Shown: positions 1 to 64,000 of the stretch, piece after piece | Numbering within the stretch: position 1 is the first letter of the stretch | How the letters are laid out: each line of letters opens with the position of its first letter | NCBI GenBank assembly: GCA_963733265.1 | Contig: CAVTCF010000006.1 | Location: 57,269-121,268, forward strand | Direction: 5' to 3' | Source of the DNA: an uncultured beta proteobacterium | GTDB taxonomy: Bacteria > Pseudomonadota > Gammaproteobacteria > Burkholderiales > Gallionellaceae | Length of the DNA stretch: 64,000 nucleotides | The notes under the pieces: model-generated | Seen by the model: the letters and a program-made list of their open reading frames with translations, nothing else | The model's database searches: none | Told to the model about the DNA's origin: nothing | Program-made: the position numbers and the translations under genes

Positions 1-100
1 AGCGGTCAATGGTGGCACGGGCTATTCCGGTTGCCCGGCACACGTCGGAAACTTTGAGACGCTTTGCGCCCAAGATAGTGGATAAGCGGCAGCTAATCAT
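1..100 (-). CDS. XRE/Cro-C1-like helix-turn-helix regulator, first 33 codons only (gene continues beyond the left edge)
   Basis: A reverse-strand ATG at 100 opens MISCRLSTILGAKRLKVSDVCRATGIARATIDR... with no stop before the window edge. KVSDVCRATGIARATI looks like an HTH. It is absent from the ORF track because it is edge-truncated. Confidence 0.45.
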   Translation of the reverse strand, partial: MISCRLSTILGAKRLKVSDVCRATGIARATIDR

Positions 101-185
101 AAAAAGCCTAGCAATAATTATTCGATGTCGAGTAATATATGCTAACAAATGAGTAATGTCGAGTATAAAAAAATAGGAGGGCAAT

Positions 186-752
186 TTGTTAAACAACGTG
201 CTGCAAGTCTCACTCAAGGAATTCAAACGTGGCACCAAGGTCTTTCAAAGGAAGCGGTTGAAGTTTGGCCCAGTGCTGCTCGCCTATGAAAATGGCTTCC
301 TCTCGATTGAATCAGGCGAAGTGACTAGCGTCATGAATGCCATTGGCGAATGGCATGGCCGGGCGGTATTTTCCCCTAATATTTTGCAAGCGCTTGCGAT
401 GTTTCCCCCACTGCAAGACCCCGTTCAAATTTCATACGACGGCGAACATTTGTTTGTAGGCAGCATGAAAATCATTTGCCAGTGGAATACTGTCAGCCAA
501 GCATTCATTGAAGACTTGGAAAATCCGAGCTTGATAGACTTGCTGGCACTTAAAGAAACCGTCTCCCGGTCTGAGATTGGCGGATCAAGCTTGGGTAGGC
601 AAATCCGCAGCGCGCACGAAAAGGCCGAACGCCGCATCATGAATGCAGCCAAGCAATTGCAGGACTTGGAAATCACTGAGGCGGAAATTCGAGCGCTCGT
701 TGATATACGGATTGTGACTAGGCTTCAAGCGGGCAAGCAGCCTGCGGCGTGA
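186..752 (+). CDS. hypothetical protein (188 aa)
   Basis: Clean long ORF with a TTG start 6 nt after AGGAGG (174-179), divergent from the HTH gene. I recognise no motif in it. Confidence 0.6.
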   Translation: MLNNVLQVSLKEFKRGTKVFQRKRLKFGPVLLAYENGFLSIESGEVTSVMNAIGEWHGRAVFSPNILQALAMFPPLQDPVQISYDGEHLFVGSMKIICQWNTVSQAFIEDLENPSLIDLLALKETVSRSEIGGSSLGRQIRSAHEKAERRIMNAAKQLQDLEITEAEIRALVDIRIVTRLQAGKQPAA

Positions 753-774
753 GGGTAATCATTCATTGGGGAGC

Positions 775-2035
775 CACTTGGGGCGGATGGGAGGCGTGGC
801 CGGTGAGCGGGAAAGGAGCAGCGCAGCGCGACCCCGCGCAGCCTGACAGGCTGGGTGGGCGGGGGCAATAAACAGAACGCGCAGCGGCCAAGCCTGAATC
901 TCAGGGTGGTGTGTGGCAATGAAAAAGCCGGTGCCGGGGTTTTGTCCGGCATGGTTTTTTTGTTGACGCGCACGACCCGCACACGACAGCGGTGGCGTGA
1001 CGGTGAAGGCGCACTTGGTTCATGCCTGCACCGTGACGTTGCCGCGATAAACAAAATGCACTTCCGCTGTGAACGATACCGCGCAGCGACCACGCCTCAC
1101 AAAAACAAACCAAACCGGCGTAGCCGACCGAATAAGCATTGCCTCGCCTTGCCCGTCTCTGCGCGAACCAGCGGGCGATGCAGGGCGCAAGCCAGTGGAC
1201 GGTGCGCGGGGATGCAGGTTTACCCAAGGCAAGGGGTGGCAGTGCGGACGGGTGCGGCCATGCCTTTGCTTCACTTGGCCGCTGGGGGAGGGGGGGCGTT
1301 AGCGGGAAAGCGCCCCCCACATAAGCCGCGAAGCGACCACAACAAGACAAGACATAGACCGGCACGACCATGCAGCAAAAAGCGAAGGGGCGGCGCAACA
1401 CCAGCCCCGTTTTGCTGCCCCTCACCGCAGGTGATGGAATTTGACTTTGACTTGTGTGGCGATATTTACCCGAAGGGCGCAAGACATAAAGGCCTCTTAT
1501 GCGAACCCGAAGGGCGGGAGTTTTCCGGCGCTTGCGCTTTGCATAAGACGCCTTTATGTTAAACACCGCCACACACATAACCGGCGCAGCCGACAACGCC
1601 TTGCCAGAACGTCGAGAGGGGCGCGGCACGTTCAGGCTACCACTGCACCAGCAGCCTGCGAACGGCGAGCGCTTGATGGCGTAGCGGACTTTGGCGAAGC
1701 CATGAAGTGCGACGGCGTGAAGCGGCTGCGGCAACGGAGGGAAACCAGAGTGTAACAGCGCGCAAGCCGATGGCGGCTTTATGCCTTCGGCGCTCTCTCC
1801 GACTACTCATGCACTAGCCGACAGCGAACCGCAAGCCCTTGGCGAGGTACTTTTCGCGAAGGGCGCAGTGGTGAGGTGACGGCGGTAACGGAGCGGACAC
1901 ACTGGGCTACGGAGCTAAAGCAGAGGGCAGGATCATCGCCTTCTGCGCTCTGTCCGATACCACTGCGATAGCGAAGGCGCGGGGCTTGCGCTTTATCTTG
2001 CAAGCGCCGTGACTGAGCGGTCAACGGAAGAGCTT
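775..2035. other. G+C-rich, ORF-poor, hairpin-dense block (apparently non-coding: structured RNA or relic of high-GC mobile DNA)
   Basis: The only ORFs overlap each other on both strands and are Arg/Pro/Ala/Cys-rich junk. Hand counts on single 60-nt lines give about 70% G+C at 1261-1320 and 55% at 1081-1140, against about 37% at 3601-3660. Perfect stems: GGGGGGCG/CGCCCCCC (1291-1298/1311-1318), and an 18-bp stem with one mismatch (1484-1502/1541-1559). ACCCGAAGGGCG occurs twice (1468-1479, 1505-1516). Diverged ~155-nt repeat units start at 1782 and 1937. Confidence 0.5.
922..961 (+). terminator. Rho-independent-type hairpin flanked by A5 and T7 tracts (could work in both directions)
   Basis: aaaaaGCCGGTGCCGGggttttgtCCGGCATGGttttttt. 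The TGCCGG/CCGGCA core stem has extra GC pairs and is followed by a T-run at 955-961. Confidence 0.45.
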
Positions 2036-2118
2036 GAGAGACTGCGACTGCGGGAATTGCTGAAGCCGGTTCAATCGCCTAGCAAATTTCTGGTTTACCC
2101 ATGGGTTTACCCATGAAG

Positions 2119-2162
2119 CGTAAAAAGAAAAATGGCTTGCCGGGATTAACCTGCAAGCCATT
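2119..2162 (-). terminator. terminator immediately downstream of the tRNA 3' fragment
   Basis: Perfect 10-bp stem AATGGCTTGC/GCAAGCCATT (2131-2140/2153-2162) with a 12-nt loop. On the minus strand it is followed by TTTTCTTTTTAC. Confidence 0.6.
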
Positions 2163-2169
2163 GATTTAT

Positions 2170-2214
2170 TGGTGCGCCCGAAGAGATTCGAACTCCTGAC
2201 CCCTTGGTTCGTAG
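2170..2214 (-). tRNA. 3' fragment (anticodon loop to CCA, 45 nt) of tRNA-Arg(ACG); not an intact gene, att-type remnant
   Basis: The reverse complement reads CTACGAA-CCAAG-GGGTC-AGGAG-TTCGAAT-CTCTT-CGGGCGC-A-CCA. That is an anticodon loop with ACG, the 3' anticodon stem, the variable loop, a T arm with a TTCGAAT loop, the 3' acceptor strand, the discriminator and CCA. The upstream sequence (..AACTCGCC) cannot pair with CCAAG or with CGGGCGC, so the D arm and 5' half are missing. Confidence 0.7.
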
Positions 2215-2349
2215 GGCGAGTTTCTGTTTTTAGGGCTTTATTAATCAACCGCTTACGATGCCCGCAACATCGAAAACTAGCCTCAAATAGCGCTGAATAG
2301 CGCCATTAGTGCCCTGTCACGTGACAAATCGGTGACAGTAGATTTTAGC

Positions 2350-2559
2350 TTAGGCCGCGATTGCATCTGGAAAATGATGCAATACCATTAATGCATTTTC
2401 AGACACCGCACACATGGCGTAAGGTATTCCATTCAGATCGGCAAACTCAACCTCCACTACATCTGGGGCAAGATTTTCCACCACGGTTCCAACTTGACCA
2501 CGGCGAAGATGTTTTTCAGGTATATCACTCGTAAGTGCAACAACTTCTAATGTTTTCAT
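2350..2559 (-). CDS. DUF4926-like small protein (69 aa from the internal ATG)
   Basis: MKTLEVVALTSDIPEKHLRRGQVGTVVE...EVEFADLNG matches my memory of the DUF4926 pattern. GAGG lies 7 nt upstream of the ATG at 2559. The ORF-track start at 2583 is less likely. Confidence 0.6.
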   Translation of the reverse strand: MKTLEVVALTSDIPEKHLRRGQVGTVVENLAPDVVEVEFADLNGIPYAMCAVSENALMVLHHFPDAIAA

Positions 2560-2790
2560 TCGGTACCTCGCAATACGTAGCAACTAACTAATCGAGGAAC
2601 ATCCTCGCCTGTTTTGATTATCCAAGCAGTCCGAAGCAAAGCTTCGCGACTCCCCCATTTTAAGACTAAATCAAATGTTTAGCGGCAACCATATTTATCA
2701 GAGCCGGTATCTTTGTACCATATGGTAACCAAGATTTCTCTCTGACCGCTGGTAAAGCAAAAACTGCTTTTAATGCGCAATAATGCTTTT
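2556..2790 (-). pseudogene. frameshifted remnant of a DUF6883-like partner gene
   Basis: One reverse-strand frame gives ..GSREALLRTAWIIKTGEDVPRLVSCYVLRGTE*, whose stop overlaps the DUF4926 ATG (ATGA). A different frame further upstream (..LPYGTKIPALINMVAAKHLI*) would have to be joined to it. The C-terminal W-i-i-k-t...PRL-v-s-x-Y pattern resembles DUF6883. Confidence 0.3.
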
Positions 2791-2835
2791 TGTTTCACTG
2801 CGTAGGCAATTTCAAAACTATTGGGTGCTTAATGA

Positions 2836-3588
2836 TCACCAATGCAACGGTTTCCTTGCTGCCTTCTTTTTGGTTGGCACAACATCTGGCAAAAGTGATT
2901 TAGAAAGCTCATCATCAAGAATGTAGTGACGTGTCCAATTTGCCAACTTCTCCAATTCAGTATTGCCGCGCCTGTGGCGATTACTATTCGGTTCATGTAA
3001 TGGTGCAACGATCCCGACGCTACATTCAGAAAAGTCTGCTTGAATGGCTTTGACTGCAGGCACTAAATCAGAATCGTTGGAGCAAATAATTACTGTATTA
3101 GCTTTGCCTTGTGCAACGTCACGATAAATAGAAAGCGCAATATTGACGTCGGTTTGCTTTTCCTCAATACGCCAAACTGAAAGTCGGTCTTTCTTGTCAG
3201 GCGGATCACGGAAGGTCATTAAACGAGCTTCCTCTGCAGTATGGTATCCAAAAATGATTTCGATCTCACCGGGATACTTTGCATTAAGTGCTCGGTGATA
3301 TTCATTTTGCGCAGTAACTGAGTTCACACCATGCGAAGCAAACTTGCCCATGGCTGGCGCGGTAAAGTATTTCACTACTTCAACAGTAGTATTCGGCAAT
3401 TGCGGTTTTAATATCTGATCGCGAAAAAGGGCAACTAAGTCCAGCCACTTGTAAGTGGTGCCTCGGAGTCTACTGTAGTAAAGGTTGTATCCGTCAATAT
3501 AGACGATTGCACGTTGCTGTTTCATAAATTCCGATAGGTATAAATGACAAAGCCACCTTTCGGCGGCCTTGTCGCCCCAGTTGGTCAT
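2836..3588 (-). CDS. NYN (PIN-like/LabA-like) domain protein
   Basis: AIVYIDGYNLYYS... near the N-terminus and ..VIICSNDSDLVPAV.. are typical of the NYN fold. An alternative start is the ATG at 3525 (MKQQRAIVYIDG). Confidence 0.7.
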   Translation of the reverse strand: MTNWGDKAAERWLCHLYLSEFMKQQRAIVYIDGYNLYYSRLRGTTYKWLDLVALFRDQILKPQLPNTTVEVVKYFTAPAMGKFASHGVNSVTAQNEYHRALNAKYPGEIEIIFGYHTAEEARLMTFRDPPDKKDRLSVWRIEEKQTDVNIALSIYRDVAQGKANTVIICSNDSDLVPAVKAIQADFSECSVGIVAPLHEPNSNRHRRGNTELEKLANWTRHYILDDELSKSLLPDVVPTKKKAARKPLHW

Positions 3589-3919
3589 CGGAAACCCGAC
3601 TCCAATAGGGGAGAGTTGTTTGATTATGATATGGCGACATAGATACCTCTGTCAAATTTTTTCATCAGTGGCTGCAACGCAAGCTAAAAATCAGCTAATT
3701 TATTTTCAACCATTTGGAAAGCGTCTCATACCGAAGCACAATCAATACCCGCAGTACTATTTAAATTGCAACTTTTCTGCATTGCAGGGTGCAAACCAAG
3801 TTTAAAATCCCAATATTCTGGCTATACATTCCCAATCAGACGAGACAATCTGGCTCTTGTAAATCGAATCATCCAATCGGGTCGATAACAATTCGAGGAT
3901 GGCTTGAAAGAAACTAAAG

Positions 3920-4276
3920 TTAGTCCTTGTAGTCCTTGGACAATAAGATATATTCCTTTTGGTATTTATCAAACAGAGTTTGTAAGTCAGCTTCTTCAAG
4001 AGTTTTGGGGTAAGGGGGAGTTCCCTTGCGTTTCAGAAACTTCCACAATAATTTTATTGCGTAGTAATGATCAGTAAGAGTTCGAATTGCCAATTGCTCC
4101 GAGTTATACCATTCGTGAGCATGTTGCTTGCCAATTTGATCTGGCCCCTTAACTCCCTTCGAATTCTTGCAAAATTCAAAAAATAGTCTAATACGGCGGA
4201 TGTATTTACGGCGACTGATTTTGCCACCCTTCTTACAATATTCATTTAATCTGAATTCCAATTCATACCACAACAT
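3920..4276 (-). CDS. phage-integrase N-terminal SAM-like domain protein (probably the surviving 5' part of a second, truncated tyrosine recombinase)
   Basis: 118 aa covering only the core-binding-type N-domain. The start overlaps the stop of the upstream integrase. The downstream out-of-frame ORF 3802..3999 contains ..QAILELLSTRLDDS.., vaguely like the box I region (..IVSLCRELGLRSKEA..) of the neighbour, which suggests frameshift plus truncation. Confidence 0.5.
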   Translation of the reverse strand: MLWYELEFRLNEYCKKGGKISRRKYIRRIRLFFEFCKNSKGVKGPDQIGKQHAHEWYNSEQLAIRTLTDHYYAIKLLWKFLKRKGTPPYPKTLEEADLQTLFDKYQKEYILLSKDYKD

Positions 4277-5222
4277 ATTTACGTCCTCCTATGTAAGAGT
4301 TCATAATTTGAGTCCTAGAGTGCCCGAGCTCCTCAGCAATTATTTTTCTCGCATTGAGATCCGTCTTCTTGTCTGCATGAGGCCCCGGAAGGAGAGGTGA
4401 ATTGAAACCAGTCAATTCTGTATATCTCTGGCACGCGTACCCGGCTCTGAGGTCATGCAGGCCGGTCGCACCGAGAAATTTCTGTACTGCTTCGCGAATT
4501 TTTCTAAGACCGCCTTCTCTCCACGACCGCCAACTCTGATCAGATGGAATCATTGATTTGTCTTTACCTTGAACAGTTGCGGCCAATTTTAGAGCTTCAA
4601 TTTGCTCAGTCGAAGTGATTGGAATCGTGCGTTTACGGCCTCCCTTTGTCCCGCCAATAACCGTAATTTCATTTTTTGACAGAGCCTCAGACAAAAGTTT
4701 TCTCGCGTTAGCAAGACTCGCCTCTTTTGATCTCAACCCGAGTTCGCGGCACAAAGAAACGATGGCAGCGGCACGTTCACCGAAGTAAACAGATATTGAG
4801 TTTAGGCAACTCGTATAGTTAACACGATCCAAGCTCGCGGGAATGGTGATCCTCACCTGAGATTTCTTCGGGATGCCGCAGTCCTTTGTCGGGGAAATCG
4901 ATCCCCAACGACCATGGGTGGCTAGGTTCATAACGCTATTGATTGCAGAAATATAGTTTTGCGCCGTGCTGGCCGCCAGTTCTCCTTCTGCGACCCGATG
5001 CGCCAACTCCTGTCCATAGTCGATAATTACCGCGACGCTAATATCTTCTAATTTCTTAATGTCCGGGTTGTATTCTTTTAACTCCTTAACAAATTTATTA
5101 AAGCGGGCTGTTTGGGTGCCGGCAGTGGAATGACTTTTAAATCCAAGTTCCACCGAATCTTTTAATGCAAACCCCACCGACTTTTTCATGTCACGCGAAC
5201 CTGATCTAAAATTTTTTGCCAT
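4263..5222 (-). CDS. tyrosine-type site-specific recombinase/integrase
   Basis: Catalytic signature in order: ELGLRSKEA (Arg), GGTKGGRKR (Lys), HDLRAGYA (His-x-x-Arg), LGHSRTQIMNSYIGG (His..Tyr). The likely start MAKNFRSG follows GGAG; the ORF-track start at 5288 is upstream of that. Confidence 0.75.
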   Translation of the reverse strand: MAKNFRSGSRDMKKSVGFALKDSVELGFKSHSTAGTQTARFNKFVKELKEYNPDIKKLEDISVAVIIDYGQELAHRVAEGELAASTAQNYISAINSVMNLATHGRWGSISPTKDCGIPKKSQVRITIPASLDRVNYTSCLNSISVYFGERAAAIVSLCRELGLRSKEASLANARKLLSEALSKNEITVIGGTKGGRKRTIPITSTEQIEALKLAATVQGKDKSMIPSDQSWRSWREGGLRKIREAVQKFLGATGLHDLRAGYACQRYTELTGFNSPLLPGPHADKKTDLNARKIIAEELGHSRTQIMNSYIGGRKYVVV

Positions 5223-6402
5223 TTCAATCTCCAATCTCAAATATCCAAAGTAATAAATAAATAACAATAAAAGCGATAAAAACTGCAAGAAGACAGAGGG
5301 GAGGGGCTAGATTTGGCACCCGCCAAGTCCCCCTCTGTCAAAAAACAAACTTCATTTGCGCCCCAGTGGCGGGTGGTAAGTGTTACGCAGCGATTGCAGC
5401 TCGCGCAGGCGTCCACAAACAAGTTCGTTTTCCGGTTTTTATGGGCTGCCGGACAGCTGTGGTTTAGTTGGAGTATTTCTGCGCAGAAATGAAAATAAAG
5501 GAGGCTTGAGATTGGGAAATCGCGCAACTCTAATATAAAGAGATGTGCTCCGCATTCGTCGCGTGATCGCGTCTTCCGGGTTTCCAGGCCCAGACCTTTT
5601 TTCATTTTGCGAGTGCAGCATGAATCCATAAATAACTTCTGGAATTTGCTGCGGTATGATTAGAAAATATTCGTTTGAGAACATTTTCGTCCGTGTCCAT
5701 ATTTAAAGAAACTCAATAGGGGAGCGGGGTTTTACTGGTCGGCCAAAGGCCGTCTCTGTGTAAATGTCGAATTTAGGAAAACAATAACGACAGATGTTTT
5801 GAAGACATGGAAAACCACTTGTTGCTGGTGGTGGGCCATGAATTGAGGTTTATCCCAACTTGGTTTTGTGAAGTGGCTCATTTTATTGAGTCGGTTTGAA
5901 ATGTCGCTGCGTGCGACGCCGATTCTCAGCTGCGCTGAAGAAACCTTTGACTGTCAGAAGAACTCAGTCGCGAATGCGTTCGGAAGTCGGAATACATTCG
6001 CTACGAAGTTCGTTATAACAGACGGATCTAGTTTGGGAGTGAGACAGGCGCCTTTCGGCTGGTTTGAATTGCTGCGCTATCTTTAACGCCGTCAGCATGT
6101 GGCGAGTCAGAATCATAATGCCAGTTTTGCGATTTGTCACTCGCTTTTTACAACAATATGACCAAATTGGCTATGGTATAGCCTAATTGAAGCTGATGAG
6201 CAGCAATCCGCGTGCTTATTATTCCATCAGAGCGACCAGCGTAGCTCATTCGATATGAAAAACAAATAAAAAAAGAACGATCGTTCTGATGTGCCCATGA
6301 CATTTCAACTATATGATGTAAAAAGTAAAAAAAGATATTGTTTGATTAAGCAATAAATAGTAAGCTTAAAGTGACAAATTAGACAAAAAGTGATTTGCTT
6401 AA

Positions 6403-7851
6403 ATGAACAGATCTTTGGAAATACCAGTTCAAGAAGTACAGCGTCGCATGAATACTGATAATCCCTGGTGGATTGCAGGGCAGGGGATTGAGTCAGAAAG
6501 AGCTAACTGGCCACGACGCGCTTACTTCCCTTTTTTCTACGAATTGGTGAGTGAAACATCGGTACGCCGAGCAGTTGTATTGATCGGTCCGCGCCGAGTA
6601 GGTAAAACCGTCATGTTAACGCACGTCATCCAAGCGATACTGGACGAAGGTAAAGCAGGAACGACGTTATTATTCCTGTCATTGGATACGCCGATATATT
6701 CTGGGCGCTCACTTGAAAGTTTGGTGCGTCTATTTATTGACCTACACCGCCATCCGGCAGATCGACAACTTTGGATACTCTTCGATGAAATTCAGTATCT
6801 TAAAGATTGGGAAGTGCATCTTAAGTCACTGGTGGATTCCTTCCCTCATATTCGGTTCATCGCTAGTGGTTCCGCAGCAGCCACCCTGCAAATGAAAAGC
6901 CGCGAGTCCGGTGCCGGGCGATTCACCGACTTTATCCTTCCACCCCTGACGTTTGCCGAATACCTCTCTTTTATAGGTCGTGAAAAGGCGCTGATCATAG
7001 AGCAGGGGATAGATGCTGAAAACAATGCAGTTTATCTTGCGACCAATATTGACGCGCTGAATGAAGAGTTCATCAATTACCTGAACTACGGCGGTTTTCC
7101 GGAAGCAGTGATGAATGCGGCAGTACGAAGCAATTCAGCACGGTACTTATGGCATGACATTATAGATAAGGTCTTGCTCAAGGATTTGCCCAGCCTGTTT
7201 GGAATTAGCGATACCCAAGAGCTCAATCGCTTTTTTAATGTGCTCGCCTTTAATACTGGCGATGAGTTGAGTCTAGAGTCCCTGCACCAACATGCTGGCA
7301 TGAGTAAACAGCGTATTACGGATTATCTGGAATATCTCGAAGCAGCCTTCCTGATTCAGCGCGTACAGCGGGTAGATGACAATGCCCTTCGCATGAAACG
7401 GGCACGTACCTTCAAGGTATATCTGACCAACCCCTCGATTCGAGCTGCTTTGTTCGGGTTCGTCAGTGCAGAAGATGACGCAATGGGACGACTGGCCGAA
7501 ACGGCGGTTTGGAGTCAATGGATGCACAGTGCCCATCTATCCACGTCACTGCACTATGCTCGCTGGAAATCTGGAAGGCTGGATTTGGAGGTAGATATTG
7601 TTTCCGTGAATCAGCGAACGCAGAAACCCGACTTTGCCGTGGAAGTGAAATGGTCAGATCGAATTGTGGATACACCAAGCGATTTGCGTGGGTTACGTGA
7701 ATTTGCAGCAAAACACCCATTGATTCGTAAGCCGTTACTAGTAACTACTCGAACTCTGACGGAGCAAGGTTCGCCTGATATTCAATTTCTTCCCACCAGT
7801 TTGTATTGCTACTCTATTACTCGTAATTTGATGAGACATAATACTTATTGA
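6403..7851 (+). CDS. AAA+ ATPase with C-terminal DUF4143-type domain
   Basis: Walker A VLIGPRRVGKT and Walker B ILFDEIQYLKDWE. The length and C-terminal region fit the AAA_14/DUF4143 family. Confidence 0.75.
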   Translation: MNRSLEIPVQEVQRRMNTDNPWWIAGQGIESERANWPRRAYFPFFYELVSETSVRRAVVLIGPRRVGKTVMLTHVIQAILDEGKAGTTLLFLSLDTPIYSGRSLESLVRLFIDLHRHPADRQLWILFDEIQYLKDWEVHLKSLVDSFPHIRFIASGSAAATLQMKSRESGAGRFTDFILPPLTFAEYLSFIGREKALIIEQGIDAENNAVYLATNIDALNEEFINYLNYGGFPEAVMNAAVRSNSARYLWHDIIDKVLLKDLPSLFGISDTQELNRFFNVLAFNTGDELSLESLHQHAGMSKQRITDYLEYLEAAFLIQRVQRVDDNALRMKRARTFKVYLTNPSIRAALFGFVSAEDDAMGRLAETAVWSQWMHSAHLSTSLHYARWKSGRLDLEVDIVSVNQRTQKPDFAVEVKWSDRIVDTPSDLRGLREFAAKHPLIRKPLLVTTRTLTEQGSPDIQFLPTSLYCYSITRNLMRHNTY

Positions 7852-7902
7852 CAATCAAAAAGCGGATGCTAAAAAAATTGGTGCGGGTTTCTGGAAAGTG
7901 CC

Positions 7903-8036
7903 GTTACTTTCTACTACTAAGTAATGCCAATTAGTAACTAGCCAACATACGACTCGTTACTCAAAGGGACCGGTTAGTAATTCAGTGTTACTAATTATTA
8001 CTAAACCGGTCGTTATTACTATTTAGTATTTCAGTT
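7903..8036. repeat. iteron-like cluster of about 9 TTAGTAA/TTACTAA heptamers in both orientations
   Basis: gttactttc, actaagtaat, ttagtaac, cgttactc, GGTTAGTAAttcagtgTTACTAAtt (inverted pair), ttattactaa, cgttattact and atttagtatt are packed into ~130 nt of intergenic DNA upstream of the HU gene. Confidence 0.5.
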
Positions 8037-8272
8037 AGCACAAGCAGCACAACTTGGAGCGATGCTACGACGCTTGCCGTAATGACTAATGCAAGGCATG
8101 AACGCGTTGGGATGGCGTCAAATGCTACTAAAATTACGTACTTTAGCAAATTTATCTTCGCTATCAATTCAATCGAGGTGCTACATTCCTATTGCAACTA
8201 GTCCCAATATACTTAACAATCATGAACGGAATCATTTCCAAAATAAATTTTCAAGCAAGGGAGCCGTACAAA

Positions 8273-8557
8273 ATGAATCGTCAAGAACTCATAGAAACAC
8301 TCGCATCAAAAACAGATAACACCAAAGCAGGGGCTGACCGCAACGTCGCCGCACTGATTGAAATCATCACTTCCACGTTGAAGAAGGGTGACAAACTTGC
8401 ACTGGTTGGCTTTGGAACATTTGAAGTCCGCAAACGTGCTGCACGTGTTGGTCGAAATCCGGCAACTGGCGCTGAGTTAAAAATCAAAGCATCCAAGGTT
8501 CCGGCATTTAAGGCTGGTGCATCGCTAAAGGCTGCAATAAACGGCGTCAAAAAGTAA
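8273..8557 (+). CDS. HU-family DNA-binding protein (94 aa)
   Basis: MNRQELIETLASK...LVGFGTFEVRKRAARVGRNPATGAELKIKASKVPAFKAGASLK is a classic HU/IHF fold sequence. AAGGGA lies upstream of the internal ATG at 8273; the ORF-track start at 8192 is unlikely. Confidence 0.85.
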   Translation: MNRQELIETLASKTDNTKAGADRNVAALIEIITSTLKKGDKLALVGFGTFEVRKRAARVGRNPATGAELKIKASKVPAFKAGASLKAAINGVKK

Positions 8558-8565
8558 ATAATGAC

Positions 8566-8853
8566 ATGACCGGTGAAATGCCGGTCTTGTTGTATATGAA
8601 TGAAATTCTTCTGTACCTAAAATCACATGGCGAAATAGACGATACTGAGATCGCTGCTGCGACCGGTTTTTCACTTGATTTAACTCGACTTCATTTGGTC
8701 GAGTTGGCTGCAAAAAATGAAGTGATGATTTGTCAGTCAACACGCTATGTGAAGGGAATAAAGATAGAGAGTATGAGCTGTCGAATTAGTGGATTTATTC
8801 CCAAGGTTGCACCGGGTAGAAAACCCTCGCGAGTAAACTTAAAGTTGTCGTGA
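8566..8853 (+). CDS. hypothetical small protein, possible winged-helix
   Basis: 95-aa ORF starting 9 nt after the HU stop. ..ILLYLKSHGEIDDTEIAAATGFSLDLTRLHLVELAAKNEV.. looks like a wHTH. Confidence 0.4.
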   Translation: MTGEMPVLLYMNEILLYLKSHGEIDDTEIAAATGFSLDLTRLHLVELAAKNEVMICQSTRYVKGIKIESMSCRISGFIPKVAPGRKPSRVNLKLS

Positions 8854-8939
8854 GCAATGTTAATTATCAGCAAAAATGAGTGGCTGCTTCACTGCACATA
8901 AGAGCCATATTTTGTTGTGATGGATGAGGGACTGCCACC

Positions 8940-10540
8940 GGCCGATTGTGTTGAAAAACTCCCTCGATTTTTGACGCTGAGAATGGTACAATTTCTCCTG
9001 TCTAAATAAGCTGGGAGCCTTGATATGATTGGGTTACAGACAGATCAGCAAAAACGTCTTTTCTACTCTTTTGACCTTGAAGAACAGGTCCCTCAAAATC
9101 ACCTCCTTCGCGGCATTAATCGCCACCTCGATTTAAGTGAATTTCGGCAACATCTTTCTGAGTACTACAGCCATACCGGCAGACCCTCAATTGATCCTGA
9201 ACTAATCATCCGAATGCTGATCATTGGTTACAGCTTGGGTATTCGTTCCGAGCGTCGTCTTTGTGAAGAAGTACATCTGAATCTGGCATATCGCTGGTTC
9301 TGCCGTTTGGGTTTGGAAGATAAGGTTCCTGATCACTCCACCTTCTCCAAGAATCGTCATGGTCGCTTTCGTGAGAGCGATGCGTTCCGTCACTTGTTTG
9401 AGAGTGTGCTGCAACGTTGCATGACCGAGGGACTGGTGCGCGGGGAAGGATTCGCCACCGATGCCAGTATCATCAAAGCAGATGCACAGCGTGAGCGTGG
9501 TCTAAAAGGTGAGAGAGCGATGGATTGGTGCAAGCGCGAGGAAGCGATGCGCCCGGTTCGCGAATACATTGCTGCGCTGGAAGAAGCGAACGATACACCT
9601 GAGCCAACGAAAATGATTTCAATGACGGACCCCGCCTCAAGTTGGACTGCTGCACCAGGTGGCCCCGCATTCTTTGCCTATTCGACTAATTATCTGATTG
9701 ATCTTGAAGCTGGCATCATCGTCGATGTTGAGGCTTCCGCTGTCAACAAGGCGGCAGAGGTCGATGCAACCAAGACCATGATCGAACGTGTCGAAGAGAA
9801 ATTCGAGATCAAGCCGGATCGCTTGGTGGGTGATACGAACTATGGATCTGCCGCCATGCTTGGCTGGCTAGTAGATGAGAAGAAGATCGCGCCCCATACC
9901 CATGTAGCCGGTAAATCGGAGCGAAATGACGGGACACTTTCTCGCAGTGATTTCCAGTGGGATGAACAAGCCAATGAATACCGCTGCCCGGAAGGGCATG
10001 CGTTACGCTGCGATTGGCGTCCGTTCAAGAATCCTCGTGATCGAATTACGAAAGCCGATACGATTCTCTACCGCTCAAGCCAACCAGACTGTGCAGCATG
10101 CCCGAATAAGAATCGCTGCTGTCCGAACACACCGATTCGCAAAATCCCACGCAGTATTCATGAAAAGGCCAGAGACGTTGCACGAGCCATAGGAAAAACA
10201 GATGCCTTCAAGGAATCATGCAGGCAACGTAAGAAGGTCGAGATGCTCTTTGCGCATTTGAAGCGCATCCTAAATATGAACAAGCTGCGATTAAGAGGAT
10301 TCAGCGGGGCGCAGGATGAGTTCCTGCTGGCGGCGACTGCGCAAAATCTGCGACGAATGGCCAAATGGCTAGTACCTGATGCACCGGAGAAGAAAATAAT
10401 GCCTGCTTAAAGGCCAATAGGGGAAGTCGAACCGTCAAATCTAATCTTGCAAATCTGCGAGAGCTACTAAATAAAATTTAAATCAAACTTCAGCCCGAAA
10501 AACGGTAAAATATTTCCAGAGTTTTTCAACACAATCGGCC
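8940..10540 (+). mobile_element. IS1182-family (IS5-superfamily) insertion sequence, complete
   Basis: Perfect 22-bp terminal inverted repeats: GGCCGATTGTGTTGAAAAACTC at 8940-8961 and its reverse complement at 10519-10540. They bracket a single transposase ORF. I see no obvious target-site duplication. Confidence 0.85.
9025..10410 (+). CDS. IS1182-family DDE transposase
   Basis: The N-terminus ..RPSIDPELIIRMLIIGYSLGIRSERRLCEEVHLNLAYRWFCRLGLEDKVPDHSTFSKNRHGRF.. is the typical IS5/IS1182 N-domain. The C-terminus ..EMLFAHLKRILNMNKLRLRG.. is the typical tail. Confidence 0.85.
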   Translation: MIGLQTDQQKRLFYSFDLEEQVPQNHLLRGINRHLDLSEFRQHLSEYYSHTGRPSIDPELIIRMLIIGYSLGIRSERRLCEEVHLNLAYRWFCRLGLEDKVPDHSTFSKNRHGRFRESDAFRHLFESVLQRCMTEGLVRGEGFATDASIIKADAQRERGLKGERAMDWCKREEAMRPVREYIAALEEANDTPEPTKMISMTDPASSWTAAPGGPAFFAYSTNYLIDLEAGIIVDVEASAVNKAAEVDATKTMIERVEEKFEIKPDRLVGDTNYGSAAMLGWLVDEKKIAPHTHVAGKSERNDGTLSRSDFQWDEQANEYRCPEGHALRCDWRPFKNPRDRITKADTILYRSSQPDCAACPNKNRCCPNTPIRKIPRSIHEKARDVARAIGKTDAFKESCRQRKKVEMLFAHLKRILNMNKLRLRGFSGAQDEFLLAATAQNLRRMAKWLVPDAPEKKIMPA

Positions 10541-10556
10541 ATCTCGGGACGTTCGA

Positions 10557-11795
10557 CTATGGCCGCTTGTATGGTTGGGCTGGTGTGATTGGTTTTTTTC
10601 TGTAATAGTTTAAAAGCCGAGGTGGAGGGGCCTATGGCCGCATCTGCTCTCCTTGCTGAGAGACAGACTCGCAAAGAATTCCCCCACCCACACCACCCAG
10701 CGTCGATGAGGAATCTAGCGGCTACGACCGCCGATTTGACCGCAAGCTAACGCCGGTGTGTCCACCCCAGCATCCTTGATCTTAATCACAGGAGACACAT
10801 CATGCAAACTCCAACCAAAATACTTGATATTGGCGGCGATGTCGCCAAGGATGAAATCGTCGTGGCCTGTTCGGAGGGAAGTTTTCCAACACGCCCACTC
10901 GCGAATCAGCGCACTGCTTTGCGGGCCTTTCTCAAGAAGCTACCTGCTGGCAGCCGCATCGGCATGGAATCCACCGGCATTTATCACGAGCTGTTTGCCA
11001 ACTTGGCTCACCAGCTTGGCTTCATCGTTTTTATACTTAATCCCAAGGATGCCCGCAATTACGCCAAGGGTGTTGGGATGCGTGGCAAGACCGATCGGGT
11101 GGACGCAGAACTTCTAGCACGCATGGTCGCACACGAACACACCAAACTACACGCCTGGATTCCGCCCACACCGGAACAATACGAGATTGCCCAGTTGATC
11201 AAACGCCGCGCCAAAATGACTTCCTTGCGTGCAGCACTCGGCATGTCGCTCAAGGGCGTGGATGGCTTTGGTACTGATCTCAAGTCGCTTAAAAAGCACT
11301 TCAATCAAGTCATTGCGCACATCGACCAGCGCGTCAAAAAGCTTGTCGAGGCAAATCCAGATCGCAAACAGCATGACGCGAATTTGCGCACGATCGACGG
11401 CGTCGGTCCGGTAGTTAGTGCTGCGCTCGTTAATGCGCTTGACCGTGTGCCCGTGAAGAACGCAGATGCCTTTGTTGCGTTCACCGGCTTGGACCCCAGG
11501 CCGGATGACTCCGGGCAGCATCGCGGCAAACGGCGTCTGTCCAAACGCGGCCCTTCCGAACTGCGACGTTTACTTTTTCTGGCTGCATTGTCTGCTGCAA
11601 AAACGAAGGTTTGGCATCCGCTCTATGTGCACTATCGCGATAAAGGTCTACCAAGTACTGCAGCTTTGGTCATCCTGGCTCGGCGCATTGCGCGCACAGC
11701 TTGGTCGATCTACACCCATAAGACTGTATTCGACCCGAAGCGACTAATAAACGCCTTGACATAAACCATAGAATCTTTACGGCAGGCAATATGGC
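10557..11795 (+). mobile_element. IS110-family element (boundaries approximate)
   Basis: An IS110-type transposase is preceded by ~240 nt of non-coding leader and has almost no 3' non-coding DNA. TATGGC occurs at both putative junctions (10558-10563, 11790-11795). As expected for the family, there are no terminal inverted repeats. Confidence 0.35.
10802..11764 (+). CDS. IS110-family transposase (DEDD-type)
   Basis: The N-terminus ILDIGGDVAKDEIVVAC...GMESTGIYH is RuvC-like DEDD. The C-terminus ..IDGVGPVVSAALV... is Transposase_20-like. GGAG lies 7 nt before the ATG. Confidence 0.85.
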   Translation: MQTPTKILDIGGDVAKDEIVVACSEGSFPTRPLANQRTALRAFLKKLPAGSRIGMESTGIYHELFANLAHQLGFIVFILNPKDARNYAKGVGMRGKTDRVDAELLARMVAHEHTKLHAWIPPTPEQYEIAQLIKRRAKMTSLRAALGMSLKGVDGFGTDLKSLKKHFNQVIAHIDQRVKKLVEANPDRKQHDANLRTIDGVGPVVSAALVNALDRVPVKNADAFVAFTGLDPRPDDSGQHRGKRRLSKRGPSELRRLLFLAALSAAKTKVWHPLYVHYRDKGLPSTAALVILARRIARTAWSIYTHKTVFDPKRLINALT

Positions 11796-12397
11796 TATTT
11801 TAAACGAATTTCAACCCACCGATTTTTTGCTTCAGACTCGCCCTTTTTGTTAGTCACAAGTGGATCACGGCTACCTCGACCTACTGTAGTAACAAGTCTA
11901 GTATCAATTCCTTTAGCTTTAAGCATCTCAAATACACGAATAGCACGTTGACGCGAAAGCTCATCGTTGAAGTCATCGGTGCCGATCACATCGGTATGCC
12001 CGATTATAATAAGTTCAGGGGCAGGCAATTTCTTGATGTCACTCAACATATCCTGCACAATATTTTCTGATTCGGGTGTTAATTGCGTATCGCCAAAATC
12101 AAAGAACAACAAATAGGATCTAGGACTCGCAGGAAGCGCCTCAATCAGTTCTTTGTAACGCAGATTAATGGCTACTTCATCTACTTGCACCGTTCTAATT
12201 TCATTTTTGTTTACAGCTGCCACCATATAGGGGCGGTCAAGTACAACGGTAGCTCCTGCTTTTAATTGAACGACAACTGCGCTGGGTGAACCATCTGGTC
12301 GGGGCAACAAGATCACACGCTCAGAGGGTGTTGCACAACCAGCAATTTGCATCACCGCCATAAGACTGAATATAGGAAAATATAGCTTATTTGACAT
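11795..12397 (-). CDS. OmpA-family lipoprotein
   Basis: The start MSNKLYFPIFSLMAVMQIAGC carries a lipobox. The C-terminus ..FDFGDTQLTPES...IIGHTDVIGTDDFNDELSRQRA...NRWVEIRL is the OmpA_C peptidoglycan-binding signature. Confidence 0.8.
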   Translation of the reverse strand: MSNKLYFPIFSLMAVMQIAGCATPSERVILLPRPDGSPSAVVVQLKAGATVVLDRPYMVAAVNKNEIRTVQVDEVAINLRYKELIEALPASPRSYLLFFDFGDTQLTPESENIVQDMLSDIKKLPAPELIIIGHTDVIGTDDFNDELSRQRAIRVFEMLKAKGIDTRLVTTVGRGSRDPLVTNKKGESEAKNRWVEIRLK

Positions 12398-12842
12398 CGT
12401 GAACCTCAACAATGAAGTCTGTACCACGAACGCCAATTACCGCTGTAGGTGTCGTTACCTTTATGGCTCCGGGATTCAACCAACCAATGAGGCCAGTAAC
12501 GAAGCGCAATGTACCTTTTAGTATTGATGTTTCGACCCGACCTTCTCGTGTAACTGGATTAAAGGAGTATCGGTCAATGACCATTACAGAATTTGGGCCA
12601 AGGCTAAGCAATGTTTCATCGCTCATGCTGATGCCGACACTGCTCCCCATTTGCACACTGACGCGATCATTTTCTTGAACAGTATCACCAACCTTCGCTT
12701 CTAATTGGGTAGTCCCGCGTTCAATTATTACCTGTCCGCGCACGGTCTTTATTATTCCAGCTTCGTAAGCAAATACAGGTTTTACAAAAACCAGAATAAC
12801 AGCACAGATAGCTATGAAGGCGGCCCAATTATGTTTATGCAT
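12387..12842 (-). CDS. FecR-domain periplasmic protein
   Basis: A signal peptide is followed by ..GIIKTVRGQVIIERGTTQLEAKVGDTVQENDRV...LRFVTG.. (FecR-like beta domain). It overlaps the downstream OmpA gene by 11 nt. Confidence 0.65.
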   Translation of the reverse strand: MHKHNWAAFIAICAVILVFVKPVFAYEAGIIKTVRGQVIIERGTTQLEAKVGDTVQENDRVSVQMGSSVGISMSDETLLSLGPNSVMVIDRYSFNPVTREGRVETSILKGTLRFVTGLIGWLNPGAIKVTTPTAVIGVRGTDFIVEVHDVK

Positions 12843-13303
12843 TTTTTTATGATTATTTTGAAAATGTCAGTCTGAATTTAGGATGTGGATCACCGTACGC
12901 CTGCCTTATTGCAAACACCGTGCGGAAGCACGCGGAGCATTCGACTACGAATTATTGCGACAAGTGAGTCAGTTCTAGGTACAAATCCACAGGTAATGCA
13001 GATTGATCCGCTTTTTTACATCAAATTGGTGCGGGTGAAGGACAGCTCGGTGCTAATGAACAGACGTAAATACCAGGGGATTGTCGGTGAGTTAACCTAC
13101 ACAGACTGTTGCGGGTTACCTGCTGCGGAAAGCGGATTTATTAAATTAGTGACCGGTGTTATTTCAGGTTGAAACTCACGTTGTGCAGAATGCTGAATGA
13201 GCAAGCTCTGCTAGGAACAGACTATTGAGGTTGCCAACCAATTTAATTAGTGCCACGATGTACCCAAGTAGAAATCGTTCATAGCGAAAGTAGGTCGCTC
13301 AAT

Positions 13304-13912
13304 ATGAGACAAGAAGACCCCACATTCATTGCTCTCTACGACTACACCAAGGCGTTGGCAGTTGCTCTGGGACATCGTGATCTATTAACGCGCCTTCATT
13401 CTGATCGCGTGTTTGGCCTTTCCGAGGAAATAGCGGTGGCTCTTGGGCTGGCTAAGAAGGACTTAGGTATTCTTAAAATAGCTGCTTTGTTACATGATGT
13501 TGGCAAAATTGGAATACCTGACAATATCCTTCTTAAGCCATCGAAACATGACGCGGTTGAATGGGAGAAAATGAAAGAGCACTCAACGATAGGTGAAAAT
13601 ATCATGTCTTCGATTGAAATCGAAGGCGCGCCTCGTGCCGCTCTGGTAATTCGACACCACCACGAATACTACAATGGACTTGGTTATCCAGATAGGCTCA
13701 TTGGAGAGGATATTCCAATTTGTTCACGCATTATCTCAATCGCCGATAGCTATGATGCGATGGCCGTAACAAGGTCATACCATAAAGCAAGAACGCATTT
13801 GGAAATCATGTCTATTTTACAGTCCGAAACGGGGGGCAAACACGATCCGAAACTAATGCAGTTTTTTTTCAAAATCATCGAATCCAGCAAATTTAAGGCA
13901 GCCACAAATTAA
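13304..13912 (+). CDS. HD-GYP domain phosphohydrolase (c-di-GMP phosphodiesterase type)
   Basis: ..HSDRV...LHDVGKIGIPD...HHHEYYNGLGYPDRL...IISIADSYDAM.. carries the HD and GYP motifs. The ORF also opens at 13250 with GTG, so the start is uncertain. Confidence 0.8.
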   Translation: MRQEDPTFIALYDYTKALAVALGHRDLLTRLHSDRVFGLSEEIAVALGLAKKDLGILKIAALLHDVGKIGIPDNILLKPSKHDAVEWEKMKEHSTIGENIMSSIEIEGAPRAALVIRHHHEYYNGLGYPDRLIGEDIPICSRIISIADSYDAMAVTRSYHKARTHLEIMSILQSETGGKHDPKLMQFFFKIIESSKFKAATN

Positions 13913-14216
13913 CTTTTTTAATAATTCCCCACAATCTTTATCGGAAAGTTGCCATGCCCACTTCGGGTTACCTGTTGCCAAAAGATGAATTTGAAATCGT
14001 ATGTCTGAAAGTTGTTCGACAACCGTCAGTCAATAGTAAGATAGACGAAAGACCATGTCCGGCCAACAACGGTCATAGGCGAGCGACTGCTTTGCTGCAA
14101 GGAATTGGGTAACTTTTAGACATTCCAAATCAACTTCAGCAACACAATTACTTTTCGGCGATTGTTATTCAGGAAGGGCAGGCATAAAATAGCTTACTAA
14201 TCACAAAAATACTTAT

Positions 14217-15719
14217 ATGCCGAGTAATTGTCTTGTTGCCTGGATGGGGCGAACCGATCTTAAAGCTGCTGCGGGTGAGCGCGAGGCTGGCCTCGGCCCC
14301 ATTGCGCAGGGTGTGCAGGCGGGCAAGTACGATTCAATCTATCTTCTCAGTGATTTTTCGGCAGCGGAGTCGAAAGCTTATATCAAGTGGCTGACACCTA
14401 AGACAGATGCGGCGATTCACCTCCGCACAGCCAAGCTGACATCGCCCATCAACTTCGGTGAAATTTATGAGCGTGTATTGGAGGTGCTGGAGACAATTGA
14501 TCGGCACGGAGCGCAACTAACCTATCACCTTAGTCCCGGCACTCCGGCCATGGCCTCGGTCTGGATACTGTTGGCGAAAACGACCCACCCGGCTAGGCTG
14601 ATTCAGTCATCCCCACAATCAGGCGTCCAGGAAGCCGACATTCCTTTCGATATTGCCGCCGAATTTATTCCCAAGCTTCTGCAACAATCTGATGAGCGGC
14701 TAACTTCTTTGGCACAGGGTACGCCAGAAGAGAGTGCGGAATTCAGCAGCATCATCCATCGTAGCGCAGTCATGAAGCGAGTAATCGCGCAGGCCAGGCG
14801 CGTGGCCATCCGCTCGATCCCGGTGTTGATTGAAGGTGAGAGCGGCACGGGCAAGGAGTTGATGGCTCGCGCCATCCACAAGGCCAGTCCGAGAGCGGAC
14901 AAGCCTTTCATCGCAGTCAACTGCGGTGCAATTCCGCCCGAATTGGTGGAGTCCGAATTCTTTGGCCACAAGAAGGGCTCCTTCACTGGCGCAGTGGCCG
15001 ACCGCAAGGGCCACTTCGAACGCGCCGACGGCGGAACCATTTTTCTGGATGAAATCGGTGAGCTACCCAAAGCGATTCAGGTCAAGTTGCTGCGTACACT
15101 TCAAGAAAGTGAAGTCACTGCTGTCGGCTCCAGCGAGCCCAGAAAAATCGATGTCCGTGTAGTTGCTGCCACCAACCGCACGCTGATCAACGAGGTTGCC
15201 GATGGCAATTTCCGTGAAGACCTCTTTTATCGACTGGCGGTAGCCATTATAAAATTGCCGCCATTGCGCGAACGGTCTGGCGACATTTCATTACTGATTG
15301 ACGTGCTCTTGCGACAGGTAAACAACGCAGCTACGGATATAGGTATCAAACATAAGAAAATTTCTGTATCCGCAAAAAACCTTATGCTTCAGCATGTCTG
15401 GCCGGGCAATATTCGTGAACTGTTCAACACCTTGCAGCGAGCTGCCGTCTGGTCAGACGATGAATCCATTAGCTTAGAAGCAATCAAAGACGCGATATTG
15501 CTGTCACCCAAGGCAATGCGTGGTGATGATGGCATTTTGAATCGCTCCTTAGAGTCCGGCCTTGAGCTGGAAGCACTTATGACTCAGGTAGCACGGCATT
15601 ACATTGAACGGGCACTCGATCATACCCGTAACAACAAGACGCAAGCCTCTAAACTGCTAGGTTTTGGTAACTACCAGACCTTCACTAATTGGATGAATCG
15701 CTACGGTGTAGAACGATGA
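14217..15719 (+). CDS. sigma-54-dependent transcriptional activator with RtcR-like (CARF-type) N-terminal sensor domain
   Basis: AAA+ core: GESGTGKE, GSFTGA (a GAFTGA variant), ESEFFGH, RTLQESEVTAVG. C-terminal Fis-type HTH: NKTQASKLLGFGNYQTFTNWM. The N-terminal ~150 aa (..SIYLLSD...LSPGTPAMASVWILLAKTTHPARLIQSSP..) resemble the RtcR N-domain as I remember it. Confidence 0.85.
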   Translation: MPSNCLVAWMGRTDLKAAAGEREAGLGPIAQGVQAGKYDSIYLLSDFSAAESKAYIKWLTPKTDAAIHLRTAKLTSPINFGEIYERVLEVLETIDRHGAQLTYHLSPGTPAMASVWILLAKTTHPARLIQSSPQSGVQEADIPFDIAAEFIPKLLQQSDERLTSLAQGTPEESAEFSSIIHRSAVMKRVIAQARRVAIRSIPVLIEGESGTGKELMARAIHKASPRADKPFIAVNCGAIPPELVESEFFGHKKGSFTGAVADRKGHFERADGGTIFLDEIGELPKAIQVKLLRTLQESEVTAVGSSEPRKIDVRVVAATNRTLINEVADGNFREDLFYRLAVAIIKLPPLRERSGDISLLIDVLLRQVNNAATDIGIKHKKISVSAKNLMLQHVWPGNIRELFNTLQRAAVWSDDESISLEAIKDAILLSPKAMRGDDGILNRSLESGLELEALMTQVARHYIERALDHTRNNKTQASKLLGFGNYQTFTNWMNRYGVER

Positions 15720-15740
15720 AAAAAGAAAAATCCGACAAGC

Positions 15741-15756
15741 TGGCACGTAGATTGCT
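15741..15756 (+). promoter_or_regulatory. sigma-54 (-24/-12) promoter
   Basis: TGGCACgtagaTTGCT matches TGGCAC-N5-TTGCW exactly. It lies about 20 nt after the activator stop and 40-100 nt before the possible hsdR starts. Confidence 0.7.
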
Positions 15757-15794
15757 GAGATGTGTGCATCCAGTAATTTTATGCAAGAAACATT

Positions 15795-18700
15795 ATGCAC
15801 GCCTCCCATACAATTTCGCTATCGCAGTCGGCCACCTCGGTCGAAGGGGGGCGTGTGCAATCTAAGAATTTCGAGTTTCTGCGTAATGCTCGCGCCGATC
15901 TGGCTGCCCTGGGTGGCTTTGCCGAGCATTATGCTTTCAACGACCCAGCGGGATCACTGGCTAAACTTCGATTATTTACCGAGCGAGTCGTCGATCTGGT
16001 CTATGACGCCTTCCGCCTACCTAAGCCATACCAACCAAACCTGAATGATCTTCTGAATGAGGATGCTTTTCGAGCTCGGGTTCCGACCGTAGTATTGACC
16101 AAGCTGCATGCACTGCGGATGCATGGCAACAAGGCCGTTCATGCCAACCAAGGCACAACGCCAACGGCACTGGCCATGGTACTGGAAGCGTTCGATATTG
16201 CCCGTTGGGTGTTCGTAACCTTTGACGGTGGGCTGGTTTCAGGCATTCATGCCTTCGTGCCACCCACGCCACCAGCCGATGCAAAGAAATTGGAGAAAGA
16301 TCGTCAGCGCCTGCTTGCCCAAATTGCTGAGCAGGAACAGCAGATGCAGGCAATACTGCAACAACTCGAACTGGCAAAAGCCCAACAAGTAACCGTTGAG
16401 CGGACTGAAGATGAATTGCAGCAGTTGGTTGCCAATGGTAGTGCTGCCGCAGATCAACTCGCTTTTGACGAGGCAACTACCCGACAGCGGCTGATCGACG
16501 CCATGCTCGTTTCCGTTGGATGGAAAGTCGGGCAAGCTGGCGCATCAACTGACGAAGTTGGCCAGGAGATTGAAATTCCGCAACCGCAGAACAAGACCGG
16601 CATCGGCTATGCCGATTATGTCCTGTGGGACGAAAACGACAAGCCTCTGGGCGTAGTTGAAGTCAAGCGTACCTCCAAGGATGCGGATGTCGGACGCACC
16701 CAAGCCGAGCTTTACGCTGATGGCCTTGAACAAAAATATGGCCAACGCCCGGTCATTTTTTATACCAACGGTTTTGACATCTACATTTGGGACGACGCCC
16801 AGAAGCAGACGCCACGCCGTCTGTTCGGCTTTTACTCAAAAGAAAGCCTGAAATACCTGGTCTTCCAGCGCCACCACAAACTGTCGCTCGACACGCTCAC
16901 TCCGAAATCAGAAATAGCGGGCCGGATGTATCAGATCGAAACCCTCAAACGCATTTGCGAGCGATTCAGCCTTGGCTATCGCAAATCGCTTGTCGTGCTG
17001 GCTACCGGTACCGGCAAGACCCGTGTCGCTGTTTCGCTGTGTGAGCTGTTGTCGCGTGCCAGATGGGCTAAGCGCATCCTCTTTCTGTGCGACCGGCGCG
17101 AACTGCGCAAGCAGGCGGATGATGTTTTCAAGGAATTCCTGCCCGGCGAGCCGCGCATCCACATCAACTCAAAAACCGCTGGCGACGTGACCAACCGTAT
17201 CTATCTCGCCACCTATCCGGCGATGATGCAGTGCTATGAAATGTTCGATGTCGGCTATTTCGACCTGATCATTGCCGACGAATCGCACCGCAGTATTTAC
17301 AACCGCTACCGTGATCTGTTTGTCTATTTCGATGCGCTCGAAGTGGGCCTTACCGCCACGCCCGTTCAGTTTATTTCCCGCAACACCTTCAAACTGTTTT
17401 CCTGCGAGAACGACGACCCCACTTCGTATTTCGGCTATCAGGAAGCCATCAGCCATGTACCGCCCTACCTTGTGCCCTTCGAGGTCTATACACATACCAC
17501 CGAGTTTCTGCGGCGGGGAATCGAGTACAAGAAACTTTCCAAGGAGCAGCAGGAGCAACTGGAAAATGACGAGGCCGATGCACAGTCCATCGACTACGAC
17601 GATACCGATATGGATCGGGTCGTGTTCAATAAGGACACCAATCGCGCCATCTTGCGTAACTTGATGGAGAATGGTCTCCGCGATGCAAGTGGTTCCCACC
17701 CCGGCAAAAGCATTATTTTCGCCCGCAATCACAACCATGCAGTATTTCTGGCGGGGATATTCGATGAGATGTATCCCCAATATGGTGGGGAGTTCTGCCG
17801 AGTAATTGATAACTACGATGTCCGTGCCGAGCAGTTGATAGACGATTTCAAAGACCCAAAGCATACGCTCACCGTTGCCATCTCTGTTGATATGCTGGAT
17901 ACCGGCATCGATGTGCCCGAAGTTGTTAATCTGGTGTTCGCGAAGCCGGTAAAATCCTATGTCAAATTCTGGCAAATGATCGGACGGGGAACTCGGCTAT
18001 GCGAAAATCTGAATGGGCCGGGTCAGGACAAAACCAAGTTCCACATTTTTGACCACTGGGGCAACTTCGCCTATTTCGAAGAGAGTTACCGCGAAGCCAA
18101 TCCTGCGATCAGCAAATCGCTGCTGCAAAAGCTTTTTGAGACCCGCCTACAATTGGCTGATACCGCGCTTGCAGTTGCGAAAGCTGATGCCTTCGACCTG
18201 GCCATCAAGCTGCTTCAGGCCGACATCGCGGCACTACCGGAAACCACCATCGCAGTCCGCGAGAAGTGGCGCGAGGTGCGTGAAGTCCAACGTGCTGGAG
18301 TGTTACCGGCGTTGAGTGCCGCAACGCGTTCATCCCTGCTCAAGGACATTGCTCCTCTTATGCAGTGGCGTGATACACGAAACTGGGAAGCAGCCTACCA
18401 GCTTGACCTGCTGATTGGGCGGATGCAGAGCGAACTGCTGAAGAAATCAGCCGAGTTCAATAATCTGCGGGACGACCTCATCGGCCTCGTTGCGCAGCTA
18501 CCCATTAACGTCAATGTCGTTCGCGACAAACTGGCCACCATCGAAAAAGTACGCAGTGGTGATTTCTGGAAGCTGATCACTGATCAAACCGATGTGGCTG
18601 CACTTGAATCGTTAAGAGAGGAATTGCGCGGAATCATGCGGCATCGCGTGGATGGGCCTACCGTCGGCGGCAAACCGCGTGTTCTGGACATTACAGAAGA

Positions 18701-19244
18701 TGCCAGCAAGATCGAGTTCGGTCGCCATATGCCAAAACTTGAAGGGACTGAATTGGTGGCGTACCGGCAACGCGTCGAGCAGGTGCTCGCTGGCTTGTTC
18801 GACACCAACCCGACATTGCGAAAAATTCGTCGCAGCGAACCCGTTGCCGAGTCAGATCTCATGGCCTTGGTCAGCCTGGTGCTTACCCAACATCCTGACG
18901 TGAATCTAACCTGGCTGACCGAGTTTTACCCTGATACCGCTGGCGATCTGGCGACGGCAATCCGTACCATCGTCGGCTTGGAGCCTGAAGTTGTGGCCGA
19001 GCGCTTCGGCGAATTCTTCGCTCGGCATCCACAGCTTTCGGCCAAGCAGCAGCGCTTCATGGCATTGCTGCAAAACCACATCGCCAAGTTTGGCATCGTC
19101 ACTCTGGACAAGCTCTACGAGTCACCATTTACCCAAGTCAGCGAGGATGGCCCCGATGGCGTTTTTGATGATGCCGAGGTTGAAGAATTGATCGCAGTAA
19201 TTGATGGCTTCCACCCTGCCAGCAATCAACGTGTCAACCAATAA
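15795..19244 (+). CDS. hsdR: type I restriction endonuclease R subunit with N-terminal DUF4145 and coiled-coil extension and EcoEI-type C-terminal domain
   Basis: NFEFLRNARADL...LRLFTERVVDLVY (DUF4145-like). ..GYADYVLWDENDKPLGVVEVKR.. (HsdR_N nuclease). LATGTGKT, IIADESHRS and QMIGRGTR (SF2 helicase). The C-terminus ..LSAKQQRFMALLQNHIAKFG.. is EcoEI_R_C-like. An alternative GTG start at 15855 follows GAAGGGGGG. Confidence 0.85.
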   Translation: MHASHTISLSQSATSVEGGRVQSKNFEFLRNARADLAALGGFAEHYAFNDPAGSLAKLRLFTERVVDLVYDAFRLPKPYQPNLNDLLNEDAFRARVPTVVLTKLHALRMHGNKAVHANQGTTPTALAMVLEAFDIARWVFVTFDGGLVSGIHAFVPPTPPADAKKLEKDRQRLLAQIAEQEQQMQAILQQLELAKAQQVTVERTEDELQQLVANGSAAADQLAFDEATTRQRLIDAMLVSVGWKVGQAGASTDEVGQEIEIPQPQNKTGIGYADYVLWDENDKPLGVVEVKRTSKDADVGRTQAELYADGLEQKYGQRPVIFYTNGFDIYIWDDAQKQTPRRLFGFYSKESLKYLVFQRHHKLSLDTLTPKSEIAGRMYQIETLKRICERFSLGYRKSLVVLATGTGKTRVAVSLCELLSRARWAKRILFLCDRRELRKQADDVFKEFLPGEPRIHINSKTAGDVTNRIYLATYPAMMQCYEMFDVGYFDLIIADESHRSIYNRYRDLFVYFDALEVGLTATPVQFISRNTFKLFSCENDDPTSYFGYQEAISHVPPYLVPFEVYTHTTEFLRRGIEYKKLSKEQQEQLENDEADAQSIDYDDTDMDRVVFNKDTNRAILRNLMENGLRDASGSHPGKSIIFARNHNHAVFLAGIFDEMYPQYGGEFCRVIDNYDVRAEQLIDDFKDPKHTLTVAISVDMLDTGIDVPEVVNLVFAKPVKSYVKFWQMIGRGTRLCENLNGPGQDKTKFHIFDHWGNFAYFEESYREANPAISKSLLQKLFETRLQLADTALAVAKADAFDLAIKLLQADIAALPETTIAVREKWREVREVQRAGVLPALSAATRSSLLKDIAPLMQWRDTRNWEAAYQLDLLIGRMQSELLKKSAEFNNLRDDLIGLVAQLPINVNVVRDKLATIEKVRSGDFWKLITDQTDVAALESLREELRGIMRHRVDGPTVGGKPRVLDITEDASKIEFGRHMPKLEGTELVAYRQRVEQVLAGLFDTNPTLRKIRRSEPVAESDLMALVSLVLTQHPDVNLTWLTEFYPDTAGDLATAIRTIVGLEPEVVAERFGEFFARHPQLSAKQQRFMALLQNHIAKFGIVTLDKLYESPFTQVSEDGPDGVFDDAEVEELIAVIDGFHPASNQRVNQ

Positions 19245-19263
19245 TTAAGAACAGGAGAGATTC

Positions 19264-20907
19264 GTGGACAGCCAATTCCTTGCCCTAGTTACAGCCACCA
19301 TCGGCCTGGCCCTTGGCGTGCTGATTACCTGGCTACTGACCCGAGGCAGAATTACCGCCGCTGCCGAGCAGGGTAAAGCCGGGGTTGCGGTCGATCTTGC
19401 CATGGCAAATGAACGAGCGCGCTCCATTGAAGCGGAACGTGGGAAACTGAGTGAGGCGCACGAGCAACTGCAATCACAAGCAAATGGGTGGAAGAACGAA
19501 CTCAACCAAGCCCGTGATGAGCTTTCCAAGCTGAACGAGCGGGCCAGTCGAATTCCTGTGCTTGATGAAAAATTGGTTGGATTAGAAGGTGCATTGGCAG
19601 AAGCGAGCCAGCAGGCCGCCGTCTTGCGCGAAGCCTCCGGTCGCATCAATGCCGAGCTCAAGGCTGAGCGCGAGACCCTAACCTCACTACGCAGCGAATT
19701 CCAGGCGGAAAAGTTACAGCGCACACAGGCCGAGGCGCAGGTCAATAGTCTCACCACGGAAATGGCTGAACTGAACACCCGCCTTGATGCCGAACGCAGA
19801 CAGGCACAGGAAAAGCTCGCGCTGCTGCTGGAAGCCAAGGAAGCACTGTCCAATCAGTTCAAGAGTCTCGCCAACGACATTCTGGAAGAAAAATCCAAGC
19901 GTTTCATCGAACAGAACCAGACCAACATTGGCCAACTCATCAATCCGTTAAAGGATCGGATAATGGAGTTCAAAACCAAGGTTGAGGAAATTCACACCAA
20001 GGATACAGAGCAGCAGGCAACGCTCAAAGCCGAGCTGACTCAACTGAAAGACCTGAATCGCCAAATGACCGAAGAGGCACACGGTCTGGCAACGGCACTT
20101 AAGGGGCAAGCCAAGAAGCAAGGCAATTGGGGCGAGCTGGTTCTCGGCAATGTACTTGACCGCTCTGGCCTGCGCGAGGGTCAAGACTTCAAGCGCGAGG
20201 TCAGCTTCAACACCGAAGAAGGCCGCAAGCGTCCGGACGTCATAATCTACCTGCCTCAGTCGAAGCACTTGGTCATTGATGCCAAGGTCTCTTTGAATGC
20301 CTATACACGGTATGTAAATGCTGAGGACGATATCATTCGGCAGCAGGCATTACAGGAACATGTCAGCGCGGTTGCCAGCAGAATTCAGGAACTATCGAAC
20401 CGAGCCTATTTCGAGCTGCCTGGCCTCAATTCGCCTGAGATGGTCTTCATGTTTATCCCTATTGAATCTGCTTTTGTCGAGGCGCTGCGGGCTGACGAGA
20501 ATCTGTTCCAGAAAGCCATCGAGCAGAACGTGCTGGTAGCCACACCGACCACGCTGCTGACCAGCCTGAATATTGTGCGCCAGCTTTGGCGCTTTGAAGA
20601 GCAAAACGCTCATACCGCCGAACTCGCTGACCGAGCCGGAAAGGTATACAAAAAACTGGTCACCTTCCTTGGCAGTATGGAAACTGTGGGCAAACAGCTC
20701 GACAAGGCAAAAGAATCCTTCAACTCGGCCATGGGGCAACTCTACACCGGCAAGGGCAACCTGATTGGACAAGCCAAGGAATTTGAAAAGCTGGGCGTGT
20801 CTGTGCAGACCCCTTTACCCGAACATCTGGTGGCTAAATCGGCTCTGGAACTTGAACACCTGCCCGAGGTTACCGAAGGCAACGAACTGGAAACCAACGA
20901 ATTATGA
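19264..20907 (+). CDS. rmuC: RmuC-family DNA recombination/nuclease protein
   Basis: An N-terminal TM segment plus a long coiled coil, then ..[27 protein letters not shown]...[22 protein letters not shown].. (RmuC core). GTG start after AGGAGAG. Confidence 0.9.
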
Positions 20908-22415
20908 TCACCAACCAACTCAAAAACGACATCGACCGCCTGTGGCTGGAATTCCATACGGGCGGTATCACCAATCCGCTCACCGTCATCGAGCAGATTT
21001 CTTTCCTGATGTTCGCCCGTCTGCTGGATATCGAAGAAACCCGCTTCGAAAAAATGGCAGGCCGCACTGGAAAATCGCCGCACAAGAATTTCAGCCCCGA
21101 CCAGCAAAACCTGCGCTGGAAGAACTGGAGCGAATATGGCGGCGAGGAAATGCTGCGCCATGTGCGCGATCAGGTTTTCCCTCACCTGCGCGACCTGGGC
21201 GGCAAGAACACCACCTTCGGCGAATACATGAAGGATGCTACCTGCATGGTTTCCAAGGCGAGTCTGCTGGTGTCCGCCGTTACCCAGATCAACTTGTTAC
21301 CGCTCGGCAATAGCGACATCAAAGGCGACCTCTACGAATACATGTTGAGCAAGCTGAGCACGGCTGGCATCAACGGCCAGTTCCGCACCCCCCGCCACAT
21401 CATCAAGCTGATGGTCGAACTGCTCGACCCAAAGCCTACCGAAGTGGTGGGTGATCCGGCCTGTGGCACGGCGGGCTTTCTCGTCGGCATCATGGAATAT
21501 CTGTGCCGACAATACTCGTCGCCGGAACTGGTGGAAACCTTCGAGGATGGCAGCAAGAGTTATCCCGGCGACAGGCTGGAACCCTACCGTGAGCATATCC
21601 AGAACGCAATGTTCCACGGCTTCGATTTCGACGTGACCATGCTGCGCATCGCTGCCATGAACCTGATGCTTCACGGCGTCGAAAATCCGGATATCCATTA
21701 TCAGGATACCCTCTCCAAAAACTTTCCAGAGAAATTCAGGCTGCAAGCCGAAGGGGGATTCGACGTTATCGCTGCCAACCCACCCTTCAAGGGCACCCTG
21801 GACGAAGAGGATGTGCATCCATCGTTGCTGAAGAAGGCCAAGACCAGGAAGACCGAACTATTGTTCGTTGTCCTTATCCTGCGCATGCTCAAGAATGGCG
21901 GACGTTCGGCCACCATTGTTCCAGACGGGGTGATGTTCGGCTCCAGCAAGGCGCATGTGGCATTACGCCAGCATTTGATTGATGAAAACCAACTGGAAGC
22001 AGTGATCTCGCTGCCCTCTGGCGTATTCAAACCGTATGCTGGTGTCTCCACGGCCATCTTGATCTTCACCAAGGGCGGACGGACGGATGATGTCTTGTTT
22101 TACGATGTGCAAGCCGATGGTTTCTCCCTCGACGACAAGCGCCAAGAAATTCCCGAGAACGACCTGCCTGACGTGCTGATCCAGTTTCAACAACACCGTA
22201 CCGCCAGCGCCGACTTTCGTGACCGTACCGCCAAGGCGTTCACGGTACCTGTAGCTAACATTCGCAGTAATAAATATGACCTGTCGGTTAGCAGGTATAA
22301 GGAAACGGTACATAAGGAAGCTCAGTTCGACCCGCCCGCCGATATCCTTAGGCGGATGAAGAATTTGGAGGCTGGGATCATGACGTATATGGATGAGTTG
22401 GAGGCAATGCTTTGA
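20904..22415 (+). CDS. hsdM: type I restriction-modification N6-adenine DNA methyltransferase subunit
   Basis: [10 protein letters not shown] (motif I) and IAANPPFKG (motif IV), with an HsdM_N-like N-terminus. The start overlaps the rmuC stop (ATGA). Confidence 0.9.
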
Positions 22416-23587
22416 TGGATTTTACGTGCCGACCAATTGCTGAATGTGTTCGCAAGGTTAGCCAGATCGCACCCGCCAGCAATTCCAACGACCAGTTCCT
22501 ATACGTCGATCTCTCTTCCATTGATAAGGATGAAAAGCGGATTGTTACGGCTGCGGTACAACGGCTAAATTGGGAAGATGCACCCAGCCGGGCTAGGCAA
22601 CTCGTTCAGGCAGGGGACATTCTGGTATCTACCGTTCGCCCCAATTTGAATGGCGTGGCACAGATTGATGCAAATTACGACGGAGCTATCGCATCAACTG
22701 GTTTCTGTGTGCTGCGTACAAAACCAGATGTTATTGACTCGCGCTATTTGTTTCATTGGCTTTGCAGTCCAAAGTTTGTAGCTGAAATGGTGAAATTGGC
22801 TACAGGTGCGAGCTATCCGGCAGTTTCGGATCGAATCATTTACGAATCATTGATTCCGCTACCAAGGGACGTAAATGAACAGCGCCGCATCGCCACCATC
22901 CTCGATAAAGCCGATGCCATCCGTACAAAACGACGCGAAGTTCTCAGGTTCGCCGATGAATTCCTGCGTTCGGTTTTCCTCGATATGTTCGGTGACCTAT
23001 TTTTCGAGGCGAATAATGAATGGAAAAAGTTGAGTGACTGCACCGATTTTATTGACTACCGGGGCAAAACTCCCGAAAAGTCAGATAGCGGGGTACGCCT
23101 GATTACAGCGAAGAACGTACGTGACGGCGTCATCAATATTGAACCAGCTGAGTTTATTTCAGAGGCAACTTACTCATGGTGGATGAGTCGCGGCTATCCT
23201 CGGTCTGGTGATGTTTTATTCACGACAGAAGCCCCGCTTGGCAATATCGCTGTTCTGAATACGCAAGAGCCAGTTGCTATTGGACAAAGGCTTATTGCTA
23301 TCAGACCTCGCGAGATGCTGCGATGGGATTACCTAAGCTGGGCATTGCGCCAGCGTATCGTCCAAAGTGATATTTTGTCTCGTTCCACTGGATCAACTGT
23401 TAAGGGTATCCGTTCTGCTGAACTTGTGCAGGTACGAATTCCGATTCCAGGAAAGGTCGATCAATTGAAGTTCGAAAAAATCGTCGCTTCAATCAACCAT
23501 CAAAAATCGGGAATGCAAGTGTCTGCACAGCAAGGCGATCTTCTCTTTCAATCGCTACAGCATCAAGCATTCCAAGGGTATCTATAA
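22412..23587 (+). CDS. hsdS: type I restriction-modification specificity subunit
   Basis: Two target-recognition halves are separated by the conserved ..[30 protein letters not shown].. spacer. The most likely start is the ATG at 22415, overlapping the hsdM TGA by 1 nt. Confidence 0.85.
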
Positions 23588-23598
23588 GGATAAAAGCA

Positions 23599-25716
23599 AT
23601 GGCGATGGACATCGAATCAATCAAGGAGCTATTCACCACGTTGCGTTACGTTCGCACCCGCGACACGACTCGGTTCGACGAGTATCTGTCCCCAACGACC
23701 GGCCAATACCTCTATCTCGACAAGGAACGCGCCCTGTCGTCCTCTATTCAAGTCATCATCCATCCCGACCTGAAACTGGAGCCTTTTATTGAGTTGCCCG
23801 GCGTGATATGTCCCACACCGGATAAGCTGATGAAGGATGCGCGTCTACGTCAATTCCCGGAGTGGGGCGGGACGACGCTAATGCTGCACCATGGCCGGGT
23901 GTTGAGTGTGGCATCGCCGGAGGCGCTGGCACATTTCCTCAAGGTTTTCGACACCCCGGCAGGTGGTGCGCGCGCAGGGGATGATCTGCCGCCGCGCCTG
24001 ACCGCCATCGAGCTGGAAAACTTCAAGGGTGTGGGCGGGCGCGTCCGCGTCGAGCTGGCACCCATCACACTGTTGTTCGGCGCCAACAGCGCGGGAAAGA
24101 GCACCATCCTGCAAGCCTTGCAATATGTGCGCGAAGTGCTGGAGCGCCGCAACGCCAACCCGGATCGCACGCTGTACGGTGGGGATTTCGTGGATCTCGG
24201 CGGTTTCCGTAACCTCGTCCATCAACACGATCTCTCCCGCCGCATCGGCATCAAGCTGGAGCTGAACCTCAATCGCGCCAGCCTGCCGGATTTGGTGCCG
24301 GATACATTCGATGAATGGCAAACCGACAATGATGAAGTCTGGGATTTTTATAATTTGCTGCATGAGATTCGGGGGCGCGCCGAGACGGCCAGCATAGAGA
24401 TCACGGTCGCGTGGAGTGGAGTGCGGTCGTCCGCCATCGTGGTCGGCTACGATGTGGGCTTGAACGGCGCGTGGCTCGCGCGCATCAGCAGCCTCGACGA
24501 TGGCCGCGATGCGGAAATCAAGATCAATCCCCAAAATCCGGTTTTCGTACGCTATCGCACTCAGCAGGAAATTGATGACGAAGCCAGCCTGCTGGAAGCG
24601 ATCGGGGCGCCGGATGATGCTGCGTCAACGACCGACCAGCCATCGGCTGAAACCGCTGCAAACGAAGCATCTGCTGACAACGAGCAGGACAACCATCCGT
24701 ACTCGCTTTGGCCTAGCATCCGCCACCGCCTCAGAGAGGCGGAAATCGAGGGAGAAGGACGGGGGTTCCGCCAATGGCTGAGTACGGTTGATGGGGCGTT
24801 GCCCAGGATGGAGCCGTTGCTCTATGTGCCGACCGGCAAGGCTGCCGGTTCTGCGGCGGTGTACATGGCACGCGAATTCACCGCGTTCCTGTCCTCGGCG
24901 ATAGTCGGCCCGGCAGTGCAGATTCGCGATCATTTGCGCAAGCTGCGCTATCTCGGCCCCATACGCAATGTGCCGGATCGCGATTTCGCAGCCTCGCTCA
25001 CGCCGGATGAGGCGCGCTGGGCGGATGGAACGGCGGCGTGGGAAACCTTGCTGACGGGCAATGCCGCCTTGGTCGGCGAGGTCAGCGCATGGATGTCGCG
25101 CGACAACAGGCTTGCCACGGGCTATGAGTTGGAACGGCGGGCTTTCAAGGAAGTGGATGTCACGACGCTGAACTGGCTGATGCGCGCAGCCGATCCCGAT
25201 GCCGGAGTCCGCAGCGAGCCGGAACTGTTGCGCCAATTGGAGCAGACGCCGGAGAAACAGCGGCTTGACCTGCTCGACGCGAAAACGGGGATGCGCGTGC
25301 AGCCGCGTGACGTGGGTATCGGGATTTCGCAGGTGTTGCCGGTCGTAGTGGCGGCGCTGGAACCCTCCTCGTCGTTGGTCGCCATCGAGCAGCCGGAATT
25401 GCACATTCATCCGGCGGTGCAGGTCGGCCTCGGCGACCTGTTCATCAAGGGCGCCAAGGAACACGGCATCAGCTTCCTGGTCGAGACTCACAGCGAACAT
25501 CTCATCCTGCGTCTGCTGCGGAGGATACGCGAAACGGCGGAAGGAGAATTACCCCCCAACACCCTGGCGCTCAAGACCGATGATGTCAGCGTGGTGTATG
25601 TGCAGCCCGGTGAGGGAGGCGTCAAACTGGTTCCCTTACCAATTGATGAAACGGGCGAATTCACTACTCGCTGGCCCAAGGGATTCTTCGACGAAAGAGC
25701 CGAGGAGCTATTCTGA
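23599..25716 (+). CDS. ABC/SMC-like AAA ATPase (AAA_15/21 type) with DUF3696-like C-terminus and a ~125-aa N-terminal extension
   Basis: ..IELENFKGV...LLFGANSAGKST (Walker A), ..LVAIEQPELHIHP (Walker B/D-loop), ETHSEHL (H-loop), and a tail ..VYVQPGEGG...TRWPKGFFDE. Confidence 0.8.
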   Translation: MAMDIESIKELFTTLRYVRTRDTTRFDEYLSPTTGQYLYLDKERALSSSIQVIIHPDLKLEPFIELPGVICPTPDKLMKDARLRQFPEWGGTTLMLHHGRVLSVASPEALAHFLKVFDTPAGGARAGDDLPPRLTAIELENFKGVGGRVRVELAPITLLFGANSAGKSTILQALQYVREVLERRNANPDRTLYGGDFVDLGGFRNLVHQHDLSRRIGIKLELNLNRASLPDLVPDTFDEWQTDNDEVWDFYNLLHEIRGRAETASIEITVAWSGVRSSAIVVGYDVGLNGAWLARISSLDDGRDAEIKINPQNPVFVRYRTQQEIDDEASLLEAIGAPDDAASTTDQPSAETAANEASADNEQDNHPYSLWPSIRHRLREAEIEGEGRGFRQWLSTVDGALPRMEPLLYVPTGKAAGSAAVYMAREFTAFLSSAIVGPAVQIRDHLRKLRYLGPIRNVPDRDFAASLTPDEARWADGTAAWETLLTGNAALVGEVSAWMSRDNRLATGYELERRAFKEVDVTTLNWLMRAADPDAGVRSEPELLRQLEQTPEKQRLDLLDAKTGMRVQPRDVGIGISQVLPVVVAALEPSSSLVAIEQPELHIHPAVQVGLGDLFIKGAKEHGISFLVETHSEHLILRLLRRIRETAEGELPPNTLALKTDDVSVVYVQPGEGGVKLVPLPIDETGEFTTRWPKGFFDERAEELF

Positions 25717-26591
25717 TGATCAAGGAGTTCGCGCTTGAGCCGGATGTGTTGGCGGTATCATTTCGGGATTTCAGCTACTTCATCGAAAAGTTCGGGGTAG
25801 CGCAGGGGCGCGTTATTTCGCGTTTCCCGAAGGACTGGAAGCGGATGGTGTACGAGGCAGCACAGGCCAGCCTGCGAGGCACCAAGGAATTGAGCCGTAT
25901 CGAAATCAGGCTCAGAGCCATCACGGATGATGTGCTGATTGCATCGCGACGCCCCAGTGGCGATGGCACACAACCTTGGCTGACCAGAGCGATGAGCGAG
26001 CATGGCCGCCAGCCGTTTGCCGCCATCATCGCCCGCGAAAATCCAACAGCACATACCGAAGTGCTCGTCGCCGCCGACCTGGATGATTCCGATTTGCGTT
26101 TTCAGGCTGCTGGTCAGCGACACATTACTCGCACAGCGGCAGAGATCGTTGATTGCGTGGGTTTGCTCCTTGGTGCGTCAAAAACGGTGAAATTGATCGA
26201 CCCGCATTTTGATCCGCGCTGGCCGCGCTGGCGGAGAATGCTCGGGCATGTATTGGTTGCTTTAGGCAACAACGGGCAGACCGGAGTAACACTGGAAATT
26301 CACCGCGCGGATAACGCGTTGCCCGGCAATTTGAAACACTATTTCGATTCAAGCATTCCAAAAATGCTTCCTACCGGGATCACCGTACAGGTCTTCCTGC
26401 ACCCGGAATCAGCGATGCATAACCGTTTCATCCTCACCAGCGTTGGTGGTGCCTCATACCACACCGGCCTAGACGATAACGAGGATGGGAAATCCACACC
26501 CACGGATTTAGTGTCGTTATTGGCACCGGGCATATTTGCAACAGAGTGGACGACATATTCAAGTCAAACGGCATTTTTGGTCTATCCATGA
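25716..26591 (+). CDS. hypothetical protein (291 aa), translationally coupled partner of the ATPase
   Basis: The start overlaps the ATPase stop (TGATG). I recognise no domain. There is a conserved-looking C-terminal stretch ..VFLHPESAMHNRFILTSVGGASYHTGLDD.. Confidence 0.7.
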   Translation: MIKEFALEPDVLAVSFRDFSYFIEKFGVAQGRVISRFPKDWKRMVYEAAQASLRGTKELSRIEIRLRAITDDVLIASRRPSGDGTQPWLTRAMSEHGRQPFAAIIARENPTAHTEVLVAADLDDSDLRFQAAGQRHITRTAAEIVDCVGLLLGASKTVKLIDPHFDPRWPRWRRMLGHVLVALGNNGQTGVTLEIHRADNALPGNLKHYFDSSIPKMLPTGITVQVFLHPESAMHNRFILTSVGGASYHTGLDDNEDGKSTPTDLVSLLAPGIFATEWTTYSSQTAFLVYP

Positions 26592-29500
26592 TTGGGTGAA
26601 CGAGTGATGACCCCAGATAAATGGATCAAGGAGTTATTAAACAGCAAGAATCTTGAACGTCCTGATGGGCGGATGCTCTATGGCTATCGGTTAAGTAATG
26701 AAGAGTACAAATCATTACGCGAGATGCTGGCTTACACTGCGGATTTCGGAGAGCTGGACGAGGTATCAAGCCGAATTCGCGGATTTTCGGCATTGTTTGT
26801 CCTCTATGCTGCCGAATGGTGGCGGCGCGAATACCAAGGTGGGGCATGGCGGTGGACATCAATCATTAGCGCTTTTGGCGGTAATGCGAAGGAACTTGAT
26901 GCTGCAGCAAGAACTAGGTGTGTAATTAGCGGCTTCGCATTCTGGGGACATCGTCCAGATGGAGAGGGCAAGAAATTCTTTGGTGCAATCGTCGCACACG
27001 GTGGGCTACCGCTTAACCTCATTGGGCAAGGTGGCGGCAAGTTGGCTTCGATCATGGATTCCACGTTGCGCCTCGCAGCGCGTTACCACTGGGACAGTTT
27101 GCAAATCGTCAATGCAATTGAAGAGCGGGCTGAAGAGTTTCCGGCAGCAAGTTTGCGCTGCCCGGAAATCTACCAGTTAATTGCCAGCATGGTTGTTGCG
27201 GTGCTGGAGCTGAAGCAGGAATTCCGTCTTACGGGAATTGCAGATCCTGTGGCCGTTTTAAATACGCAGGAACCAAGCTGGCGCCTACGTTTCCCACTTT
27301 CCTTAGAGGACGCTGCTGCTCAAGCATTATTGTCAGGGTTAGTGAAAGAGGCTGCACAGCAGCTCATGTTTGCATCCTCCGTCATATTTTCTGTTGAGAG
27401 AATGTTGCGAAAAACTGCGGACGGCAAGTATGAATTGACCTCAGTGCTGGCATGTCCACAAACTTTGGCTGCCGACACACTGGCAGAATTGTTTGGCTTG
27501 AACGAATTGCCGCGCTACTTCTCGATTGATGTTCAGGTGGATGAACGCAAACCGTTTTGCGAAGGTCGCCAGATTCTGGGAGCGGATACAGCAACCGTGT
27601 CGCTTGCTGGCGGCAAATGTGTTTGGAATGGTGTTGATGCCTGTTCGGAGCATCTGCTCTATCTGCGCGGACAAAGCGGTGATCTACGGGAAAATCCGCT
27701 TCCGATTCCAGGTGGCGCTGAACTTTCTCAAGATGAGCCATGGATTTTCGTTTTGCGCGATGGGAAACTAAGGTGGGTTGGTGCGGGCAGTGCGCGCGTT
27801 CCAGAAGAGGAGGCGGTCGTTGCACTTCCTGGTGGGTGGGGAATTGAACCCGCGAACGCAGACTCAATAGCCGACATTGTCGGACATTGCCATTTGGGCG
27901 ATCAACAGATAGCGCTCTATTCTGTGCGCGGTGAAATGACGTTGAGAAGATGCGAACAGCATTATCGGATTCGCACCAAGCAGGCAACGAGCGCGTCCGA
28001 CACTTATGTGTGGGAAGGTCGCCGAATTGCTTACCCTTCCAGTCCACAGCCAGTGTTTATCGGAGTTCCGAAGCTTTTTCGCTATCCGCCTGAAGGTGAG
28101 CGTAGCCGCGTACCGACTGCAGAACTGCACTGGTTTGCGGCGGGAACGAACAGCCGATTTGAAGATGCAACAAACGCACATGGCCCGCTTGATGTCTACT
28201 TGGTGCGGGAGGGGGAGCGGCTGGCTCGCTTTCGTTTCGTAGTGCTGGACAGTTCAGCGCGTACAGACTTCTCATCTAGTACATCGGCAAGCGAAGGACA
28301 TATTCATCTGGAGGGTTGGGGCTGTTCGGACGTTTCGATTGACGATCAACCTGGACTTCATTGCAAAGTTGAACAGGCCGGACGTGGTGTAAAACTACTT
28401 CTACAGGGCGGCGATGTCCCACCTGAGTCAGTAAGCGTTGTCATGCGTTGGCAACGTTGCGCACAGGAGTTGCGAATAAAGCTGCCTTTCCCCAGTGCGG
28501 GCGGTCGGTTTTTCGATGCAAAGGAACAGCCATTGCGCGAGGGGGATGAAATCGCACTTCGCCATCTGACCGGTGCGCGTCTGCGTATTTTTGATCGCAA
28601 TCCACTGGCACCTAAGCGGTATGACGTGTCGCTGACGTTGGGGCAAGGGAAGCGGGAAATGCGTAGCGCCGATCTAAAAATTGAGCATCCAATTTCACTG
28701 TTACCCAACGGTTCGGCAGAGATCAGGCTGATTGACCTGCAAAAGGACATAGAGAAACTGATGAGTTTCTCGGACGAGTTGGATGCAACCGTGAATGTGG
28801 CGGTGCTTGTGAGTAGCAGGCCGACTACAGCAGTGCGAGTTTCGCGCTATGAGACTGTGTTTGAACGAGACTCTCTTGCTGTAAGTTTTCCTCCAAAAGC
28901 CATTGAGCGATTAGATATGGCATCTCTGGAGCAAATTATTGTCAAGGCAGCACCGTTAACCAGCCTGGGTGGAGCATGTATCCAATTGGAGCAAGAATAC
29001 TCAGAGGGTGTGCCTGTCGCATGTTGGCAAGCTGCCGGACTGAATGCCACTTATTCGCCGTGGCTGATTTTTCCGGATGACGCATCCAGCGTTTTTTTCA
29101 GGCCGACGATATGGGGTAGGTCAGTTGATTCTCCTGAGATGGACACAAATTCAGGTTGCCCGCTCGCACAGGCGATGGCTATCCGGGAAGCGGAAGTCCG
29201 GATGGAAACTATAGCGGCGATACTCGACGCAATGGCAACAGACTTCAACCACCCATCGTGGCAATTGATGGAATATTTGTTGGAAACATTCCATCACTTG
29301 CCGCTCAGCAGCTTGGATGTCTTCCGGTTGATTGGGGCGCAACCGACGGCTGCTGTTTCCCTGTTGCTGCGCAGCCAATTTTCAGAAGATCGGTTGTTTG
29401 AATTTGCCCGCCGACTGCGTGACGAATTGGGCTTGGTATGGGAACTTGCCTCTATTGATATATGGCGGAATGCTGCCAGTAAGTTATATCAATATTGGGT

Positions 29501-30125
29501 TGCAACGCTTGGGGAAGATGATGCAAAGGCCAGCTTTCCGATTATTCTTAAAGTCCGTCTGGATCGGTTAGCAGGTGAGCATCCGCCCCTGCAATTGATG
29601 CTGGATGTGCTATTGCTGGAATTGACCAACCATCCGAGTGATGCGCTTGTTGAGGTTCAGCGCGTTTCGCAGGGAGACCGCTTGGCATTTGCGTACCAGC
29701 TTTGGCGCGGCCATGATTCGCTGGCGCAAAATCTTCTGTTTCGTGGTCATGCAAATGATGCGGAATGGCCTGAACGACCACTGTTTGAAGCAGCCTTTAC
29801 AGGATTCCTCGAAGTCGTAGCTGATTCGGTGAAGAATAAATTGAATCCAGATATTGTTAAAAAGATGTTTTGGATGGATACGCCTAAAGATTTCAAGGTG
29901 TCGGTTGCAAATATCCCGGTGCTTTGCGCGCTTTGGGCTGTTACCGGCACCAGCCAGGAGTGGTGGAGAAAGCCGGAACGCAGGCTGGCGCTCCGCAAGA
30001 TCAAAGCATTTGACCCCATCTGGTTTGAGCAAGCGTTTGGTAAGGCTGTTGCAGCCTGTCTCGCGTTAGGTATCCTCGTGCCGGGAGAAATGAATGTTGG
30101 GTACACCAAAATAATGCCCACCTGA
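26592..30125 (+). CDS. large uncharacterised protein (about 1170 aa), DruH-like by size and position
   Basis: An uninterrupted ORF with no recognisable motif, immediately upstream of the DruE-like helicase. The likely start is the ATG at 26607. Confidence 0.6.
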   Translation: MGERVMTPDKWIKELLNSKNLERPDGRMLYGYRLSNEEYKSLREMLAYTADFGELDEVSSRIRGFSALFVLYAAEWWRREYQGGAWRWTSIISAFGGNAKELDAAARTRCVISGFAFWGHRPDGEGKKFFGAIVAHGGLPLNLIGQGGGKLASIMDSTLRLAARYHWDSLQIVNAIEERAEEFPAASLRCPEIYQLIASMVVAVLELKQEFRLTGIADPVAVLNTQEPSWRLRFPLSLEDAAAQALLSGLVKEAAQQLMFASSVIFSVERMLRKTADGKYELTSVLACPQTLAADTLAELFGLNELPRYFSIDVQVDERKPFCEGRQILGADTATVSLAGGKCVWNGVDACSEHLLYLRGQSGDLRENPLPIPGGAELSQDEPWIFVLRDGKLRWVGAGSARVPEEEAVVALPGGWGIEPANADSIADIVGHCHLGDQQIALYSVRGEMTLRRCEQHYRIRTKQATSASDTYVWEGRRIAYPSSPQPVFIGVPKLFRYPPEGERSRVPTAELHWFAAGTNSRFEDATNAHGPLDVYLVREGERLARFRFVVLDSSARTDFSSSTSASEGHIHLEGWGCSDVSIDDQPGLHCKVEQAGRGVKLLLQGGDVPPESVSVVMRWQRCAQELRIKLPFPSAGGRFFDAKEQPLREGDEIALRHLTGARLRIFDRNPLAPKRYDVSLTLGQGKREMRSADLKIEHPISLLPNGSAEIRLIDLQKDIEKLMSFSDELDATVNVAVLVSSRPTTAVRVSRYETVFERDSLAVSFPPKAIERLDMASLEQIIVKAAPLTSLGGACIQLEQEYSEGVPVACWQAAGLNATYSPWLIFPDDASSVFFRPTIWGRSVDSPEMDTNSGCPLAQAMAIREAEVRMETIAAILDAMATDFNHPSWQLMEYLLETFHHLPLSSLDVFRLIGAQPTAAVSLLLRSQFSEDRLFEFARRLRDELGLVWELASIDIWRNAASKLYQYWVATLGEDDAKASFPIILKVRLDRLAGEHPPLQLMLDVLLLELTNHPSDALVEVQRVSQGDRLAFAYQLWRGHDSLAQNLLFRGHANDAEWPERPLFEAAFTGFLEVVADSVKNKLNPDIVKKMFWMDTPKDFKVSVANIPVLCALWAVTGTSQEWWRKPERRLALRKIKAFDPIWFEQAFGKAVAACLALGILVPGEMNVGYTKIMPT

Positions 30126-30154
30126 ATGACAATCAATCAATAAATTGGTGTTCG

Positions 30155-33100
30155 ATGAAAAAACAATATTTCTCTTCCCTACTACCTGAGCTTTCGACTC
30201 GTGCAGCGCGTGCGACTGTGAGCCGTTTGGGGTTTTCAAGCCCTGAGTTAAGAGCGTATCTGAGCGAACTTTTTTCGCGAGGGTTTGGCGAACCGGGAAG
30301 TTATCTCGGCGATCCGGTTTTCGAGGCAACTTTTGGCTGGGAACCGGCTGACCAGACGATGACTTCCTTGTCACCTGCGTTGTTGTCTCCCAGTCTAATC
30401 GGGGCAATGGACAAGCCTATGGGGAGCGAGGCAAGCGACTACCGTTTTCCGCGCGACATCGCTCCTTATAAACACCAACTCGAAGCATGGGAATGGCTGA
30501 CACGCGAACAGCCGCAGTCGGTTGTTGTAACCAGCGGGACCGGATCTGGAAAAACCGAGTGCTTTATGGTGCCGATACTCAACTCACTGGTACGCGAGCA
30601 TGAGGTGAGCAGAGCTAAACTGGTTGGCGTTCGCGCGCTGTTTTTGTATCCGCTAAACGCACTGATTCAAAGTCAGCGCGAGCGGTTGCATGCATGGACA
30701 GGAGCATTTGGCGATGCTGTCCGGTTTTGCTTGTATAACGGACTGACGCCACAAAAGGAGCCTCAGCATGTACGGGACAAAACCCCCAATCAGGTGATCG
30801 ACCGAGAGGCACTGAGAGCCGCGCCGCCACCCATGCTGGTAACCAATGCCACTATGCTGGAGTACATGTTGGTGCGAGCACAGGATGCGCCCATTCTCGA
30901 TGCATCGCAAGGCAAGCTTCAGTGGATTGTGCTGGATGAAGCACATACCTACATTGGTTCGCAGGCTGCGGAACTGGCCTTGCTGTTGCGTAGGGTGCTG
31001 CACGCCTTTGGCGTTTCGAGCAATCAGGTTCGTTTTGTCGCAACCTCCGCCACCATAGGCGATCCTCACGGCGAGGCGGGGCAACAATTGCGCGCCTTTC
31101 TAGCTGGCTTGGCTGGTGTGGATGAAGACCGTGTACATGTCGTTACCGGGCAGCGGAAAATTCCTGACCTGTTGGCGGGTAGCGCGCAATATCAGAATGC
31201 CCCTCTCGAAGAGCTGGAAGATATATTGCTGGAGGGCGGCGAACGGTACAACGCCTTATGCGCGAATCGCACTGCGCGCCGAATTCGTCAGATGTTCGTC
31301 CCCGGTGCAGAAGGAAAACCCGCCAACTCTTTCTCTGATATTGCACCAGCCATTCTTGGGAATGATTGGCGGCAGCAGCCAAACGCAACTGAAATTACGC
31401 TACGCTGGCTCGACTTGCTTACCAGTGCAAAATCAGCCGGAAAAAATGAGCAGCCGTTCCTGCCGTTGCGTCTCCATGCATTCCACAACGTGCTGGCTGG
31501 ATTGTGGGCGTGCTGCGATTCTACCTGTGCGTGTAAAAGTGGCACGGCACTTGATTCCCCGGAATGGCATTATGGCAAGATTTACACGGAAGAACGCCGA
31601 CACTGTGAATGCGGCTCGCCAGTATTTGAACTGCGCTCATGCAATGACTGCAACACCACTTTTTTGTGGGCGCAGCGTATCGGCCCCGACCGTGATGGAA
31701 AGTACCACCTGTGGCAAGTTCAAGAGGATTCCGATGACGAATTTTCGCTAGATGTTGAAGTGCCCGAGGACGATCTGGGAGGGGACGAACAGGATGGAAC
31801 AGAAATCTCCGCAATTGCATCCCAGAAAAAACCAGTGCTAATTGCAAATGGCTACGCGATTGGCACAGGAGAAGCTTTGATTGAGCGTATATCTTTGGTA
31901 TTCGATCCGCCAGAAATTTCGGATGCCATCAGGCTGCGCTTGAAGGATGAGCAGGATGGCATGATGGTTTGTCCGGATTGTGGCGGACATCATGGCAATG
32001 GGAAGCTGATGTTCCGCAAAGCCATTCTGGGCGCACCTTTCTTGTTGAGTGAAATTATTCCAACTCTGCTGGAGTATTGCCCTGACATTGAAGGCAAAGG
32101 TATCAGTCCGCTAGAACGGCCTTTACGCGGGCGGCGCATGATTACCTTTACCGACAGCCGGCAGGGTACGGCACGTATTGCCGCAAAACTGCAACAGGAC
32201 TCCGAACGCAACCGAGTACGCGGCCTGATCTACCAGCACGTAGCGCAGAAAACTCAAGCGGGTGGCAATTTGGAAGTGGCGGCACTTCAGCAGGAAATAG
32301 CTACCTTGAAAATGGTAAATAATTCTGCTTTGTCCAAGTTGATTTTGGAAAAGGAAAATAAACTCGCAGCACACCAGCCGAAGCCCATCACTTTTAATAA
32401 TGCTGCGGACTATTTGAGCAGCGTCGAGGCGGACACCAAAGACTGGATACATCAGTATTATTCCGATCTTGATCCCGCAGAATTTAGTGGGGCGACGGGC
32501 AAGGAAAAACTTGCGCGCATACTTGTCATGCGCGAGTTCGCGCGCAGGCCGAAGCGCGCAAACAGCTTGGAAACAATGGGGTTGGTGGCGGTTCGTTATC
32601 CCAAGCTGGAATCGGTTACGCAACTGCCAAAGTTTCCAGATGGAACGGCAAGACTGACCTTGCCTGAGTGGCAAGACTTCCTGAAAATTGCGCTAGATTT
32701 TCATGTTCGGGAGAACACATTCGTTAACCTCCCTGATAGCTGGCGAAAATGGGGTGGTCAGCGACTGTCCGGAAAAAAATTACTCCCGCCAGAATCGAAA
32801 GAGAAGCAATCCAACCAAATCAAGAAATGGCCGCAATGTAATCCTGCCGGGATGCAAAACCGTTTGGTGAGGTTATTGGGCTACGTGTTGAAACTCGATC
32901 CGGCCTCTGCCCACGGTCGGGATGCTCTTGATGGAATCTTGAGATGCGCGTGGGATGATTTGACCCGCGTGGGTCTATTGCAAGTCGCAAGCACTGGACG
33001 CTATCTCGCTTTGGAGGATATGGCGTTTGCCCCTATCAGCAAGGGATGGGTATGCCCGGTAACACGGCGCGTACTGGACGTAACCTTGAAAGGTGTGACG

Positions 33101-36100
33101 CCCTATCTTCCCAGAACGGAGCCTACGGATAAAGTTGCGATCTGCAGACCGATTGAATTGCCGAAGTGCTTCTTACTGGATAAGGATTTCCCCTCAGCCG
33201 ACGAACGGCTAAACGGGATACGTCAATGGCTGACGGATGACGCTACTGTTGTATCACTCAGAGGAGAAGGTCTGTGGTCTGACCTGAGTGACAGGATTGT
33301 CGAGGGCGGTGGTTATTTCCGTGCGGTTGAGCACTCGGCGCAGCAGCCCGGCAGTCGCTTGCAACAATATGAAAATGATTTCAAATCCGGGCGCATCAAT
33401 CTGCTGAGTTGCTCGACGACCATGGAAATGGGTGTTGATATTGGCGGTATCACCGTTGTAGCAATGAACAACGTGCCGCCTCATCCAGCAAATTATCTGC
33501 AACGCGCGGGGCGTGCCGGGCGCCGCTCGGAAACACGCTCTGTCGCACTGACTGTCTGCAAAAACAATCCCCACGATCAATATGTTTTTGCGAACACCCG
33601 CTGGGCATTTGAAACTCAGTTGCCCGCTCCCAGCATAAAACTTGAAAGTGCGATTATCGTGCAACGGCACATCAACTCGATGCTGTTGGCGAATTTCTTG
33701 CGCACGCAACTGGCCAACAATGGCGATCTGGTCAAGCTCAATATGGAATGGTGGATGCTGCCAAAAGATGAGGCGCGCTCAGATCGATTCATTGCTTGGG
33801 CAAAGTGCTTTGATGAAAAACAAAGTGGTAACTTGACGACAGGGCTGCGCTCGCTGCTGCGTTATACCTGCTTCGATGGCATCGTGTCGCTGCATGGCTT
33901 GATTGCGGAATCCGCAAAGATGCTTGTCGCATTTCGTACCAAGTGGTTCGATGAGTTTGATGCCGTAGAGTTGCAGATCAACCAGTTTCAGGGGGCATCC
34001 AAGGAGAAAGACCCCGCCTACAAAGCGTTGCAAATACAGAAAAGACGGTTGACTGACGAGTATCTGTTGAGGGAACTGGCTGCGGGTGGCTTCCTGCCTG
34101 GATATGGTTTTCCGACAGATATTTCTTCCTTTGAAACACTGACACTTGATGAGATTAAGCGAAACGAAACACGCAAGAAAGACGAGCGCGTAGACAACCT
34201 GATGCGCCGCAGGGAGCTGCCGAGCCGCGATACGGTAACGGCGTTGAGAGAATATGCGCCGGGTGCAGAGGTGGTGATCGATGGTCTGGTGTATCGCTCC
34301 GCCGGAATTACGCTCAATTGGCACGTCCCTGCTTCAGTGCAGGCGGTCAGCGAGATACAAAATATCCGAGAAGCATGGCGTTGCCGCTCCTGTGGCTCCA
34401 GCGGCACGACGGGTATGGCAAATCAGCTTACTCAGTGCCTGGATTGCGGTGCTGCGTTGCCACCTGTTCCAGATTGCCGTTTTACCTATCTGGAACCAGC
34501 AGGATTTTCCGTTGATCTCTACGAGTCGCCGCATAACGATGTATCGACTCAGACCTTTGTCCCCGTTGAAGCTCCGTGGATCAATGCCAATGGTGAATGG
34601 CTACCCATGACGAACCCCCAGCTGGGTGCTTACAGGGCAAGTCCGATTGGCACGGTGTTTAACCATTCGGCTGGTACTAATGGTCTGGGTTATGCCATTT
34701 GTCTGGCTTGTGGTCGGGCAGAACCCATGATCAGCGCGTCAGATGATGGGGAGGTTGAGCAGGGCGGTGTCGCATTGCCAAAAATCTTTCAAGCCCCTCA
34801 TCGTCGGCTGCGGGGTGCGCAAGGAGGTGAAACGGCGTTGTGCGAAGGCAGTAGCTTTTCCATCAAGCCCGGCATGCGACTTGGTCATGAAGCGACAACA
34901 GATGTGCTTGAACTCATGCTGTATGACTTGGATGGACGCCCTTTGTCAGATCGGCGTGTGGCGTTTTCACTTGCGGTGGCGATACGCAGTGCTATTGCCG
35001 CACTGTTGGGCGTCGAGGTTTCTGAGTTAGGTTGTGATACCAAAGAAATTCGGATGAATAGAGAGATTGGACAGGCGATAGTGCTGTTTGACCGTAATGC
35101 ATCCGGCTATTGCTCTTCGGTTTCCGACCGGTTGCGAGATGTTTTGTTCAAGGCAAAAGGAATTTTGAGCTGCTCGGCGAATTGTGAAGGGGCTTGTCAG
35201 CACTGTCTGCTGCATTTCGATACTCGCTTCCGCATGGATGATCTGAACCGCCATGCTGCGTTGGAGTTCTTGACGGATCGCTGGCTGGACGAATTTCAGC
35301 TTCGGAATGAGGACGCCCAATTTGGACGTGGTACTCATGCGGAATTTCAAACACTGCCAGAGGCGATCACTCGGGAACTGGTGCGTCCGGGCGTAGAAGA
35401 GCTGCGGTTGTATCTTGCGGGCAACCCTTCCGAATGGGACATCGCAGCGTCACCGTTGCGGGGGTGGGTGCAGAAGTGGGCATCCTCCGCGAGTGCCATT
35501 AAAGTTGTACTTTCTCCCGATACCGTAAATGCCATGTCGCAGGCGGATCGTTTCGTACTGTCTATTTTGTCGAACCTTAACGGAGTTTCTGTCTGGACTG
35601 GAGAGGCACCGCCTTGTCAGGCTGGTGGACAGACAGTCGCGGAAATAATAGCTACTGACCGCGATCCGTGGGCATGGGCATATCGTTCTAGCAACGCTGC
35701 TTGCCCCAATGCGCAATGGGCGATGGGCACGGACTTGCTAGTGCGTGGTCAGCCTCAAACAAATGGGAATCTATTGCAGCAAATTTCAATAGTTTCAAGC
35801 GCACCTGCGGATATGAAGGGGAAAGTTCATCGGTTTGAAATTAGAAGTGAACTCGATGGTGTATCCGAGGGATTTGGACGGCGGTTGCTGGCAAAGCTGG
35901 AGGATGACCTTGGAGCCGATCTTATCAGAGGAAAAGGGGAAATAATTCGTGTTACCTACCATGACCGCTATTTGAACGCGCCCCTTCCAGCCGCGCTACT
36001 TCTTGATTTTATTTCAGCGCTGAAAATGGCTCATAAAGACCGTTGGTCTGTTCAGTCAATCGAGTTGGTGGTTGCGCCTTTCCAAGAAGACAAAGGCGGC

Positions 36101-36445
36101 TTTAACCGCCCCATGTATTTGTACCACAATTGGCCGAACGTATTAGATCGCGCCTCAGCTATCAGTGCTGCATTTGACTATTGCGGTATGGACACCGACC
36201 TACGCAGCATGGATAAGCGTGACGCGCTGCATGCCCGTCTTTTGGAAATCGAAACCGATGACGGTCATCTGACAAAAATATGGCTGGATCAAGGATTCTC
36301 ATATTGGCAAGCACAGTCGCCATATCGGCAGAATTTGCGATTCCCATTTGCCGGTGAACCAAACGAACAGGGGCAGACGATTGCAAAGTCTAGTGTGGAC
36401 TTGGCAGGGCAAGCTTTTCCAACGTATTTGTTTGTTGAGCGATGA
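30155..36445 (+). CDS. druE: giant DEAH-box SF2 helicase with MrfA/DUF1998 zinc-binding domain (DruE-like, Druantia)
   Basis: TSGTGSGKTECF (motif I), VLDEAHTY (motif II), QRAGRAGRR (motif VI). Several Cys4 ribbons are present, plus CSANCEGACQHCLLHFDTRF (DUF1998-type cluster). At 2096 aa the size is typical of DruE. Confidence 0.7.
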   Translation: MKKQYFSSLLPELSTRAARATVSRLGFSSPELRAYLSELFSRGFGEPGSYLGDPVFEATFGWEPADQTMTSLSPALLSPSLIGAMDKPMGSEASDYRFPRDIAPYKHQLEAWEWLTREQPQSVVVTSGTGSGKTECFMVPILNSLVREHEVSRAKLVGVRALFLYPLNALIQSQRERLHAWTGAFGDAVRFCLYNGLTPQKEPQHVRDKTPNQVIDREALRAAPPPMLVTNATMLEYMLVRAQDAPILDASQGKLQWIVLDEAHTYIGSQAAELALLLRRVLHAFGVSSNQVRFVATSATIGDPHGEAGQQLRAFLAGLAGVDEDRVHVVTGQRKIPDLLAGSAQYQNAPLEELEDILLEGGERYNALCANRTARRIRQMFVPGAEGKPANSFSDIAPAILGNDWRQQPNATEITLRWLDLLTSAKSAGKNEQPFLPLRLHAFHNVLAGLWACCDSTCACKSGTALDSPEWHYGKIYTEERRHCECGSPVFELRSCNDCNTTFLWAQRIGPDRDGKYHLWQVQEDSDDEFSLDVEVPEDDLGGDEQDGTEISAIASQKKPVLIANGYAIGTGEALIERISLVFDPPEISDAIRLRLKDEQDGMMVCPDCGGHHGNGKLMFRKAILGAPFLLSEIIPTLLEYCPDIEGKGISPLERPLRGRRMITFTDSRQGTARIAAKLQQDSERNRVRGLIYQHVAQKTQAGGNLEVAALQQEIATLKMVNNSALSKLILEKENKLAAHQPKPITFNNAADYLSSVEADTKDWIHQYYSDLDPAEFSGATGKEKLARILVMREFARRPKRANSLETMGLVAVRYPKLESVTQLPKFPDGTARLTLPEWQDFLKIALDFHVRENTFVNLPDSWRKWGGQRLSGKKLLPPESKEKQSNQIKKWPQCNPAGMQNRLVRLLGYVLKLDPASAHGRDALDGILRCAWDDLTRVGLLQVASTGRYLALEDMAFAPISKGWVCPVTRRVLDVTLKGVTPYLPRTEPTDKVAICRPIELPKCFLLDKDFPSADERLNGIRQWLTDDATVVSLRGEGLWSDLSDRIVEGGGYFRAVEHSAQQPGSRLQQYENDFKSGRINLLSCSTTMEMGVDIGGITVVAMNNVPPHPANYLQRAGRAGRRSETRSVALTVCKNNPHDQYVFANTRWAFETQLPAPSIKLESAIIVQRHINSMLLANFLRTQLANNGDLVKLNMEWWMLPKDEARSDRFIAWAKCFDEKQSGNLTTGLRSLLRYTCFDGIVSLHGLIAESAKMLVAFRTKWFDEFDAVELQINQFQGASKEKDPAYKALQIQKRRLTDEYLLRELAAGGFLPGYGFPTDISSFETLTLDEIKRNETRKKDERVDNLMRRRELPSRDTVTALREYAPGAEVVIDGLVYRSAGITLNWHVPASVQAVSEIQNIREAWRCRSCGSSGTTGMANQLTQCLDCGAALPPVPDCRFTYLEPAGFSVDLYESPHNDVSTQTFVPVEAPWINANGEWLPMTNPQLGAYRASPIGTVFNHSAGTNGLGYAICLACGRAEPMISASDDGEVEQGGVALPKIFQAPHRRLRGAQGGETALCEGSSFSIKPGMRLGHEATTDVLELMLYDLDGRPLSDRRVAFSLAVAIRSAIAALLGVEVSELGCDTKEIRMNREIGQAIVLFDRNASGYCSSVSDRLRDVLFKAKGILSCSANCEGACQHCLLHFDTRFRMDDLNRHAALEFLTDRWLDEFQLRNEDAQFGRGTHAEFQTLPEAITRELVRPGVEELRLYLAGNPSEWDIAASPLRGWVQKWASSASAIKVVLSPDTVNAMSQADRFVLSILSNLNGVSVWTGEAPPCQAGGQTVAEIIATDRDPWAWAYRSSNAACPNAQWAMGTDLLVRGQPQTNGNLLQQISIVSSAPADMKGKVHRFEIRSELDGVSEGFGRRLLAKLEDDLGADLIRGKGEIIRVTYHDRYLNAPLPAALLLDFISALKMAHKDRWSVQSIELVVAPFQEDKGGFNRPMYLYHNWPNVLDRASAISAAFDYCGMDTDLRSMDKRDALHARLLEIETDDGHLTKIWLDQGFSYWQAQSPYRQNLRFPFAGEPNEQGQTIAKSSVDLAGQAFPTYLFVER

Positions 36446-36741
36446 CTGTTTAGAACTTGTTAGAAGGCTAAACTGAAGAGGCGTCTCCGAACACAATGTA
36501 CTTCTGAAAGAGGTTGTTTGCTTTGTATGGCGAGTGTCTCTTATCAGGAGACGAATTCAGATGATCGTATGTCGCTTCAGGGTTACGTGGCGACGAAGAG
36601 CAAAAAGAGTAAGATACGTCCGGTGTAAAATACAGAGCGGACATGGCTGTTAGTAAAGGCAATCAGGCAAATGTCGGCCAACTAGGGTCATTCGACTATG
36701 GCTGCTATGCGGCGCTCTATTTGAGACTAGATTAGCGTGCT

Positions 36742-37738
36742 TGTATGACAGTTTTATTGTCACACGTGCCTGTCAGGCTGCTCCTTTTTTGGTCGGGGGC
36801 GGACATGGTGTGGTTGCTGTTGTGGTGGATCGTTGTTCGGATCAAGGCGTGGTTCTCGCATGTATCCCGGCACAAGAGCGGCAATCGGATTCACGGTTTT
36901 AAACCGGTGATTCGGACACAAGCCAAACCGGCTTGGGTGATTCTGGAAATCATCCGCCTCAAAGCCTTGATGCCCGATGCCGGTTGCCGCACGCTCGCCA
37001 ATATCTTCAACCGGCGTTATACCGCCAGCCGCAAGATGAGTGTGGGTAAATCATTCGTGGCGGACACGCTGCGGCAACATCGGTACGAAATCGAAGTCAT
37101 GCGGCGCAAGATCAAACATCGCGTGCCGCAGGCCATGCCGCGCAATCTTGTGTGGGCGATGGACTTGACGGGCAAGGCGGATGCGGCGGGAAACATGCAC
37201 ATGATCTTCGGTCTCATCGATCATGGCAGCCGTGCCTTGCTGAACTTGACGGCATTGCCCGACAAATGCTCGTGGACTTTGCTCGGACACCTGTTTCTTT
37301 CCATCGGGAAATACGGCAAGCCGCGCGCCGTGCGAACGGATAATGAAGCGTGTTTTACCAGCCGGGTATTCCGCGCTGTGCTGATGCTGGCAGGCATACG
37401 CCATCAACGTAGCGAGTTGCACTGTCCTTGGCAGAACGGGCGCATCGAGCGGCTGTTCGGCACGCTTAAACAAAAGCTGGATCAGTGGGAAGTCGCGGGT
37501 TTTGAGGCGTTGAATGGTACGTTGCTCGAATTTCGTTTCTTCTACAATTTTGTGCGTCCGCACCAGAACCTGAATGGCTGGACACCTGCAGAAGCTTGGA
37601 CGGGCGTGAATCCTTTTACTGCAAAGATCAAAAGCGCATATTGGTTCGAGGCGTGGGATGGGTTGTTGCAAGGCTATTATTTGCGGCGCTGAAGCGACGC
37701 GCAGAAAAATTAATGGACGGACAATAAAACTGTCCGGG
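36742..37738 (+). mobile_element. small rve-type IS (IS481-like), boundaries approximate
   Basis: 15-bp inverted repeats: GACAGTTTTATTGTC at 36747-36761 and its reverse complement at 37720-37734. They flank a single DDE ORF. Confidence 0.55.
36745..37692 (+). CDS. DDE (rve/integrase core) transposase
   Basis: WAMDLTG (D), RTDNEACF (D), WQNGRIERLF (E), RPHQNLNGWTP. Confidence 0.8.
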   Translation: MTVLLSHVPVRLLLFWSGADMVWLLLWWIVVRIKAWFSHVSRHKSGNRIHGFKPVIRTQAKPAWVILEIIRLKALMPDAGCRTLANIFNRRYTASRKMSVGKSFVADTLRQHRYEIEVMRRKIKHRVPQAMPRNLVWAMDLTGKADAAGNMHMIFGLIDHGSRALLNLTALPDKCSWTLLGHLFLSIGKYGKPRAVRTDNEACFTSRVFRAVLMLAGIRHQRSELHCPWQNGRIERLFGTLKQKLDQWEVAGFEALNGTLLEFRFFYNFVRPHQNLNGWTPAEAWTGVNPFTAKIKSAYWFEAWDGLLQGYYLRR

Positions 37739-38023
37739 GTGGCGTTCGACCAATGCTCTACCAGTGGCAAAAATCGCTTCGGGTTGCTGACTCAATGATA
37801 AAAATATGAAGGAGAAAAGTCGGTTCGATGAAGTGGCGTTGACAGGGAAATTACGGGAAGGTTAAAGACGAAGAAAATTCGGTGTGCCGGAATTCAAAAT
37901 TGCTTGGAGGACAGGCGGACGGGACACATCAATCGCGCAGGTGCGGTTGTTGTCGGCATCAAAAACAAAAGTTGAAACATAACCGTGGGGATCGATGAGG
38001 CTGAGTGGCTGTGATAACTTCAT

Positions 38024-38332
38024 TTATAGGAATGTGTAAGAATTTGAAACCTCAATTTTCGACACAAGCCCTGACTTGTTTAGATAAATAAACACAAGGA
38101 CAGATTTATCAAAAGCACAATTCTCTCCCCTGATATTTGACTGGTATCGTTGTTGATATTCGTCGTAACTAAATTCAATTCCACGGCTTTTCAGCACAAG
38201 CTCGGCTTTTTCACGAGAATCGCCGACATGCAGGTCTTTGTGCAGTTCGGCGCTAATCTTTTCTTTGTCCAAATCTGCGCAGCATGAACTAAGTGACACA
38301 ACGGCCAATACCACCCAAAGAAGTTTCATCAT
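38024..38332 (-). CDS. small lipoprotein, candidate immunity protein for the Rhs C-terminal toxin
   Basis: MMKLLWVVLAVVSLSSC carries a lipobox. The start overlaps the Rhs stop by 4 nt and the gene sits directly downstream of the toxin tail. Confidence 0.55.
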   Translation of the reverse strand: MMKLLWVVLAVVSLSSCCADLDKEKISAELHKDLHVGDSREKAELVLKSRGIEFSYDEYQQRYQSNIRGENCAFDKSVLVFIYLNKSGLVSKIEVSNSYTFL

Positions 38333-41300
38333 TGTGGCTTCGAATAAACCGACTGCACTTGATTTGTATTTGGCTTGTTCGGGTAAAGCAAAAATCCGCC
38401 CGCTGCCGAGTCTGCCGCCGAGGAGCTATTCCAACCACCTGATACAGCTCCGCCCAAAGAGCCTGTTGCTCCACTTGTATTGACAAGTGGCGAAGGGCTG
38501 TAATTCAGATTCGGTGATGGCTGTCCCATATCAGCACCCGGTGCAATAACTATCGGCGCCGGACGTGTTCCAGTCAAACTCTGTACAAAACTTGATGCAT
38601 AGGAATTGCTGTTTGGGCCTAAAGGCCAATATGGGATTTGGTTTTGATTGGTGACGTTTGCAAAATTTACAGCATCCTTAACACTAATGCTGAAATCTTG
38701 TTGGATTACACCCACATTTTGCGTCGTATATACGCTACTTGGTGTATCTTTAAAGGTTGCATCATAAGGTCCGCTAACAGCCGTAATCGAGCCAGCACCC
38801 AACCCCCCGCACAGGACGCATCCTGGTTGCGGTCCAGCCCGCGTTGCGTACTGTTGCCCGGTTACTGTGTCGGTAAGTATAACGACCTGATGGCTTAATC
38901 CAGGTGCAATTGTATGTGTGTAGCCAATTGTAATTTGTGTATCTAGTCCACTCGGATCGTTCCCATTTATGGGATTTGATTCGGCATATGCATAGAAGTT
39001 GACCCCAGCCTTAAACTTCATTCTGTCCTCGCTGATAAACCGACCTGTAACCGGATCATAATACCTAGCCCGTAAATAATACAACCCCGTCCCATCATTC
39101 TCCCTTCCAGTGAATTCCATCCTGTTAACCGCCGTTCCCGTCGTAGCCTGAGTCTCCCCAAACGCCCAATACGCCATGCTCGCCTGTGTGCCGCCGTTAA
39201 CATCCGTTTCCGCCTGCACGCTCATCACATGATCATGCTGGAACAGGTAAGGTACAAGAGTCCCGCTCTGGCTCACAAAACCCGCCACCAGTTCGTCAAT
39301 GGTGCTGCCCCTGAAGTATTTCTCAGTCAGCACGCCGCTTTGTTCCACCGATTCCAGATGCTCGCCTTCAAGGAAGTAGTTGGTGGTACCCAGAACTCCG
39401 CCCACTCTGCCGATGCGGTAATCCATCGGGTCGTATTGGTAGGTCTCTGTCATTCCGTTGCTCAACGTAGCCAGACGACCCTTCGCATCCCAAGTGTTGG
39501 CTCTCGATAAGCTGCCGCCCTGGCTGCTGAGCCTGCCTTCGTTGTCAAAGATAAAGCTGGAATCCAGTGTACCGGTGAGACTACCGAGGTGTATTTCTTT
39601 GAGGCGATTGTTATAGGTCGGCGTATAGGCGGTGATGCTGCCGGTTTGGGTGGCCGGATTATAGATATAGTATTTGGTAGTGCTGCCGGCAGCACCTATC
39701 GTGAGTCCGCCGCGTGTGGCGGTGAGCCTGTTGCCGATGTGATCGTAAGTAAATGCCTCATCATTCGCCACTGCGGGCGCACTCACCACCGTCAGGCGAT
39801 ACAGCGCATCCGGCGTATAGCTCGTGGTGCCGGGATTGGGGCCAGTCGCCACTGTCAGGCCAGTGATGTTGCCGACGCGATCCCGCGTATAGCTTTGCCC
39901 CACCACCGGCGTGCCCGTGGCATCAAAGTGGTTCATGGTCTGCAACCAGCCGCCATTATCGTAGGTGTAAAGGCTGAGTGCACCGCTGCTCATCGTTCTC
40001 GATAGCAAGCGTCCGGCATTGTCATATTGGTAGTTGACGGTGAGATAGTCCGGGTTGGACAGTGCCACCAAGGTTCCCGCACCGTCGTAGGTGTAACTGG
40101 TGGTGCTGCCCTGATAGGTTTTTTTGGTTTGAATGCGGCTGGACTTGTCCCAGGTGAAACCGAGACTGTGGGCACGGCTGTCGGTTTTGCTGGTGAGGCG
40201 ATTCAGGTTGTCGTAAACCATCGAATAGCCGATGGTGTTGTTGGCGACGTAATTCAGGTTTCCCTCGGGGTCGTAGGTCATCGCTTCGCTGCTGCCATCC
40301 TTCAAATAGCTGACATTGGTCGGGCGGTTGAGGATATCAAAAGTGGTGTTGGTGATTTCAGTCAGGCGGTTGGTTTTTTGATAAGCGTTTCCGGCTTGGT
40401 CGAGGGCGTACTTGGTAACAAAGCCGGTGAAGTCGATTTCCGTTGCGGGGCGCCCCAAGCCGTCATACGTCCACGCATATTTGCGCCCTTCGGCATCCAC
40501 CTGAGTGAGCGGATGTCCGAGCAAGTCATAGGTGGTTGCCGTCGTGCCATTCAAGGCATCGCGCACCAGTACCGGGCGGTTGAGTTCATCGAACTGGCTG
40601 CTGACCGAGCAGCTGTCCGTATTCTTGGGTTGTAGCGCAGCGCTGGCATTCGCATCAATGGCGCAAATACGGTTGCCATCGGCATCAAATTTAAAGGAGG
40701 AAACATAGCCGTGCGGATCGGTGACGGTCAGAGGCTGGCCTATCGCATCAAAGGTTGTGATGGTTGTTTCCTTGTTGCCGTTAGTGACGCTGACGGGATG
40801 CCCCGCCAAATCGTAAGCGGTGATGACCGTGCGGCCATTGGCATCGGTCACCGAGGTACGGCGGTTCATGCTGTCGTATTGGTATTGGAGGGTATGTTTT
40901 TCCGGGTCGGTGACGCTGACGACATTTCCCGCGTTATCGTAAGAATAAGTGGTGACGCCATTCATGGCATCGGTCTCGGTCAGCACGCGGTCGGCCGCAT
41001 CGAAGGTGCGTGTGACTATTACGCGAATGTCAAACCCAGTAGCCTTCTTGTACTGGTTGGTCACCTGCCAAAGCTGCCCATTGGCATCAAAACTGTTGGT
41101 GGAAAGATTGCCTGCGGGGTCTTGCACCTGAATAGCGCGATCCAGCGCATCCCAGGTGGTCGTGGTGGTGAGATTAATCAGGGTGGCATCGGTCGGGGTG
41201 TTGCGGCGTGGCAGCGTTTCGGTCAGCTTGCGTCCGAGATTGTCATAGGTATAAGTCTTGGTAACAGCCGTGCCATCCCAGCCTGTCACGGTCTGGTTTT

Positions 41301-43017
41301 GCACGTTGAGATGGGCGGCAGTGTCGTAGGTATAGCTCGTGATGCGTGTTTTGGTGGTATCGGTCGGACTCAAATAATCGGTTTGCGATGCCAGTGTTGC
41401 GTCGCTATTCCAGCAGTAACTTTTGAGCAGAACGTTCGATACGCCGGACAGGGTTGAAATGGTGACGGTGTTGGGCTTACCCGCCGCAACACAAGTTCCT
41501 GTGCCGGTATAAAAAGTGGTGGTGAGCACCGTACCGCGCTTGTCTTTGACGGTAGCCACCTGATCGTAAATGCCGTAGGTAGTATCAACGGTCTGGCCCA
41601 GCGCATCCTGCTCGCGCGTGACATTTCCGAAGGTGTCCGAGGCGGTGTTAAACGTTTTATCGCTCTTGTAGCTGTACTGGGTCAGATAACCCAAGCCATC
41701 TGTTTTGCTGTAACGCAAGCCATCCGCCTGATTGAGGAACATCAGGATGGCACCGTCCGGTTCCGTCAATTTGGTCATGCGCCCCGAACTGTCGTATTCA
41801 TAATCGCGAATGCCGCCACGGGGATCGGTCACTTGCGTGCTCTTGCGGTATAAATCGTAGTCCAGCGTTTCGGTATTGTTCAGTGCATCATGATCGTTGA
41901 AAGCGCGACCGTTCTGATAATAGGTAAAGGTGGTCTGAACACCGCGCAGAGGTTTGGCGACAGTAATCAGGTTGTGCGTACCCGTGGTGTAACCGTAGCT
42001 GAGCGTCTGAGTTAAGGGATTCGTATAGGAAACCAGATTGCCATTTCCGCTTGTCCCAGTGACGCTGTATTGCCAGAAGCGTCCCGACCAATCGGCGATT
42101 TGGCTCAGGTGATTGTTGATATCATAAGTAAAGACAAGACCCGTGCGACCGGAGATGCCCAGATTGTCCGCGACGGTGGCAATACGTCCGTTAGCGTTAT
42201 AGGTAAAGTTCAGTTGATTACCCCAAGGGTCGGCAATCTGGATTAACTGTGCAGTGATGCCGGGCGTGGTTTTGAGCGTTCCCGTGGGAGATTGAAATAT
42301 ATATTTGGTGCCGTTTCTGAATGTGAGGGTATGTTGCCCTGCAACTGGCGTATCGAACGCGAGGTTGTCGAATTCGCCTTGTGGAGTTGTGATCGCGTAT
42401 GTGGTTTCGTTGACCAGATAGTTGTGATCTCCACCACGCTCGTCGGTATAGGTAATAGAGCTGGTCTTGCCGTTACCATTTTCCGGTGCCTGTGCCGGAG
42501 TGCAGTTGGGGCAGACACCATAATCGTTGGCTTTGAGACGCATACCGTAGCTGTGTACCCAGCCATTCCCCAAACCCAGATCATTGGCGGTAGCCGATGG
42601 CGCACTGTTATAGGTGCGAGTAAAAGCATAGTTCAATCCTGCGCGCCCCTTGATGACGAAATCGGTTTCGTCATGAAAGTTATTTCCGGTGACGGTAGAC
42701 ACCGGGTCTGTAGTAGACGGTGTTTTAACGATATTGTTATTGGCCTCGGCGATGGTGTTGGCGTTGGTCAGCGTCGCGTTGTTAAAGGTGGGGACGGCTG
42801 AGACAGGTGATGCCACCCCCGGAATCACCACCGAAGTGGATTGCTGAAGCAATGTGCCATTGGGCGGAACGTAGCCACCGGCTAGTGCAAGGCTAGGCAT
42901 GAGCACGATCGCAGATATGGACAATGCTTGCTTGAACTGTTTGAGAAGCTTACGTGTCGGCTGGCGCATGATGGTCACTTTTCGGTTCACTTTGAGAGAG
43001 GTCGGGCTCATGGGCAC
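38329..43017 (-). CDS. Rhs/YD-repeat toxin with Sec signal peptide and divergent C-terminal domain
   Basis: Dozens of YD repeats (..YDxxGN..). The RHS core end reads ..YYLRARYYDPVTGRFISEDRM...NPINGNDPSGL and is followed by a 204-aa tail. An alternative start is MRQPTRK at 42969. Confidence 0.9.
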   Translation of the reverse strand: MPMSPTSLKVNRKVTIMRQPTRKLLKQFKQALSISAIVLMPSLALAGGYVPPNGTLLQQSTSVVIPGVASPVSAVPTFNNATLTNANTIAEANNNIVKTPSTTDPVSTVTGNNFHDETDFVIKGRAGLNYAFTRTYNSAPSATANDLGLGNGWVHSYGMRLKANDYGVCPNCTPAQAPENGNGKTSSITYTDERGGDHNYLVNETTYAITTPQGEFDNLAFDTPVAGQHTLTFRNGTKYIFQSPTGTLKTTPGITAQLIQIADPWGNQLNFTYNANGRIATVADNLGISGRTGLVFTYDINNHLSQIADWSGRFWQYSVTGTSGNGNLVSYTNPLTQTLSYGYTTGTHNLITVAKPLRGVQTTFTYYQNGRAFNDHDALNNTETLDYDLYRKSTQVTDPRGGIRDYEYDSSGRMTKLTEPDGAILMFLNQADGLRYSKTDGLGYLTQYSYKSDKTFNTASDTFGNVTREQDALGQTVDTTYGIYDQVATVKDKRGTVLTTTFYTGTGTCVAAGKPNTVTISTLSGVSNVLLKSYCWNSDATLASQTDYLSPTDTTKTRITSYTYDTAAHLNVQNQTVTGWDGTAVTKTYTYDNLGRKLTETLPRRNTPTDATLINLTTTTTWDALDRAIQVQDPAGNLSTNSFDANGQLWQVTNQYKKATGFDIRVIVTRTFDAADRVLTETDAMNGVTTYSYDNAGNVVSVTDPEKHTLQYQYDSMNRRTSVTDANGRTVITAYDLAGHPVSVTNGNKETTITTFDAIGQPLTVTDPHGYVSSFKFDADGNRICAIDANASAALQPKNTDSCSVSSQFDELNRPVLVRDALNGTTATTYDLLGHPLTQVDAEGRKYAWTYDGLGRPATEIDFTGFVTKYALDQAGNAYQKTNRLTEITNTTFDILNRPTNVSYLKDGSSEAMTYDPEGNLNYVANNTIGYSMVYDNLNRLTSKTDSRAHSLGFTWDKSSRIQTKKTYQGSTTSYTYDGAGTLVALSNPDYLTVNYQYDNAGRLLSRTMSSGALSLYTYDNGGWLQTMNHFDATGTPVVGQSYTRDRVGNITGLTVATGPNPGTTSYTPDALYRLTVVSAPAVANDEAFTYDHIGNRLTATRGGLTIGAAGSTTKYYIYNPATQTGSITAYTPTYNNRLKEIHLGSLTGTLDSSFIFDNEGRLSSQGGSLSRANTWDAKGRLATLSNGMTETYQYDPMDYRIGRVGGVLGTTNYFLEGEHLESVEQSGVLTEKYFRGSTIDELVAGFVSQSGTLVPYLFQHDHVMSVQAETDVNGGTQASMAYWAFGETQATTGTAVNRMEFTGRENDGTGLYYLRARYYDPVTGRFISEDRMKFKAGVNFYAYAESNPINGNDPSGLDTQITIGYTHTIAPGLSHQVVILTDTVTGQQYATRAGPQPGCVLCGGLGAGSITAVSGPYDATFKDTPSSVYTTQNVGVIQQDFSISVKDAVNFANVTNQNQIPYWPLGPNSNSYASSFVQSLTGTRPAPIVIAPGADMGQPSPNLNYSPSPLVNTSGATGSLGGAVSGGWNSSSAADSAAGGFLLYPNKPNTNQVQSVYSKPQ

Positions 43018-46000
43018 GTCGAGCTAAGTGTGCTGTCGTTGAGGGAGAATGTCTGGTCGTTGGTGATGCCGTATGTTTCACCGTTGATGTTGCCCGTGAC
43101 AGCATCGTGGGTCTTTTGAATGGCGACACCGAAGCGGTAATATGAACCTACCGACAGTTGGGAAGGAATCACGTATTCACCCCATACCGAAGCCAGATTT
43201 TGCTGATCAAGGATTTTTCGGATGCACCCGATCTGGGTTGTCAACTGGGCATTATTGGTTGCCGGTAGTGCTCTGAACACAAGGCTCGTGCTCGGTGTGA
43301 AGAAGTTGAAGTAGCTGGCGTTCGCTGCGACGGCGCTGTTCAAACAGCCTTGCAGGTCGCCAAGCAAAACAGTGGCAGTCAGATTGGTGTAGGTAGTGCC
43401 GTTGCAGGTCAAACTGGTATTGTTGTGGATTGTGTAGGTATAGCCAAACCCAATTGATCCCAAAACGATTCTGCCGCCCAGCACCTGTACACCAGTGAGG
43501 CTGTAGGAAAAATAACCGCCGTTAACGTACACATAGATGACCACCGTGTATGTGCCATCGGCTGCAGTGGTTCGCAACAGATCGAAAGACCAAGTAGAAG
43601 TAGTTCCTGAAAAAGACGGGCTACCAACCTGGAATCCTGCAGGCGAGACAATTTGAATGCTACTGGGTATGTAGGGCGACGTATTACCGTTGTAAATATA
43701 ACCGCCGTCTTTATTGCTCAGGATCGAATTGACCGTGATGCTATAACTTCCATCCGCCAGAGCACTCGTTTCATTAACGTAGAAATTGTAGGTAGACGAA
43801 TTGGCGGCTCCAACACGCACAAAGCTCGGCGCTGACAATGCAAAACCCGGCGAACTGGTTAGAGAGGCAGAAATAATATCTGCGGTCGGGAAATTGGCGC
43901 TTGTGGCACCCAAGGCGATATTGCTCAAAGGCGTCGCCGCTACGGTTTGGTTAGTCAGCAATGCGTTGTAATTTGAATTGTAGCCGCTCAGCAAACTGTC
44001 GTAACCATTGGTTGACGAGTATGCCCAAATAGAAGTAAGCGGATCGGTGGCAAGTAACCCCGTCACATCTGGGCGCATTGCGTAAAAACTGCTTGCGCCG
44101 GTACCGGTGTATCCATAAGACAGATAACTTTGACCAAAGATGCTCCACATATTGCGCGTAAAGCTGCTGGGTACGGTGGTGCCGTAACCGAAGCTCGGAT
44201 ACATTGTGACCACTGTATCGGTACTGGAATTCTTGACTGGGTTGACAAGCGTTGCGCCATTGCTAAGCGCAAGCTGTATACCTCGCACCGTTGAAATAGC
44301 GTCATAGCCTGTCAGTTGCTGCCAGGTTTCGTGTTCCAGTGAAGAAGCCATATGGCCTATCAATTCGAACTGCGTATTGGAGTAAGTTGACGGTTGATTG
44401 ATGCGCCAACTACCGGCGATACGAACGCCCTTCATATCGATCAGAAGACCACCGGGTAATACCGCGAAGGCGGTACCATCGATATATTCGACATCGTAGG
44501 TTGAACTGACGACACCCAAAAACCCGGTAATCGGCGTCTTGACTTTATTGATGGCATCCAGCTGAGACATGCCGTCGCGCATCGATGCGTAGTACTGGTA
44601 ACCCGCCACATACAGAAGTCCGCCCGTCATTGCATCTAGTGCCGCGCTATCGTCGAGTAGTCTGGGGTCTGTCGCAGCCCAGACTCCCGTACCATTGATG
44701 TCAACATAGGGTGTGCAATTGAGTCCCGATACAGGATCGCAGGCTTGACCATTTGCGCCGGGATCAGCCGGGTTGAAAACGATTTTGTATTGCTGGTTGG
44801 CTGCCAGCAATTGTTGCGAGGCGCGATGTACCTGACTCCAGTTGGAGGTTTCTCCGCCAGTGGCGATCAGGTAGTAGCCACCAACGATTGCGTTGTAGTT
44901 GGCTGTAATAGTTTGGTCGGTGGTGGTTGCATCCGGAGCCGGTGCGCCATCCATCGTGACTACCAGTGAAAAGGGTGAACCCAATACGATGGTCTGACCG
45001 TTAATAATCAGACTACCCCCTGTCAGGATTATTGCACCCCCAACCTGAGTTCCGCCGAGACGGAAGAGTTCAGACATATTGCTTCCCGTTTGGTTGAAGG
45101 TGAAAGTGAATCGCTGCGTTGCTGCGTCAACCAGACTGACCGTCGCGGTGCCAAGATTTATGCTGGCACCGAATTGAGCCGCGGCTGTTACATATTTCAT
45201 CCACTTTTTGGGTTCAATGGACGGGAAAGCAACATCATGGTCTGCCGCTGAGTTGTAACGGCGCAAGCTGCTCACAGTTGCAAAGGGCAGAGAATCAGGC
45301 AACAAGCCGTCGGATTCAGAAACTATGCCGGTGAAGTCGGGGATGTCTTCCAGCGTTTTACCCGGAGCGCTCGTCTGCAACCATGCCAGAACCTGTTCCT
45401 GATAGATTTCGAGCGGATTCTTGTCGCGCCTAGTGAGGTCGTTATTCGCCAGTGCGCTGTAATACGCAGTGTAATTGAAAGTCTGCGTCGAATATGGATC
45501 AAGTCCAGACACCCTTTGTCCGCGCTGCTTGAAAGAGGGATCAAGTGGCACCCAGTCACACAACGCGGGAGTTGTATTGCAATTGATCGTAGTTGGGCCT
45601 GCTCCGCGATAATTGCCATAAGGGATCAGCGCTTCAACCCACACATGCTCGAAGTCAATGGTCGATTTGTCAGTGGCAAGCACTGCATTCTGAATGCCTT
45701 GATCACGGAGGAGTCCATAAGCGAGATCAGGGTTTTCCACAGCGAGCCAGTTCATCACGTTGGCTGCAGACAGATGCACTGTGCCGACAACATAGCGGGC
45801 GGGTGTTCCCTGTGAGCGCAACATGGCGATCAGGGTTGCCGCAAGGTCGACATCGTTCCCTCTTCCACCAAGGTAGGTATTGATGGCACCGGAACGCGCA
45901 CCGTGATAAAGCGAATAATCGTAGTTGTTACGGACGTATTCAAAAATCGCCACCGGATTCGCCAAAGCATCGGCCTGAACTCTCAGGTCGGAAGCTGCGC

Positions 46001-46154
46001 AGCCGGTATAAGGTGTTGTGCCACCGCTGCAAAACATTATTTCATGCGAACTTAAACTCGTATCGCCTATAACAGTGTCAGTTGACCAAGCTGGTAAGGT
46101 ATAGCCCAGTAGAAAAACCAGACAGAGCGTGCGAATAACGGGGAATGATTTCAC
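43008..46154 (-). CDS. large secreted transglutaminase-like (cysteine-protease fold) protein, catalytic Cys apparently replaced
   Basis: A signal peptide, then ..GGRGNDVDLAATLIAMLRSQGTPARYVVG...FEHVWVEALIP...WVPLDPSF, which is the TGase core pattern with D where the Cys is expected. Confidence 0.7.
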   Translation of the reverse strand: MKSFPVIRTLCLVFLLGYTLPAWSTDTVIGDTSLSSHEIMFCSGGTTPYTGCAASDLRVQADALANPVAIFEYVRNNYDYSLYHGARSGAINTYLGGRGNDVDLAATLIAMLRSQGTPARYVVGTVHLSAANVMNWLAVENPDLAYGLLRDQGIQNAVLATDKSTIDFEHVWVEALIPYGNYRGAGPTTINCNTTPALCDWVPLDPSFKQRGQRVSGLDPYSTQTFNYTAYYSALANNDLTRRDKNPLEIYQEQVLAWLQTSAPGKTLEDIPDFTGIVSESDGLLPDSLPFATVSSLRRYNSAADHDVAFPSIEPKKWMKYVTAAAQFGASINLGTATVSLVDAATQRFTFTFNQTGSNMSELFRLGGTQVGGAIILTGGSLIINGQTIVLGSPFSLVVTMDGAPAPDATTTDQTITANYNAIVGGYYLIATGGETSNWSQVHRASQQLLAANQQYKIVFNPADPGANGQACDPVSGLNCTPYVDINGTGVWAATDPRLLDDSAALDAMTGGLLYVAGYQYYASMRDGMSQLDAINKVKTPITGFLGVVSSTYDVEYIDGTAFAVLPGGLLIDMKGVRIAGSWRINQPSTYSNTQFELIGHMASSLEHETWQQLTGYDAISTVRGIQLALSNGATLVNPVKNSSTDTVVTMYPSFGYGTTVPSSFTRNMWSIFGQSYLSYGYTGTGASSFYAMRPDVTGLLATDPLTSIWAYSSTNGYDSLLSGYNSNYNALLTNQTVAATPLSNIALGATSANFPTADIISASLTSSPGFALSAPSFVRVGAANSSTYNFYVNETSALADGSYSITVNSILSNKDGGYIYNGNTSPYIPSSIQIVSPAGFQVGSPSFSGTTSTWSFDLLRTTAADGTYTVVIYVYVNGGYFSYSLTGVQVLGGRIVLGSIGFGYTYTIHNNTSLTCNGTTYTNLTATVLLGDLQGCLNSAVAANASYFNFFTPSTSLVFRALPATNNAQLTTQIGCIRKILDQQNLASVWGEYVIPSQLSVGSYYRFGVAIQKTHDAVTGNINGETYGITNDQTFSLNDSTLSSTCP

Positions 46155-46175
46155 TTTGAATTCCTCGGTGAGTTA

Positions 46176-47027
46176 TTAACGATGATGAGTAATTGTGGAA
46201 ATTGAAGGCGTGGGCTCTGGTACCTGCTGCCCAGCCTCGCGCAATGCTGTATTGCGTTCGGCCATGACTTCCGTCAACGTTTTTGGACGCAGCCGATCCC
46301 GCAGAGCGTTCAGGCGGGTTGCATCCGCTGAGGTCACGCTGCTGATGTTAATAGCGGAATTCACTTCGTCCTGTAAGGCATTGGATTTTGCAAGAAGCTG
46401 TGCGGTATGCTCGTTGTGAGCATTACCCCGTGTCGGCGTTGTACTCAATGTTGAGTTAGTCCGACGAATCGTATCCAATGTTGCGCGCACGGCATCGAAT
46501 TCTCTGATGCCCGAGGTTTGAGTTCCTGTCTGTGCCGATTCCGATGGCATTGTTGACGCTACGGTCGCAGGTGTTACGACCGAACTAGGTTGCGGCAATA
46601 GTTTGGGGTCAACTCCTTTTCCACCAGTCAAGTGCAGACTGGATTGTTCAATCAGTGACGCAGGCTTGTTTGATCCGGATACATTGAAAGAACGCTTGCC
46701 CACATTTACGCTCGGTGGCGTATTGAAAAGCGTCTTGATGGCATTATCCAACGATGCGCCGAGTGCTTTTACATTCTGATGAACAGTTTGCTGTGTGGGG
46801 TCGGGAATAAAACCCTGACGTGTGCTGAGCACGGCTCGTCCGAGAACACGGATGGATTGAATATCTTCCGAAGAAAGTTTTCCGGCAAGTTGGGGAACTT
46901 TGGGAGTATTCGCCGGTATGTTCGTCTGCGCCATCGCGCCGACAGATATTACACAGGACGATATCAGGACGACCACCTTCAATGCTTTAGTTTTAATCAA
47001 CCCGACAAACAGAATTTTAGAATTCAT
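46176..47027 (-). CDS. secreted low-complexity protein (283 aa)
   Basis: Signal peptide ..VISVGAMAQT, Ser/Thr/Pro-rich. The start overlaps the upstream gene stop by 4 nt. Confidence 0.55.
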   Translation of the reverse strand: MNSKILFVGLIKTKALKVVVLISSCVISVGAMAQTNIPANTPKVPQLAGKLSSEDIQSIRVLGRAVLSTRQGFIPDPTQQTVHQNVKALGASLDNAIKTLFNTPPSVNVGKRSFNVSGSNKPASLIEQSSLHLTGGKGVDPKLLPQPSSVVTPATVASTMPSESAQTGTQTSGIREFDAVRATLDTIRRTNSTLSTTPTRGNAHNEHTAQLLAKSNALQDEVNSAINISSVTSADATRLNALRDRLRPKTLTEVMAERNTALREAGQQVPEPTPSISTITHHR

Positions 47028-48283
47028 GACCGGTATCCTTTATTCTGGTTTGATTTTCTAAACACCATGATTAGCAATAAGCCAGCCAGCATTATTTCGC
47101 CCCACTCAGGTAAGGTCGGCACATCGTTATCCGTGGTAGCCACAACGTAGCCAGGATTACCTGTTTCCACAATAGTCGTGGCCGTCAAACCAGCGACCGG
47201 TGCGAAGGAAGTAATTTTGTTGTTGCTCACATTCAGGTACGTGAGATTCGTCGCGTTTTGCAGGCCGGTGAGATTGGTGATATTGAGGCCCGATGCATTG
47301 AGTATGGTGAGTTGCTGAATTTGACCTAAGGTGATCGCATCCAGTGCTCCATGTCCAAGTGCTGTGTTGATTGCAGTTCGCAAGGCATTGTCGGGAACGC
47401 TGATAAGTACCTTTTGCGAGGCCAAATCTTTTCCGGCACCGGCGGCCACAGCACGCAAGGAAAGACCGGTCGCCAGAATATCCTCGCCCCAGCTACCGTC
47501 AACTGCCTGCTGACTTTGCAAAGCGGCGAGCAAGGTTGCGGCGTAGGTGGAACTTGGATTGCTGCGCAGATTGGCAACGATGGTCAACGCAATCTGTGAC
47601 ACAGGGGAAGTCGTGTTCACCTTAGCATTCAATGCACTGAGTCCATTGATAATGGCGGCGGGCACTGCACTACTAACTGCCTTCAGCGGGATCAACGCAA
47701 TCAAAACTTGTGCTGTCGTAATGGGATCGCTGGTCGTTTCCTGTCCCAGTGCCCATCCGGTATCTGTGCCGGTCAATTGAGAGGAAGTCAGATAAGCGAC
47801 TGCTTGAGAAACATTCGTGGTCACGCCCTGTTGGGTCAGTGCCTGAAGTGTGAGCGCCGTATCCAGCGGCGACCCCTGATATGTTCCAGATAATCCAAAG
47901 CCATTGTTGCCCGGCCCTGGAGTTGAAAGGCTCTGAGCAGTCTGCAAAACTTGAAGATCCGCACTGACAGACTGACTCGCGGCGCCTAACGCCATTACAC
48001 GGCGGGCGGTAAAATCTACGTTCGCGGGTTCATGGTTGGCAAGCCAGGCTAAACCACCGAAATATGCCGCACCTTGTTGATTGAGCGCTCGCAACGCCAT
48101 CACTGCTTCGGATGTTTGGACGTATTTGACTGCATCAGTGGCACCCCAACTGCCGTCGTCAACGTTGCGCTGCAGGGTGAGCCAAGAAGCTCCGCTACTG
48201 CTCGAAGTCGCAAGAGTGGCAAAGGCAGCGGGCACACAGAGTACCCAAGATAAAATCGCCCCCAACAGAAGAAGATGCCGCAT
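47024..48283 (-). CDS. IPTL-CTERM-anchored surface protein: alpha/alpha-toroid (prenyltransferase-like) repeats plus leucine-rich repeats
   Basis: Signal peptide. DDGSWG and VDGSWGE repeat motifs. LRRs ..LTILNASGLNITNLTGLQNATNLTYLNVSNNKIT.. The C-terminus DNDVPTLPEWGEIMLAGLLLIMVFRKSNQ matches the IPTLxxWG-CTERM sorting signal (TM segment plus basic tail). Confidence 0.75.
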   Translation of the reverse strand: MRHLLLLGAILSWVLCVPAAFATLATSSSSGASWLTLQRNVDDGSWGATDAVKYVQTSEAVMALRALNQQGAAYFGGLAWLANHEPANVDFTARRVMALGAASQSVSADLQVLQTAQSLSTPGPGNNGFGLSGTYQGSPLDTALTLQALTQQGVTTNVSQAVAYLTSSQLTGTDTGWALGQETTSDPITTAQVLIALIPLKAVSSAVPAAIINGLSALNAKVNTTSPVSQIALTIVANLRSNPSSTYAATLLAALQSQQAVDGSWGEDILATGLSLRAVAAGAGKDLASQKVLISVPDNALRTAINTALGHGALDAITLGQIQQLTILNASGLNITNLTGLQNATNLTYLNVSNNKITSFAPVAGLTATTIVETGNPGYVVATTDNDVPTLPEWGEIMLAGLLLIMVFRKSNQNKGYRS

Positions 48284-48549
48284 TTCATTTCCCCTAAAAT
48301 ATGTTCCCGAACTTTGTTCAACGTTCTACAGAAAACATTAATACTGGTACGCTGGCCGATGTTGATGACGCGTCAAATAGACACGATAAAGCTTGAATTG
48401 AATTTTTCGCCTTGAGGATTGCGTACCCCCTCCATGTGGGGAACACTCAGGAACTGTTTATAAACAGTCAAAGAGATTGTAGCGAACAGTCATGACAGTT
48501 ATAGCTACTCGAAATCTATTTTTATAGTCCGAACGGACTATTTGAGTTA

Positions 48550-49176
48550 TTAATTTTCCTGCGGTGATTCCTGAGGATTTTTTAGTTGGTAACTTGTCCA
48601 TCTGTCCGCGACTGAAACAACCAGCAAGGCAGATGCTATCGCCAGGACCAATGGGCCGCCAGTTTGCAGAAAATCATTCCAATAGACCAATGTATGTGGT
48701 TCCAGATTAGGGACGTACTCCCGAAAATCCCACATTGCGCCAACAAATGCGAGTGGTGAGTTCGTGGCTACGAGAAACGCTGCCACAGGAACACCAAGGA
48801 GCAAGCGTAGCAAAATGACAAGGTTGGTTTTGGCCTGCCACGACAGCAGAATGGTGAGTAACACAGTGATAGGCTGTAATACGCTGCCCACTAATACATT
48901 TGGCTCAAAGAAGCGACCCGGTTTAGGCTGCAATACGTGAGCGCCGATGATCATGGGACGAATCTGTGCGGCCTTCAACTGAATAACGGTGTTGTTTTTT
49001 TTGTTGACAACATTGATGCCGTCAACTCTGAAACTGTCATCAATCGTTTCGATTTCCCATGCAATAGTCGGCAGGATGGGCGTAACAAGTGAAGCGCCAA
49101 AGATTTCTCCCAGAGAAAGCAGAATGGCCGCAACGACAATGAGCCTGAACGCAAAATTACGTACTTGCGGTTTCAT
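48550..49176 (-). CDS. polytopic membrane protein co-transcribed with the exosortase
   Basis: Several hydrophobic spans. The likely start MKPQVRNF (49176) overlaps the end of the exosortase gene. Confidence 0.55.
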   Translation of the reverse strand: MKPQVRNFAFRLIVVAAILLSLGEIFGASLVTPILPTIAWEIETIDDSFRVDGINVVNKKNNTVIQLKAAQIRPMIIGAHVLQPKPGRFFEPNVLVGSVLQPITVLLTILLSWQAKTNLVILLRLLLGVPVAAFLVATNSPLAFVGAMWDFREYVPNLEPHTLVYWNDFLQTGGPLVLAIASALLVVSVADRWTSYQLKNPQESPQEN

Positions 49177-49732
49177 GTTGTTTTGCGTCACGTTCCGTAT
49201 TCTGGAACCAGTAGAGCGCATACAAACCGACAATCGCAACTAACGCGATGGGGCCTAACGTGCCGTGAATCAATTTGAATAACGATGGATCGGAACGATA
49301 GGTGTAGAACAGAACCACCAGCCTTACCTGATTTAAACAGAACACCATCAGAATCCCGATTCCCAGTCCGGCGAACCTGCGACGCCAAGGCATGACAACC
49401 GCTGAGAATGCTGCCACGAGCATAAACATGATCTCGGTTCCTTCGCATCCCTTCATCACATTTATTCCACCGCCCGGTGCGCGCAGTTGGTTTCCCATTG
49501 CTTTGACACCAACTTCCGGCGTAATCGCCTGGATCAGCGCTGCGGTCGGAACGACCGTCAAGTCACCGATAACGAAATGTTCAAACGATGTACCGCGACA
49601 AGCGTCAAAGCTCATTTGCAAAACAAAGAAGACTGACAAAAAGAGCAATGCTGATCCCCAAATAGGCAGCGGTTTTGGTGGCCTGTCGATACGAGCGATG
49701 AATTGATCGTAAGATTCGTTTTCGAAGCTCAT
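49157..49732 (-). CDS. xrtH: small exosortase (exosortase H-like, IPTLxxWG-CTERM-specific)
   Basis: A polytopic 191-aa protein with the exosortase catalytic pattern: ..MKGCEGTEIM.. (Cys), ..LNQVRLVV.. (Arg), ..LIHGTLGP.. (His). It lies 0.9 kb upstream of an IPTL-CTERM protein gene. Confidence 0.65.
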   Translation of the reverse strand: MSFENESYDQFIARIDRPPKPLPIWGSALLFLSVFFVLQMSFDACRGTSFEHFVIGDLTVVPTAALIQAITPEVGVKAMGNQLRAPGGGINVMKGCEGTEIMFMLVAAFSAVVMPWRRRFAGLGIGILMVFCLNQVRLVVLFYTYRSDPSLFKLIHGTLGPIALVAIVGLYALYWFQNTERDAKQHETAST

Positions 49733-49995
49733 GTATAAATCCTCAGACAGTTCATGGTGCAGCCAGATGAAAAAATGCTCGAGGGAGAGTGCTGGGTAAT
49801 AATTTCGATTATCAGCGGTTGATATTACAGTTTCATTGCATTCTTAAACGCGCGCAAAGCATATTTCAATGCCTCAGTCTAATTCGGCGACCATCTCCAA
49901 AACAAAATCATGGCGGGCAAAGAAAGTTCAGCCACATGCGCTAAGAGGAATTTGCCCGCAAGTTGAATGACTGCTTCACGCCCTGAGTCACTCGG

Positions 49996-51270
49996 TCAAG
50001 TCATAATTGCAGATTCTGAGACATTGGCCAGCAGAGTCGATCCTCTATGTTTGAGTGAATTCAAATAAACGGATTCGTCATACGGAGTCCGGGTTTGCCA
50101 GCAACGATAAAGTATTCGTATCCATTTAAATGCCAGGGCCCGTACTGCTACTCTGTGAGTGCAACCCTTTTTGCGTTGCTGCTGATAATAGATCCCAGCC
50201 CAATATGATCTCTGTATGCTCGCCCCCGCCCACTCAACAAAGGTCTGACGCAGGAAGGTTGGACAGGCGAATCGCCAATGCACCCAGCATTTTTTGCCGC
50301 TACGCTCAACCACCGGAGCAACCCCGGAATAGCGCTGAATTTCTACGGCACTAGCATAGCGTTCTCGATCCTCGCCAAAAGCGACCAGCAGTCTTGGTGC
50401 CAGAATATTTCCTGCGCCTGGCAAGGCAGCGAACAGATCATAATCAGGCAAGCTTTTGGTGACGGTATCTATCTCGGCATCAAAGCGATCAATTGCCTTT
50501 AGGAGGACACGCAACTGCTCGACCAATGCTTGAACGAGTAATTGCTTCGGATGGATGATGGCTTGATCCTCGGTCAGTGATGTTGCCGCACGGATACCCT
50601 GGATACGTTCCTCAACAAGGTATGCCCTGTTTGCATTATGCAGGCGGAAGAAAGATTTCAGTGTTGCATTCCTTGCTCGCTTGACGTGTTTAAGCGTCGG
50701 CCAACGATCCAAGAAGTCACAGAAAATCAGCGTGTCTCTATGTTCGAACCAGTCCAGCACTTGAGGGTAGTATTCCTTGAGCGTACTGGTCATGAGGTTT
50801 GTAATACTGGTCACCCTGTTGACCAAGTAACGGCGCTCTTCGACTAATGAGCCCAATGTCCTCATGGCAACACTTTGTAGTTTGATGGGATGAAGCTTAT
50901 CTGGGTGTCGGAGCAATATATCCAATGCTATTTCAGCATCGGTCGGGTCGTCCTTGGCACCGCTGGGAACAAAGGCTTCACGGTATTTGGCAAGTGTTGA
51001 GGGATGTACAGGAAAGAGCACGATGAAATCATAACGCTGCAACGCAGAAACGATGGGGCCTTTGGCAAGTTCAAGACAAACTGCAATCGGGCCACCGCCA
51101 AATCGATCACGCAATGAGTAAGCCCATTTTGCGATCACTTCCGGTGTGTGATCCATAGTTCCAAACTCTCGCTGATCTGAACCGGCTGCTTGCAAACAAA
51201 AGTCGTGCTTCCTGTCGGCCCAGTCGAGGCCAACAAAGGCGGTGAAAGAAGGGATAGATTGGGAGTTCAT
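49996..51270 (-). CDS. IS110-family transposase (IS1111-like subgroup)
   Basis: MNSQSIPSFTAFVGLDWADRKHDF... (DEDD N-domain) and ..LPGAGNILAPRLLVAFG.. (Transposase_20 region). GGAGG lies before the ATG at 51270; the ORF-track start at 51420 is unlikely. Confidence 0.85.
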   Translation of the reverse strand: MNSQSIPSFTAFVGLDWADRKHDFCLQAAGSDQREFGTMDHTPEVIAKWAYSLRDRFGGGPIAVCLELAKGPIVSALQRYDFIVLFPVHPSTLAKYREAFVPSGAKDDPTDAEIALDILLRHPDKLHPIKLQSVAMRTLGSLVEERRYLVNRVTSITNLMTSTLKEYYPQVLDWFEHRDTLIFCDFLDRWPTLKHVKRARNATLKSFFRLHNANRAYLVEERIQGIRAATSLTEDQAIIHPKQLLVQALVEQLRVLLKAIDRFDAEIDTVTKSLPDYDLFAALPGAGNILAPRLLVAFGEDRERYASAVEIQRYSGVAPVVERSGKKCWVHWRFACPTFLRQTFVEWAGASIQRSYWAGIYYQQQRKKGCTHRVAVRALAFKWIRILYRCWQTRTPYDESVYLNSLKHRGSTLLANVSESAIMT

Positions 51271-51710
51271 AATCGCCTCCATAAGTGGTAAATTACATAA
51301 ATGGACATGCATGCATGAGTTCTGCGAAGCCAATATAGAGAGCCGGTTGGACGGCGAGCCCTGAGTATTCGTTAACGAACCCAAGCGCACCTGCTGATTC
51401 GAAACTAAAGCGGAAAACATCGAATGTTAGCGGCAACTATTCGTAATCTGCAGGTGCATGTCCTGCCTTCACTGGCAGATACCTGTCAGCTGTGAGTAGT
51501 ATCACTGAAAGAGGACGGAGTGACTATATTGCGGCAAGCAATTCGTAGTGCTCAACGGCAGAAATGGGTTAGATGGAGTCATCCGGCCCACCCGATTTAC
51601 ACCCGTTTCTACGGCCGTTGTACCTCAGTTAAGCGACAGTCGATTACCCCATTTTCGTGCCTGACTTTTGCCCTCAAACTCCTGCGTGCTGAATTATCTA
51701 CGCACGGAGT

Positions 51711-52346
51711 TCATATTCGATAGACCAACTCAGCTATCGGTAAACGATCCCCAGTGATCTCTAACTTATCCGAATGTTCTATCAGCCGAACAAGATACCA
51801 TTTTTTTGGTTCCTGCGTTTCCCAGCACACTCTGATTTTGAAATACGCATCGATTTTAAGCGAAGTTATTATTTCATGATCTCTAAAACGGGCATCCTCG
51901 ACCGACAAGCGGCTAATCACTTCCAGAATTGCCTGCGGTTGAATTGACGGAACGAAAATCAATAAATACCTCGTCTTGAAATTGGCATACCACTGAACCC
52001 GATATTCCTGATCACCGTACATAACCGTCAGCGATTTTTTTATGAAGGACTGGCGCGTTTTTTTCGGATGCCATTTTTGTGTGCACATTTGCTTTGATGA
52101 CTTTTTCCATGCTTCAATTTCAGCCTGTTCCTCTGCATACGCCTGCATTAATTTTGCTATTCCTCTGGGGATATTTTGAGGTTCAAAGTACTTCCAGTAT
52201 GAAAGCCGGTAGAGCACATTCATCTGATGAATAAAATTGAATTGCCGTTTCCGTATCATCCTGGCTAAGGCAAGGAATGGTGCTATGTATCCCATCCACC
52301 AACGATTAATAAAAAACCTGATTTTTTGAATGAACTGTTTATTCAT
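51711..52346 (-). CDS. hypothetical protein (211 aa)
   Basis: Long ORF in AT-rich DNA with no recognisable motif. Confidence 0.5.
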   Translation of the reverse strand: MNKQFIQKIRFFINRWWMGYIAPFLALARMIRKRQFNFIHQMNVLYRLSYWKYFEPQNIPRGIAKLMQAYAEEQAEIEAWKKSSKQMCTQKWHPKKTRQSFIKKSLTVMYGDQEYRVQWYANFKTRYLLIFVPSIQPQAILEVISRLSVEDARFRDHEIITSLKIDAYFKIRVCWETQEPKKWYLVRLIEHSDKLEITGDRLPIAELVYRI

Positions 52347-52436
52347 GTGGTTCCTCGTCTATAATATTTGTACAGTTTCGAATCGAAGCTGATTCGAACA
52401 ATAAATTTTGCAACTCACCCATAAAGCAACCTCAAC

Positions 52437-52724
52437 ATGACCCGTGCCGAACTTGTCGAAAAACTGTGCTTCAAATTTCCAGCATTGCAACTAAAAGACA
52501 TTGATGTGGCGGTGCGCACGATTCTTGATGGCATTACAAATACGCTGGCTCAAGGGGGCAGGGTAGAGGTGCGTGGATTCGGCAGTTTTGCGCTGAATTA
52601 CAAACCGGCACGCAAAGGACGCAACCCAAAAACAGGTATTACGGTGATGGTGCCCGCCAAATACAGCCCTCACTTCAAAGCTGGATTGGAACTGCACGAA
52701 CGTGTCGACTACCAAAAATCCTGA
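52437..52724 (+). CDS. ihfB: integration host factor beta-subunit-like protein (accessory copy)
   Basis: MTRAELVEKL...TLAQGGRVEVRGFGSFALNYKPARKGRNPKTGITVMVPAKYSPHFKAGLELHERV is very close to the IhfB pattern ..[32 protein letters not shown]...KYVPHFKPGKELR.. Confidence 0.8.
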   Translation: MTRAELVEKLCFKFPALQLKDIDVAVRTILDGITNTLAQGGRVEVRGFGSFALNYKPARKGRNPKTGITVMVPAKYSPHFKAGLELHERVDYQKS

Positions 52725-52728
52725 TTTG

Positions 52729-53331
52729 TCAGTGCAGATAGACTGAACCTCGCAGTTCTGTCAGCATCAGCAATTCAAAACGAGCGACGGTCGCATCGAA
52801 TATTCGATTAAATTCATCTACCACCGGATGCGCCAACGAGACTTCCAGTGCCTTGAATGATCTTCCATGATCTTGCTTGACGCAGACCCCAATGGCGTCC
52901 ATTGCCGATATTGCATTTTGCGAATTCACCTCCATGAGCACGTATTTTTCTTCGTCCAATAATCCGTATACCAAGTAAATGGAATCACCCTCGCTTGCGA
53001 TGGCATGACGAATGGCTCGACCAATGCTTGGTCGTGCCGATTCCTCTAGCAACAGGTTGCGCATAAAGATCAATTCAATGTCGTCCGCATTCGTCACAGC
53101 GATTTGTTCTATGATCACTTTGAATTCGCCTGCGATCCCATCATAAAAGGTATCCGTCTCATCGATGAGGATCAGTGCATGATGATAGCGTTCACCCTCC
53201 AAGGTCCGAATCCTAAATCCCAAGAATAGGCATTGTTTTAATTCAATCTTGCCGCCTGGTGTTTTGCGCACATCGTTAAAGATCTTCGGCTGAAACAAAT
53301 GGCGAAAATTAAATAGTTGAGTTTGTATCAA
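52729..53331 (-). CDS. hypothetical protein (200 aa)
   Basis: Long ORF, apparently part of the minus-strand orphan operon. Confidence 0.5.
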   Translation of the reverse strand: MIQTQLFNFRHLFQPKIFNDVRKTPGGKIELKQCLFLGFRIRTLEGERYHHALILIDETDTFYDGIAGEFKVIIEQIAVTNADDIELIFMRNLLLEESARPSIGRAIRHAIASEGDSIYLVYGLLDEEKYVLMEVNSQNAISAMDAIGVCVKQDHGRSFKALEVSLAHPVVDEFNRIFDATVARFELLMLTELRGSVYLH

Positions 53332-53346
53332 AATGATTCTCCGTAA

Positions 53347-53850
53347 TTATTGATCTGTATTCGAACAGGCAGGATCATTGGCTGCCGGCTGGTTGATGAT
53401 TGCTTTCAAATGAATGTTGCGCGGGAGCTCGTAGTGTTTTAGACATTCGTTATAGTCATTAATTAACGTGTCCATCTTCTTCACATGGTCGAACTCGATC
53501 TGAGGCTCATCGTGGCAATACTGCAGGACATCCATCCGGGCATAAAAGAGGGCGGTGCGTCCGCACTCTATCCATTCATGTAGGGTGATTTGATCGTTCT
53601 GCTGAACGTATTGGATTATTCTGCCGTGTTCATCGACGTTAAGCGGTGGCCTGGGTTCTGGCAGTTCGTACTGAGGCATCCATTTGTTAAAAAGTTGGAG
53701 CACAGTTTGGAGCTCTTCCCACTCTGTCTGATTGTCCTGATTTTTAGGAAGCGATCGGATAAGGGCTTTTAGCAATGAACGTTCGATCGCCCTGCGGCCG
53801 AATTGAATCCACTGATGCATCTCCTCAGTCAGTATGACTTGGTCGATCAT
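53347..53850 (-). CDS. hypothetical protein with two copies of a novel ~55-aa module
   Basis: The repeats MHQWIQFGRRAIE...LFNKWMPQYELPE and LHEWIECGRTALF...DYNECLKHYELPR are visible by eye. Confidence 0.55.
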   Translation of the reverse strand: MIDQVILTEEMHQWIQFGRRAIERSLLKALIRSLPKNQDNQTEWEELQTVLQLFNKWMPQYELPEPRPPLNVDEHGRIIQYVQQNDQITLHEWIECGRTALFYARMDVLQYCHDEPQIEFDHVKKMDTLINDYNECLKHYELPRNIHLKAIINQPAANDPACSNTDQ

Positions 53851-54095
53851 TGAGGATCCCCTTTGGGGCTGTCAGAACTGATTTGATCATTCCCCTTCGT
53901 CAATGAGCCGGTCTTAGGTAGCTCATACTGCGCCATCCATTTGTTGTACAGGTCGTGAAGCTTTTTGAGTTCTTCCAGCTCAATTGCATCGGCTGGCGTC
54001 AGGGTGCGAGGGCGGATAACGGCGTTCAGCATGGAGTACTCGATGGCCTGCCGTCCGGATTTGATCAATTGATGCATGATTTGTTTATTTAGCAT
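53847..54095 (-). CDS. hypothetical protein with one copy of the same ~55-aa module
   Basis: MHQLIKSGRQAIE...LYNKWMAQYELPK. The stop overlaps the start of 53347..53850 by 4 nt. Confidence 0.55.
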   Translation of the reverse strand: MLNKQIMHQLIKSGRQAIEYSMLNAVIRPRTLTPADAIELEELKKLHDLYNKWMAQYELPKTGSLTKGNDQISSDSPKGDPQ

Positions 54096-54127
54096 GTGTA
54101 GATTCCTTTTCTGATTTTGATTTTCAG

Positions 54128-54883
54128 TTAAGCGGCTTTACGCAACGCTTTGAAATACGGTGAGGCCGGATAGGTGGTCACCAAACGTTTGCCCTCTTTA
54201 GGGTTGTCGGTGATCACTAAAATTCGTTTCTTATTGGGATTTAAACAATACCGTGCCTCACGCTTGCCTGATTCGATGTTTCTCATATCGGCCCAAGGAC
54301 TGAGGCGCGATACTTCATGGACTCCCGAATCCGAGGCTAGCTCGACCAACTTCCGCCACGCCATGGATGTTCGCTTGTCGAGCGGAGTGTCATACAGAAA
54401 TCGTTCGGCGAAACGATCCAAAATGTGCTGGGTAACGATGACATCTCCAATGCCCCGCACGTGGATAGTTTCAAACTGTGGCCGGCTGACGAGCAAGTCT
54501 TCAACAGCGTTTGGCACGAAACCCTCGAACCAGCGCTTATCTTTGCTTACGCTCAGTTGGCAGCCGGCATAGCGCGTTGTTAAAAATTGCGCAAAGGGGA
54601 TTAAGTGCATCTTGTTTGATTTTCGAAGCATCAGTTTACGTATCGCCCCACTGGATACTGAAATTCGAATCCCGGCATTGCCGACGAGTTTTTGGCCGAG
54701 CACGCATTTTTGATCCAAGAGATGTTTTACGGCCGCAAGCTCCGCAGCAATAGCGCGGTCTTCAATATTTGCAGTAATCCGAATTTTTAGAACTCCTCGG
54801 GGATTAACAGGGCTGTTGGTCCAGTACACTAAAAACTGATCGGGTTCGCTGGTTGCTACGGCATAGGTTTTTAAAATGTTCAT
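54128..54883 (-). CDS. hypothetical protein (251 aa)
   Basis: The start MNILKTYAVATS follows GAGGAG; the ORF-track start at 54961 is unlikely. The C-terminal half contains ..VIVTQHILDRFAERF.., reminiscent of the T-x-H-A-x-x-R motif of small DUF4258/BrnT-like toxins (weak evidence). Confidence 0.55.
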   Translation of the reverse strand: MNILKTYAVATSEPDQFLVYWTNSPVNPRGVLKIRITANIEDRAIAAELAAVKHLLDQKCVLGQKLVGNAGIRISVSSGAIRKLMLRKSNKMHLIPFAQFLTTRYAGCQLSVSKDKRWFEGFVPNAVEDLLVSRPQFETIHVRGIGDVIVTQHILDRFAERFLYDTPLDKRTSMAWRKLVELASDSGVHEVSRLSPWADMRNIESGKREARYCLNPNKKRILVITDNPKEGKRLVTTYPASPYFKALRKAA

Positions 54884-54894
54884 CTTGTCTCTCC

Positions 54895-55380
54895 TCAAAA
54901 TAGGGTACGGGCAAACAACACCAGTAGAGAGATGAGGAAGGCGATACTGATAATCTGCCAACCTATGAGCCAGACTTTGTGGGGTGTCCAGCTATTGTCT
55001 ATCGTCCCCACTACAATGATTTGATCTGCCGCCATCCTGATTTGCTGGTCACCAATGTGGATCGTGCCGAGGGTGCGAAAGAAATTGGTTTCATACTGCA
55101 CGGTGACTCTGCATTCATCCACGCCATGTGGCTGAGTTGAGACGCCGTATTCGCGCATCAATTCGCAGCCGTCGTGTTTCAATATCAACACAGCCGGATT
55201 GATTTGCATCTGACCTGCGACATAAAAACCCACCCAGGCAAAATTTATAGTGGCGATCACAATAAGACCAAACAACCATCCTTGTGATCGATACCATGAT
55301 TTCTTATTAATAGTGCTGCAGTCGTTTGTAGAACTGTTTTTAGTTGACGAACTATCTTGCATTGATGAATTGTGTTGCAT
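54895..55380 (-). CDS. two-TM membrane protein with Cys-x-Cys central domain
   Basis: An N-terminal Ser/Asn-rich tail, a TM segment, ..LKHDGCELMREYGV...DECRVTVQYE.., then a C-terminal TM segment. Confidence 0.55.
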   Translation of the reverse strand: MQHNSSMQDSSSTKNSSTNDCSTINKKSWYRSQGWLFGLIVIATINFAWVGFYVAGQMQINPAVLILKHDGCELMREYGVSTQPHGVDECRVTVQYETNFFRTLGTIHIGDQQIRMAADQIIVVGTIDNSWTPHKVWLIGWQIISIAFLISLLVLFARTLF

Positions 55381-55668
55381 GAACTTCTCCTTTGGTTATG
55401 GAAACATTTTGCCTAAATCTTCCATTTACCAAAGCTTTATTTTTTGAGTGTGATGCGCGGTTTTAAAACAACGATAAAATTTTGCGTTAAAAAATATGCT
55501 CCCCGTCATATATAGACAATGAAAAATGTTTTGTAGATTCATAACGGCTGAACAAAATTCGCTATTCGGTGAATGGTGAGGTTGTGCTAGGCTAAAAAGC
55601 TTCGACTCAACAATTCAAAATGAGGTCGGGAAAACTCATTCCGGCTGATAAATATATATGGACTCCGA

Positions 55669-55878
55669 GTGATCCGTTTTAAAGACCAGATCAGGCTGCA
55701 TCAAGACGATATTGAACGAATAACTAAACTCACAGGGGATACTCCATCGGGGATTCAAACGGTTGAAGAGCTCAATACGTGGATCGATAGGCATATCGCG
55801 ATGGAAAATTACGGTACACCCGAAAGTCTCATGATCGCGCTGCTGTTAGAGGGTGAGAAATTAGATTCTGAATATTGA
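55669..55878 (+). CDS. hypothetical small protein (69 aa)
   Basis: GTG-initiated ORF at the head of the plus-strand orphan operon. Weak evidence only. Confidence 0.35.
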   Translation: MIRFKDQIRLHQDDIERITKLTGDTPSGIQTVEELNTWIDRHIAMENYGTPESLMIALLLEGEKLDSEY

Positions 55879-56157
55879 CGATAAAATAATTCTCCACGTC
55901 TCTCTTCAGCGGCGGCCAATAGCATTAGCCCCAACGTTTAATCCCCAAATAGGTCCGCATCGCCTTTCGCGCGACACTCAAAAACGCTCGTCAATTGTCA
56001 CCATTTACGCGCTCAAAAGGAATTAATTATTTTGAGCATGCGAACAATATTCAGTCGGATACATTAAATTCTATTTACGACTTCGCGCACCAAAAATAAT
56101 GCTTTGGTAAATCGGAGTTGTGCGTATATTTGGATACCTAAACCGAAAGGAGATGGT

Positions 56158-56715
56158 ATGTCATTTGATGTAAAACTCGTAATAGCAGTCGCAGGATTCC
56201 TGTTTAATGTGGTGATGATGTTTGGCTTGCTCGGCGTCATTCACCGAACCGAAACGCCACCCCTCCTTCAACTCACTTTGATTCAACCCAGCTGTGAGTT
56301 CGTCAAAAAAATCGGCATCAAAGCGGACGTGAATAACGGGATATGCACGATTACCATTCGCAACCGAAAAAATCCGGATGATGAAGGCGGCACCATTGAA
56401 GACAATGGAAACCAACTTGCCTCCATCAGTAGTGGACAGGTAATCAGCCGGCAACAGCTTGATGATGGCAGTGATGAACCGTGGTCGAAAGCGCATAAAT
56501 TGGCATTCAAATGGTTGCTCGCCCCTGCATTGTTCATGGCTTTTATTCTGTTTGTCTTGTCCTTAATCAAAGGTCTGCCAGAAGAAACCAAACCAAGATC
56601 CGAGAAACCGAAACCGGGCGAGTCTGAGGCGAATGCGGATAAACCTGATCACCCACTGGATACAGAATTACCCACATCCGGAATCTCGAACGATGACAAA
56701 CCGGAGGATAAATGA
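56158..56715 (+). CDS. two-TM membrane protein, paralogous in architecture to 54895..55380
   Basis: The start MSFDVK follows AAAGGAG. TM segment, ..IQPSCEFVKKIGIKADVNNGICTITIRN.., TM segment, and an acidic/Pro-rich tail. Confidence 0.6.
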   Translation: MSFDVKLVIAVAGFLFNVVMMFGLLGVIHRTETPPLLQLTLIQPSCEFVKKIGIKADVNNGICTITIRNRKNPDDEGGTIEDNGNQLASISSGQVISRQQLDDGSDEPWSKAHKLAFKWLLAPALFMAFILFVLSLIKGLPEETKPRSEKPKPGESEANADKPDHPLDTELPTSGISNDDKPEDK

Positions 56716-57017
56716 TGGAGAGCGCAAAAGAAAACATAGCGACAGAAGATCAGAAACCGTTGGTACAAGAAATCATTCAGCTGAGCGATGATTTTGGCGA
56801 GTTTGCGCATGTCAGTTCATTTCTGTGTCACGCCCTGGCCAATGCGCTGGCCGAACACGAGTGGCTCGATCAGGACATCATCGCTGGTGGCAGATTATGT
56901 TCAAACTGGTTGCAAAAGCGCACATCTCAATTGCGGGACGAAATGCGGCATGTACAAGAACGCTACATCGATGAGAGTCAGAATGCAGCTGATCCGACAC
57001 ATTCAGCACAGGAGTAG
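56712..57017 (+). CDS. hypothetical protein (101 aa)
   Basis: The start overlaps the upstream stop (ATGA). Acidic and probably helical. Confidence 0.5.
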   Translation: MMESAKENIATEDQKPLVQEIIQLSDDFGEFAHVSSFLCHALANALAEHEWLDQDIIAGGRLCSNWLQKRTSQLRDEMRHVQERYIDESQNAADPTHSAQE

Positions 57018-57024
57018 CAATCAG

Positions 57025-58896
57025 ATGCAAACAGAAAAAGGAATGAAGTGCATTAGGGTAGGGCTCCTGTTAATTTGTGGCTGTATCAGTGTGATGTTGT
57101 CAGGCTGCTCAAGTGATCCAGTCAAAGTCGCCATGATGCAGCAGGAAAAATCAACTGCAAATAATTCGGTCACATTTAATCCGCGCAATCCAACATTCAA
57201 ACTCGTTGTGGATCAGGATGATCGGGTAGCAAATATTTGCAGTATGTCGCAACAGTGCGAGGGGCTAACAAACGATGCCATTCTCATGTCTGAGGATAAC
57301 ATTGGACTTGGCTACTATAGTGCCAAAATTGATTGCGGGCATGGTTTCGTAGCAGGCCAAAGTGGATTCGGAGATTTTCGACAAAATCGAGAGTGTGACA
57401 GCCGATTCTATTCTACCTCGAGCTTGTTTTTAGTTCAGTGTATCGGGTTCGGCGTTTTAACTTATGGTCTTTGGACCGTTATGATGTGGACTGCACACGA
57501 GAAGTCGTTTGACATCGACGCGCTACGCGAGGTATCACTCAATGCGCGCTTGCCTGAATTGAAGAAGTTGCTGTTTTCACCAGAGACAAAACTTAACCGA
57601 GGCGATTCAATATCTGTGCTGTACCTCGATCTGGACGATCTTGATGCAGCCTACCAGAAAATCATACATTCTCCGATGAATGAAGATAGTGTCGTTCTGA
57701 TAGATGAAGACAGTCTCAAGCCCCTGTATGTCCTGAATATGAAAGCGTATCAGAACAGAGAATTGCCGGTGGCGGTCAATGCAGAGATTCTGGATATGCT
57801 GTCTGTCTTGCAATCACGCGGTATGCCAAATCAGGTTGCCAACGATCCAGTTATACAAAATCTAACGCCACCCACAATTGTGCAGCCAATACACCAGTCA
57901 CTGCCGCTATTTAAAAAGGGGGAATTTGAAACGCTGAGTGATTTTAATGAGCGGGTTGCCAAAACCAGTGCTGAGATTAATGAAGCTAATGACCAACTGG
58001 ATCAACAATATAAACGCGATGTAGAAAAACAGAAGCAGTACGTCAGTGCGTTGAAGAAGTCGCTGCAGGAATATTGGGATGACAGGGCAGAAGAACAAAC
58101 CGACCTGATTCGGAAACTTAAAAAACATAAAGCCAAATTGGCCCGGTTGTTGTATGCCCTGAACCTTGGGAAATTTACGGCAAGGGATATGGAGTATGAC
58201 GTAGAACATCGCTCCTTATATTTTATGGCCGAATCTTCACGCTACGGTTTCATACAAAAGATGGTGGCAAAAGTGCCGACGGATTCAGCAAAACTGATGA
58301 AGGGGGAGGCGCAATATGAGCTGATGCCGAAACTAAGTGAGCGGGATGGGCTGGTTAAATTGGAAGGTCTCACATTAGTAGAGACGCAATCGGGTGATGA
58401 TTTTGATGCGCATTACACGGATATCAATTACACGCCAGACGAAGTCAGTGTCCGGGTTGCGGAACGAAGCGAGCCAATTAAGCAGGGAGTAGCGGAAATC
58501 TTCAATGTTCATGTGAATCCACCGCAAGTCATTGAAGACACCCATGTGAAAGCAGTTTTATATACAGATGTAATAAAACACACCAATGCTAAAGCACCGG
58601 CCTGGTATGTGAATCCGGAACCTTCGGCCTATGTAAGGGGTTTCGGCGAGGGAACGACTCATGAGCAAGCAATGCAGGATGCGCTCAAGAATCTGGCCTA
58701 CAGCATTAAAACAACCATTACGTCCTCCATCGAGATTCAACAGGACACTCAGTTAGGAAACCATCCTGTTGTTACGGAACACACGAAAGCCGAAACCGAC
58801 GCAGATTTAAAGACAGGAGATTATTCGGTGATCAACCAGGAAGAAATGGATGGCCATAAATATGTGGTGTTGTGTTATCGGTGTAGTGGAAATTGA
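57025..58896 (+). CDS. large lipoprotein (about 623 aa) with coiled-coil middle and LPP20-like C-terminal region (tentative)
   Basis: The internal ATG at 57025 follows GGAG and gives MQTEKGMKCIRVGLLLICGCISVMLSGCSS (lipobox). The C-terminus ..GFGEGTTHEQAMQDALKNLAYSIKTTITS.. resembles LPP20-type lipoproteins. Confidence 0.6.
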   Translation: MQTEKGMKCIRVGLLLICGCISVMLSGCSSDPVKVAMMQQEKSTANNSVTFNPRNPTFKLVVDQDDRVANICSMSQQCEGLTNDAILMSEDNIGLGYYSAKIDCGHGFVAGQSGFGDFRQNRECDSRFYSTSSLFLVQCIGFGVLTYGLWTVMMWTAHEKSFDIDALREVSLNARLPELKKLLFSPETKLNRGDSISVLYLDLDDLDAAYQKIIHSPMNEDSVVLIDEDSLKPLYVLNMKAYQNRELPVAVNAEILDMLSVLQSRGMPNQVANDPVIQNLTPPTIVQPIHQSLPLFKKGEFETLSDFNERVAKTSAEINEANDQLDQQYKRDVEKQKQYVSALKKSLQEYWDDRAEEQTDLIRKLKKHKAKLARLLYALNLGKFTARDMEYDVEHRSLYFMAESSRYGFIQKMVAKVPTDSAKLMKGEAQYELMPKLSERDGLVKLEGLTLVETQSGDDFDAHYTDINYTPDEVSVRVAERSEPIKQGVAEIFNVHVNPPQVIEDTHVKAVLYTDVIKHTNAKAPAWYVNPEPSAYVRGFGEGTTHEQAMQDALKNLAYSIKTTITSSIEIQQDTQLGNHPVVTEHTKAETDADLKTGDYSVINQEEMDGHKYVVLCYRCSGN

Positions 58897-59048
58897 AAAA
58901 TAGTAAAAAAATTGAGTTTACCCGGCAAATTTTGGTGATTTCCTGGCATTTATTTACGAGGAGTCGCGAAAACCGCGTTTTCTCGCCGAAATATTGTCGC
59001 GCAGCTGTGCAATTATTTCTCAACTAATTATTTCGTTGAGGGAAAGAT

Positions 59049-60005
59049 ATGAAACTTAAATTTAGTAAACCAGATCGCAGTACCGTAATTTTTGTTGGAG
59101 CTCTATGCGTGACGTCTTTGGCGTTGGTTTTGTCTGTGGTTGCAGGGTTAGATAGGGCCAGCGGACTTTTTGATAAATTCCTGATGGCTGTGTTCTACGG
59201 CACATTTTGCCTGATTAGTCATTTGATCCTTTCGCTGACTAAAAAAAAGCTATCTATTGCTTTACGTTGTTTGGTACCAATTGTTTGGCTTTTTAGTTCA
59301 ATTGTGACAACGAGCAACCACGTATCGTTCTTAATCAAAGCTAATCGTCAAGCTGGTGAGGAGAGAGCCAAACTTTCGATTCCAATGGAATTTCATAACA
59401 ACGAAATGAAAGCAGTGGAAGTCGCTAGGTCAGCGATATCCGCTCGCAAAAAATCAGAAATAGAAACAGATATTGCAGCAACAATAGATCAAAAAAAAAT
59501 TCGTGCCCTGGATAGGGAATTGAATGAAGCCAAACGGAGGGATGTGCTTGACGATCGTTTTCTGGATTTGAGTCACGACTGGGTGGGAATCCAATCAACA
59601 GAATCAGTGGATCCATTCTTTCGCAAAATTGCGGAAATAACGAGTATTAATGATATTACCGTATCCATTATTTTTGATTTTTGCATGTCGATATTTTTGG
59701 AAATCGCTGGCGTCATTTTGTGGAGTGGGTATTCTCAATGCAAAAATGATGATCAAGAAAAAAGCGAGAAAGTTCAATCTTCAGGAGATCAGATAATCTC
59801 CACGAATAAGCCATCTGTTAATGAAATCCGCGCCTTTTTAGGCTGCGCTCAGGAAACGGCTGCGCAAGTTCATCGCACAATTGGTGGGCAACGTAGACGT
59901 ACACGAAAATCTAAAGCTCTGCCACCGAACGAAATCGTGGTTGAGAATCATCCTATGGTTGCTGAAAAGAAAAGGCTGAACAACAGATCAACTGAAGAAG
60001 TTTAA
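59049..60005 (+). CDS. membrane protein (318 aa): N-terminal 3-4 TM segments, coiled coil, further TM segment, basic tail
   Basis: Clean ORF with GAGGGAAAG upstream. No recognisable family. Confidence 0.55.
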   Translation: MKLKFSKPDRSTVIFVGALCVTSLALVLSVVAGLDRASGLFDKFLMAVFYGTFCLISHLILSLTKKKLSIALRCLVPIVWLFSSIVTTSNHVSFLIKANRQAGEERAKLSIPMEFHNNEMKAVEVARSAISARKKSEIETDIAATIDQKKIRALDRELNEAKRRDVLDDRFLDLSHDWVGIQSTESVDPFFRKIAEITSINDITVSIIFDFCMSIFLEIAGVILWSGYSQCKNDDQEKSEKVQSSGDQIISTNKPSVNEIRAFLGCAQETAAQVHRTIGGQRRRTRKSKALPPNEIVVENHPMVAEKKRLNNRSTEEV

Positions 60006-60133
60006 GTGATGAAACTTCAAGAAGTGCTTCGGAAAAGTGTCAACCTGTGTACATTGTGTGGACGACGGTTGAATGCGGAAGTGACGTTTTAAAAACTTTC
60101 CGTAAAAGAACCATTTTATGGAAAGTTCACACA

Positions 60134-60445
60134 ATGACATTACGTAACAATGTGGTTTTGCAGTTCCCAAAAAAAGACACACCAATAACTGTTAATCGGA
60201 AAGTTCCAATCCGGCTTGCGAACGCGAAGTACCGCAGCCGAGAGTACTTGACCGAGTTCGAAGTAAATCAACTCATTGGTGCAATCGCGAAAGTAGGTCG
60301 GCATGGACACCGAGATGCCACACTAATTATGCTGGGATATCGACATGGTTTAGCCTATCAGGCCGAGCTAGCAATTCTGTTAGGTGGCGTCCGCCATAAG
60401 CACGTTCCATACCTTCAAATTCTGCACTTCATACAACTAAGCTGA
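60134..60445 (+). pseudogene. 5' fragment of a FimB/FimE-type tyrosine recombinase
   Basis: ..SREYLTEFEVNQLIGAIAKVGRHGHRDATLIMLGYRHGL is the N-terminal third up to the box I Arg region. Homology ends near 60352 and the catalytic H-x-x-R/Tyr part is missing. Confidence 0.55.
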
Positions 60446-60522
60446 ATACAAAAATTGCAATCGCCGAAACAACTTTCAACGATTACAATTTTTGGTTATT
60501 ACTACAGCCGTAACAATCGACT

Positions 60523-60720
60523 TTATCGCCGATGTTTTGCTGCGTCACGCACATCCTTCTCACTTATCATGCCCGTTTCTTTTCGCATAGTTGAAAGCTT
60601 CGCATTGGGCGAAAATTGCGGAATTGGTACTGAGAGATTCTTGTTAAATGTGTCACCACGTTTTTGTTGAATTTCACCATCTTTGTCACGGTGACGATTA
60701 TCTAGTCCAGGTTCTTTCAT
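60523..60720 (-). CDS. small conserved-looking hypothetical protein (65 aa)
   Basis: MKEPGLDNRHRDKDGEIQQKRGDT...NAKLSTMRKETG.. resembles a small protein family I have seen next to mobile elements. Its function is unknown. Confidence 0.4.
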   Translation of the reverse strand: MKEPGLDNRHRDKDGEIQQKRGDTFNKNLSVPIPQFSPNAKLSTMRKETGMISEKDVRDAAKHRR

Positions 60721-61170
60721 TTTAATACCCTTTTTAAATGCAGCCTGATGTCAACTTGCAAAGATTTTTCAGTTGAGTCATTATTCGGCTGCCAGTTGAT
60801 ATGAAATTTTGGCCATCACCCCTCAAGTAGACTCTCCGACCAAGGACATCTAGTTGAGGGGCGTTTTTTTTGCTCTTGCAGCGGCCATTTTTTGCCGCAA
60901 GAGCCGATTATCTTCTCATCACATCACCTTTTACGTAATTACTCAAAACCACTATATCTAGTGTTCCGACAGCTAATTTTCGCTAATTCTAGTGCATCAT
61001 TCTATTTATGCAAGCAAATTCTATACCTATTTAATTATTTTTCATGAGGTTAAACTGATCACCCCTTTCCCCGCTTTTTACCATTGCATCGACATCTTCC
61101 CTGTACAGAAATCACAACTGAGTTGCCCTTAGTGATACCCTTCGCACCATCTTAATAAATCAAATAAAAA

Positions 61171-61551
61171 ATGTTCGAACAAGCATTCAAAAATATAGAC
61201 GACGTACTCTGGAAAGAAGCTGGCTGTGCCAGTGAGTTGGACTACACCGAGCAAACGTCATGGCTGCTGTTCCTGAAATTCCTTGATGGCCTAGAGCAAG
61301 ACAAGGCAATGGAAGCCGAACTGGAGGGAAAGAAATACAACTTCATACTCGACGCACCCTACCGATGGGAAAGTTGGGCTGCTCCCAAAGGCAAGGACGG
61401 TATCTATGACGGTGCAGTGGGTTCTGCAGGCTTCTTGTGTGAATCTTTTGACTACCTGAAAGCGCTGCCTAACCTGACTACCAGTGACATCAAGACATTG
61501 CAAGAACGCACCTTCTACCGCCAAAGCCAACGCCGAAAAGAATCTGCATAA
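61171..61551 (+). pseudogene. internally deleted, truncated hsdM remnant
   Basis: MFEQAFKNIDDVLWKEAGCASELDYTEQTSWLLFLKFLD.. is an HsdM_N N-terminus. It jumps straight to ..YDGAVGSAGFLCESFDYL.. (motif I region) and stops after ..LQERTFY. Confidence 0.65.
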
Positions 61552-61863
61552 TGCCATAGCACTGTTTGAAAGCCACTTGCAATCCGTCTTTGCAGATGCT
61601 TGGCAAACTGGTGAGTTGGTAACGCTCGCCGACTTGGCGACTGACATTACGGACGGCGATCACATGCCACCGCCCAAGGCTCCGAGCGGTGTTCCGTTCA
61701 TCACCATCGGAAATGTCGCCAAGAATACTCGCACAATTGATTTTACTGATACGTTCATGGTGTCGAGAGAGTATTTTGACAAATTGAAGGGTAATAAGAA
61801 GCCGCAAAAAGGAGATGTGCTTTACACGGTCACGGGTTCGTTTGGTATTCCTGTTTTGCTTAA
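61484..61863 (+). pseudogene. hsdS fragment truncated by the IS21 insertion
   Basis: ..NLHNAIALFESHLQSVF.. plus the TRD-like ..ITDGDHMPPPKAPSGVPFITIGNV...GDVLYTVTGSFGIPVL. The reading frame runs into the IS21 end at about 61864. Confidence 0.6.
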
Positions 61864-62083
61864 TGTGAATTATCGGCGCATAGGAGCCATTTCACTTTCG
61901 GCGTTATCGCGCCACTAAATTGTCGGCGTAATGGCGCCACTTTATTTCCGGCGTAAAGGAGCCACCGGATTGTCGGCGTTAAGGCGCCACTTTGCCATTT
62001 CTGATCAGAGGCTCGAACTTTCACTGAACGGCTAGACTCCCGGCATTTTGCTAGGAGAGGCCGTGACAAAACGGAGGTTCGAG

Positions 62084-63604
62084 ATGTATCAATACAGACA
62101 GATCCTGGTGCGTATGCGCCGGGGGGATTCCGACCGGGAAATTGCCCGATCAAAAACCATGGGGCGCAAAAAAATCGCCGATGTTCGTGAGATTGCGAAC
62201 GGGCGCGGCTGGCTTGTCCCCGACAGCGTACTACCTGAAGATACCGTACTGGCATCAGTACTTACACGCAAAGAGGCATTGCCAACAACCTGCATATCGA
62301 CACTGGAACCGTGGCGCAAGCAAATCACCGATTGGCACGCCGCCGGCATTCAGGGGACGACCATCCACGCCGCGCTGGTGCGCAATCACGGCTACACCGG
62401 CAGCACCTCCGCGATGTACCGTTTCATCCAGCAACTCGTCGTCGATGAAGTGCCGGAAGTGCCGATGCGGCTCACGTTCAAACCGGCGGAGGCTGCTCAG
62501 GTGGATTTCGGTGCTGGCCCGCTGATGACCGATGTGCATACTGGTGAGATTTTTAAGACGTGGTTCTTCGTGATGACCTTGTGCTGGTCGCGCCACCAGT
62601 ATGCCGAGTTCGTCCGTGATCAGACCGTAGCCACCTGGCTGGGCTGTCACCGCCGCGCCTTCGAATGGTTCGGTGGAAGCGTCTCTCGCGTGATCATCGA
62701 CAATGCCAAATGCGCGATCACGAGGGCTTGTATATACGAGCCGGAAGTGCAGCGTTCATATGGCGAATGTGCTGAAGGATACAACTTCAAAATCGAACCG
62801 TGTCCGCCCCGGGATCCGCAAAAAAAGGGCATCGTGGAATCGGGCGTGAAATATATCAAAGGCAGTTTTTTACCGCTACGCGACTTTCGTGATCTGGACG
62901 ATGCCAACCGGCAGTTGCAGGATTGGGTAATGACGGAAGCGGGCAACCGCAATCACGGCACCACCCGCGAAGTTCCGTTGAGACAGTTCGCTGAAGTGGA
63001 AAAGAGCCTGCTCACCCCCTTGCCCGATGTGCCGCCACAGCTCGCCATCTGGACCAAGGTCAAGGTTTACCGCGACGCCTATGTTCATTACCAATACAAC
63101 TATTATTCCGTGCCGTTCCGGCTGGTTGGACATGATCTCTGGCTGAAGGACAGCGACACCATGGTGACGTTGTATCAAGAGCATGAAGCCGTCGCCAGCC
63201 ATGTGCGGTCAAAGTTGCGTGGTGAGCGCAAAACGGTGAATGACCATATGCCGCCGGAGGCGCAGGCATGGCAGCTTCAGGATACGAAATGGTGCCTGAT
63301 CCAGGCAGAGCGCATTGGCCCTGCCTGTTTTGCCATGATCCATGCGATGTTCAGCGACGGGGTGCTGATACGCCTGCGAGCAGTTCAGGGAGTACTGCGG
63401 CTCAAGGATAAATACGGCGCAGTCAGGCTGGAGGCTGCCTGCTCGCGGGCCAACCACTATGGCACGCCAGGCTACAAGGTGGCCAAGAGCATTCTGGAAA
63501 AAGGACTCGATCAGCAAACCATGCTGGCAGCCTTTGATGCGCTGGCCAGCACCTATACAGAAGGCGGTCGTTTCTACCGCGATACCCACACCATTATTCA
63601 ATAA
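62084..63604 (+). CDS. istA: IS21-family transposase IstA
   Basis: The start MYQYRQILVRMRRGDSDREIAR (HTH) follows GGAGG. DDE region: AQVDFG, VIIDNAKCA, PRDPQKKGIVE. Confidence 0.9.
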   Translation: MYQYRQILVRMRRGDSDREIARSKTMGRKKIADVREIANGRGWLVPDSVLPEDTVLASVLTRKEALPTTCISTLEPWRKQITDWHAAGIQGTTIHAALVRNHGYTGSTSAMYRFIQQLVVDEVPEVPMRLTFKPAEAAQVDFGAGPLMTDVHTGEIFKTWFFVMTLCWSRHQYAEFVRDQTVATWLGCHRRAFEWFGGSVSRVIIDNAKCAITRACIYEPEVQRSYGECAEGYNFKIEPCPPRDPQKKGIVESGVKYIKGSFLPLRDFRDLDDANRQLQDWVMTEAGNRNHGTTREVPLRQFAEVEKSLLTPLPDVPPQLAIWTKVKVYRDAYVHYQYNYYSVPFRLVGHDLWLKDSDTMVTLYQEHEAVASHVRSKLRGERKTVNDHMPPEAQAWQLQDTKWCLIQAERIGPACFAMIHAMFSDGVLIRLRAVQGVLRLKDKYGAVRLEAACSRANHYGTPGYKVAKSILEKGLDQQTMLAAFDALASTYTEGGRFYRDTHTIIQ

Positions 63605-63612
63605 GGAACATC

Positions 63613-64000
63613 ATGAACCCTATACCAGAACTGAGCACACTGCTTAAACTACTGCGCCTGTCCGGCATCCTCGATTCCCTTGAGGCTCGCAACCGCGAAG
63701 CGATAGACCGCAAACTCTCGCACACCGAATTCCTCAGCCTACTGATCCATGATGAGGTTGCACGGCGCGATCAGAAAAAGTTCGATCAGCGCATGCGCCG
63801 CGCCAACTTCCGCAATCAGAAATCGCTGGATGGATTCGACTTCGACCGCCTGCCCGGCCTCAATCGCGCCGCAGTTCATGACCTCGCTACCTGCCGTTTC
63901 GTCGAAGAGAAAGTCGCCGTGCTCATTGCCGGACACTGCGGCACCGGCAAGAGCCATCTGGCGCAGGCTCTGGGACACGCGGCAGCCCGTCAGGGCTATG
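63613..64000 (+). CDS. istB: IS21-family helper ATPase IstB (5' part, runs off the right edge)
   Basis: The ATG at 63613 gives MNPIPELSTLLKLLRLSGILDSLEARNREAIDRKLSHTEFLSLLIHDEV...LIAGHCGTGKSHLAQALG (Walker A). There is no stop before the edge, so it is absent from the ORF track. Confidence 0.85.
   Translation, partial: MNPIPELSTLLKLLRLSGILDSLEARNREAIDRKLSHTEFLSLLIHDEVARRDQKKFDQRMRRANFRNQKSLDGFDFDRLPGLNRAAVHDLATCRFVEEKVAVLIAGHCGTGKSHLAQALGHAAARQGY

Follow-up and report, generated by a model that had tools for sequence, protein, structure and literature searches.

What is a block of about 1.25 kb of G+C-rich, hairpin-dense DNA that holds no credible gene and lies beside a fragment of a tRNA gene? 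The question is raised by positions 775–2035 of a 64,000-nt stretch (the window) from an uncultured member of the Gallionellaceae, for which the original prediction, made from the letters, proposed either a large structured RNA or the gene-less fossil of a high-GC mobile element.

The extent, the composition and the lack of a gene are largely as predicted; comparison of 25 complete copies, which have identical ends (GGGAGCC... and ...GAGCGGTCA) but unrelated flanks, refines the bounds of the element, hereafter the module, to approximately 768–2023 on the plus strand. The G+C content is 61% against 42–46% in the flanks; taken 300 nt at a time, it is 0.58–0.63 over 750–2050 and 0.39–0.46 over 2100–4300. 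The plus strand of the module is purine-rich (775–2035: A.22, C.28, G.33, T.16), and a composition rich in purines and in G+C is like that of structured RNAs. G+C by codon position is flat (0.61/0.64/0.60), whereas the neighbouring real genes are periodic. Two long ORFs inside the module, of 235 and 277 aa, lie on opposite strands, overlap each other and have no Pfam match; the 277-aa ORF retrieves only 71 "proteins" from the protein database, which are devoid of Pfam domains and give patchy coverage (14–81%). Indels of 1–2 nt are frequent among the copies, some of which carry ORFs annotated by gene callers. A protein-coding gene or pseudogene is rejected on the missing codon periodicity, Pfam match and conserved frame, and the module is a non-coding, discrete, modular unit.

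About 75 copies are found on about 70 contigs; four derive from named genome assemblies, all Gallionella MAGs, and the rest from metagenome contigs, where about 60 of the 120 pattern matches fall inside coding DNA and are due to chance. All copies are close relatives, with a mean pairwise identity of 82–96% per constituent module, and they range from 0.49 to 1.26 kb (493–1258 nt) by the presence or absence of constituent modules, the window copy being the longest form (Table 1). On other contigs the module is more conserved than the adjacent ORF, with nucleotide identities of 94.4, 92.5 and 90.2% against 86.6, 81.6 and 82.6%. The window holds a single copy, and a second, partial one is probably present on the same 158-kb contig. 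Assembly breaks are frequent inside the module. Loci encoding relatives of the 188-aa ORF in Zoogloea, Dechloromonas, Rhodocyclaceae and others do not contain it, also when searched with profile HMMs, and no description of such an element was found in the literature searched.

Table 1. The module copy of the window, its constituent modules and its immediate neighbours (window coordinates).
Feature	Position	Strand	Description	Further evidence
Whole module, longest form, ~1.26 kb (1256 nt)	768–2023	+	runs 5' GGGAGCCACTTGGGGCGG to GTGACTGAGCGGTCA 3'	nhmmer: ~70 loci
5' module	768–873	+	in every size class; hairpin GCGGG 807–811 / CCCGC 833–837 with inner stem	
Module B	874–1100	+	long and medium forms only; long helix ~903–985	
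Module C	1100–1370	+	longest forms only; contains the 8-bp GC stem 1291–1318	
Module D	1366–1450	+	hairpin ~1372–1417, then TTGACTTTGAC	
Large imperfect hairpin	1453–1575	+	inner stem 1484–1559; outer stem GTGTGGCG / CGCCACAC	inverted repeats
Core module E	1600–1745	+	long hairpin ~1648–1735, CAGCAGCCTGCG ... CGGCTGCGG	
Extra ~155-nt unit	1740–1882	+	variable; in about half of complete copies; locus L002 without it	
3' unit	1883–2023	+	hairpin 1908–1956 (CGGAGCTAAAGCAGAGGGC ... GCCTTCTGCGCTCTG); terminal hairpin ~1981–2010, loop variable	
188-aa ORF	186–752	+	last cargo gene, co-oriented, stop ~15 nt before the module	no Pfam match
Spacer	2024–2167	.	only in copies adjoining tRNA-Arg; hairpin 2131–2162	inverted repeat
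tRNA-Arg(ACG), 3' 47 nt, attachment-site remnant	2168–2214	−	homology to intact-tRNA loci ends at 2214	

The structures that had been picked out by eye are present in the window copy. The 8-bp all-GC stem is formed by GGGGGGCG (1291–1298) and CGCCCCCC (1311–1318); the interrupted stem of the large hairpin has 36-nt arms with 81% complementarity; the duplicated sequence is ACCCGAAGGGCG, at 1467 and 1504; and the two diverged units of ~155 nt are 90% identical between 1783–1802 and 1938–1957 and 68% identical between 1704–1802 and 1858–1957. The terminator-like hairpin, which had been placed at 922–961, was located by a terminator scan of both strands at 931–952, where it forms the tip of the module B helix and is followed by T7 at 955–961; it is bidirectional in form because both an A-tract and a T-tract are present. 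Hairpin and T7 together have the form of an intrinsic terminator, a G+C-rich hairpin with a U-run, and take up about 40 of the 1256 nt. In the plus strand of long forms this hairpin and U7 lie ~165–195 nt inside; the hairpin is invariant across the 25 copies in which it occurs and is missing from the short forms. Module C is flanked by direct repeats, composed of a CA-rich run and ACCGGCG(Y)AGCCGAC, at 1105–1128 and, as a variant, at 1345–1369, and copies devoid of 1095–1365 have their junction at this repeat. The apex of the large hairpin is swapped wholesale, with at least five variants, and the 3' unit has a mean column identity of 90% over 50 distinct copies.

Covariation among homologues had been set beforehand as a test of the RNA hypothesis, and it was found. 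For 60 pairs assessed in 39 copies, the share of paired cells is 98.0% (93.3% in shuffles), double changes occur at 17 of the 60 pairs (8.9 in shuffles) and the covariation score is 0.156 (0.076 in shuffles), values that are each reached by 0 of 500 shuffles; slid controls are 28–50% paired. The helices are conserved, with covariation, much of which rests on few lineages since all copies are closely related. In core module E, three helices are 97.7–99.5% paired with double changes at 7 pairs, and the large hairpin shows the compensatory changes AU>CG, UA>AU and CG>AU, each in 8–12 copies. The 5' module has 96.2% of cells paired against 90.1% in shuffles and a covariation score of 0.18 against 0.08, and its hairpin displays four double changes (CG>GC, GC>CG, GC>CG, GC>AU) in six copies and UA>CG in two; its number of covarying pairs, 5 against 4.1 in shuffles (reached by 156 of 500), is not above chance. 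In the 3' unit, G.U pairs are kept on the plus strand and double changes occur at only 2 pairs. Module D (RNAalifold, 38 copies), which has 18 pairs with zero double changes, and module C, with a mean identity of 96%, are too conserved to show covariation.

The plus strand folds better than its shuffles, with z-scores of −4.8 (751–1050), −4.5 (1651–1950) and −3.2/−3.3 elsewhere, and better than the minus strand. The alignment energies add up to about −324 for the plus strand and −265 for the minus strand, a difference driven by module B (RNAalifold, −85.8 against −54.9) and module E (−45.0 against −23.0). Exceptions in helices predicted on both strands are 32 G.U and 31 A.C; as these are equal, wobble pairs do not assign the strand, and what favours RNA over folded DNA is confined to the plus-strand folding energies and the orientation rules described below. 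The module shows no enrichment of GNRA or UNCG tetraloops. Its ends show neither a conserved promoter (5') nor a U-tract or terminator (3'), and a search by eye for sigma-70 and sigma-54 promoters revealed no conserved −10 in any of three places: the 5' edge, the stretch following the internal hairpin, and the 3' edge on the minus strand (TTGACC).

Rfam 15 at gathering thresholds gave no match in the whole window, families such as GOLLD, ROOL, HEARO, OLE, raiA, group I/II introns, RNase P and tmRNA included; with E up to 10, region 500–2500 returned five chance-level matches of 15–20 bits, none wholly in 975–2110. The prediction of a large structured RNA stands as regards a non-coding, structured and covarying unit and falls as regards membership of GOLLD, ROOL or another Rfam family. 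The alternative of a high-GC fossil found no support: a gene-less fossil or remnant does not agree with a discrete unit that has the same ends in ~75 copies and is conserved above the neighbouring gene; BLAST against plasmids and phages matched the tRNA-Arg fragment alone; and nothing in the analysis points to a high-GC donor. A CsrA/RsmA-sponge RNA was also considered and dropped because GGA is not enriched (19 against 24.7 expected; A.GGA, 6 against 5.4).

The proposed tie to mobile DNA beside a tRNA attachment site is supported, and the module lies at the border of variable defence-gene cargo in tRNA-integrated islands of Gallionella-like bacteria. The adjacent tRNA piece proved to be the 3' end of a tRNA-Arg(ACG) gene, and ARAGORN detects no whole tRNA in the 64 kb; the hairpin of the spacer looks like the tRNA terminator because TTTTTCTTTTT comes next on the minus strand. 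On the other side, HTH, tyrosine integrase and AlpA genes lie upstream of the 188-aa ORF, which has 141 homologues (E ≤ 0.001) annotated at most as "hypothetical protein"; by named sources and genome loci these belong mostly to Betaproteobacteria (Gallionella, Rhodocyclaceae, Zoogloea, Dechloromonas). The cargo includes type III and type IIG restriction-modification genes, SNase and SIR2; the islands differ in which of tyrosine integrase, AlpA and primase-like gene they carry, and the module occurs together with integrases of at least three types and primases of several.

The orientation of the module follows clear rules. The 5' end is turned to the variable cargo and usually follows a co-oriented gene at a distance of 1–36 nt; within 400 nt upstream, the neighbour is an ORF on the same strand in 16 cases, a tRNA on the same strand in 3 and an opposite ORF in 6, and a co-oriented upstream gene is missing in six copies that form three pairs and in six others. 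Of the 49 downstream neighbours lying within 700 nt, 43 are convergent (31 ORFs, 12 tRNAs) and 6 co-directional; the 3' end lies 6–13 nt from the integrase stop codon and ~20–30 nt from other convergent ORFs. All five contigs with two copies have them head-to-head, enclosing cargo in two loci (L084, L137) and nothing in three, where they are 6 nt (L143), 146 nt (L115) and 313 nt (L059) apart; paired copies adjoin an integrase and a gene that matches RepB_primase weakly. Stacked cargo meets the module precisely at its 5' end, with cl7 abutting the module in L087 and DUF6794 in L069, and in L005 the order is cl7, SNase-DUF6794, a 21-nt 5' remnant, 183aa-295aa and then the module from 879. Three breakpoints of rearrangements map to positions 21–25 of the module, and the flanks reassort on either side. 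In the search for filled and empty sites no clean pair emerged; what came up was stacked cargo and deletions at microhomologies, and no solo end-remnant was found apart from that of L005.

The explanation that is tentatively preferred, at somewhat less than an even chance, is that the module functions as a large structured RNA, an end-cap or insulator that closes the cargo transcripts. Transcription of the plus strand would start at the promoter of the upstream gene, at an upstream tRNA gene or in a divergent promoter region and would include the module as the 3' end of cargo transcripts; the transcript would fold as a series of long hairpins, forming a large structured RNA element that may end or stabilise transcripts exiting the cargo and may block antisense runs into the gene that converges on it, whether for integrase, primase or tRNA. 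Where two copies stand head-to-head, a transcript leaving the cargo either way would enter a sense copy. As a side effect, the conserved sequence could offer a common stretch for the exchange and stacking of cargo between islands. The findings establish a modular non-coding unit with conserved, covarying helices and with rules of orientation and pairing; its transcription, the strand used, action as RNA and the insulator role are inferred. Several points weigh against this explanation: the ends show no conserved promoter and no U-tract; the terminator-like hairpin is missing from the short forms and in the long forms would stop transcripts at ~190 nt, leaving ~1 kb with no obvious source of transcription; wobble pairs do not assign the strand; GNRA and UNCG loops are at background level; some copies have no co-oriented gene upstream; the covariation comes from close relatives; and inverted pairs around cargo are not known from other large RNAs.

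A DNA-level cis element that folds when single-stranded, either as a recombination substrate for cargo, with a logic like that of integron attC/attI, or as paired ssi/origin sites on opposite strands for an island primase, is less likely but is a serious alternative, the strongest of those considered. Sites of the latter kind are ssiA/ssiB, which serve RepB' in RSF1010, and ori/crr, which serve P4 alpha. Compensatory changes suit DNA hairpins equally well, as does the parity of G.U and A.C exceptions, and inverted pairs around cargo or around nothing, beside an integrase and the weakly RepB_primase-like gene, agree with it; the stacking exactly at the 5' end (L087, L069, L005), the three breakpoints, the reassorting flanks and module ends devoid of a conserved promoter or terminator also fit. 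However, with 0.5–1.26 kb and at least 12 helices the module far exceeds in size the attC, ssi, pas and cos sites that are known, a G+C content of 61% does not resemble that of an origin, plain microhomology with no fixed core marks those deletion junctions that were examined, no solo end-remnants were found beyond L005, and the plus-strand energies exceed those of the minus strand. The diversity of the accompanying integrases and primases argues against one dedicated enzyme. A further reading, which is unlikely, makes the module the defining part of an undescribed cargo-exchange system, in which a large folded RNA or single-stranded DNA at both borders of a defence-gene hotspot of integrase/primase islands would capture, stack or insulate cassettes in an orientation-specific manner, with integron-like logic on an element of 0.5–1.3 kb instead of attC.

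It is improbable that the module is a selfish non-autonomous element, foldback/MITE-like or of the IS200/IS605 type without transposase, that has recently spread through Gallionella islands and owes its conservation to its youth alone. Sharp ends in many unrelated contexts, the very high identity among copies, the several copies per contig (with the probable partial second copy on the contig of the window) and the assembly breaks agree with this origin, as does a weak TTTNA preference in the 5' flank. Hairpins lie near both ends; an IS200/IS605-type hairpin element (PATE) would have subterminal hairpins, a fixed 4–5-nt target at the left end and a Y1 transposase in the genome. A transposon or MITE was nevertheless rejected: the ends are not complementary and form no terminal inverted repeats, the flanks of the 25 copies show no target-site duplication, no empty site filled elsewhere by the module alone was found, and the neighbourhoods of the copies contain no consistent transposase. 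In addition, one copy in 64 kb, a convergent neighbour in most cases and exclusively head-to-head pairs are unexpected from random insertion, and the compensatory changes indicate selection on the helices.

A free-standing gene for a trans-acting large ncRNA comparable to GOLLD/ROOL, driven by a promoter of its own and directed at a cellular or phage-related target, is likewise improbable: a large, G+C-rich, structured and covarying unit in mobile DNA near a tRNA, modular and varying in its hairpin tips like other large RNAs, would suit it, yet no Rfam match appears even at E up to 10, conservation begins abruptly at GGGAGCC with no shared −35/−10 upstream, the 3' end approaches the convergent stop codons with no terminator, and inverted pairs exist. 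Decayed coding sequence or an inert high-GC fossil is effectively refuted, since the long ORFs on both strands and the gene-caller ORFs of some copies are outweighed by the absence of codon periodicity and Pfam matches, by database "homologues" that are frame-broken, domain-less fragments, by the common 1–2-nt indels, by conservation above that of nearby real genes and by helices that covary.

If the module acts as RNA, it would be a new family on the very short list of bacterial ncRNAs above 500 nt, with a positional grammar that other large ncRNAs lack: it borders swappable defence cargo, turns its sense strand to outward-bound transcription and is often paired. Such a clear grammar opens the function to direct tests. 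As a folded-DNA site, the module would be a landmark of a new kind for the acquisition and exchange of defence systems by islands and satellites. In either case, GGGAGCC...GAGCGGTCA provides a sequence handle for the cargo regions of islands in iron-oxidising Betaproteobacteria.

Among known systems, GOLLD (RF01998) and ROOL (RF03087) are large structured ncRNAs located on mobile DNA, often near tRNA genes. The module resembles them in its length of several hundred nt to more than 1 kb, in being non-coding and richly structured and in its position in mobile DNA near a tRNA; it differs in that it matches them in neither sequence nor structure, lacks a promoter and a terminator of its own, falls into size classes between 0.49 and 1.26 kb, forms inverted pairs that flank cargo and obeys the strict convergent-neighbour rule (43/49). 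REP/BIME sequences are G+C-rich hairpins after stop codons that are thought to stabilise or terminate transcripts; the hairpins of the module likewise follow stop codons and lie between convergent genes, whereas REP/BIME are units of 20–40 nt with hundreds per genome and the module is one complex unit, present once in the window.

In P4-like satellites and P2-like phages, defence hotspots adjoin a conserved cos site (Rousset et al. 2022, PMC9122126). The arrangement is similar, with a variable defence locus between a conserved non-coding cis sequence and an integrase gene; in contrast to P2/P4 cos, the module is 4–10 times longer, bears no significant similarity and can flank cargo on both sides in inverted orientation. 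A P2/P4-type cos site was rejected, as comparison with the P2 and P4 cos regions gave only chance matches of 9–15 nt and four exact core patterns found nothing real among IMG/VR viral contigs; the module may be a Gallionella-specific cos site. With integron cassettes it shares the order of a gene or operon followed by a co-oriented, structure-conserved palindromic element, and the stacking of new cargo at one defined end. An integron attC was rejected in turn: attC sites are imperfect palindromes of 57–141 nt that are bounded by RYYYAAC and GTTRRRY and occur in direct arrays with intI, whereas the module, with a unit of 493–1258 nt, has ends GGGAGCC/GGTCA with no GTTRRRY core, no IntI-type integrase identified with it, and pairs that are inverted around the cargo.

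Judged by sequence comparison, the G+C-rich non-coding block near the start of the window, here called the module, is a discrete and conserved unit. A metagenome collection was scanned with an exact 20-mer common to both internal units, and about 60 of the 120 contigs retrieved hold the block, the others having chance matches in coding DNA; as an exact 20-mer was required, only close relatives of the module were sampled. In 25 aligned complete copies the ends are identical, starting with GGGAGCCACTTGGGGCGG directly after TTTNR and finishing with GCAAGCGCCGTGACTGAGCGGTCA, and the flanks beyond are unrelated; the resulting limits, 768-2023, agree almost exactly with the predicted extent of 775-2035. 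The block is also carried by the contigs encoding close relatives of the 188-aa ORF located upstream of it; its identity to the window is 94% in L002/L003 and 92% in L005 (L-numbers designate the other contigs compared), which terminate in intact tRNA-Arg and tRNA-Ser genes, while L008 and L010 are Gallionella MAGs with the block. At the nucleotide level the block is more conserved than this ORF (94.4/92.5/90.2% vs 86.6/81.6/82.6%), which is absent near most module copies.

The 188-aa ORF has no Pfam domain and belongs to a family of 141 homologues (E <= 0.001), all unnamed or hypothetical proteins. Betaproteobacteria (Gallionella, Rhodocyclaceae, Zoogloea, Dechloromonas) predominate among the few named sources and the genome loci, and single matches are binned to other phyla. 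The invariant residues include W56, G58, P74-P75, C98 and W100, and most relatives are located in integrase/AlpA islands.

Assemblies end inside the module in L001 (at window 854), L004 (1541), L008 (1739) and L010 (1369), and these repeated breaks fit a community or genome with several variant copies. The "protein" P0133 matches the minus-strand translation of window 1221-904 at 97% identity, with an unrelated N-terminus, and its contig (158,236 nt) is as long as the window's own; a second, partial module copy is probably present elsewhere on the window's own contig.

The G+C content is 0.58-0.63 over about 750-2050 and falls to 0.39-0.46 past 2100, the + strand has a purine excess (A.22, C.28, G.33, T.16), and G+C is equal at the three codon positions, a feature in which the neighbouring genes differ. 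The two long ORFs of the block, 235 aa (+) and 277 aa (-), overlap, have a high content of Arg, Pro, Ala and Cys and gave no Pfam match; the flat codon-position G+C and the Pfam-less ORFs exclude decayed coding sequence. The G+C contrast and the lack of a coding frame are as in the original prediction. A second stretch of ~60% G+C, at 24000-26000, is within coding sequence (an AAA_15/21 ATPase and the next ORF), so that high G+C alone is not diagnostic in the window.

Complete copies measure 493-533, 661-687, 798-858, 977-979, 1093-1186 or 1250-1258 nt. The minimal form consists of the 5' module, a short A-rich linker, the large hairpin, E and the 3' unit; longer forms gain B, C, D and a second ~155-nt unit. 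Module C is flanked by direct repeats (a CA-rich run plus ACCGGCG(Y)AGCCGAC), at which the C-less copies are joined. The large hairpin occurs with at least five unrelated apices, each self-complementary and several with hypervariable loops. A TTGAC(N)TTGAC / TGACTTTGACT motif recurs at module junctions, and CGAAGG (5 times vs 0.6 expected) and [AC]10 runs (11 vs 2) are enriched; any of the three may bind protein or serve as a single-stranded linker.

Every predicted structure was found in place: the stems, the duplicated dodecamer, both ~155-nt units and the hairpin followed by T7. The compensatory changes expected in homologues were detected over window 1440-1745, where 39 distinct copies, 60 predicted pairs and 500 shuffles were considered. 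The paired cells amount to 98.0% vs 93.3% in shuffles, 17 pairs vs 8.9 are changed on both sides and the covariation score is 0.156 vs 0.076; each value exceeds 500/500 shuffles, counts that are not probabilities. Sliding the partner by 1-3 columns leaves pairing at just 28-50%. Among these changes, AU to CG, UA to AU and CG to AU in the large-hairpin stem are each present in 8-12 copies. All copies being close relatives, the compensatory changes as a whole trace to few lineages. Four double substitutions in one 5'-module hairpin separate two sequence types, and the number of covarying pairs in the 5' module is not above shuffles; the conservation of the 3' unit and of modules C and D is too high for this test.

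Predicted folding favours the + strand: its windows are more stable than dinucleotide shuffles (z = -4.8, -2.7, -3.3, -4.5, -3.2) and outfold the - strand save at the palindromic hairpin, and the alignment energies, + vs -, are -85.8 vs -54.9 in B, -45.0 vs -23.0 in E and equal elsewhere. The strand is favoured but not proven, because exceptions in helices predicted on both strands are equally G.U (32) and A.C (31), and GNRA and UNCG loops show no enrichment in the module, which may instead act as folded single-stranded DNA.

The module sits in integrase-bearing islands with variable gene subsets, including tyrosine integrases (at least three types), AlpA, an HTH-zinc-ribbon protein and primase-like genes (one with a weak RepB_primase match, another with D5_N), and its 5' end faces variable cargo such as type III Mod+Res, a type IIG enzyme, SNase, SIR2 and the 188-aa ORF. 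Within 400 nt upstream there are 16 same-strand ORFs, often 1-36 nt off, 3 same-strand tRNAs, 6 opposite-strand ORFs and 6 other modules placed head-to-head; within 700 nt downstream, 43 features are convergent (31 ORFs and 12 tRNAs of at least five types) and 6 co-directional, and in L114, L120 and L137 the integrase stop codon is 6-13 nt from the module 3' end.

The best fit, a tentative one, is a large structured element that would form, on the + strand, the last part of transcripts running out of the cargo; a plausible role would be to cap or insulate this frequently exchanged region. Such a transcript tail would account for the neighbouring genes, co-oriented upstream and convergent downstream, and for module pairs whose 5' ends face inward; it would also explain why the module is G+C-rich and purine-biased, why its + strand is stable and why long forms have a terminator-like hairpin.

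The main rival, a cis site of folded DNA that would serve cargo exchange or primase-dependent initiation, is rather unlikely, and draws on the symmetric wobble counts, a module without promoter or terminator, and the arrangement of copies and cargo. All five two-copy contigs have inverted, head-to-head modules, which in L084 and L137 enclose 3.1-3.8 kb of cargo and are separated by only a short gap in L059 (2506-4486, 313 nt), L115 (5743-7597, 146 nt) and L143 (5340-7037, 6 nt). The L143 pair, apparently an empty cargo site, follows a forward P4-like integrase gene, with the long form reversed, the short form forward and an AlpA-primase operon reversed; its junction, GTCAAAGTCAGGTTTGAC, contains inverted GTCAAA/TTTGAC with a 6-nt spacer. 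Cargo is stacked at one end, the module 5' end, which adjoins a 217-aa gene in L087 and a DUF6794 gene in L069 and L137. L005 has in order the 217-aa gene, SNase-DUF6794, a 21-nt module 5' remnant (GGGAATCACTTGGGGCGGATG, 5912-5932), the 183-aa and 295-aa genes and, ~1.6 kb from the remnant, a 5'-truncated module from 879; L029 and L122 have breakpoints at the same module position as this remnant (~21-25), and rearrangement junctions other than that of L005 show plain microhomology. The module is very large and occurs with varied integrases and primases, which weakens the case for a folded-DNA site. A selfish non-autonomous element is improbable, given the orientation rules and the lack of terminal repeats, duplications, transposase or empty sites, and a free-standing GOLLD/ROOL-like gene, for which a promoter is missing, slightly more so.

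ARAGORN detected no tRNA in the window; the fragment predicted beside the block is the 3' end of a tRNA-Arg gene. Homology to loci with an intact tRNA stops at 2214; because the sequence from 2215 on is unrelated to them and the 64 kb hold no intact tRNA, a second element (2215-5629) probably disrupted or displaced tRNA-Arg.

Features of the module and of the surrounding window
Feature	Position	Strand	Remark
188-aa ORF	186-752	+	
5' module	768-873	+	
B	874-1100	+	
Terminator-like hairpin	931-952	+	followed by T7
C	1100-1370	+	
D	1366-1450	+	
TTGAC(N)TTGAC / TGACTTTGACT motif	1441-1452		893-905 in some homologues; 5' extension of L096/L110/L115/L143 copies
Large hairpin	1453-1575	+	inner stem 1484-1559
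E	1600-1745	+	
3' unit	1883-2023	+	
Terminator-like hairpin of tRNA-Arg gene	2162-2131	-	after tRNA fragment
tRNA-Arg(ACG), 3' 47 nt	2168-2214	-	
DUF4926 gene	2350-2583	-	
NYN-domain protein	2836-3588	-	
Integrase-like ORFs	3920-4276; 4263-5288		second: Integrase_1
Rest of window	6403-46154		looks like large defence and toxin island
AAA_14/DUF4143 ATPase	within 6403-46154		
IS5-like DDE transposase	9025-10410		
IS110-family transposase	10802-11764		
Sigma-54 activator	14217-15719		RtcR-like N-terminus
Type I HsdR	15795-19244		
RmuC	19264-20907		
AAA_15/AAA_21 ATPase	23599-25716		
DEAD helicase	30155-36445		2096 aa
RHS-repeat protein	38329-43017	-	
Transglutaminase-like protein	within 6403-46154		

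The original prediction of a large structured RNA beside a tRNA holds for structure and covariation and fails for identity with GOLLD/ROOL or another Rfam family, as no Rfam family matches the module; a known plasmid or phage source is likewise unsupported, the tRNA fragment being the only match in those records. Exact-pattern scans of viral contigs gave nothing real and no description of such an element was found in the literature searched. That the module marks a truly new cargo-handling system is quite doubtful. Similarity to the P2/P4 cos is not significant. The closest parallels are large RNAs carried by mobile elements, the defence hotspot that P4-like satellites have next to cos (PMC9122126), integron cassettes and 3' palindromes of the REP type; all four depart from the module in defining features.

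Follow-up and report, generated by a model that had tools for sequence, protein, structure and literature searches.

Eight defence genes are packed in one direction in the window (by which we mean the whole 64 kb stretch of DNA analysed), encoding in order HsdR, RmuC, HsdM, HsdS, an NsnB-like ABC ATPase, its PLD-fold partner, DruH and DruE (Table 1). The original prediction had placed nine defence-type genes between 15795 and 36445; the tight co-directional packing it described is borne out, but this interval holds eight long plus-strand open reading frames, and nine can be reached only by adding the upstream regulator gene, which lies outside it. All seven junctions it quoted are exact on re-reading of the sequence. 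The TAA of hsdR ends at 19244 and rmuC starts with GTG at 19264, with AGGAGAG in between; rmuC and hsdM overlap as ATGA (20904-20907), and hsdM and hsdS as TGATG (22413-22417), the hsdS frame being readable from 22412 or 22415; the hsdS stop at 23587 is followed by the ATPase ATG at 23599; ATPase and partner overlap as TGATG (25714-25718); the partner stop lies at 26591 and the DruH frame opens with TTG at 26592; and the druH stop at 30125 precedes the druE ATG at 30155. DruH itself likely starts at the ATG at 26607, the start also chosen in an independent gene call on contig L017. Gaps across the array thus range from -4 to +29 nt, and the start/stop overlaps (ATGA once, TGATG twice) indicate translational coupling.

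Table 1. Features of the locus, with coordinates in the window.
Feature	Coordinates	Strand	Evidence
Candidate sigma-70-like promoter of the regulator gene, TTGTTA-17-TAAAAT	14162..14190	+	Consensus scan; weak
RtcR-like bacterial enhancer-binding protein, 500 aa, CARF sensor - sigma-54 AAA+ - Fis-type HTH	14217..15719	+	Pfam, NCBIfam, AF2 fold
Predicted sigma-54 promoter, -24/-12 elements TGGCACgtagaTTGC	15741..15755	+	Consensus match and conservation
HsdR, type I restriction subunit, EcoAI/EcoEI-like, 1149 aa	15795..19244	+	PADLOC REase_I 2.6e-298; Pfam ResIII, EcoEI_R_C
RmuC-family nuclease, 547 aa, between hsdR and hsdM	19264..20907	+	Pfam RmuC 8.4e-98
HsdM, type I methyltransferase	20904..22415	+	PADLOC MTase_I 3.6e-175; Pfam N6_Mtase, HsdM_N
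HsdS, specificity subunit, two target-recognition domains	22415..23587	+	PADLOC Specificity_I 2.5e-61
NsnB-like ABC (OLD-type) ATPase, 705 aa	23599..25716	+	Pfam AAA_21, AAA_15, DUF3696; PADLOC NsnB 1.6e-45, PDC-M55A, HEC-03B
ATPase partner, 291 aa, N-terminal alpha/beta and C-terminal PLD-superfamily (MIT_C/Nuc-like) domain	25716..26591	+	Fold prediction
DruH (YjiT family), Druantia type III	26607..30125	+	PADLOC DruH3 3e-128; NCBIfam YjiT_fam 1.6e-187, above cut-off
DruE, YjiV-type DEAD/DEAH helicase with MZB/DUF1998 zinc domain, 2096 aa	30155..36445	+	PADLOC DruE3 E 0, full-length; Pfam DEAD, Helicase_C, MZB
IS-type integrase (rve) gene, right end of array	36745..37692	+	Pfam rve, rve_3

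Profile matches in Pfam, PADLOC and NCBIfam agree with the predicted identities of type I restriction-modification (RM) genes, RmuC, an ATPase module and Druantia, although the description of a Druantia-like pair was an understatement, as the last two genes make up a full Druantia type III system; their products bear YjiT and YjiV family signatures. Type I RM also adjoins Druantia III-type genes in the immigration control region of E. coli K-12 (hsdRMS-mcrBC with yjiT/yjiV), a region that is not known to be under sigma-54 control; none of 5,426 E. coli genomes shows DNA similarity to the locus. HsdR, which also matches NCBIfam PRK11448 and the EcoAI family, has an N-terminal extension of about 230 aa that matches PDC-M16A and, weakly, DUF4145. 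Extra effector genes such as those for PrrC and RloA/B are nested within hsd operons, and here too effector genes are nested in an hsd operon, although the embedded genes differ. The hydrophobic N-terminus of the RmuC protein is a transmembrane helix and residues 30-220 match coiled-coil models, so that in architecture, and in lying inside another defence operon, the protein can be likened to ShdA of the Shield system and to other RmuC-domain defence nucleases (PMC10270631). Shield, however, was defined in Pseudomonas with the partners ShdB-E (PMC10270631), none of which is present at the locus, and here the gene sits between hsdR and hsdM.

The Walker A sequence of the ATPase is GANSAGKS. The protein ends in a DUF3696 tail and is extended at its N-terminus by about 130 aa, an extension that among the related loci occurs only where a long HsdR is present. 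The partner has no match in Pfam, PADLOC or NCBIfam; its AF2 model (pLDDT 94.7) has PDB fold matches that include Nuc, NucT, Zucchini, PLD3/4, SauUSI and MITD1 (E ~1e-4), residues D162, H235 and R237 are invariant among distant relatives, and it is probably a nuclease effector. Wherever the partner gene occurs, the ATPase gene lies next to it. The pair recalls Menshen (NsnABC), which is often linked to type I RM and in which the DUF3696 tail of NsnB is predicted to bind the NsnC effector, PLD-type effectors included (PMC12065111). As in Menshen, an ABC ATPase with such a tail (best PADLOC match NsnB) is followed by an overlapping two-domain effector gene whose product has a C-terminal PLD/MIT_C-like fold and an acid plus H-x-R signature like that of PB-PLD1. 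Unlike Menshen, the locus lacks a gene for NsnA (ParB/DUF262), no NsnC model matches the partner and the ATPase bears its additional N-terminal extension.

The regulator encoded upstream matches Sigma54_activat (1.7e-70), RtcR (4.7e-6, above the gathering score) and HTH_8 in Pfam, and its GESGTGK, GSFTGA and IFLDEI motifs and R-finger are intact. Its N-terminal domain (AF2 pLDDT 80.5) has a CARF fold, the top 46 PDB fold matches all being CARF proteins. RtcR is also its best NCBIfam match, at 360 bits, which is under the equivalog cut-off of 650. In E. coli, rtcR and rtcBA are arranged divergently. The regulator shares with RtcR of the RtcR-RtcBA regulon (E. coli, Salmonella) its domain architecture and a predicted sigma-54-dependent target promoter, but, apart from scoring below the cut-off, it is co-directional with its target, and that target consists of defence genes; no rtcA or rtcB gene was found near it. 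With a score under that cut-off and no rtcBA genes close by, the regulator may have a ligand other than that of RtcR. DNA homology to three related loci (L003, L009 and L015) starts at 14145-14161, which marks the left edge of the conserved module; the candidate sigma-70-like promoter of the regulator gene is located at this edge.

A sigma-54 promoter had been predicted at the head of the array, and a canonical -24/-12 element argues for it: a perfect TGGCAC-N5-TTGC lies 22 nt past the regulator stop codon and 40 nt ahead of the hsdR ATG. The exact motif is unique within the window, and it directly follows the regulator stop codon in 22 of the 22 related loci that hold the regulator, where its flanks have diverged; the fetched loci, 1.86 Mb in all, contain 31 matches where about 1.8 would be expected. 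We searched for an upstream activator-binding palindrome and found none. A sigma-54 promoter cannot open without ATP hydrolysis by an AAA+ activator of the RtcR-like kind. The WYL-domain proteins BrxR and CapW are further ligand-sensing transcription factors whose genes stand 5' of mixed defence cargo. The regulator resembles these in its position but, whereas they are repressors, it is a predicted ATP-driven sigma-54 activator, with a default state of OFF.

We think it fairly probable that we are looking at a defence superoperon inducible by a signal, with the array as its cargo. The regulator gene, transcribed from its own promoter, would supply an RtcR-like activator with a CARF sensor, a sigma-54 AAA+ motor and an HTH, which would fire the sigma-54 promoter just past its own gene in vivo, and RNA polymerase would then read through the eight abutting or overlapping genes as far as druE, with no terminator between them. 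The cargo falls into three modules. One is a type IB RM system (hsdR, hsdM and hsdS) with a membrane-anchored RmuC/ShdA-like nuclease inserted; another is the Menshen-like pair, in which the DUF3696 tail of the NsnB-type ATPase probably holds and gates the PLD-fold nuclease partner; and the last is Druantia type III (DruH and DruE).

Related loci bear on how such an array came about. Exact homology breakpoints at gene boundaries and differing cargo in relatives support the suggestion that the array was assembled from modules. Homology to the nearest relative ends exactly at the partner stop codon, other defence genes replacing Druantia III there; the first part of hsdS (22415-22877) has no homology to that relative; and rmuC is a clean insertion or deletion relative to L009. 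The genes headed by regulators of the same family (68-95 % identity) are co-directional defence genes of varied kinds: type I RM, ATPase and partner, in some cases with RmuC; a short-HsdR type I RM with a giant MTase and a STAND NTPase; ATPase and partner plus Druantia, without RM; or TerY-P together with a CoCoNuT-like operon. We propose from these comparisons that regulator and promoter may form a portable head behind which cargo is swapped as cassettes at gene boundaries. The mosaic base composition noted earlier holds in part. The three hand counts on 60-nt lines are exact (43.3, 66.7 and 55.0 %), and the ATPase gene (60.5 % GC, GC3 72 %, the highest in the array) and hsdS (47.7 %, GC3 45.5 %, the lowest) do deviate, but taken per gene the mosaic is modest, the other genes lying at 52-54.5 %. 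This variation in GC3 between modules, together with the IS-rich mosaic character of the window, might suggest a hotspot in which independent defence systems accumulated and by chance came to point the same way, with a regulator that controls something else. We regard that reading as very unlikely and already disfavoured, given that regulator, promoter and first cargo gene are linked in 22 of 22 loci in many genomic contexts, that the ATGA and TGATG overlaps point to translational coupling, and that relatives maintain the junction architecture at 63-91 % protein identity.

As had been predicted, the array contains no credible internal terminator. Terminator-like matches are at chance level in two scans (26, with 22.6 +/- 5.0 expected, and 8, with 5.8 +/- 2.5 expected), and hairpins on the plus strand are weak (-3 to -9 kcal/mol). 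Gene spacing and the lack of terminators, which form the basis of this step, suggest that one transcript of 20.6 kb could run from 15.77 kb to 36.4 kb. It is possible, though we think it distinctly less probable than the inducible superoperon, that the array is instead a composite unit with several promoters. Induction at the sigma-54 promoter would then raise expression, perhaps chiefly that of hsdR, while internal sigma-70 promoters within coding sequence (for example at the 3' ends of hsdR, rmuC and the partner gene) would maintain constitutive, independent expression of hsdMS, the ATPase pair and Druantia. Type I RM systems need their methylase before their nuclease. A host whose methylase appeared only after induction would be in danger, so that hsdMS are likely to be expressed from some internal or basal source; yet consensus scans of the array yielded no credible internal sigma-70 promoter, and hence no such constitutive source. 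Sigma-70-like matches are in fact rarer than in shuffled sequence (6 as against 13.8 +/- 3.6; in a second scan 0 as against 5.3 +/- 1.9). Weak ones occur at 18799-18826 and 19216-19245, the latter not conserved in relatives. Nitrotoga loci carry an rmuC-hsdM-hsdS-ATPase-partner unit without the regulator, its promoter or hsdR, so that another promoter can drive this block. Whereas the intergenic gaps in the window (at most 29 nt) are too short for intergenic promoters, some relatives have 90-110 nt behind the partner gene, which would offer room for one. Internal RtcR-independent promoters are also expected by Bell et al. (PMC11090510).

The same study places the superoperon reading in context. 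Bell, Sahakyan, Makarova, Wolf and Koonin (eLife 2024, PMC11090510) describe defence superoperons, over 40 kb long and with their genes in one direction, that are headed by an RtcR homologue, are associated with Type II/III-A CoCoNuTs and hold type I RM, ShdA/RmuC and Druantia III. Calling a single-unit defence array unusual was thus an overstatement, as arrays of this kind, with predicted inducibility, were already described in 2024. The locus shares with them a gene for a CARF-sigma54 AAA+-HTH regulator at the 5' end, followed by a long run of closely spaced co-directional defence genes, and in both the cargo includes Druantia type III and a type I RM system that houses a TM-coiled-coil-RmuC (ShdA-like) gene. 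Its composition is new with respect to those superoperons: it occurs in Rhodocyclaceae-type Betaproteobacteria instead of Pseudomonas, the NsnB-like ATPase and its PLD-fold partner are additional, and the sigma-54 promoter, not reported in the portion of that report available to us, is here located and conserved. No CoCoNuT genes (UPF1-like CnuH, McrB-like GTPase, McrC) were found downstream in the window, where the array ends at an IS; regulators 68-69 % identical to that of the window, however, head TerY-P, helicase and AAA_5 operons that resemble CoCoNuTs.

It is hardly conceivable that the junctions are artefacts of assembly, a chimeric join of separate loci, since they are also spanned by contigs assembled independently from two further samples. 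The single point in favour of such a join is that one independent assembly breaks inside rmuC (19872-19899), with L002 spanning 13387-19899 and L017 spanning 19872-36591, each at 100 %; L001, from a different sample, bridges this break (13978-21502 at 97.8 %), and the three contigs together cover every junction. No terminator was found between druE and the rve gene, and the native 3' end of the operon may have been displaced by this IS-type integrase gene; L017 breaks just beyond druE, at 36591. The window as a whole is an IS-rich mosaic, with transposases at 9025, 10802, 36745, 49996 and 62048 and an integrase at 4263.

We have found that the co-directional defence array of the window stands directly behind a gene for a sigma-54 activator with an RtcR-like N-terminus, and that this regulator and its exact sigma-54 promoter recur in relatives in front of different cargo. 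The N-terminus of the regulator matches Pfam RtcR above the gathering score, and RtcR is also its best NCBIfam match, at 360.5 bits (residues 52-488), which falls short of the 650-bit equivalog cut-off; as its neighbours are an HD-domain gene and hsdR, not rtcA or rtcB, we do not class it as RtcR proper, the regulator of RNA repair. Its Walker A and Walker B motifs, GSFTGA loop and arginine finger are intact. When the protein sequence was compared with the PDB the AAA+ domain alone was matched; the CARF domain, undetectable by sequence, was found by fold, the top 46 PDB fold matches of an AlphaFold model of residues 1-183 (pLDDT 80.5) all being CARF proteins, including Csm6, Card1, Can2, Cad1 and Cam1 (best E 1.7e-6). 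The regulator has many relatives (67-95 % identity), and DNA homology to them begins at 14145-14161, just ahead of the gene's own sigma-70-like site. The HD-domain gene directly upstream, which is low in GC (44 %), does not accompany the module in relatives; one independent contig (L001) has an HTH gene in that place.

The predicted sigma-54-dependent promoter, TGGCACGTAGATTGC at 15741-15755, lies 22 nt after the regulator stop codon, combines a -24 TGGCAC with a -12 TTGC at exact spacing, and is the sole exact TGGCAC-N5-TTGC match in the window. Of the fetched loci, 22 include the 3' end of the regulator gene, and all 22 have an exact -24/-12 element 8-40 nt after its stop; the bases around the element have diverged between these loci. 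Over all fetched loci there are 31 matches in 1.86 Mb where about 1.8 would be expected. We found no inverted repeats that could serve as activator-binding sites upstream of the regulator or in the 300 nt before the promoter.

The original prediction placed nine genes in 15795-36445. The ORF list gives eight long plus-strand ORFs there, and nine only if the regulator gene is included (see the table); every junction that was quoted is exact on re-reading, as are the three 60-nt G+C counts. All eight genes lie on the same strand with gaps of -4 to +29 nt, and GC3 by gene ranges from 45.5 % (hsdS) to 72 % (the ATPase gene). [quoted passage not shown] Artefacts of assembly, which had been named as a possible refutation, are excluded, since every junction is covered by independent contigs from two other samples (L001, spanning 13978-21502 at 97.8 %; L002, 13387-19899, and L017, 19872-36591, both at 100 %). 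We note that the short-read assembly of sample ERR11748453 is broken inside rmuC, where L002 ends (19899) and L017 starts (19872). This break hints at strain-level variation in the 5' (coiled-coil) region of rmuC; relatives also differ most in this region, with RmuC lengths of 545-626 aa.

Genes of the array, its head and its surroundings, with the matches on which their assignment rests
Feature	Position	Strand	Matches and remarks
HD-domain (HD_5 / HD-GYP-like) gene	13250-13912		directly upstream of regulator
Regulator, 500 aa	14217-15719		immediately upstream of array; Pfam Sigma54_activat 1.7e-70, AAA_lid_14, HTH_8
HsdR	15795-19244	+	PADLOC REase_I 2.6e-298; EcoEI_R_C / EcoAI-type C-terminus (Pfam, NCBIfam)
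RmuC-family protein	19264-20907	+	Pfam RmuC 8.4e-98
HsdM	20904-22415	+	PADLOC MTase_I 3.6e-175
HsdS	22415-23587	+	PADLOC Specificity_I 2.5e-61
ABC/OLD-type ATPase, 705 aa, C-terminal DUF3696	23599-25716	+	best PADLOC match NsnB 1.6e-45; Pfam AAA_15, AAA_21, DUF3696
Partner, 291 aa	25716-26591	+	no family match
DruH	26607-30125	+	PADLOC DruH3 3e-128, full length; NCBIfam YjiT_fam 1.6e-187, above cut-off
DruE	30155-36445	+	PADLOC DruE3 E 0, full length
Mobile-element genes	9025-10410, 10802-11764, 36745-37692, 49996-51420, 62048-63604, 4263-5288(-)		DDE transposase (DUF772/DDE_Tnp_1), two IS110-family transposases, rve integrase directly after druE, Mu-like transposase, Integrase_1
RHS-repeat protein, 1,562 aa	38329-43017	-	DUF6531 + RHS repeats; downstream of array
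Transglutaminase-core protein, 1,048 aa	43008-46154	-	downstream of array
LRR protein	47024-48283	-	downstream of array
NYN-domain protein	2836-3588	-	near integrase, left part of window
AAA_14/DUF4143 ATPase	6403-7851	+	near integrase, left part of window

The claim that no terminator lies inside the array holds. Terminator-like sites occur at the level of shuffled sequence (26 vs 22.6 +/- 5.0; in a second scan 8 vs 5.8 +/- 2.5), and the plus-strand candidates, all within coding sequence, form short hairpins (-3 to -9 kcal/mol), none of them a strong stem abutting a U-tract. Sigma-70-like sites are rarer than expected (6 vs 13.8 +/- 3.6; in a second scan 0 vs 5.3 +/- 1.9). The one that lies near a junction, at 19216-19245, was considered as an internal promoter for rmuC-hsdMS and rejected, as it is not conserved in relatives, which keep the ribosome-binding region alone; one-mismatch sigma-54-like sites in the array (19222-19236 on the minus strand, and 31540-31554, which is without the -12 GC) are no more numerous than chance predicts. 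The array thus has the layout of a single operon, on one strand, with short or overlapping junctions and no internal terminator, and we infer that it is co-transcribed through to druE; the start/stop overlaps (ATGA, and TGATG twice) would add translational coupling. There is no obvious terminator after druE. An IS-type rve integrase gene starts at 36745, after druE, and an independent contig breaks at 36591; the native 3' end of the array may have been replaced.

That such an array is unusual, as had been claimed, is an overstatement, for RtcR-headed defence superoperons are described in the sections of Bell et al. 2024 (PMC11090510) on which we draw. [quoted passage not shown] The window resembles the superoperons described there both in its 5' gene, an RtcR-like protein of CARF, sigma-54 AAA+ and HTH domains, and in the several co-directional, closely spaced defence systems downstream, and it therefore belongs with the RtcR-headed superoperons. 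Unlike the arrangement those sections describe (PMC11090510), it lacks a 3' CoCoNuT (CnuH helicase, McrB-like GTPase and McrC-like nuclease): no array protein matches AAA_11/12 or a McrB-type AAA_5 domain, and druE is followed by an IS gene and then by minus-strand genes. It also differs from what is described there in coming from a different bacterial lineage, in carrying the ATPase and its PLD-fold partner, and in having a sigma-54 promoter that is located explicitly and conserved. We found no experimental work in the literature on sigma-54/RpoN control of phage defence, hsdR or Druantia.

The related loci show that an RtcR-type head does not require a CoCoNuT: at least four types of cargo share it. 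In the first (L001/2, L009/10, L014-16, L026 and L028) a long HsdR, with or without RmuC, is followed by HsdM, HsdS, the ATPase and the partner. In the second (L003-8, L011-13) a regulator 74-94 % identical to that of the window, with the same promoter, precedes a short HsdR (763 aa, only 26 % identical), HsdMS, a methyltransferase fusion of 1,274-1,325 aa (N6_Mtase + Methylase_S) and a STAND/NACHT-type NTPase. Accumulibacter loci (L019/20/27) have no RM system and carry the ATPase and partner together with DruH-like and DruE-like genes. In the fourth (L051-54), regulators 68-69 % identical to that of the window and an exact sigma-54 promoter 8-28 nt after the stop are followed by VWA, PP2C and Ser/Thr kinase genes and then by a UPF1-like helicase and an AAA_5 protein, which matches the TerY-P plus CoCoNuT arrangement as the relevant part of Bell et al. 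(PMC11090510) presents it.

The points of exchange between modules are gene boundaries, and the tight layout of the operon is kept. Against L009, whose regulator is 82 % identical, homology runs from 14161 to 19211, skips the whole of rmuC, resumes at 20900, drops out across the first target-recognition domain of hsdS, and then continues to exactly 26591, the stop codon of the partner gene. What follows the partner differs between loci: small ORFs and a SMODS (CBASS-type) gene in L009, an HNH nuclease gene in L026, Schlafen/AlbA_2, RmrA/CapP-like and TOTE primase-helicase genes in L023, YhcG/PDC-S02 and then DruH-like genes in L028, and nothing in Azonexus (L018) or Nitrotoga. A gene of the uracil-DNA-glycosylase superfamily (UDG) is inserted in the type I RM genes at two different sites, between rmuC and hsdM in Azonexus (L018, 4525-5199) and between hsdR and hsdM in Accumulibacter aalborgensis (L028, 4541-5218). 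The identities of the modules are also discordant, L015 having an HsdR 87 % identical but an ATPase only 63 % identical, and L009 an HsdR at 84 % and an ATPase at 91 %. These breakpoints, the swapped cargo, the discordant identities and the range of GC3 together support the view, first drawn from base composition, that the array was assembled from separately acquired modules. The locus is not enterobacterial, 14000-36500 having no match in 5,426 complete genomes of E. coli; tRNA/tmRNA and Rfam scans of the whole window found nothing, and the window therefore contains no tRNA integration site or riboswitch.

The ATPase and its partner probably form a functional pair of a Menshen-like kind. In a scan of species-representative genomes with the partner alignment, the partner directly followed the ATPase in all 28 loci found. 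A structure model of the partner (pLDDT 94.7) places its C-terminal ~160 residues among PLD-superfamily nucleases and their relatives (Nuc, NucT, Zucchini, PLD3/4, the SauUSI nuclease domain and MITD1 MIT_C; E ~1e-4, target TM-score ~0.5). With a profile of the partner we recovered 2,508 representative clusters (E <= 1e-3), almost all of them 280-330 aa in length, while against PDB sequences the family profile gives noise only; D162, H235 and R237 are invariant over 39 members (26-44 % identity), in which Pfam and PADLOC scans found no family model, 2 of the 39 touching BrxL. In Menshen (NsnABC), the ABC ATPase NsnB has a DUF3696 tail with which it is predicted to clamp the effector NsnC at its N-terminal, inactive-PIN domain, and one effector type, PB-PLD1, is MIT_C-like and has an acidic residue and an H-D-R motif (PMC12065111). 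Like NsnB, the ATPase of the window is of the ABC type and has a DUF3696 tail at its C-terminus, and the PLD/MIT_C-like fold and invariant residues of the partner fit the PB-PLD1 type; it is this fit that leads us to read the pair as a predicted Menshen-like, ATPase-gated PLD nuclease. No sequence model, that for NsnC included, matched the partner in PADLOC or profile searches, and NsnA (ParB/DUF262) is absent from the array proteins by Pfam, PADLOC and NCBIfam; the sensing partner of the pair would be something other than NsnA, possibly the RM complex. The pair was also considered, and rejected, as PARIS, Gabija or Septu, whose models match the P-loop ends only (nor is the partner an AriB, Toprim or HNH protein), and as a strict component of Druantia. 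Druantia-type genes do come after the pair in four lineages, but in most loci the pair occurs without Druantia.

An extension of ~130 aa at the N-terminus of the ATPase (residues 1-133, 23599-23997) is present in 8 of 8 distinct loci with a long HsdR and lacking wherever there is no HsdR (Nitrotoga; Accumulibacter L019/20/27), a co-occurrence that suggests a physical link between ATPase and HsdR. HsdR has an N-terminal extension of its own, of ~230 aa (residues 1-230, 15795-16490), which matches the PADLOC candidate PDC-M16A (1.1e-33) and, weakly, DUF4145; the 763-aa HsdR found under the same regulator in relatives is without it. The RmuC protein has a hydrophobic helix at its N-terminus, followed by ~190 residues with matches to coiled-coil models and by the RmuC domain. 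It thereby has the architecture of ShdA of Shield, an N-terminal transmembrane segment plus RmuC domain (PMC10270631); ShdA is not among the PADLOC matches of the array, and no M15-peptidase-like gene neighbours rmuC. The same kind of gene occurs within type I RM loci of RtcR-headed superoperons in the part of Bell et al. that treats them (PMC11090510). In ~20 Nitrotoga/Nitrosomonadales genomes (L021, L022, L031-L050) the region homologous to 19264-26591 is a stand-alone block of five genes, RmuC, HsdM, a half-size HsdS, ATPase and partner, with no HsdR or sigma-54 regulator within 10 kb. This block may be an HsdR-independent, methylation-linked restriction system.

The most likely course of events is that the CARF domain would sense an alarm ligand, the AAA+ domain would then remodel the sigma-54 holoenzyme at 15741-15755, and transcription would then pass through all eight genes. 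Such control poses a paradox, in that the promoter ahead of the type I RM system is default-OFF and the first gene behind it encodes the nuclease. With hsdMS behind the same promoter the cell needs some constitutive methylase, for which one would expect basal firing or a promoter hidden within the array; it would be informative to learn whether the paradox is resolved by basal firing, by a hidden promoter for hsdMS or by restriction alleviation. Judged by its gene content, the Nitrotoga block shows that the segment from rmuC to the partner can be expressed without this head. We also offer, tentatively and as a possibility that may well prove wrong, a joint reading in which the CARF activator and sigma-54 promoter would be a portable default-OFF alarm switch, plugged before interchangeable cargo that includes a complete type I RM system with hsdR first, and in which RmuC, HsdM, HsdS, the NsnB-like ATPase and the PLD-fold partner would be a self-sufficient, HsdR-independent, methylation-guided restriction system, alone in the ~20 Nitrotoga genomes and coupled to HsdR in Rhodocyclaceae via the extra N-terminal domain of the ATPase. 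If this is true, an RNA-damage or nucleotide signal would induce restriction capacity itself, beyond abortive-infection effectors. To our knowledge, the switching-on of bacterial defence islands is largely unknown beyond WYL-type repressors. The locus offers a clean case, with a single sensor-activator gene and a single sigma-54 promoter, perfectly conserved and with a predictable start site, ahead of ~20 kb of cargo. Both the inducible control of a defence island and a Menshen-like module that lacks NsnA can be put to a direct test in it; candidates for defence assays are the ATPase/PLD pair, whose family has ~2,500 representative clusters, and the Nitrotoga version without HsdR.

Lastly, the window is rich in mobile elements, and the defence array is bracketed by IS elements. 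The NYN-domain and AAA_14/DUF4143 genes to the left may be further defence or mobile-element genes, and the three opposite-strand genes downstream of the array (38329-48283) are probably a polymorphic-toxin locus.

What the first reader, a model, noticed from the sequence alone, without database searches (positions are those of the whole stretch)
23599..26591. Uncharacterised two-gene module: DUF3696-type ABC ATPase plus a 291-aa partner with no known nuclease motif, wedged between hsdS and the Druantia-like genes
The 705-aa protein has the SMC/ABC-like ATPase signature used by Septu PtuA, PARIS AriA, Gabija GajA and OLD proteins (GANSAGKST ... IEQPELHIHP ... ETHSEHL). It also has a DUF3696-like tail and an extra ~125-aa N-domain.

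Its translationally coupled partner shows none of the effector motifs I would expect: no HNH, and no TOPRIM/DUF4435 E..DxD. The partner does have a conserved-looking C-terminal HNRFILTSVGGASYHTGLDD stretch. This is vaguely reminiscent of H-x-K/R nuclease or PLD-type signatures but does not fit the HKD spacing.

The pair is markedly more G+C-rich than its neighbours, so it looks like an inserted cassette. It is a plausible new ATPase-plus-effector defence pair, or an accessory part of a new Druantia subtype.
Basis: partly seen in the sequence, partly recalled or inferred. Interest (0 to 1): 0.7.

Follow-up and report, generated by a model that had tools for sequence, protein, structure and literature searches.

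The report
ABC ATPase plus PLD-like effector pair
These two overlapping genes are a real, widespread and unnamed pair, an ABC-type ATPase with a partner that has a phospholipase-D-type (probably nuclease) fold, and they look like a bacterial anti-phage module whose operon is switched on by an RtcR-like, sigma-54-dependent regulator and often also holds a Type I restriction system.

Summary

- **ATPase:** it is most like Menshen NsnB, HEC-03 and PDC-M55 ATPases. It has a DUF3696 tail and an unusual Walker B, hhhhEQPE.
- **Partner:** it has no hit in Pfam, PADLOC v2, NCBIfam or PDB sequences. A confident AlphaFold model shows a C-terminal phospholipase-D fold. The family motif is HxR(x)4[D/E/N], the canonical HKD spacing with K replaced by R. 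The N-terminal domain is weakly PIN-like.
- **Family size and linkage:** about 2,500 clusters at 50% identity. In 110 of 110 loci with enough upstream sequence, the ATPase lies directly upstream.
- **Druantia:** not a Druantia part. DruH/DruE follow the pair in only about 5 of 76 lineages.
- **Menshen:** no NsnA gene accompanies the pair, so it is not Menshen proper.
- **New finding:** the pair sits at or near the end of operons headed by an RtcR-like sigma-54 activator. A consensus -24/-12 promoter follows the activator's stop codon (window 15741-15755). A Type I R-M system is often inserted between promoter and pair, as in this window.

Verdict: a new variant of the known "ABC ATPase + effector" defence kind. 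Function is untested.

The parts
14217..15719 (+). RtcR-like sigma-54-dependent activator (bEBP): CARF-like RtcR N-domain, AAA+ sigma-54 interaction domain, Fis-type HTH
   Evidence: Pfam: Sigma54_activat 1.7e-70; RtcR 4.7e-6 (26.6 bits, cutoff 23.1); HTH_8. Orthologues 47-79% identical head the operon in about 20 other partner lineages.
15741..15755 (+). Consensus sigma-54 promoter (-24/-12) TGGCACGTAGATTGC, 22 bp after the activator's stop codon and 40 bp before the hsdR ATG
   Evidence: It is the only zero-mismatch match in the 64 kb window. The same element lies 1-116 bp after the activator's stop in every locus that has the activator on the same strand upstream of the operon: 0 mismatches in 17 of 29 rows, at most 2 in the rest.
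15795..23587 (+). Type I R-M block inserted between the promoter and the pair: hsdR 15795-19244, RmuC-like 19264-20907, hsdM 20904-22415, hsdS 22412-23587
   Evidence: Pfam and PADLOC hits: REase_I 2.6e-298, RmuC 8.4e-98, MTase_I 3.6e-175, Specificity_I 2.5e-61. Gaps between genes are at most 19 bp or the genes overlap.
23599..25716 (+). ABC/SMC-type ATPase (705 aa), NsnB/HEC-03/PDC-M55-like. Clade-specific N-domain aa 1-~130 (23599-23991); Walker A 24079-24105; GxG signature 25309-25332; Walker B 'IEQPE' within 25384-25413; H-loop 25483-25503; DUF3696 tail 25573-25707
   Evidence: EQPE was the Walker B in all 61 of the 87 partner-linked ATPases in which a simple pattern search located the motif. 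The N-domain occurs only in the window, L001, L008, L011 and L013.
25716..26591 (+). Effector candidate (291 aa). N-terminal alpha/beta domain, weakly PIN-like (aa 1-~130, 25716-26105); C-terminal PLD-fold domain (aa ~134-291, 26115-26588) with VKLIDPHF (26187-26210; D162 invariant) and HNR motif (26418-26477; H235 and R237 invariant)
   Evidence: AF2 full length pLDDT 94.6, pTM 0.90. Foldseek finds the PLD superfamily. N-domain model pLDDT 92; best hit is PIN protein 1o4w, E 0.03. Invariant residues.
26592..36445 (+). Neighbouring, separate system in the same transcription unit: Druantia type III (DruH 26592-30125, DruE 30155-36445)
   Evidence: PADLOC: DruH 3e-128; DruE3 E=0 (2362 bits). NCBIfam: YjiT_fam 1.6e-187. 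It rarely accompanies the pair elsewhere.

Best explanation
The pair is a self-contained two-gene anti-phage module of the 'ABC ATPase + bound effector' kind. In effect it is a Menshen-like NsnB/NsnC core without the NsnA sensor. It is a conserved cassette, usually the last conserved one, of operons driven by an RtcR-like sigma-54 activator.

Proposed mechanism (steps marked shown or inferred):
1. The RtcR-like activator fires the -24/-12 promoter directly after its own gene and induces the downstream operon. Gene and promoter are shown. [quoted passage not shown]
2. Here the operon is hsdR-RmuC-hsdM-hsdS-ATPase-partner-DruH-DruE.
3. The ATPase oligomerises. Its Walker B reads E-Q instead of D-E, so it probably binds ATP but hydrolyses it slowly. 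Its C-terminal DUF3696 helices hold the partner's N-terminal PIN-like domain (inferred from published Menshen AlphaFold 3 models).
4. A phage cue sensed by the ATPase changes or releases the partner (inferred).
5. The partner's single-motif PLD domain (D162, H235, R237) must pair with a second copy to form an active site, as in Nuc, BfiI and Zucchini. It then cuts nucleic-acid phosphodiester bonds, stopping the phage or the infected cell (inferred).
For: ATPase identity:
- PADLOC NsnB 1.6e-45, PDC-M55A 2.6e-42, HEC-03 ATPase model 5.4e-41; Pfam DUF3696.
- Walker B is EQPE wherever it could be located among partner-linked ATPases (61 of 87). NsnB has 'EN' and a GxG signature (PMC12065111).

Partner:
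- AF2 pLDDT 94.6.
- Foldseek matches PLD, PLD3/4, SauUSI, MITD1, Nuc, NucT and Zucchini at probability about 1.0.
- D162, H235 and R237 are invariant in 74 diverse members.
- 2 of 74 members weakly hit Pfam MIT_C, and 2 of 74 hit PADLOC BrxL. This matches the 'PB-PLD1 / HDR' NsnC effector class described in PMC12065111.
- The N-domain's best fold hit is a PIN domain.

Linkage:
- ATPase directly upstream in 110/110 loci. Gaps are mostly within -4 to +4 nt; a cluster of 15-17 loci at about -46 nt reflects my start-codon calls in the Nitrotoga loci.
- The family has about 2,545 clusters at 50% identity.

Regulation:
- The activator is directly upstream in 12 of 45 informative lineages, and upstream of an intervening Type I R-M in 8 more.
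- A sigma-54 element follows the activator's stop in all such loci.
- 14/14 activators have the sigma-54 domain and 8/14 hit Pfam RtcR.

Precedent:
- HEC-03 (ABC ATPase + PIN protein) is experimentally protective and needs both genes (10.1101/2024.01.29.577857).
- RtcR-led defence superoperons with Type I R-M and Druantia III are described for CoCoNuTs (PMC11090510).
Against: - No experiment exists on this family.
- The PLD motif has Arg where all characterised PLD enzymes have Lys. The closest fold clade (MIT_C of MITD1) is known as a membrane-binding domain, not an enzyme. Catalysis is therefore unproven.
- The PIN-like assignment of the N-domain is weak (E 0.03, TM about 0.41).
- ATPase-partner binding was not modelled here.
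- The partner matches no PADLOC effector model of Menshen, HEC-03 or PDC-M55.
- About half of the informative loci show no activator in the sequence available. Some have another regulator: a WYL-domain protein heads the operon on a Methylocella plasmid.
- Nitrotoga loci have no activator.
Confidence: 0.6

Rival explanations
1. The pair is an accessory or guard of the Type I R-M system. It would work like PrrC or PARIS, firing when a phage anti-restriction protein disables the R-M enzyme. Alternatively it could supply a nuclease arm to HsdM/HsdS.
For: - In 30 of 45 informative lineages the pair lies downstream of hsdS/hsdM in the same operon, usually with a gap of about 10-20 bp.
- Nitrotoga genomes carry RmuC-hsdM-hsdS-ATPase-partner with no hsdR within 8 kb.
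- Type I R-M loci are known to embed ATPase-nuclease guards: PrrC and HEC/PDC cassettes, and RloB (PMC12065111).
Against: - 12 of 45 lineages have activator -> ATPase -> partner with no R-M genes at all.
- A Deinococcus plasmid copy also lacks R-M.
- R-M is therefore not required for the pair to persist.
- This reading overlaps with the main explanation; it concerns the trigger rather than the architecture.
Confidence: 0.25
2. The pair is a decayed or partial Menshen system that has lost NsnA.
For: The best PADLOC hit of the ATPase is NsnB. The partner has the NsnC-like two-part layout, and a PLD class of NsnC exists.
Against: - No ParB/DUF262 family appeared among the Pfam families shown for 57 upstream neighbour proteins. 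Only the top 25 of 44 families were displayed.
- One GmrSD_N/DUF262 hit occurred among 121 downstream neighbours, on the wrong side.
- The NsnA-less layout is conserved across about 76 lineages and has its own regulator. That is not what decay looks like.
Confidence: 0.08
3. The pair is a component of a new Druantia subtype.
For: It abuts DruH with no gap, on the same strand, here and in Accumulibacter loci.
Against: - DruH or DruE follow the pair in only about 5 of 76 lineages.
- Azonexus, Sulfuritalea, Nitrotoga and most metagenome loci lack them.
- DruH plus DruE alone define type III Druantia.
Confidence: 0.03
4. The PLD-like domain is not an enzyme. It would be a binding module, as in MITD1, and the pair would be a sensor or regulator of neighbouring systems rather than an effector.
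For: K is replaced by R in the HKD motif. There are weak MIT_C hits and MITD1 is among the fold matches.
Against: - D162, H235 and R237 are invariant across members only about 28-40% identical.
- No other candidate effector is conserved next to the pair.
- Analogous pairs always carry a toxic effector.
Confidence: 0.15

Closest known systems
Menshen (NsnA-NsnB-NsnC), especially NsnC proteins with the PB-PLD1 effector domain (Li et al. NAR 2025, PMC12065111)
   Same: - ABC ATPase with a DUF3696 tail and a non-canonical Walker B.
- An overlapping downstream gene with an N-terminal (in)PIN-like domain and a C-terminal effector.
- A PLD/MIT_C-like effector with a conserved acidic residue and an H-x-R motif.
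- Frequent linkage to Type I R-M.
   Different: - No NsnA (ParB-DUF262) gene, which is the defining sensor of Menshen.
- The partner matches no PADLOC NsnC model.
- The operon is headed by an RtcR-like sigma-54 activator instead.
- Direct sequence comparison with PB-PLD1 proteins could not be made.
HEC-03 and PDC-M55 (Payne et al. preprint 10.1101/2024.01.29.577857; PADLOC v2)
   Same: - Two-gene ABC ATPase + small effector cassettes found embedded in methylase/R-M-type systems.
- The ATPase hits both models at about 1e-41.
- HEC-03 is experimentally protective and needs both genes.
   Different: - The HEC-03 effector is a VapC-like PIN protein with no PLD domain.
- The window partner and 74 relatives hit neither effector model.
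RtcR-led defence 'superoperons' of Type II CoCoNuTs (Bell et al. eLife 2024, PMC11090510)
   Same: - An RtcR homologue at the 5' end.
- Type I R-M (often with an RmuC/ShdA-like gene) directly after it.
- All genes co-directional and tightly spaced.
- Druantia type III can follow.
   Different: - No McrBC-type CoCoNuT genes in the window.
- The ATPase-PLD pair occupies the slot where the CoCoNuT usually sits.
PARIS (AriA/AriB), Septu (PtuA/PtuB), Gabija (GajA/GajB)
   Same: An ABC/OLD-type ATPase that holds or controls a nuclease partner. They are likely analogues for the mechanism.
   Different: - Their effectors are TOPRIM/DUF4435 or HNH, or a UvrD-like helicase in Gabija.
- ATPase similarity is far weaker (E 1e-19 to 1e-11).
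- They have no DUF3696 tail.

Membership tests
Menshen | NsnA (ParB-DUF262 + ParBDB) gene immediately upstream of the ATPase | tested here: not met
   Upstream is hsdS in the window. Across 45 informative lineages it is hsdS/hsdM (26), the RtcR-like activator (12) or another gene (7). No DUF262/ParB family appeared in the displayed Pfam counts for 57 upstream neighbours.
Menshen | NsnB: ABC ATPase with C-terminal DUF3696 and a degenerate Walker B | tested here: met
   PADLOC NsnB 1.6e-45; Pfam DUF3696 27.2 bits (cutoff 22); Walker B IEQPE; GIG signature.
Menshen | NsnC: N-terminal inactive PIN-like domain | tested here: inconclusive
   The N-domain model (pLDDT 92) has PIN protein 1o4w as its best Foldseek hit, but only at E 0.03, probability 0.85, TM 0.41. 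No conserved D-E-D-D set was found.
Menshen | NsnC: C-terminal effector domain of a listed class (here PB-PLD1, with an acidic residue plus HDR motif) | tested here: inconclusive
   The PLD fold is met and a D...H-x-R motif is present, with weak MIT_C hits. No PB-PLD1 sequence was available for direct comparison, and no PADLOC NsnC hit was found.
HEC-03 / PDC-M55 | Both proteins match the system's two PADLOC models | tested here: not met
   The ATPase matches (5.4e-41 and 2.6e-42). The partner and 74 relatives match no HEC or PDC model.
Phospholipase D superfamily | PLD alpha/beta fold | tested here: met
   35 Foldseek PDB matches at E<=1e-3, all shown with probability 0.97-1.0: PLD, PLD2/3/4, Nuc 1byr, NucT 6ehi, SauUSI 7clg, MITD1 2ymb (all at E<=1e-3); Zucchini 4ggj ranks just below the cut-off at E 1.2e-3.
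Phospholipase D superfamily | Catalytic HxK(x)4D motif | tested here: not met
   The spacing is kept, but Lys is Arg in all 74 members. The window protein has Ser at the Asp position.
Druantia type III | The gene co-occurs with DruH and DruE | tested here: not met
   DruH/DruE are adjacent to the pair in about 5 of 76 lineages only.
PARIS / Septu | Partner is a DUF4435/TOPRIM (AriB) or HNH (PtuB) nuclease | tested here: not met
   No such Pfam or PADLOC hit. The fold is PLD.
RtcR-led defence superoperon | RtcR homologue at the 5' end, sigma-54 promoter, co-directional tightly spaced defence genes | tested here: met
   Eight genes from 15795 to 36445 are on one strand with gaps of at most 29 bp. 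Few sigma-70-like sites lie inside: 4 against 12.5 expected.
RtcR-led defence superoperon | Contains a CoCoNuT (McrB/McrC-type) module | tested here: not met
   No McrB/McrC-like domains among the window ORFs scanned.

The most novel reading that the evidence does not exclude
The ATPase-PLD pair is the dedicated output of an RNA-damage-sensing, RtcR-like/sigma-54 inducible immune circuit. It would be a second-line effector, functionally analogous to CoCoNuTs, transcribed together with a Type I R-M system only after infection is sensed. Its HxR-type PLD domain would be a catalytically active nuclease of a clade so far regarded as non-enzymatic (MIT_C-like).
Probability: 0.3. Interest if true: 0.7.

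Novelty: new variant of a known kind. Interest (0 to 1): 0.55.

Why it matters
- **An unlisted candidate defence module.** It would add a widespread module (about 2,500 clusters at 50% identity, in at least Alpha- and Betaproteobacteria and Deinococcota, plus many metagenome contigs of unknown taxonomy) that PADLOC v2, Pfam and NCBIfam do not recognise. RefSeq labels it 'AAA family ATPase + hypothetical protein'.
- **The NsnB-type core can work without NsnA.** It shows that the NsnB-type ATPase/effector core exists without the NsnA sensor.
- **A test of MIT_C/BrxL-type catalysis.** It offers an HxR variant of the PLD active site, which can test whether MIT_C/BrxL-type PLD domains are enzymes.
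- **A tractable case of transcriptional control of immunity.** Dedicated RtcR-like sigma-54 activators appear to control restriction and abortive modules as one unit. The system is compact: one activator, one promoter and two genes in the simplest loci.

Tried and rejected
- **Sequence searches of the partner.** Pfam, PADLOC (E up to 10), NCBIfam (E up to 1) and PDB sequences (single sequence and two profiles) gave nothing meaningful. Only structure prediction revealed the fold.
- **Diverse alignment for locus search.** The search for related loci with the diverse alignment A2 failed for lack of a conserved stretch. A1 returned only close relatives. A motif-selected sub-alignment (A3) then gave 80 diverse metagenome loci.
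- **ATPase N-terminal domain (aa 1-131).** There was no PDB hit and no homologue by word-indexed search. It aligns only within the Rhodocyclales-type clade, so its function is left open.
- **Apparent N-extensions in L053 and L089.** These are Arg-rich ORF over-extensions, not the same domain.
- **'Inserted high-GC cassette'.** Rejected as an argument, because only the ATPase is GC-rich.
- **Druantia accessory.** Rejected on co-occurrence.
- **A conserved third gene downstream.** Rejected, because downstream neighbours are heterogeneous: SNF2 helicases, Fic, TIR, Schlafen, SIR2+DUF87, housekeeping genes.
- **Phage-borne copies.** None found.
- **The sigma-54 motif in the window alone.** It is not statistically compelling by itself: 1 match against 0.22 expected, and 19 of 100 shuffles had at least one. 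Its weight comes from its position and from recurrence in all other loci where the activator lies upstream on the same strand.
Full report
**1. Observation**

The window has ORFs at 23599-25716 (+, 705 aa) and 25716-26591 (+, 291 aa). All quoted motifs are present: GANSAGKST at aa 161-169, IEQPELHIHP at 596-605, ETHSEHL at 629-635, and HNRFILTSVGGASYHTGLDD at partner aa 235-254. The ATPase stop and the partner start overlap as TGATG.

Pfam gives AAA_21 (2.7e-18), AAA_15 (7.3e-17) and a DUF3696 tail (27.2 bits, cutoff 22). The partner hits nothing in Pfam, PADLOC (even at E up to 10), NCBIfam or PDB sequences.

- Upstream: hsdR, an RmuC-like gene, hsdM and hsdS.
- Downstream: DruH (3e-128; YjiT_fam 1.6e-187) and DruE3 (2362 bits). 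Together these form a complete type III Druantia.

Two details need correcting. First, only the ATPase is G+C-rich (60.5%). The partner (54.5%) resembles hsdR and hsdM. Second, the HNR stretch does fit HKD spacing once the whole family is considered (see section 2).

**2. What the two proteins are**

*ATPase.* It is far closer to Menshen NsnB (1.6e-45), PDC-M55A (2.6e-42) and the HEC-03 ATPase model (5.4e-41) than to AriA (4e-19), GajA (1e-11) or Old. NCBIfam MAD3 and PtuA hits fall far below their cutoffs.

Its Walker B reads hhhhEQPE. That was the motif in all 61 of the 87 partner-linked ATPases in which a simple pattern search located it. NsnB is described with 'EN' in place of the D-E dyad and GxG in place of SGG (PMC12065111). 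The window protein has GIGISQ at the signature position.

About 130 extra N-terminal residues occur only in the window and four related Rhodocyclales-type loci. They have no detectable relatives.

*Partner.* It folds with high confidence (pLDDT 94.6, pTM 0.90). Its C-terminal half is a phospholipase-D fold. The 35 Foldseek PDB matches at E<=1e-3 have probability 0.97-1.0 among those shown; they include bacterial PLD, PLD2/3/4, SauUSI, MITD1, Nuc and NucT, with Zucchini just below that cut-off at E 1.2e-3.

In 74 diverse relatives (mean column identity 28%) the invariant residues include D162, H235 and R237. The motifs are hhhhDP[YH]F and hHxR[YF][IV]LT[D/E/N]xGG. This is HxK(x)4D spacing with Lys replaced by Arg.

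Two of the 74 members weakly hit Pfam MIT_C, and two hit PADLOC BrxL. This matches the 'PB-PLD1' NsnC effector class, which is described as MIT_C-like with a conserved acidic residue and an HDR motif (PMC12065111).

The N-terminal 130 residues were modelled alone (pLDDT 92). The best match is a PIN-domain protein, 1o4w, but only weakly (E 0.03, TM 0.41). No PIN acidic tetrad is conserved. This is compatible with the 'inactive PIN' domain of NsnC but does not prove it.

**3. Family and linkage**

A profile search finds 2,545 cluster representatives at 50% identity with E<=1e-3, and 766 with E<=1e-30. Among the 150 best listed, nearly all are about 280-330 aa with full-length matches.

I collected 124 loci from genomes, metagenomes and plasmids. 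The gene-neighbourhood counts below cover the first 122, L001-L122.
- In 110 of 110 loci with enough upstream sequence, the ATPase is the adjacent upstream gene on the same strand. Gaps are mostly within -4 to +4 nt. A cluster of 15-17 loci at about -46 nt reflects my start-codon calls in the Nitrotoga loci.
- Downstream neighbours are heterogeneous, with no conserved third gene.
- No ParB/DUF262 (NsnA) gene accompanies the pair. It was absent from the Pfam families displayed for 57 upstream proteins. Only the top 25 of 44 families were shown, so a single weak hit cannot be excluded.
- DruH/DruE follow the pair in only about 5 of 76 lineages.
- RefSeq annotates plasmid copies as 'AAA family ATPase' plus 'hypothetical protein'.
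- No copies were found in the phage collection.

**4. The wider unit: an RtcR-like sigma-54 operon**

Gene 14217-15719 encodes a sigma-54 activator with an RtcR-type (CARF-like) N-domain. A perfect -24/-12 element, TGGCACGTAGATTGC, lies 22 bp after its stop codon, at 15741-15755, and 40 bp before the hsdR start. It is the only perfect match in the window.

Eight genes follow on one strand, from 15795 to 36445, with gaps of at most 29 bp. Few sigma-70-like sites lie inside this stretch: 4 against 12.5 expected.

The same arrangement recurs among partner lineages clustered at 80% identity. Of the 45 with informative upstream sequence:

| Upstream context of the ATPase | Lineages |
|---|---|
| Activator directly upstream of the ATPase | 12 |
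| hsdS/hsdM directly upstream of the ATPase | 26 |
| R-M genes further upstream of the ATPase | 4 |
| Neither | 3 |

Among the lineages with hsdS directly upstream, 8 show the activator upstream of hsdR, 10 are cut before that point, and 2 lack it.

In every locus with the activator on the same strand upstream, a sigma-54 element lies 1-116 bp after its stop codon, often 3-4 bp after. It has 0 mismatches in 17 of the 29 rows listed and at most 2 in the rest.

The activators are 47-79% identical to the window's, even where the partners are only about 30-40% identical. All 14 tested have the sigma-54 domain, and 8 of 14 hit Pfam RtcR.

This layout has been described for Type II CoCoNuTs: an RtcR homologue, then Type I R-M (often with an RmuC/ShdA-like gene), then further systems, with Druantia III sometimes last (PMC11090510). 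Here the ATPase-PLD pair takes the place of the CoCoNuT. No McrBC-like genes are in the window.

Variants exist:
- A WYL-domain regulator heads the same operon on a Methylocella plasmid.
- Nitrotoga genomes carry RmuC-hsdM-hsdS-ATPase-partner with neither the activator nor hsdR nearby.

**5. Most likely mechanism**

*Shown:* the domain identities, the strict gene coupling, the regulator, and the promoter motif.

*Inferred:*
- The RtcR-like activator responds to an infection-linked ligand and induces the operon. [quoted passage not shown]
- The ATPase oligomer clamps the partner's N-domain with its DUF3696 helices. Published AlphaFold 3 models of 25 Menshen NsnB4-NsnC2 complexes show this.
- A phage cue alters or releases the partner.
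- Two single-motif PLD domains pair to build an active site, as in Nuc, BfiI and Zucchini (established knowledge of the family), and cut nucleic acid.

HEC-03, an ABC ATPase + PIN pair that needs both genes and is toxic when over-induced, is the nearest experimental precedent.

The weakest link is catalysis, because of the K-to-R change and the MIT_C resemblance.

**6. Rivals**

- **Guard or accessory of Type I R-M.** The strong positional link and the hsdR-less Nitrotoga cassettes favour it. The 12 R-M-free lineages argue against a strict dependence.
- **Decayed Menshen.** Unlikely, because the NsnA-less layout is conserved and has its own regulator.
- **Druantia component.** Refuted by the co-occurrence counts.
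- **Non-catalytic PLD-like domain.** This remains open.

**7. Verdict**

The pair is a real, widespread and unnamed two-gene module. It is a new variant of the known 'ABC ATPase + effector' defence kind, closest to the Menshen NsnB/NsnC core and to HEC-03. It is embedded here in an RtcR-like/sigma-54 superoperon together with a Type I R-M system and Druantia III. It fails the defining Menshen test (no NsnA), so I do not file it as Menshen. Function and mechanism are untested. Interest is moderate (0.55).

Noticed in passing
window 14217-15755: An RtcR-like sigma-54 activator is followed by a perfect -24/-12 promoter. This implies that a Type I R-M system and Druantia III may be transcribed from a sigma-54 promoter, which is unusual for R-M genes.
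   Followed up: yes
window 19264-20907: An RmuC-family gene (547 aa; PADLOC RTasRmuC 1.3e-110) is embedded between hsdR and hsdM. It is conserved in the Azonexus, Sulfuritalea and Nitrotoga loci. It resembles the ShdA/RmuC insert noted in RtcR-linked Type I R-M loci of Pseudomonas (PMC11090510).
   Followed up: partly
window 23599-23991: The ~130-aa N-terminal domain of the ATPase is conserved only in a small clade (window, L001, L008, L011, L013). It has no detectable homologues or PDB match. It may be a clade-specific sensor.
   Followed up: partly
L002, L016-L035 (Candidatus Nitrotoga and related Nitrosomonadales genomes and MAGs): A five-gene cassette RmuC-hsdM-hsdS(half-size, ~244 aa)-ATPase-partner sits among housekeeping genes. 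It has no hsdR and no activator within 8-10 kb. The pair and/or RmuC might replace HsdR there.
   Followed up: partly
L001 4525-5199; L013 2541-3218: A uracil-DNA-glycosylase-family gene is inserted between RmuC/hsdR and hsdM in the Azonexus and Accumulibacter aalborgensis versions of the operon.
   Followed up: no
L123 (Methylocella tundrae plasmid NZ_LR536452.1) 298-13334: The same hsdR-hsdM-hsdS-ATPase-partner operon is headed by a WYL-domain regulator instead of the RtcR-like activator. It is followed by SIR2 + DUF87 genes, and L036 also carries a SIR2/DUF87 pair.
   Followed up: partly
L046, L052, L059: Two ATPase genes of this family lie in tandem upstream of a single partner gene.
   Followed up: no
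window 36745-37692 and 38329-46154 (- strand): An IS element (rve integrase) lies directly after DruE. Beyond it, on the opposite strand, are a 1562-aa RHS-repeat protein (DUF6531) and a 1048-aa transglutaminase-like protein. The IS may have truncated the superoperon.
   Followed up: no
window 2836-13912: The upstream part of the window looks like a mobile island. It holds a NYN-domain protein, an integrase (4263-5288), an AAA_14/DUF4143 ATPase (6403-7851), IS transposases (9025-10410 and 10802-11764) and an HD-domain protein (13250-13912).
   Followed up: no
L124 (Deinococcus sp. AJ005 plasmid p96k) 10664-15192: Near the ATPase-partner pair lies a DUF2357 (McrC N-terminal) gene plus an AAA ATPase gene. 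This is a possible McrBC/CoCoNuT-type system on the opposite strand.
   Followed up: no
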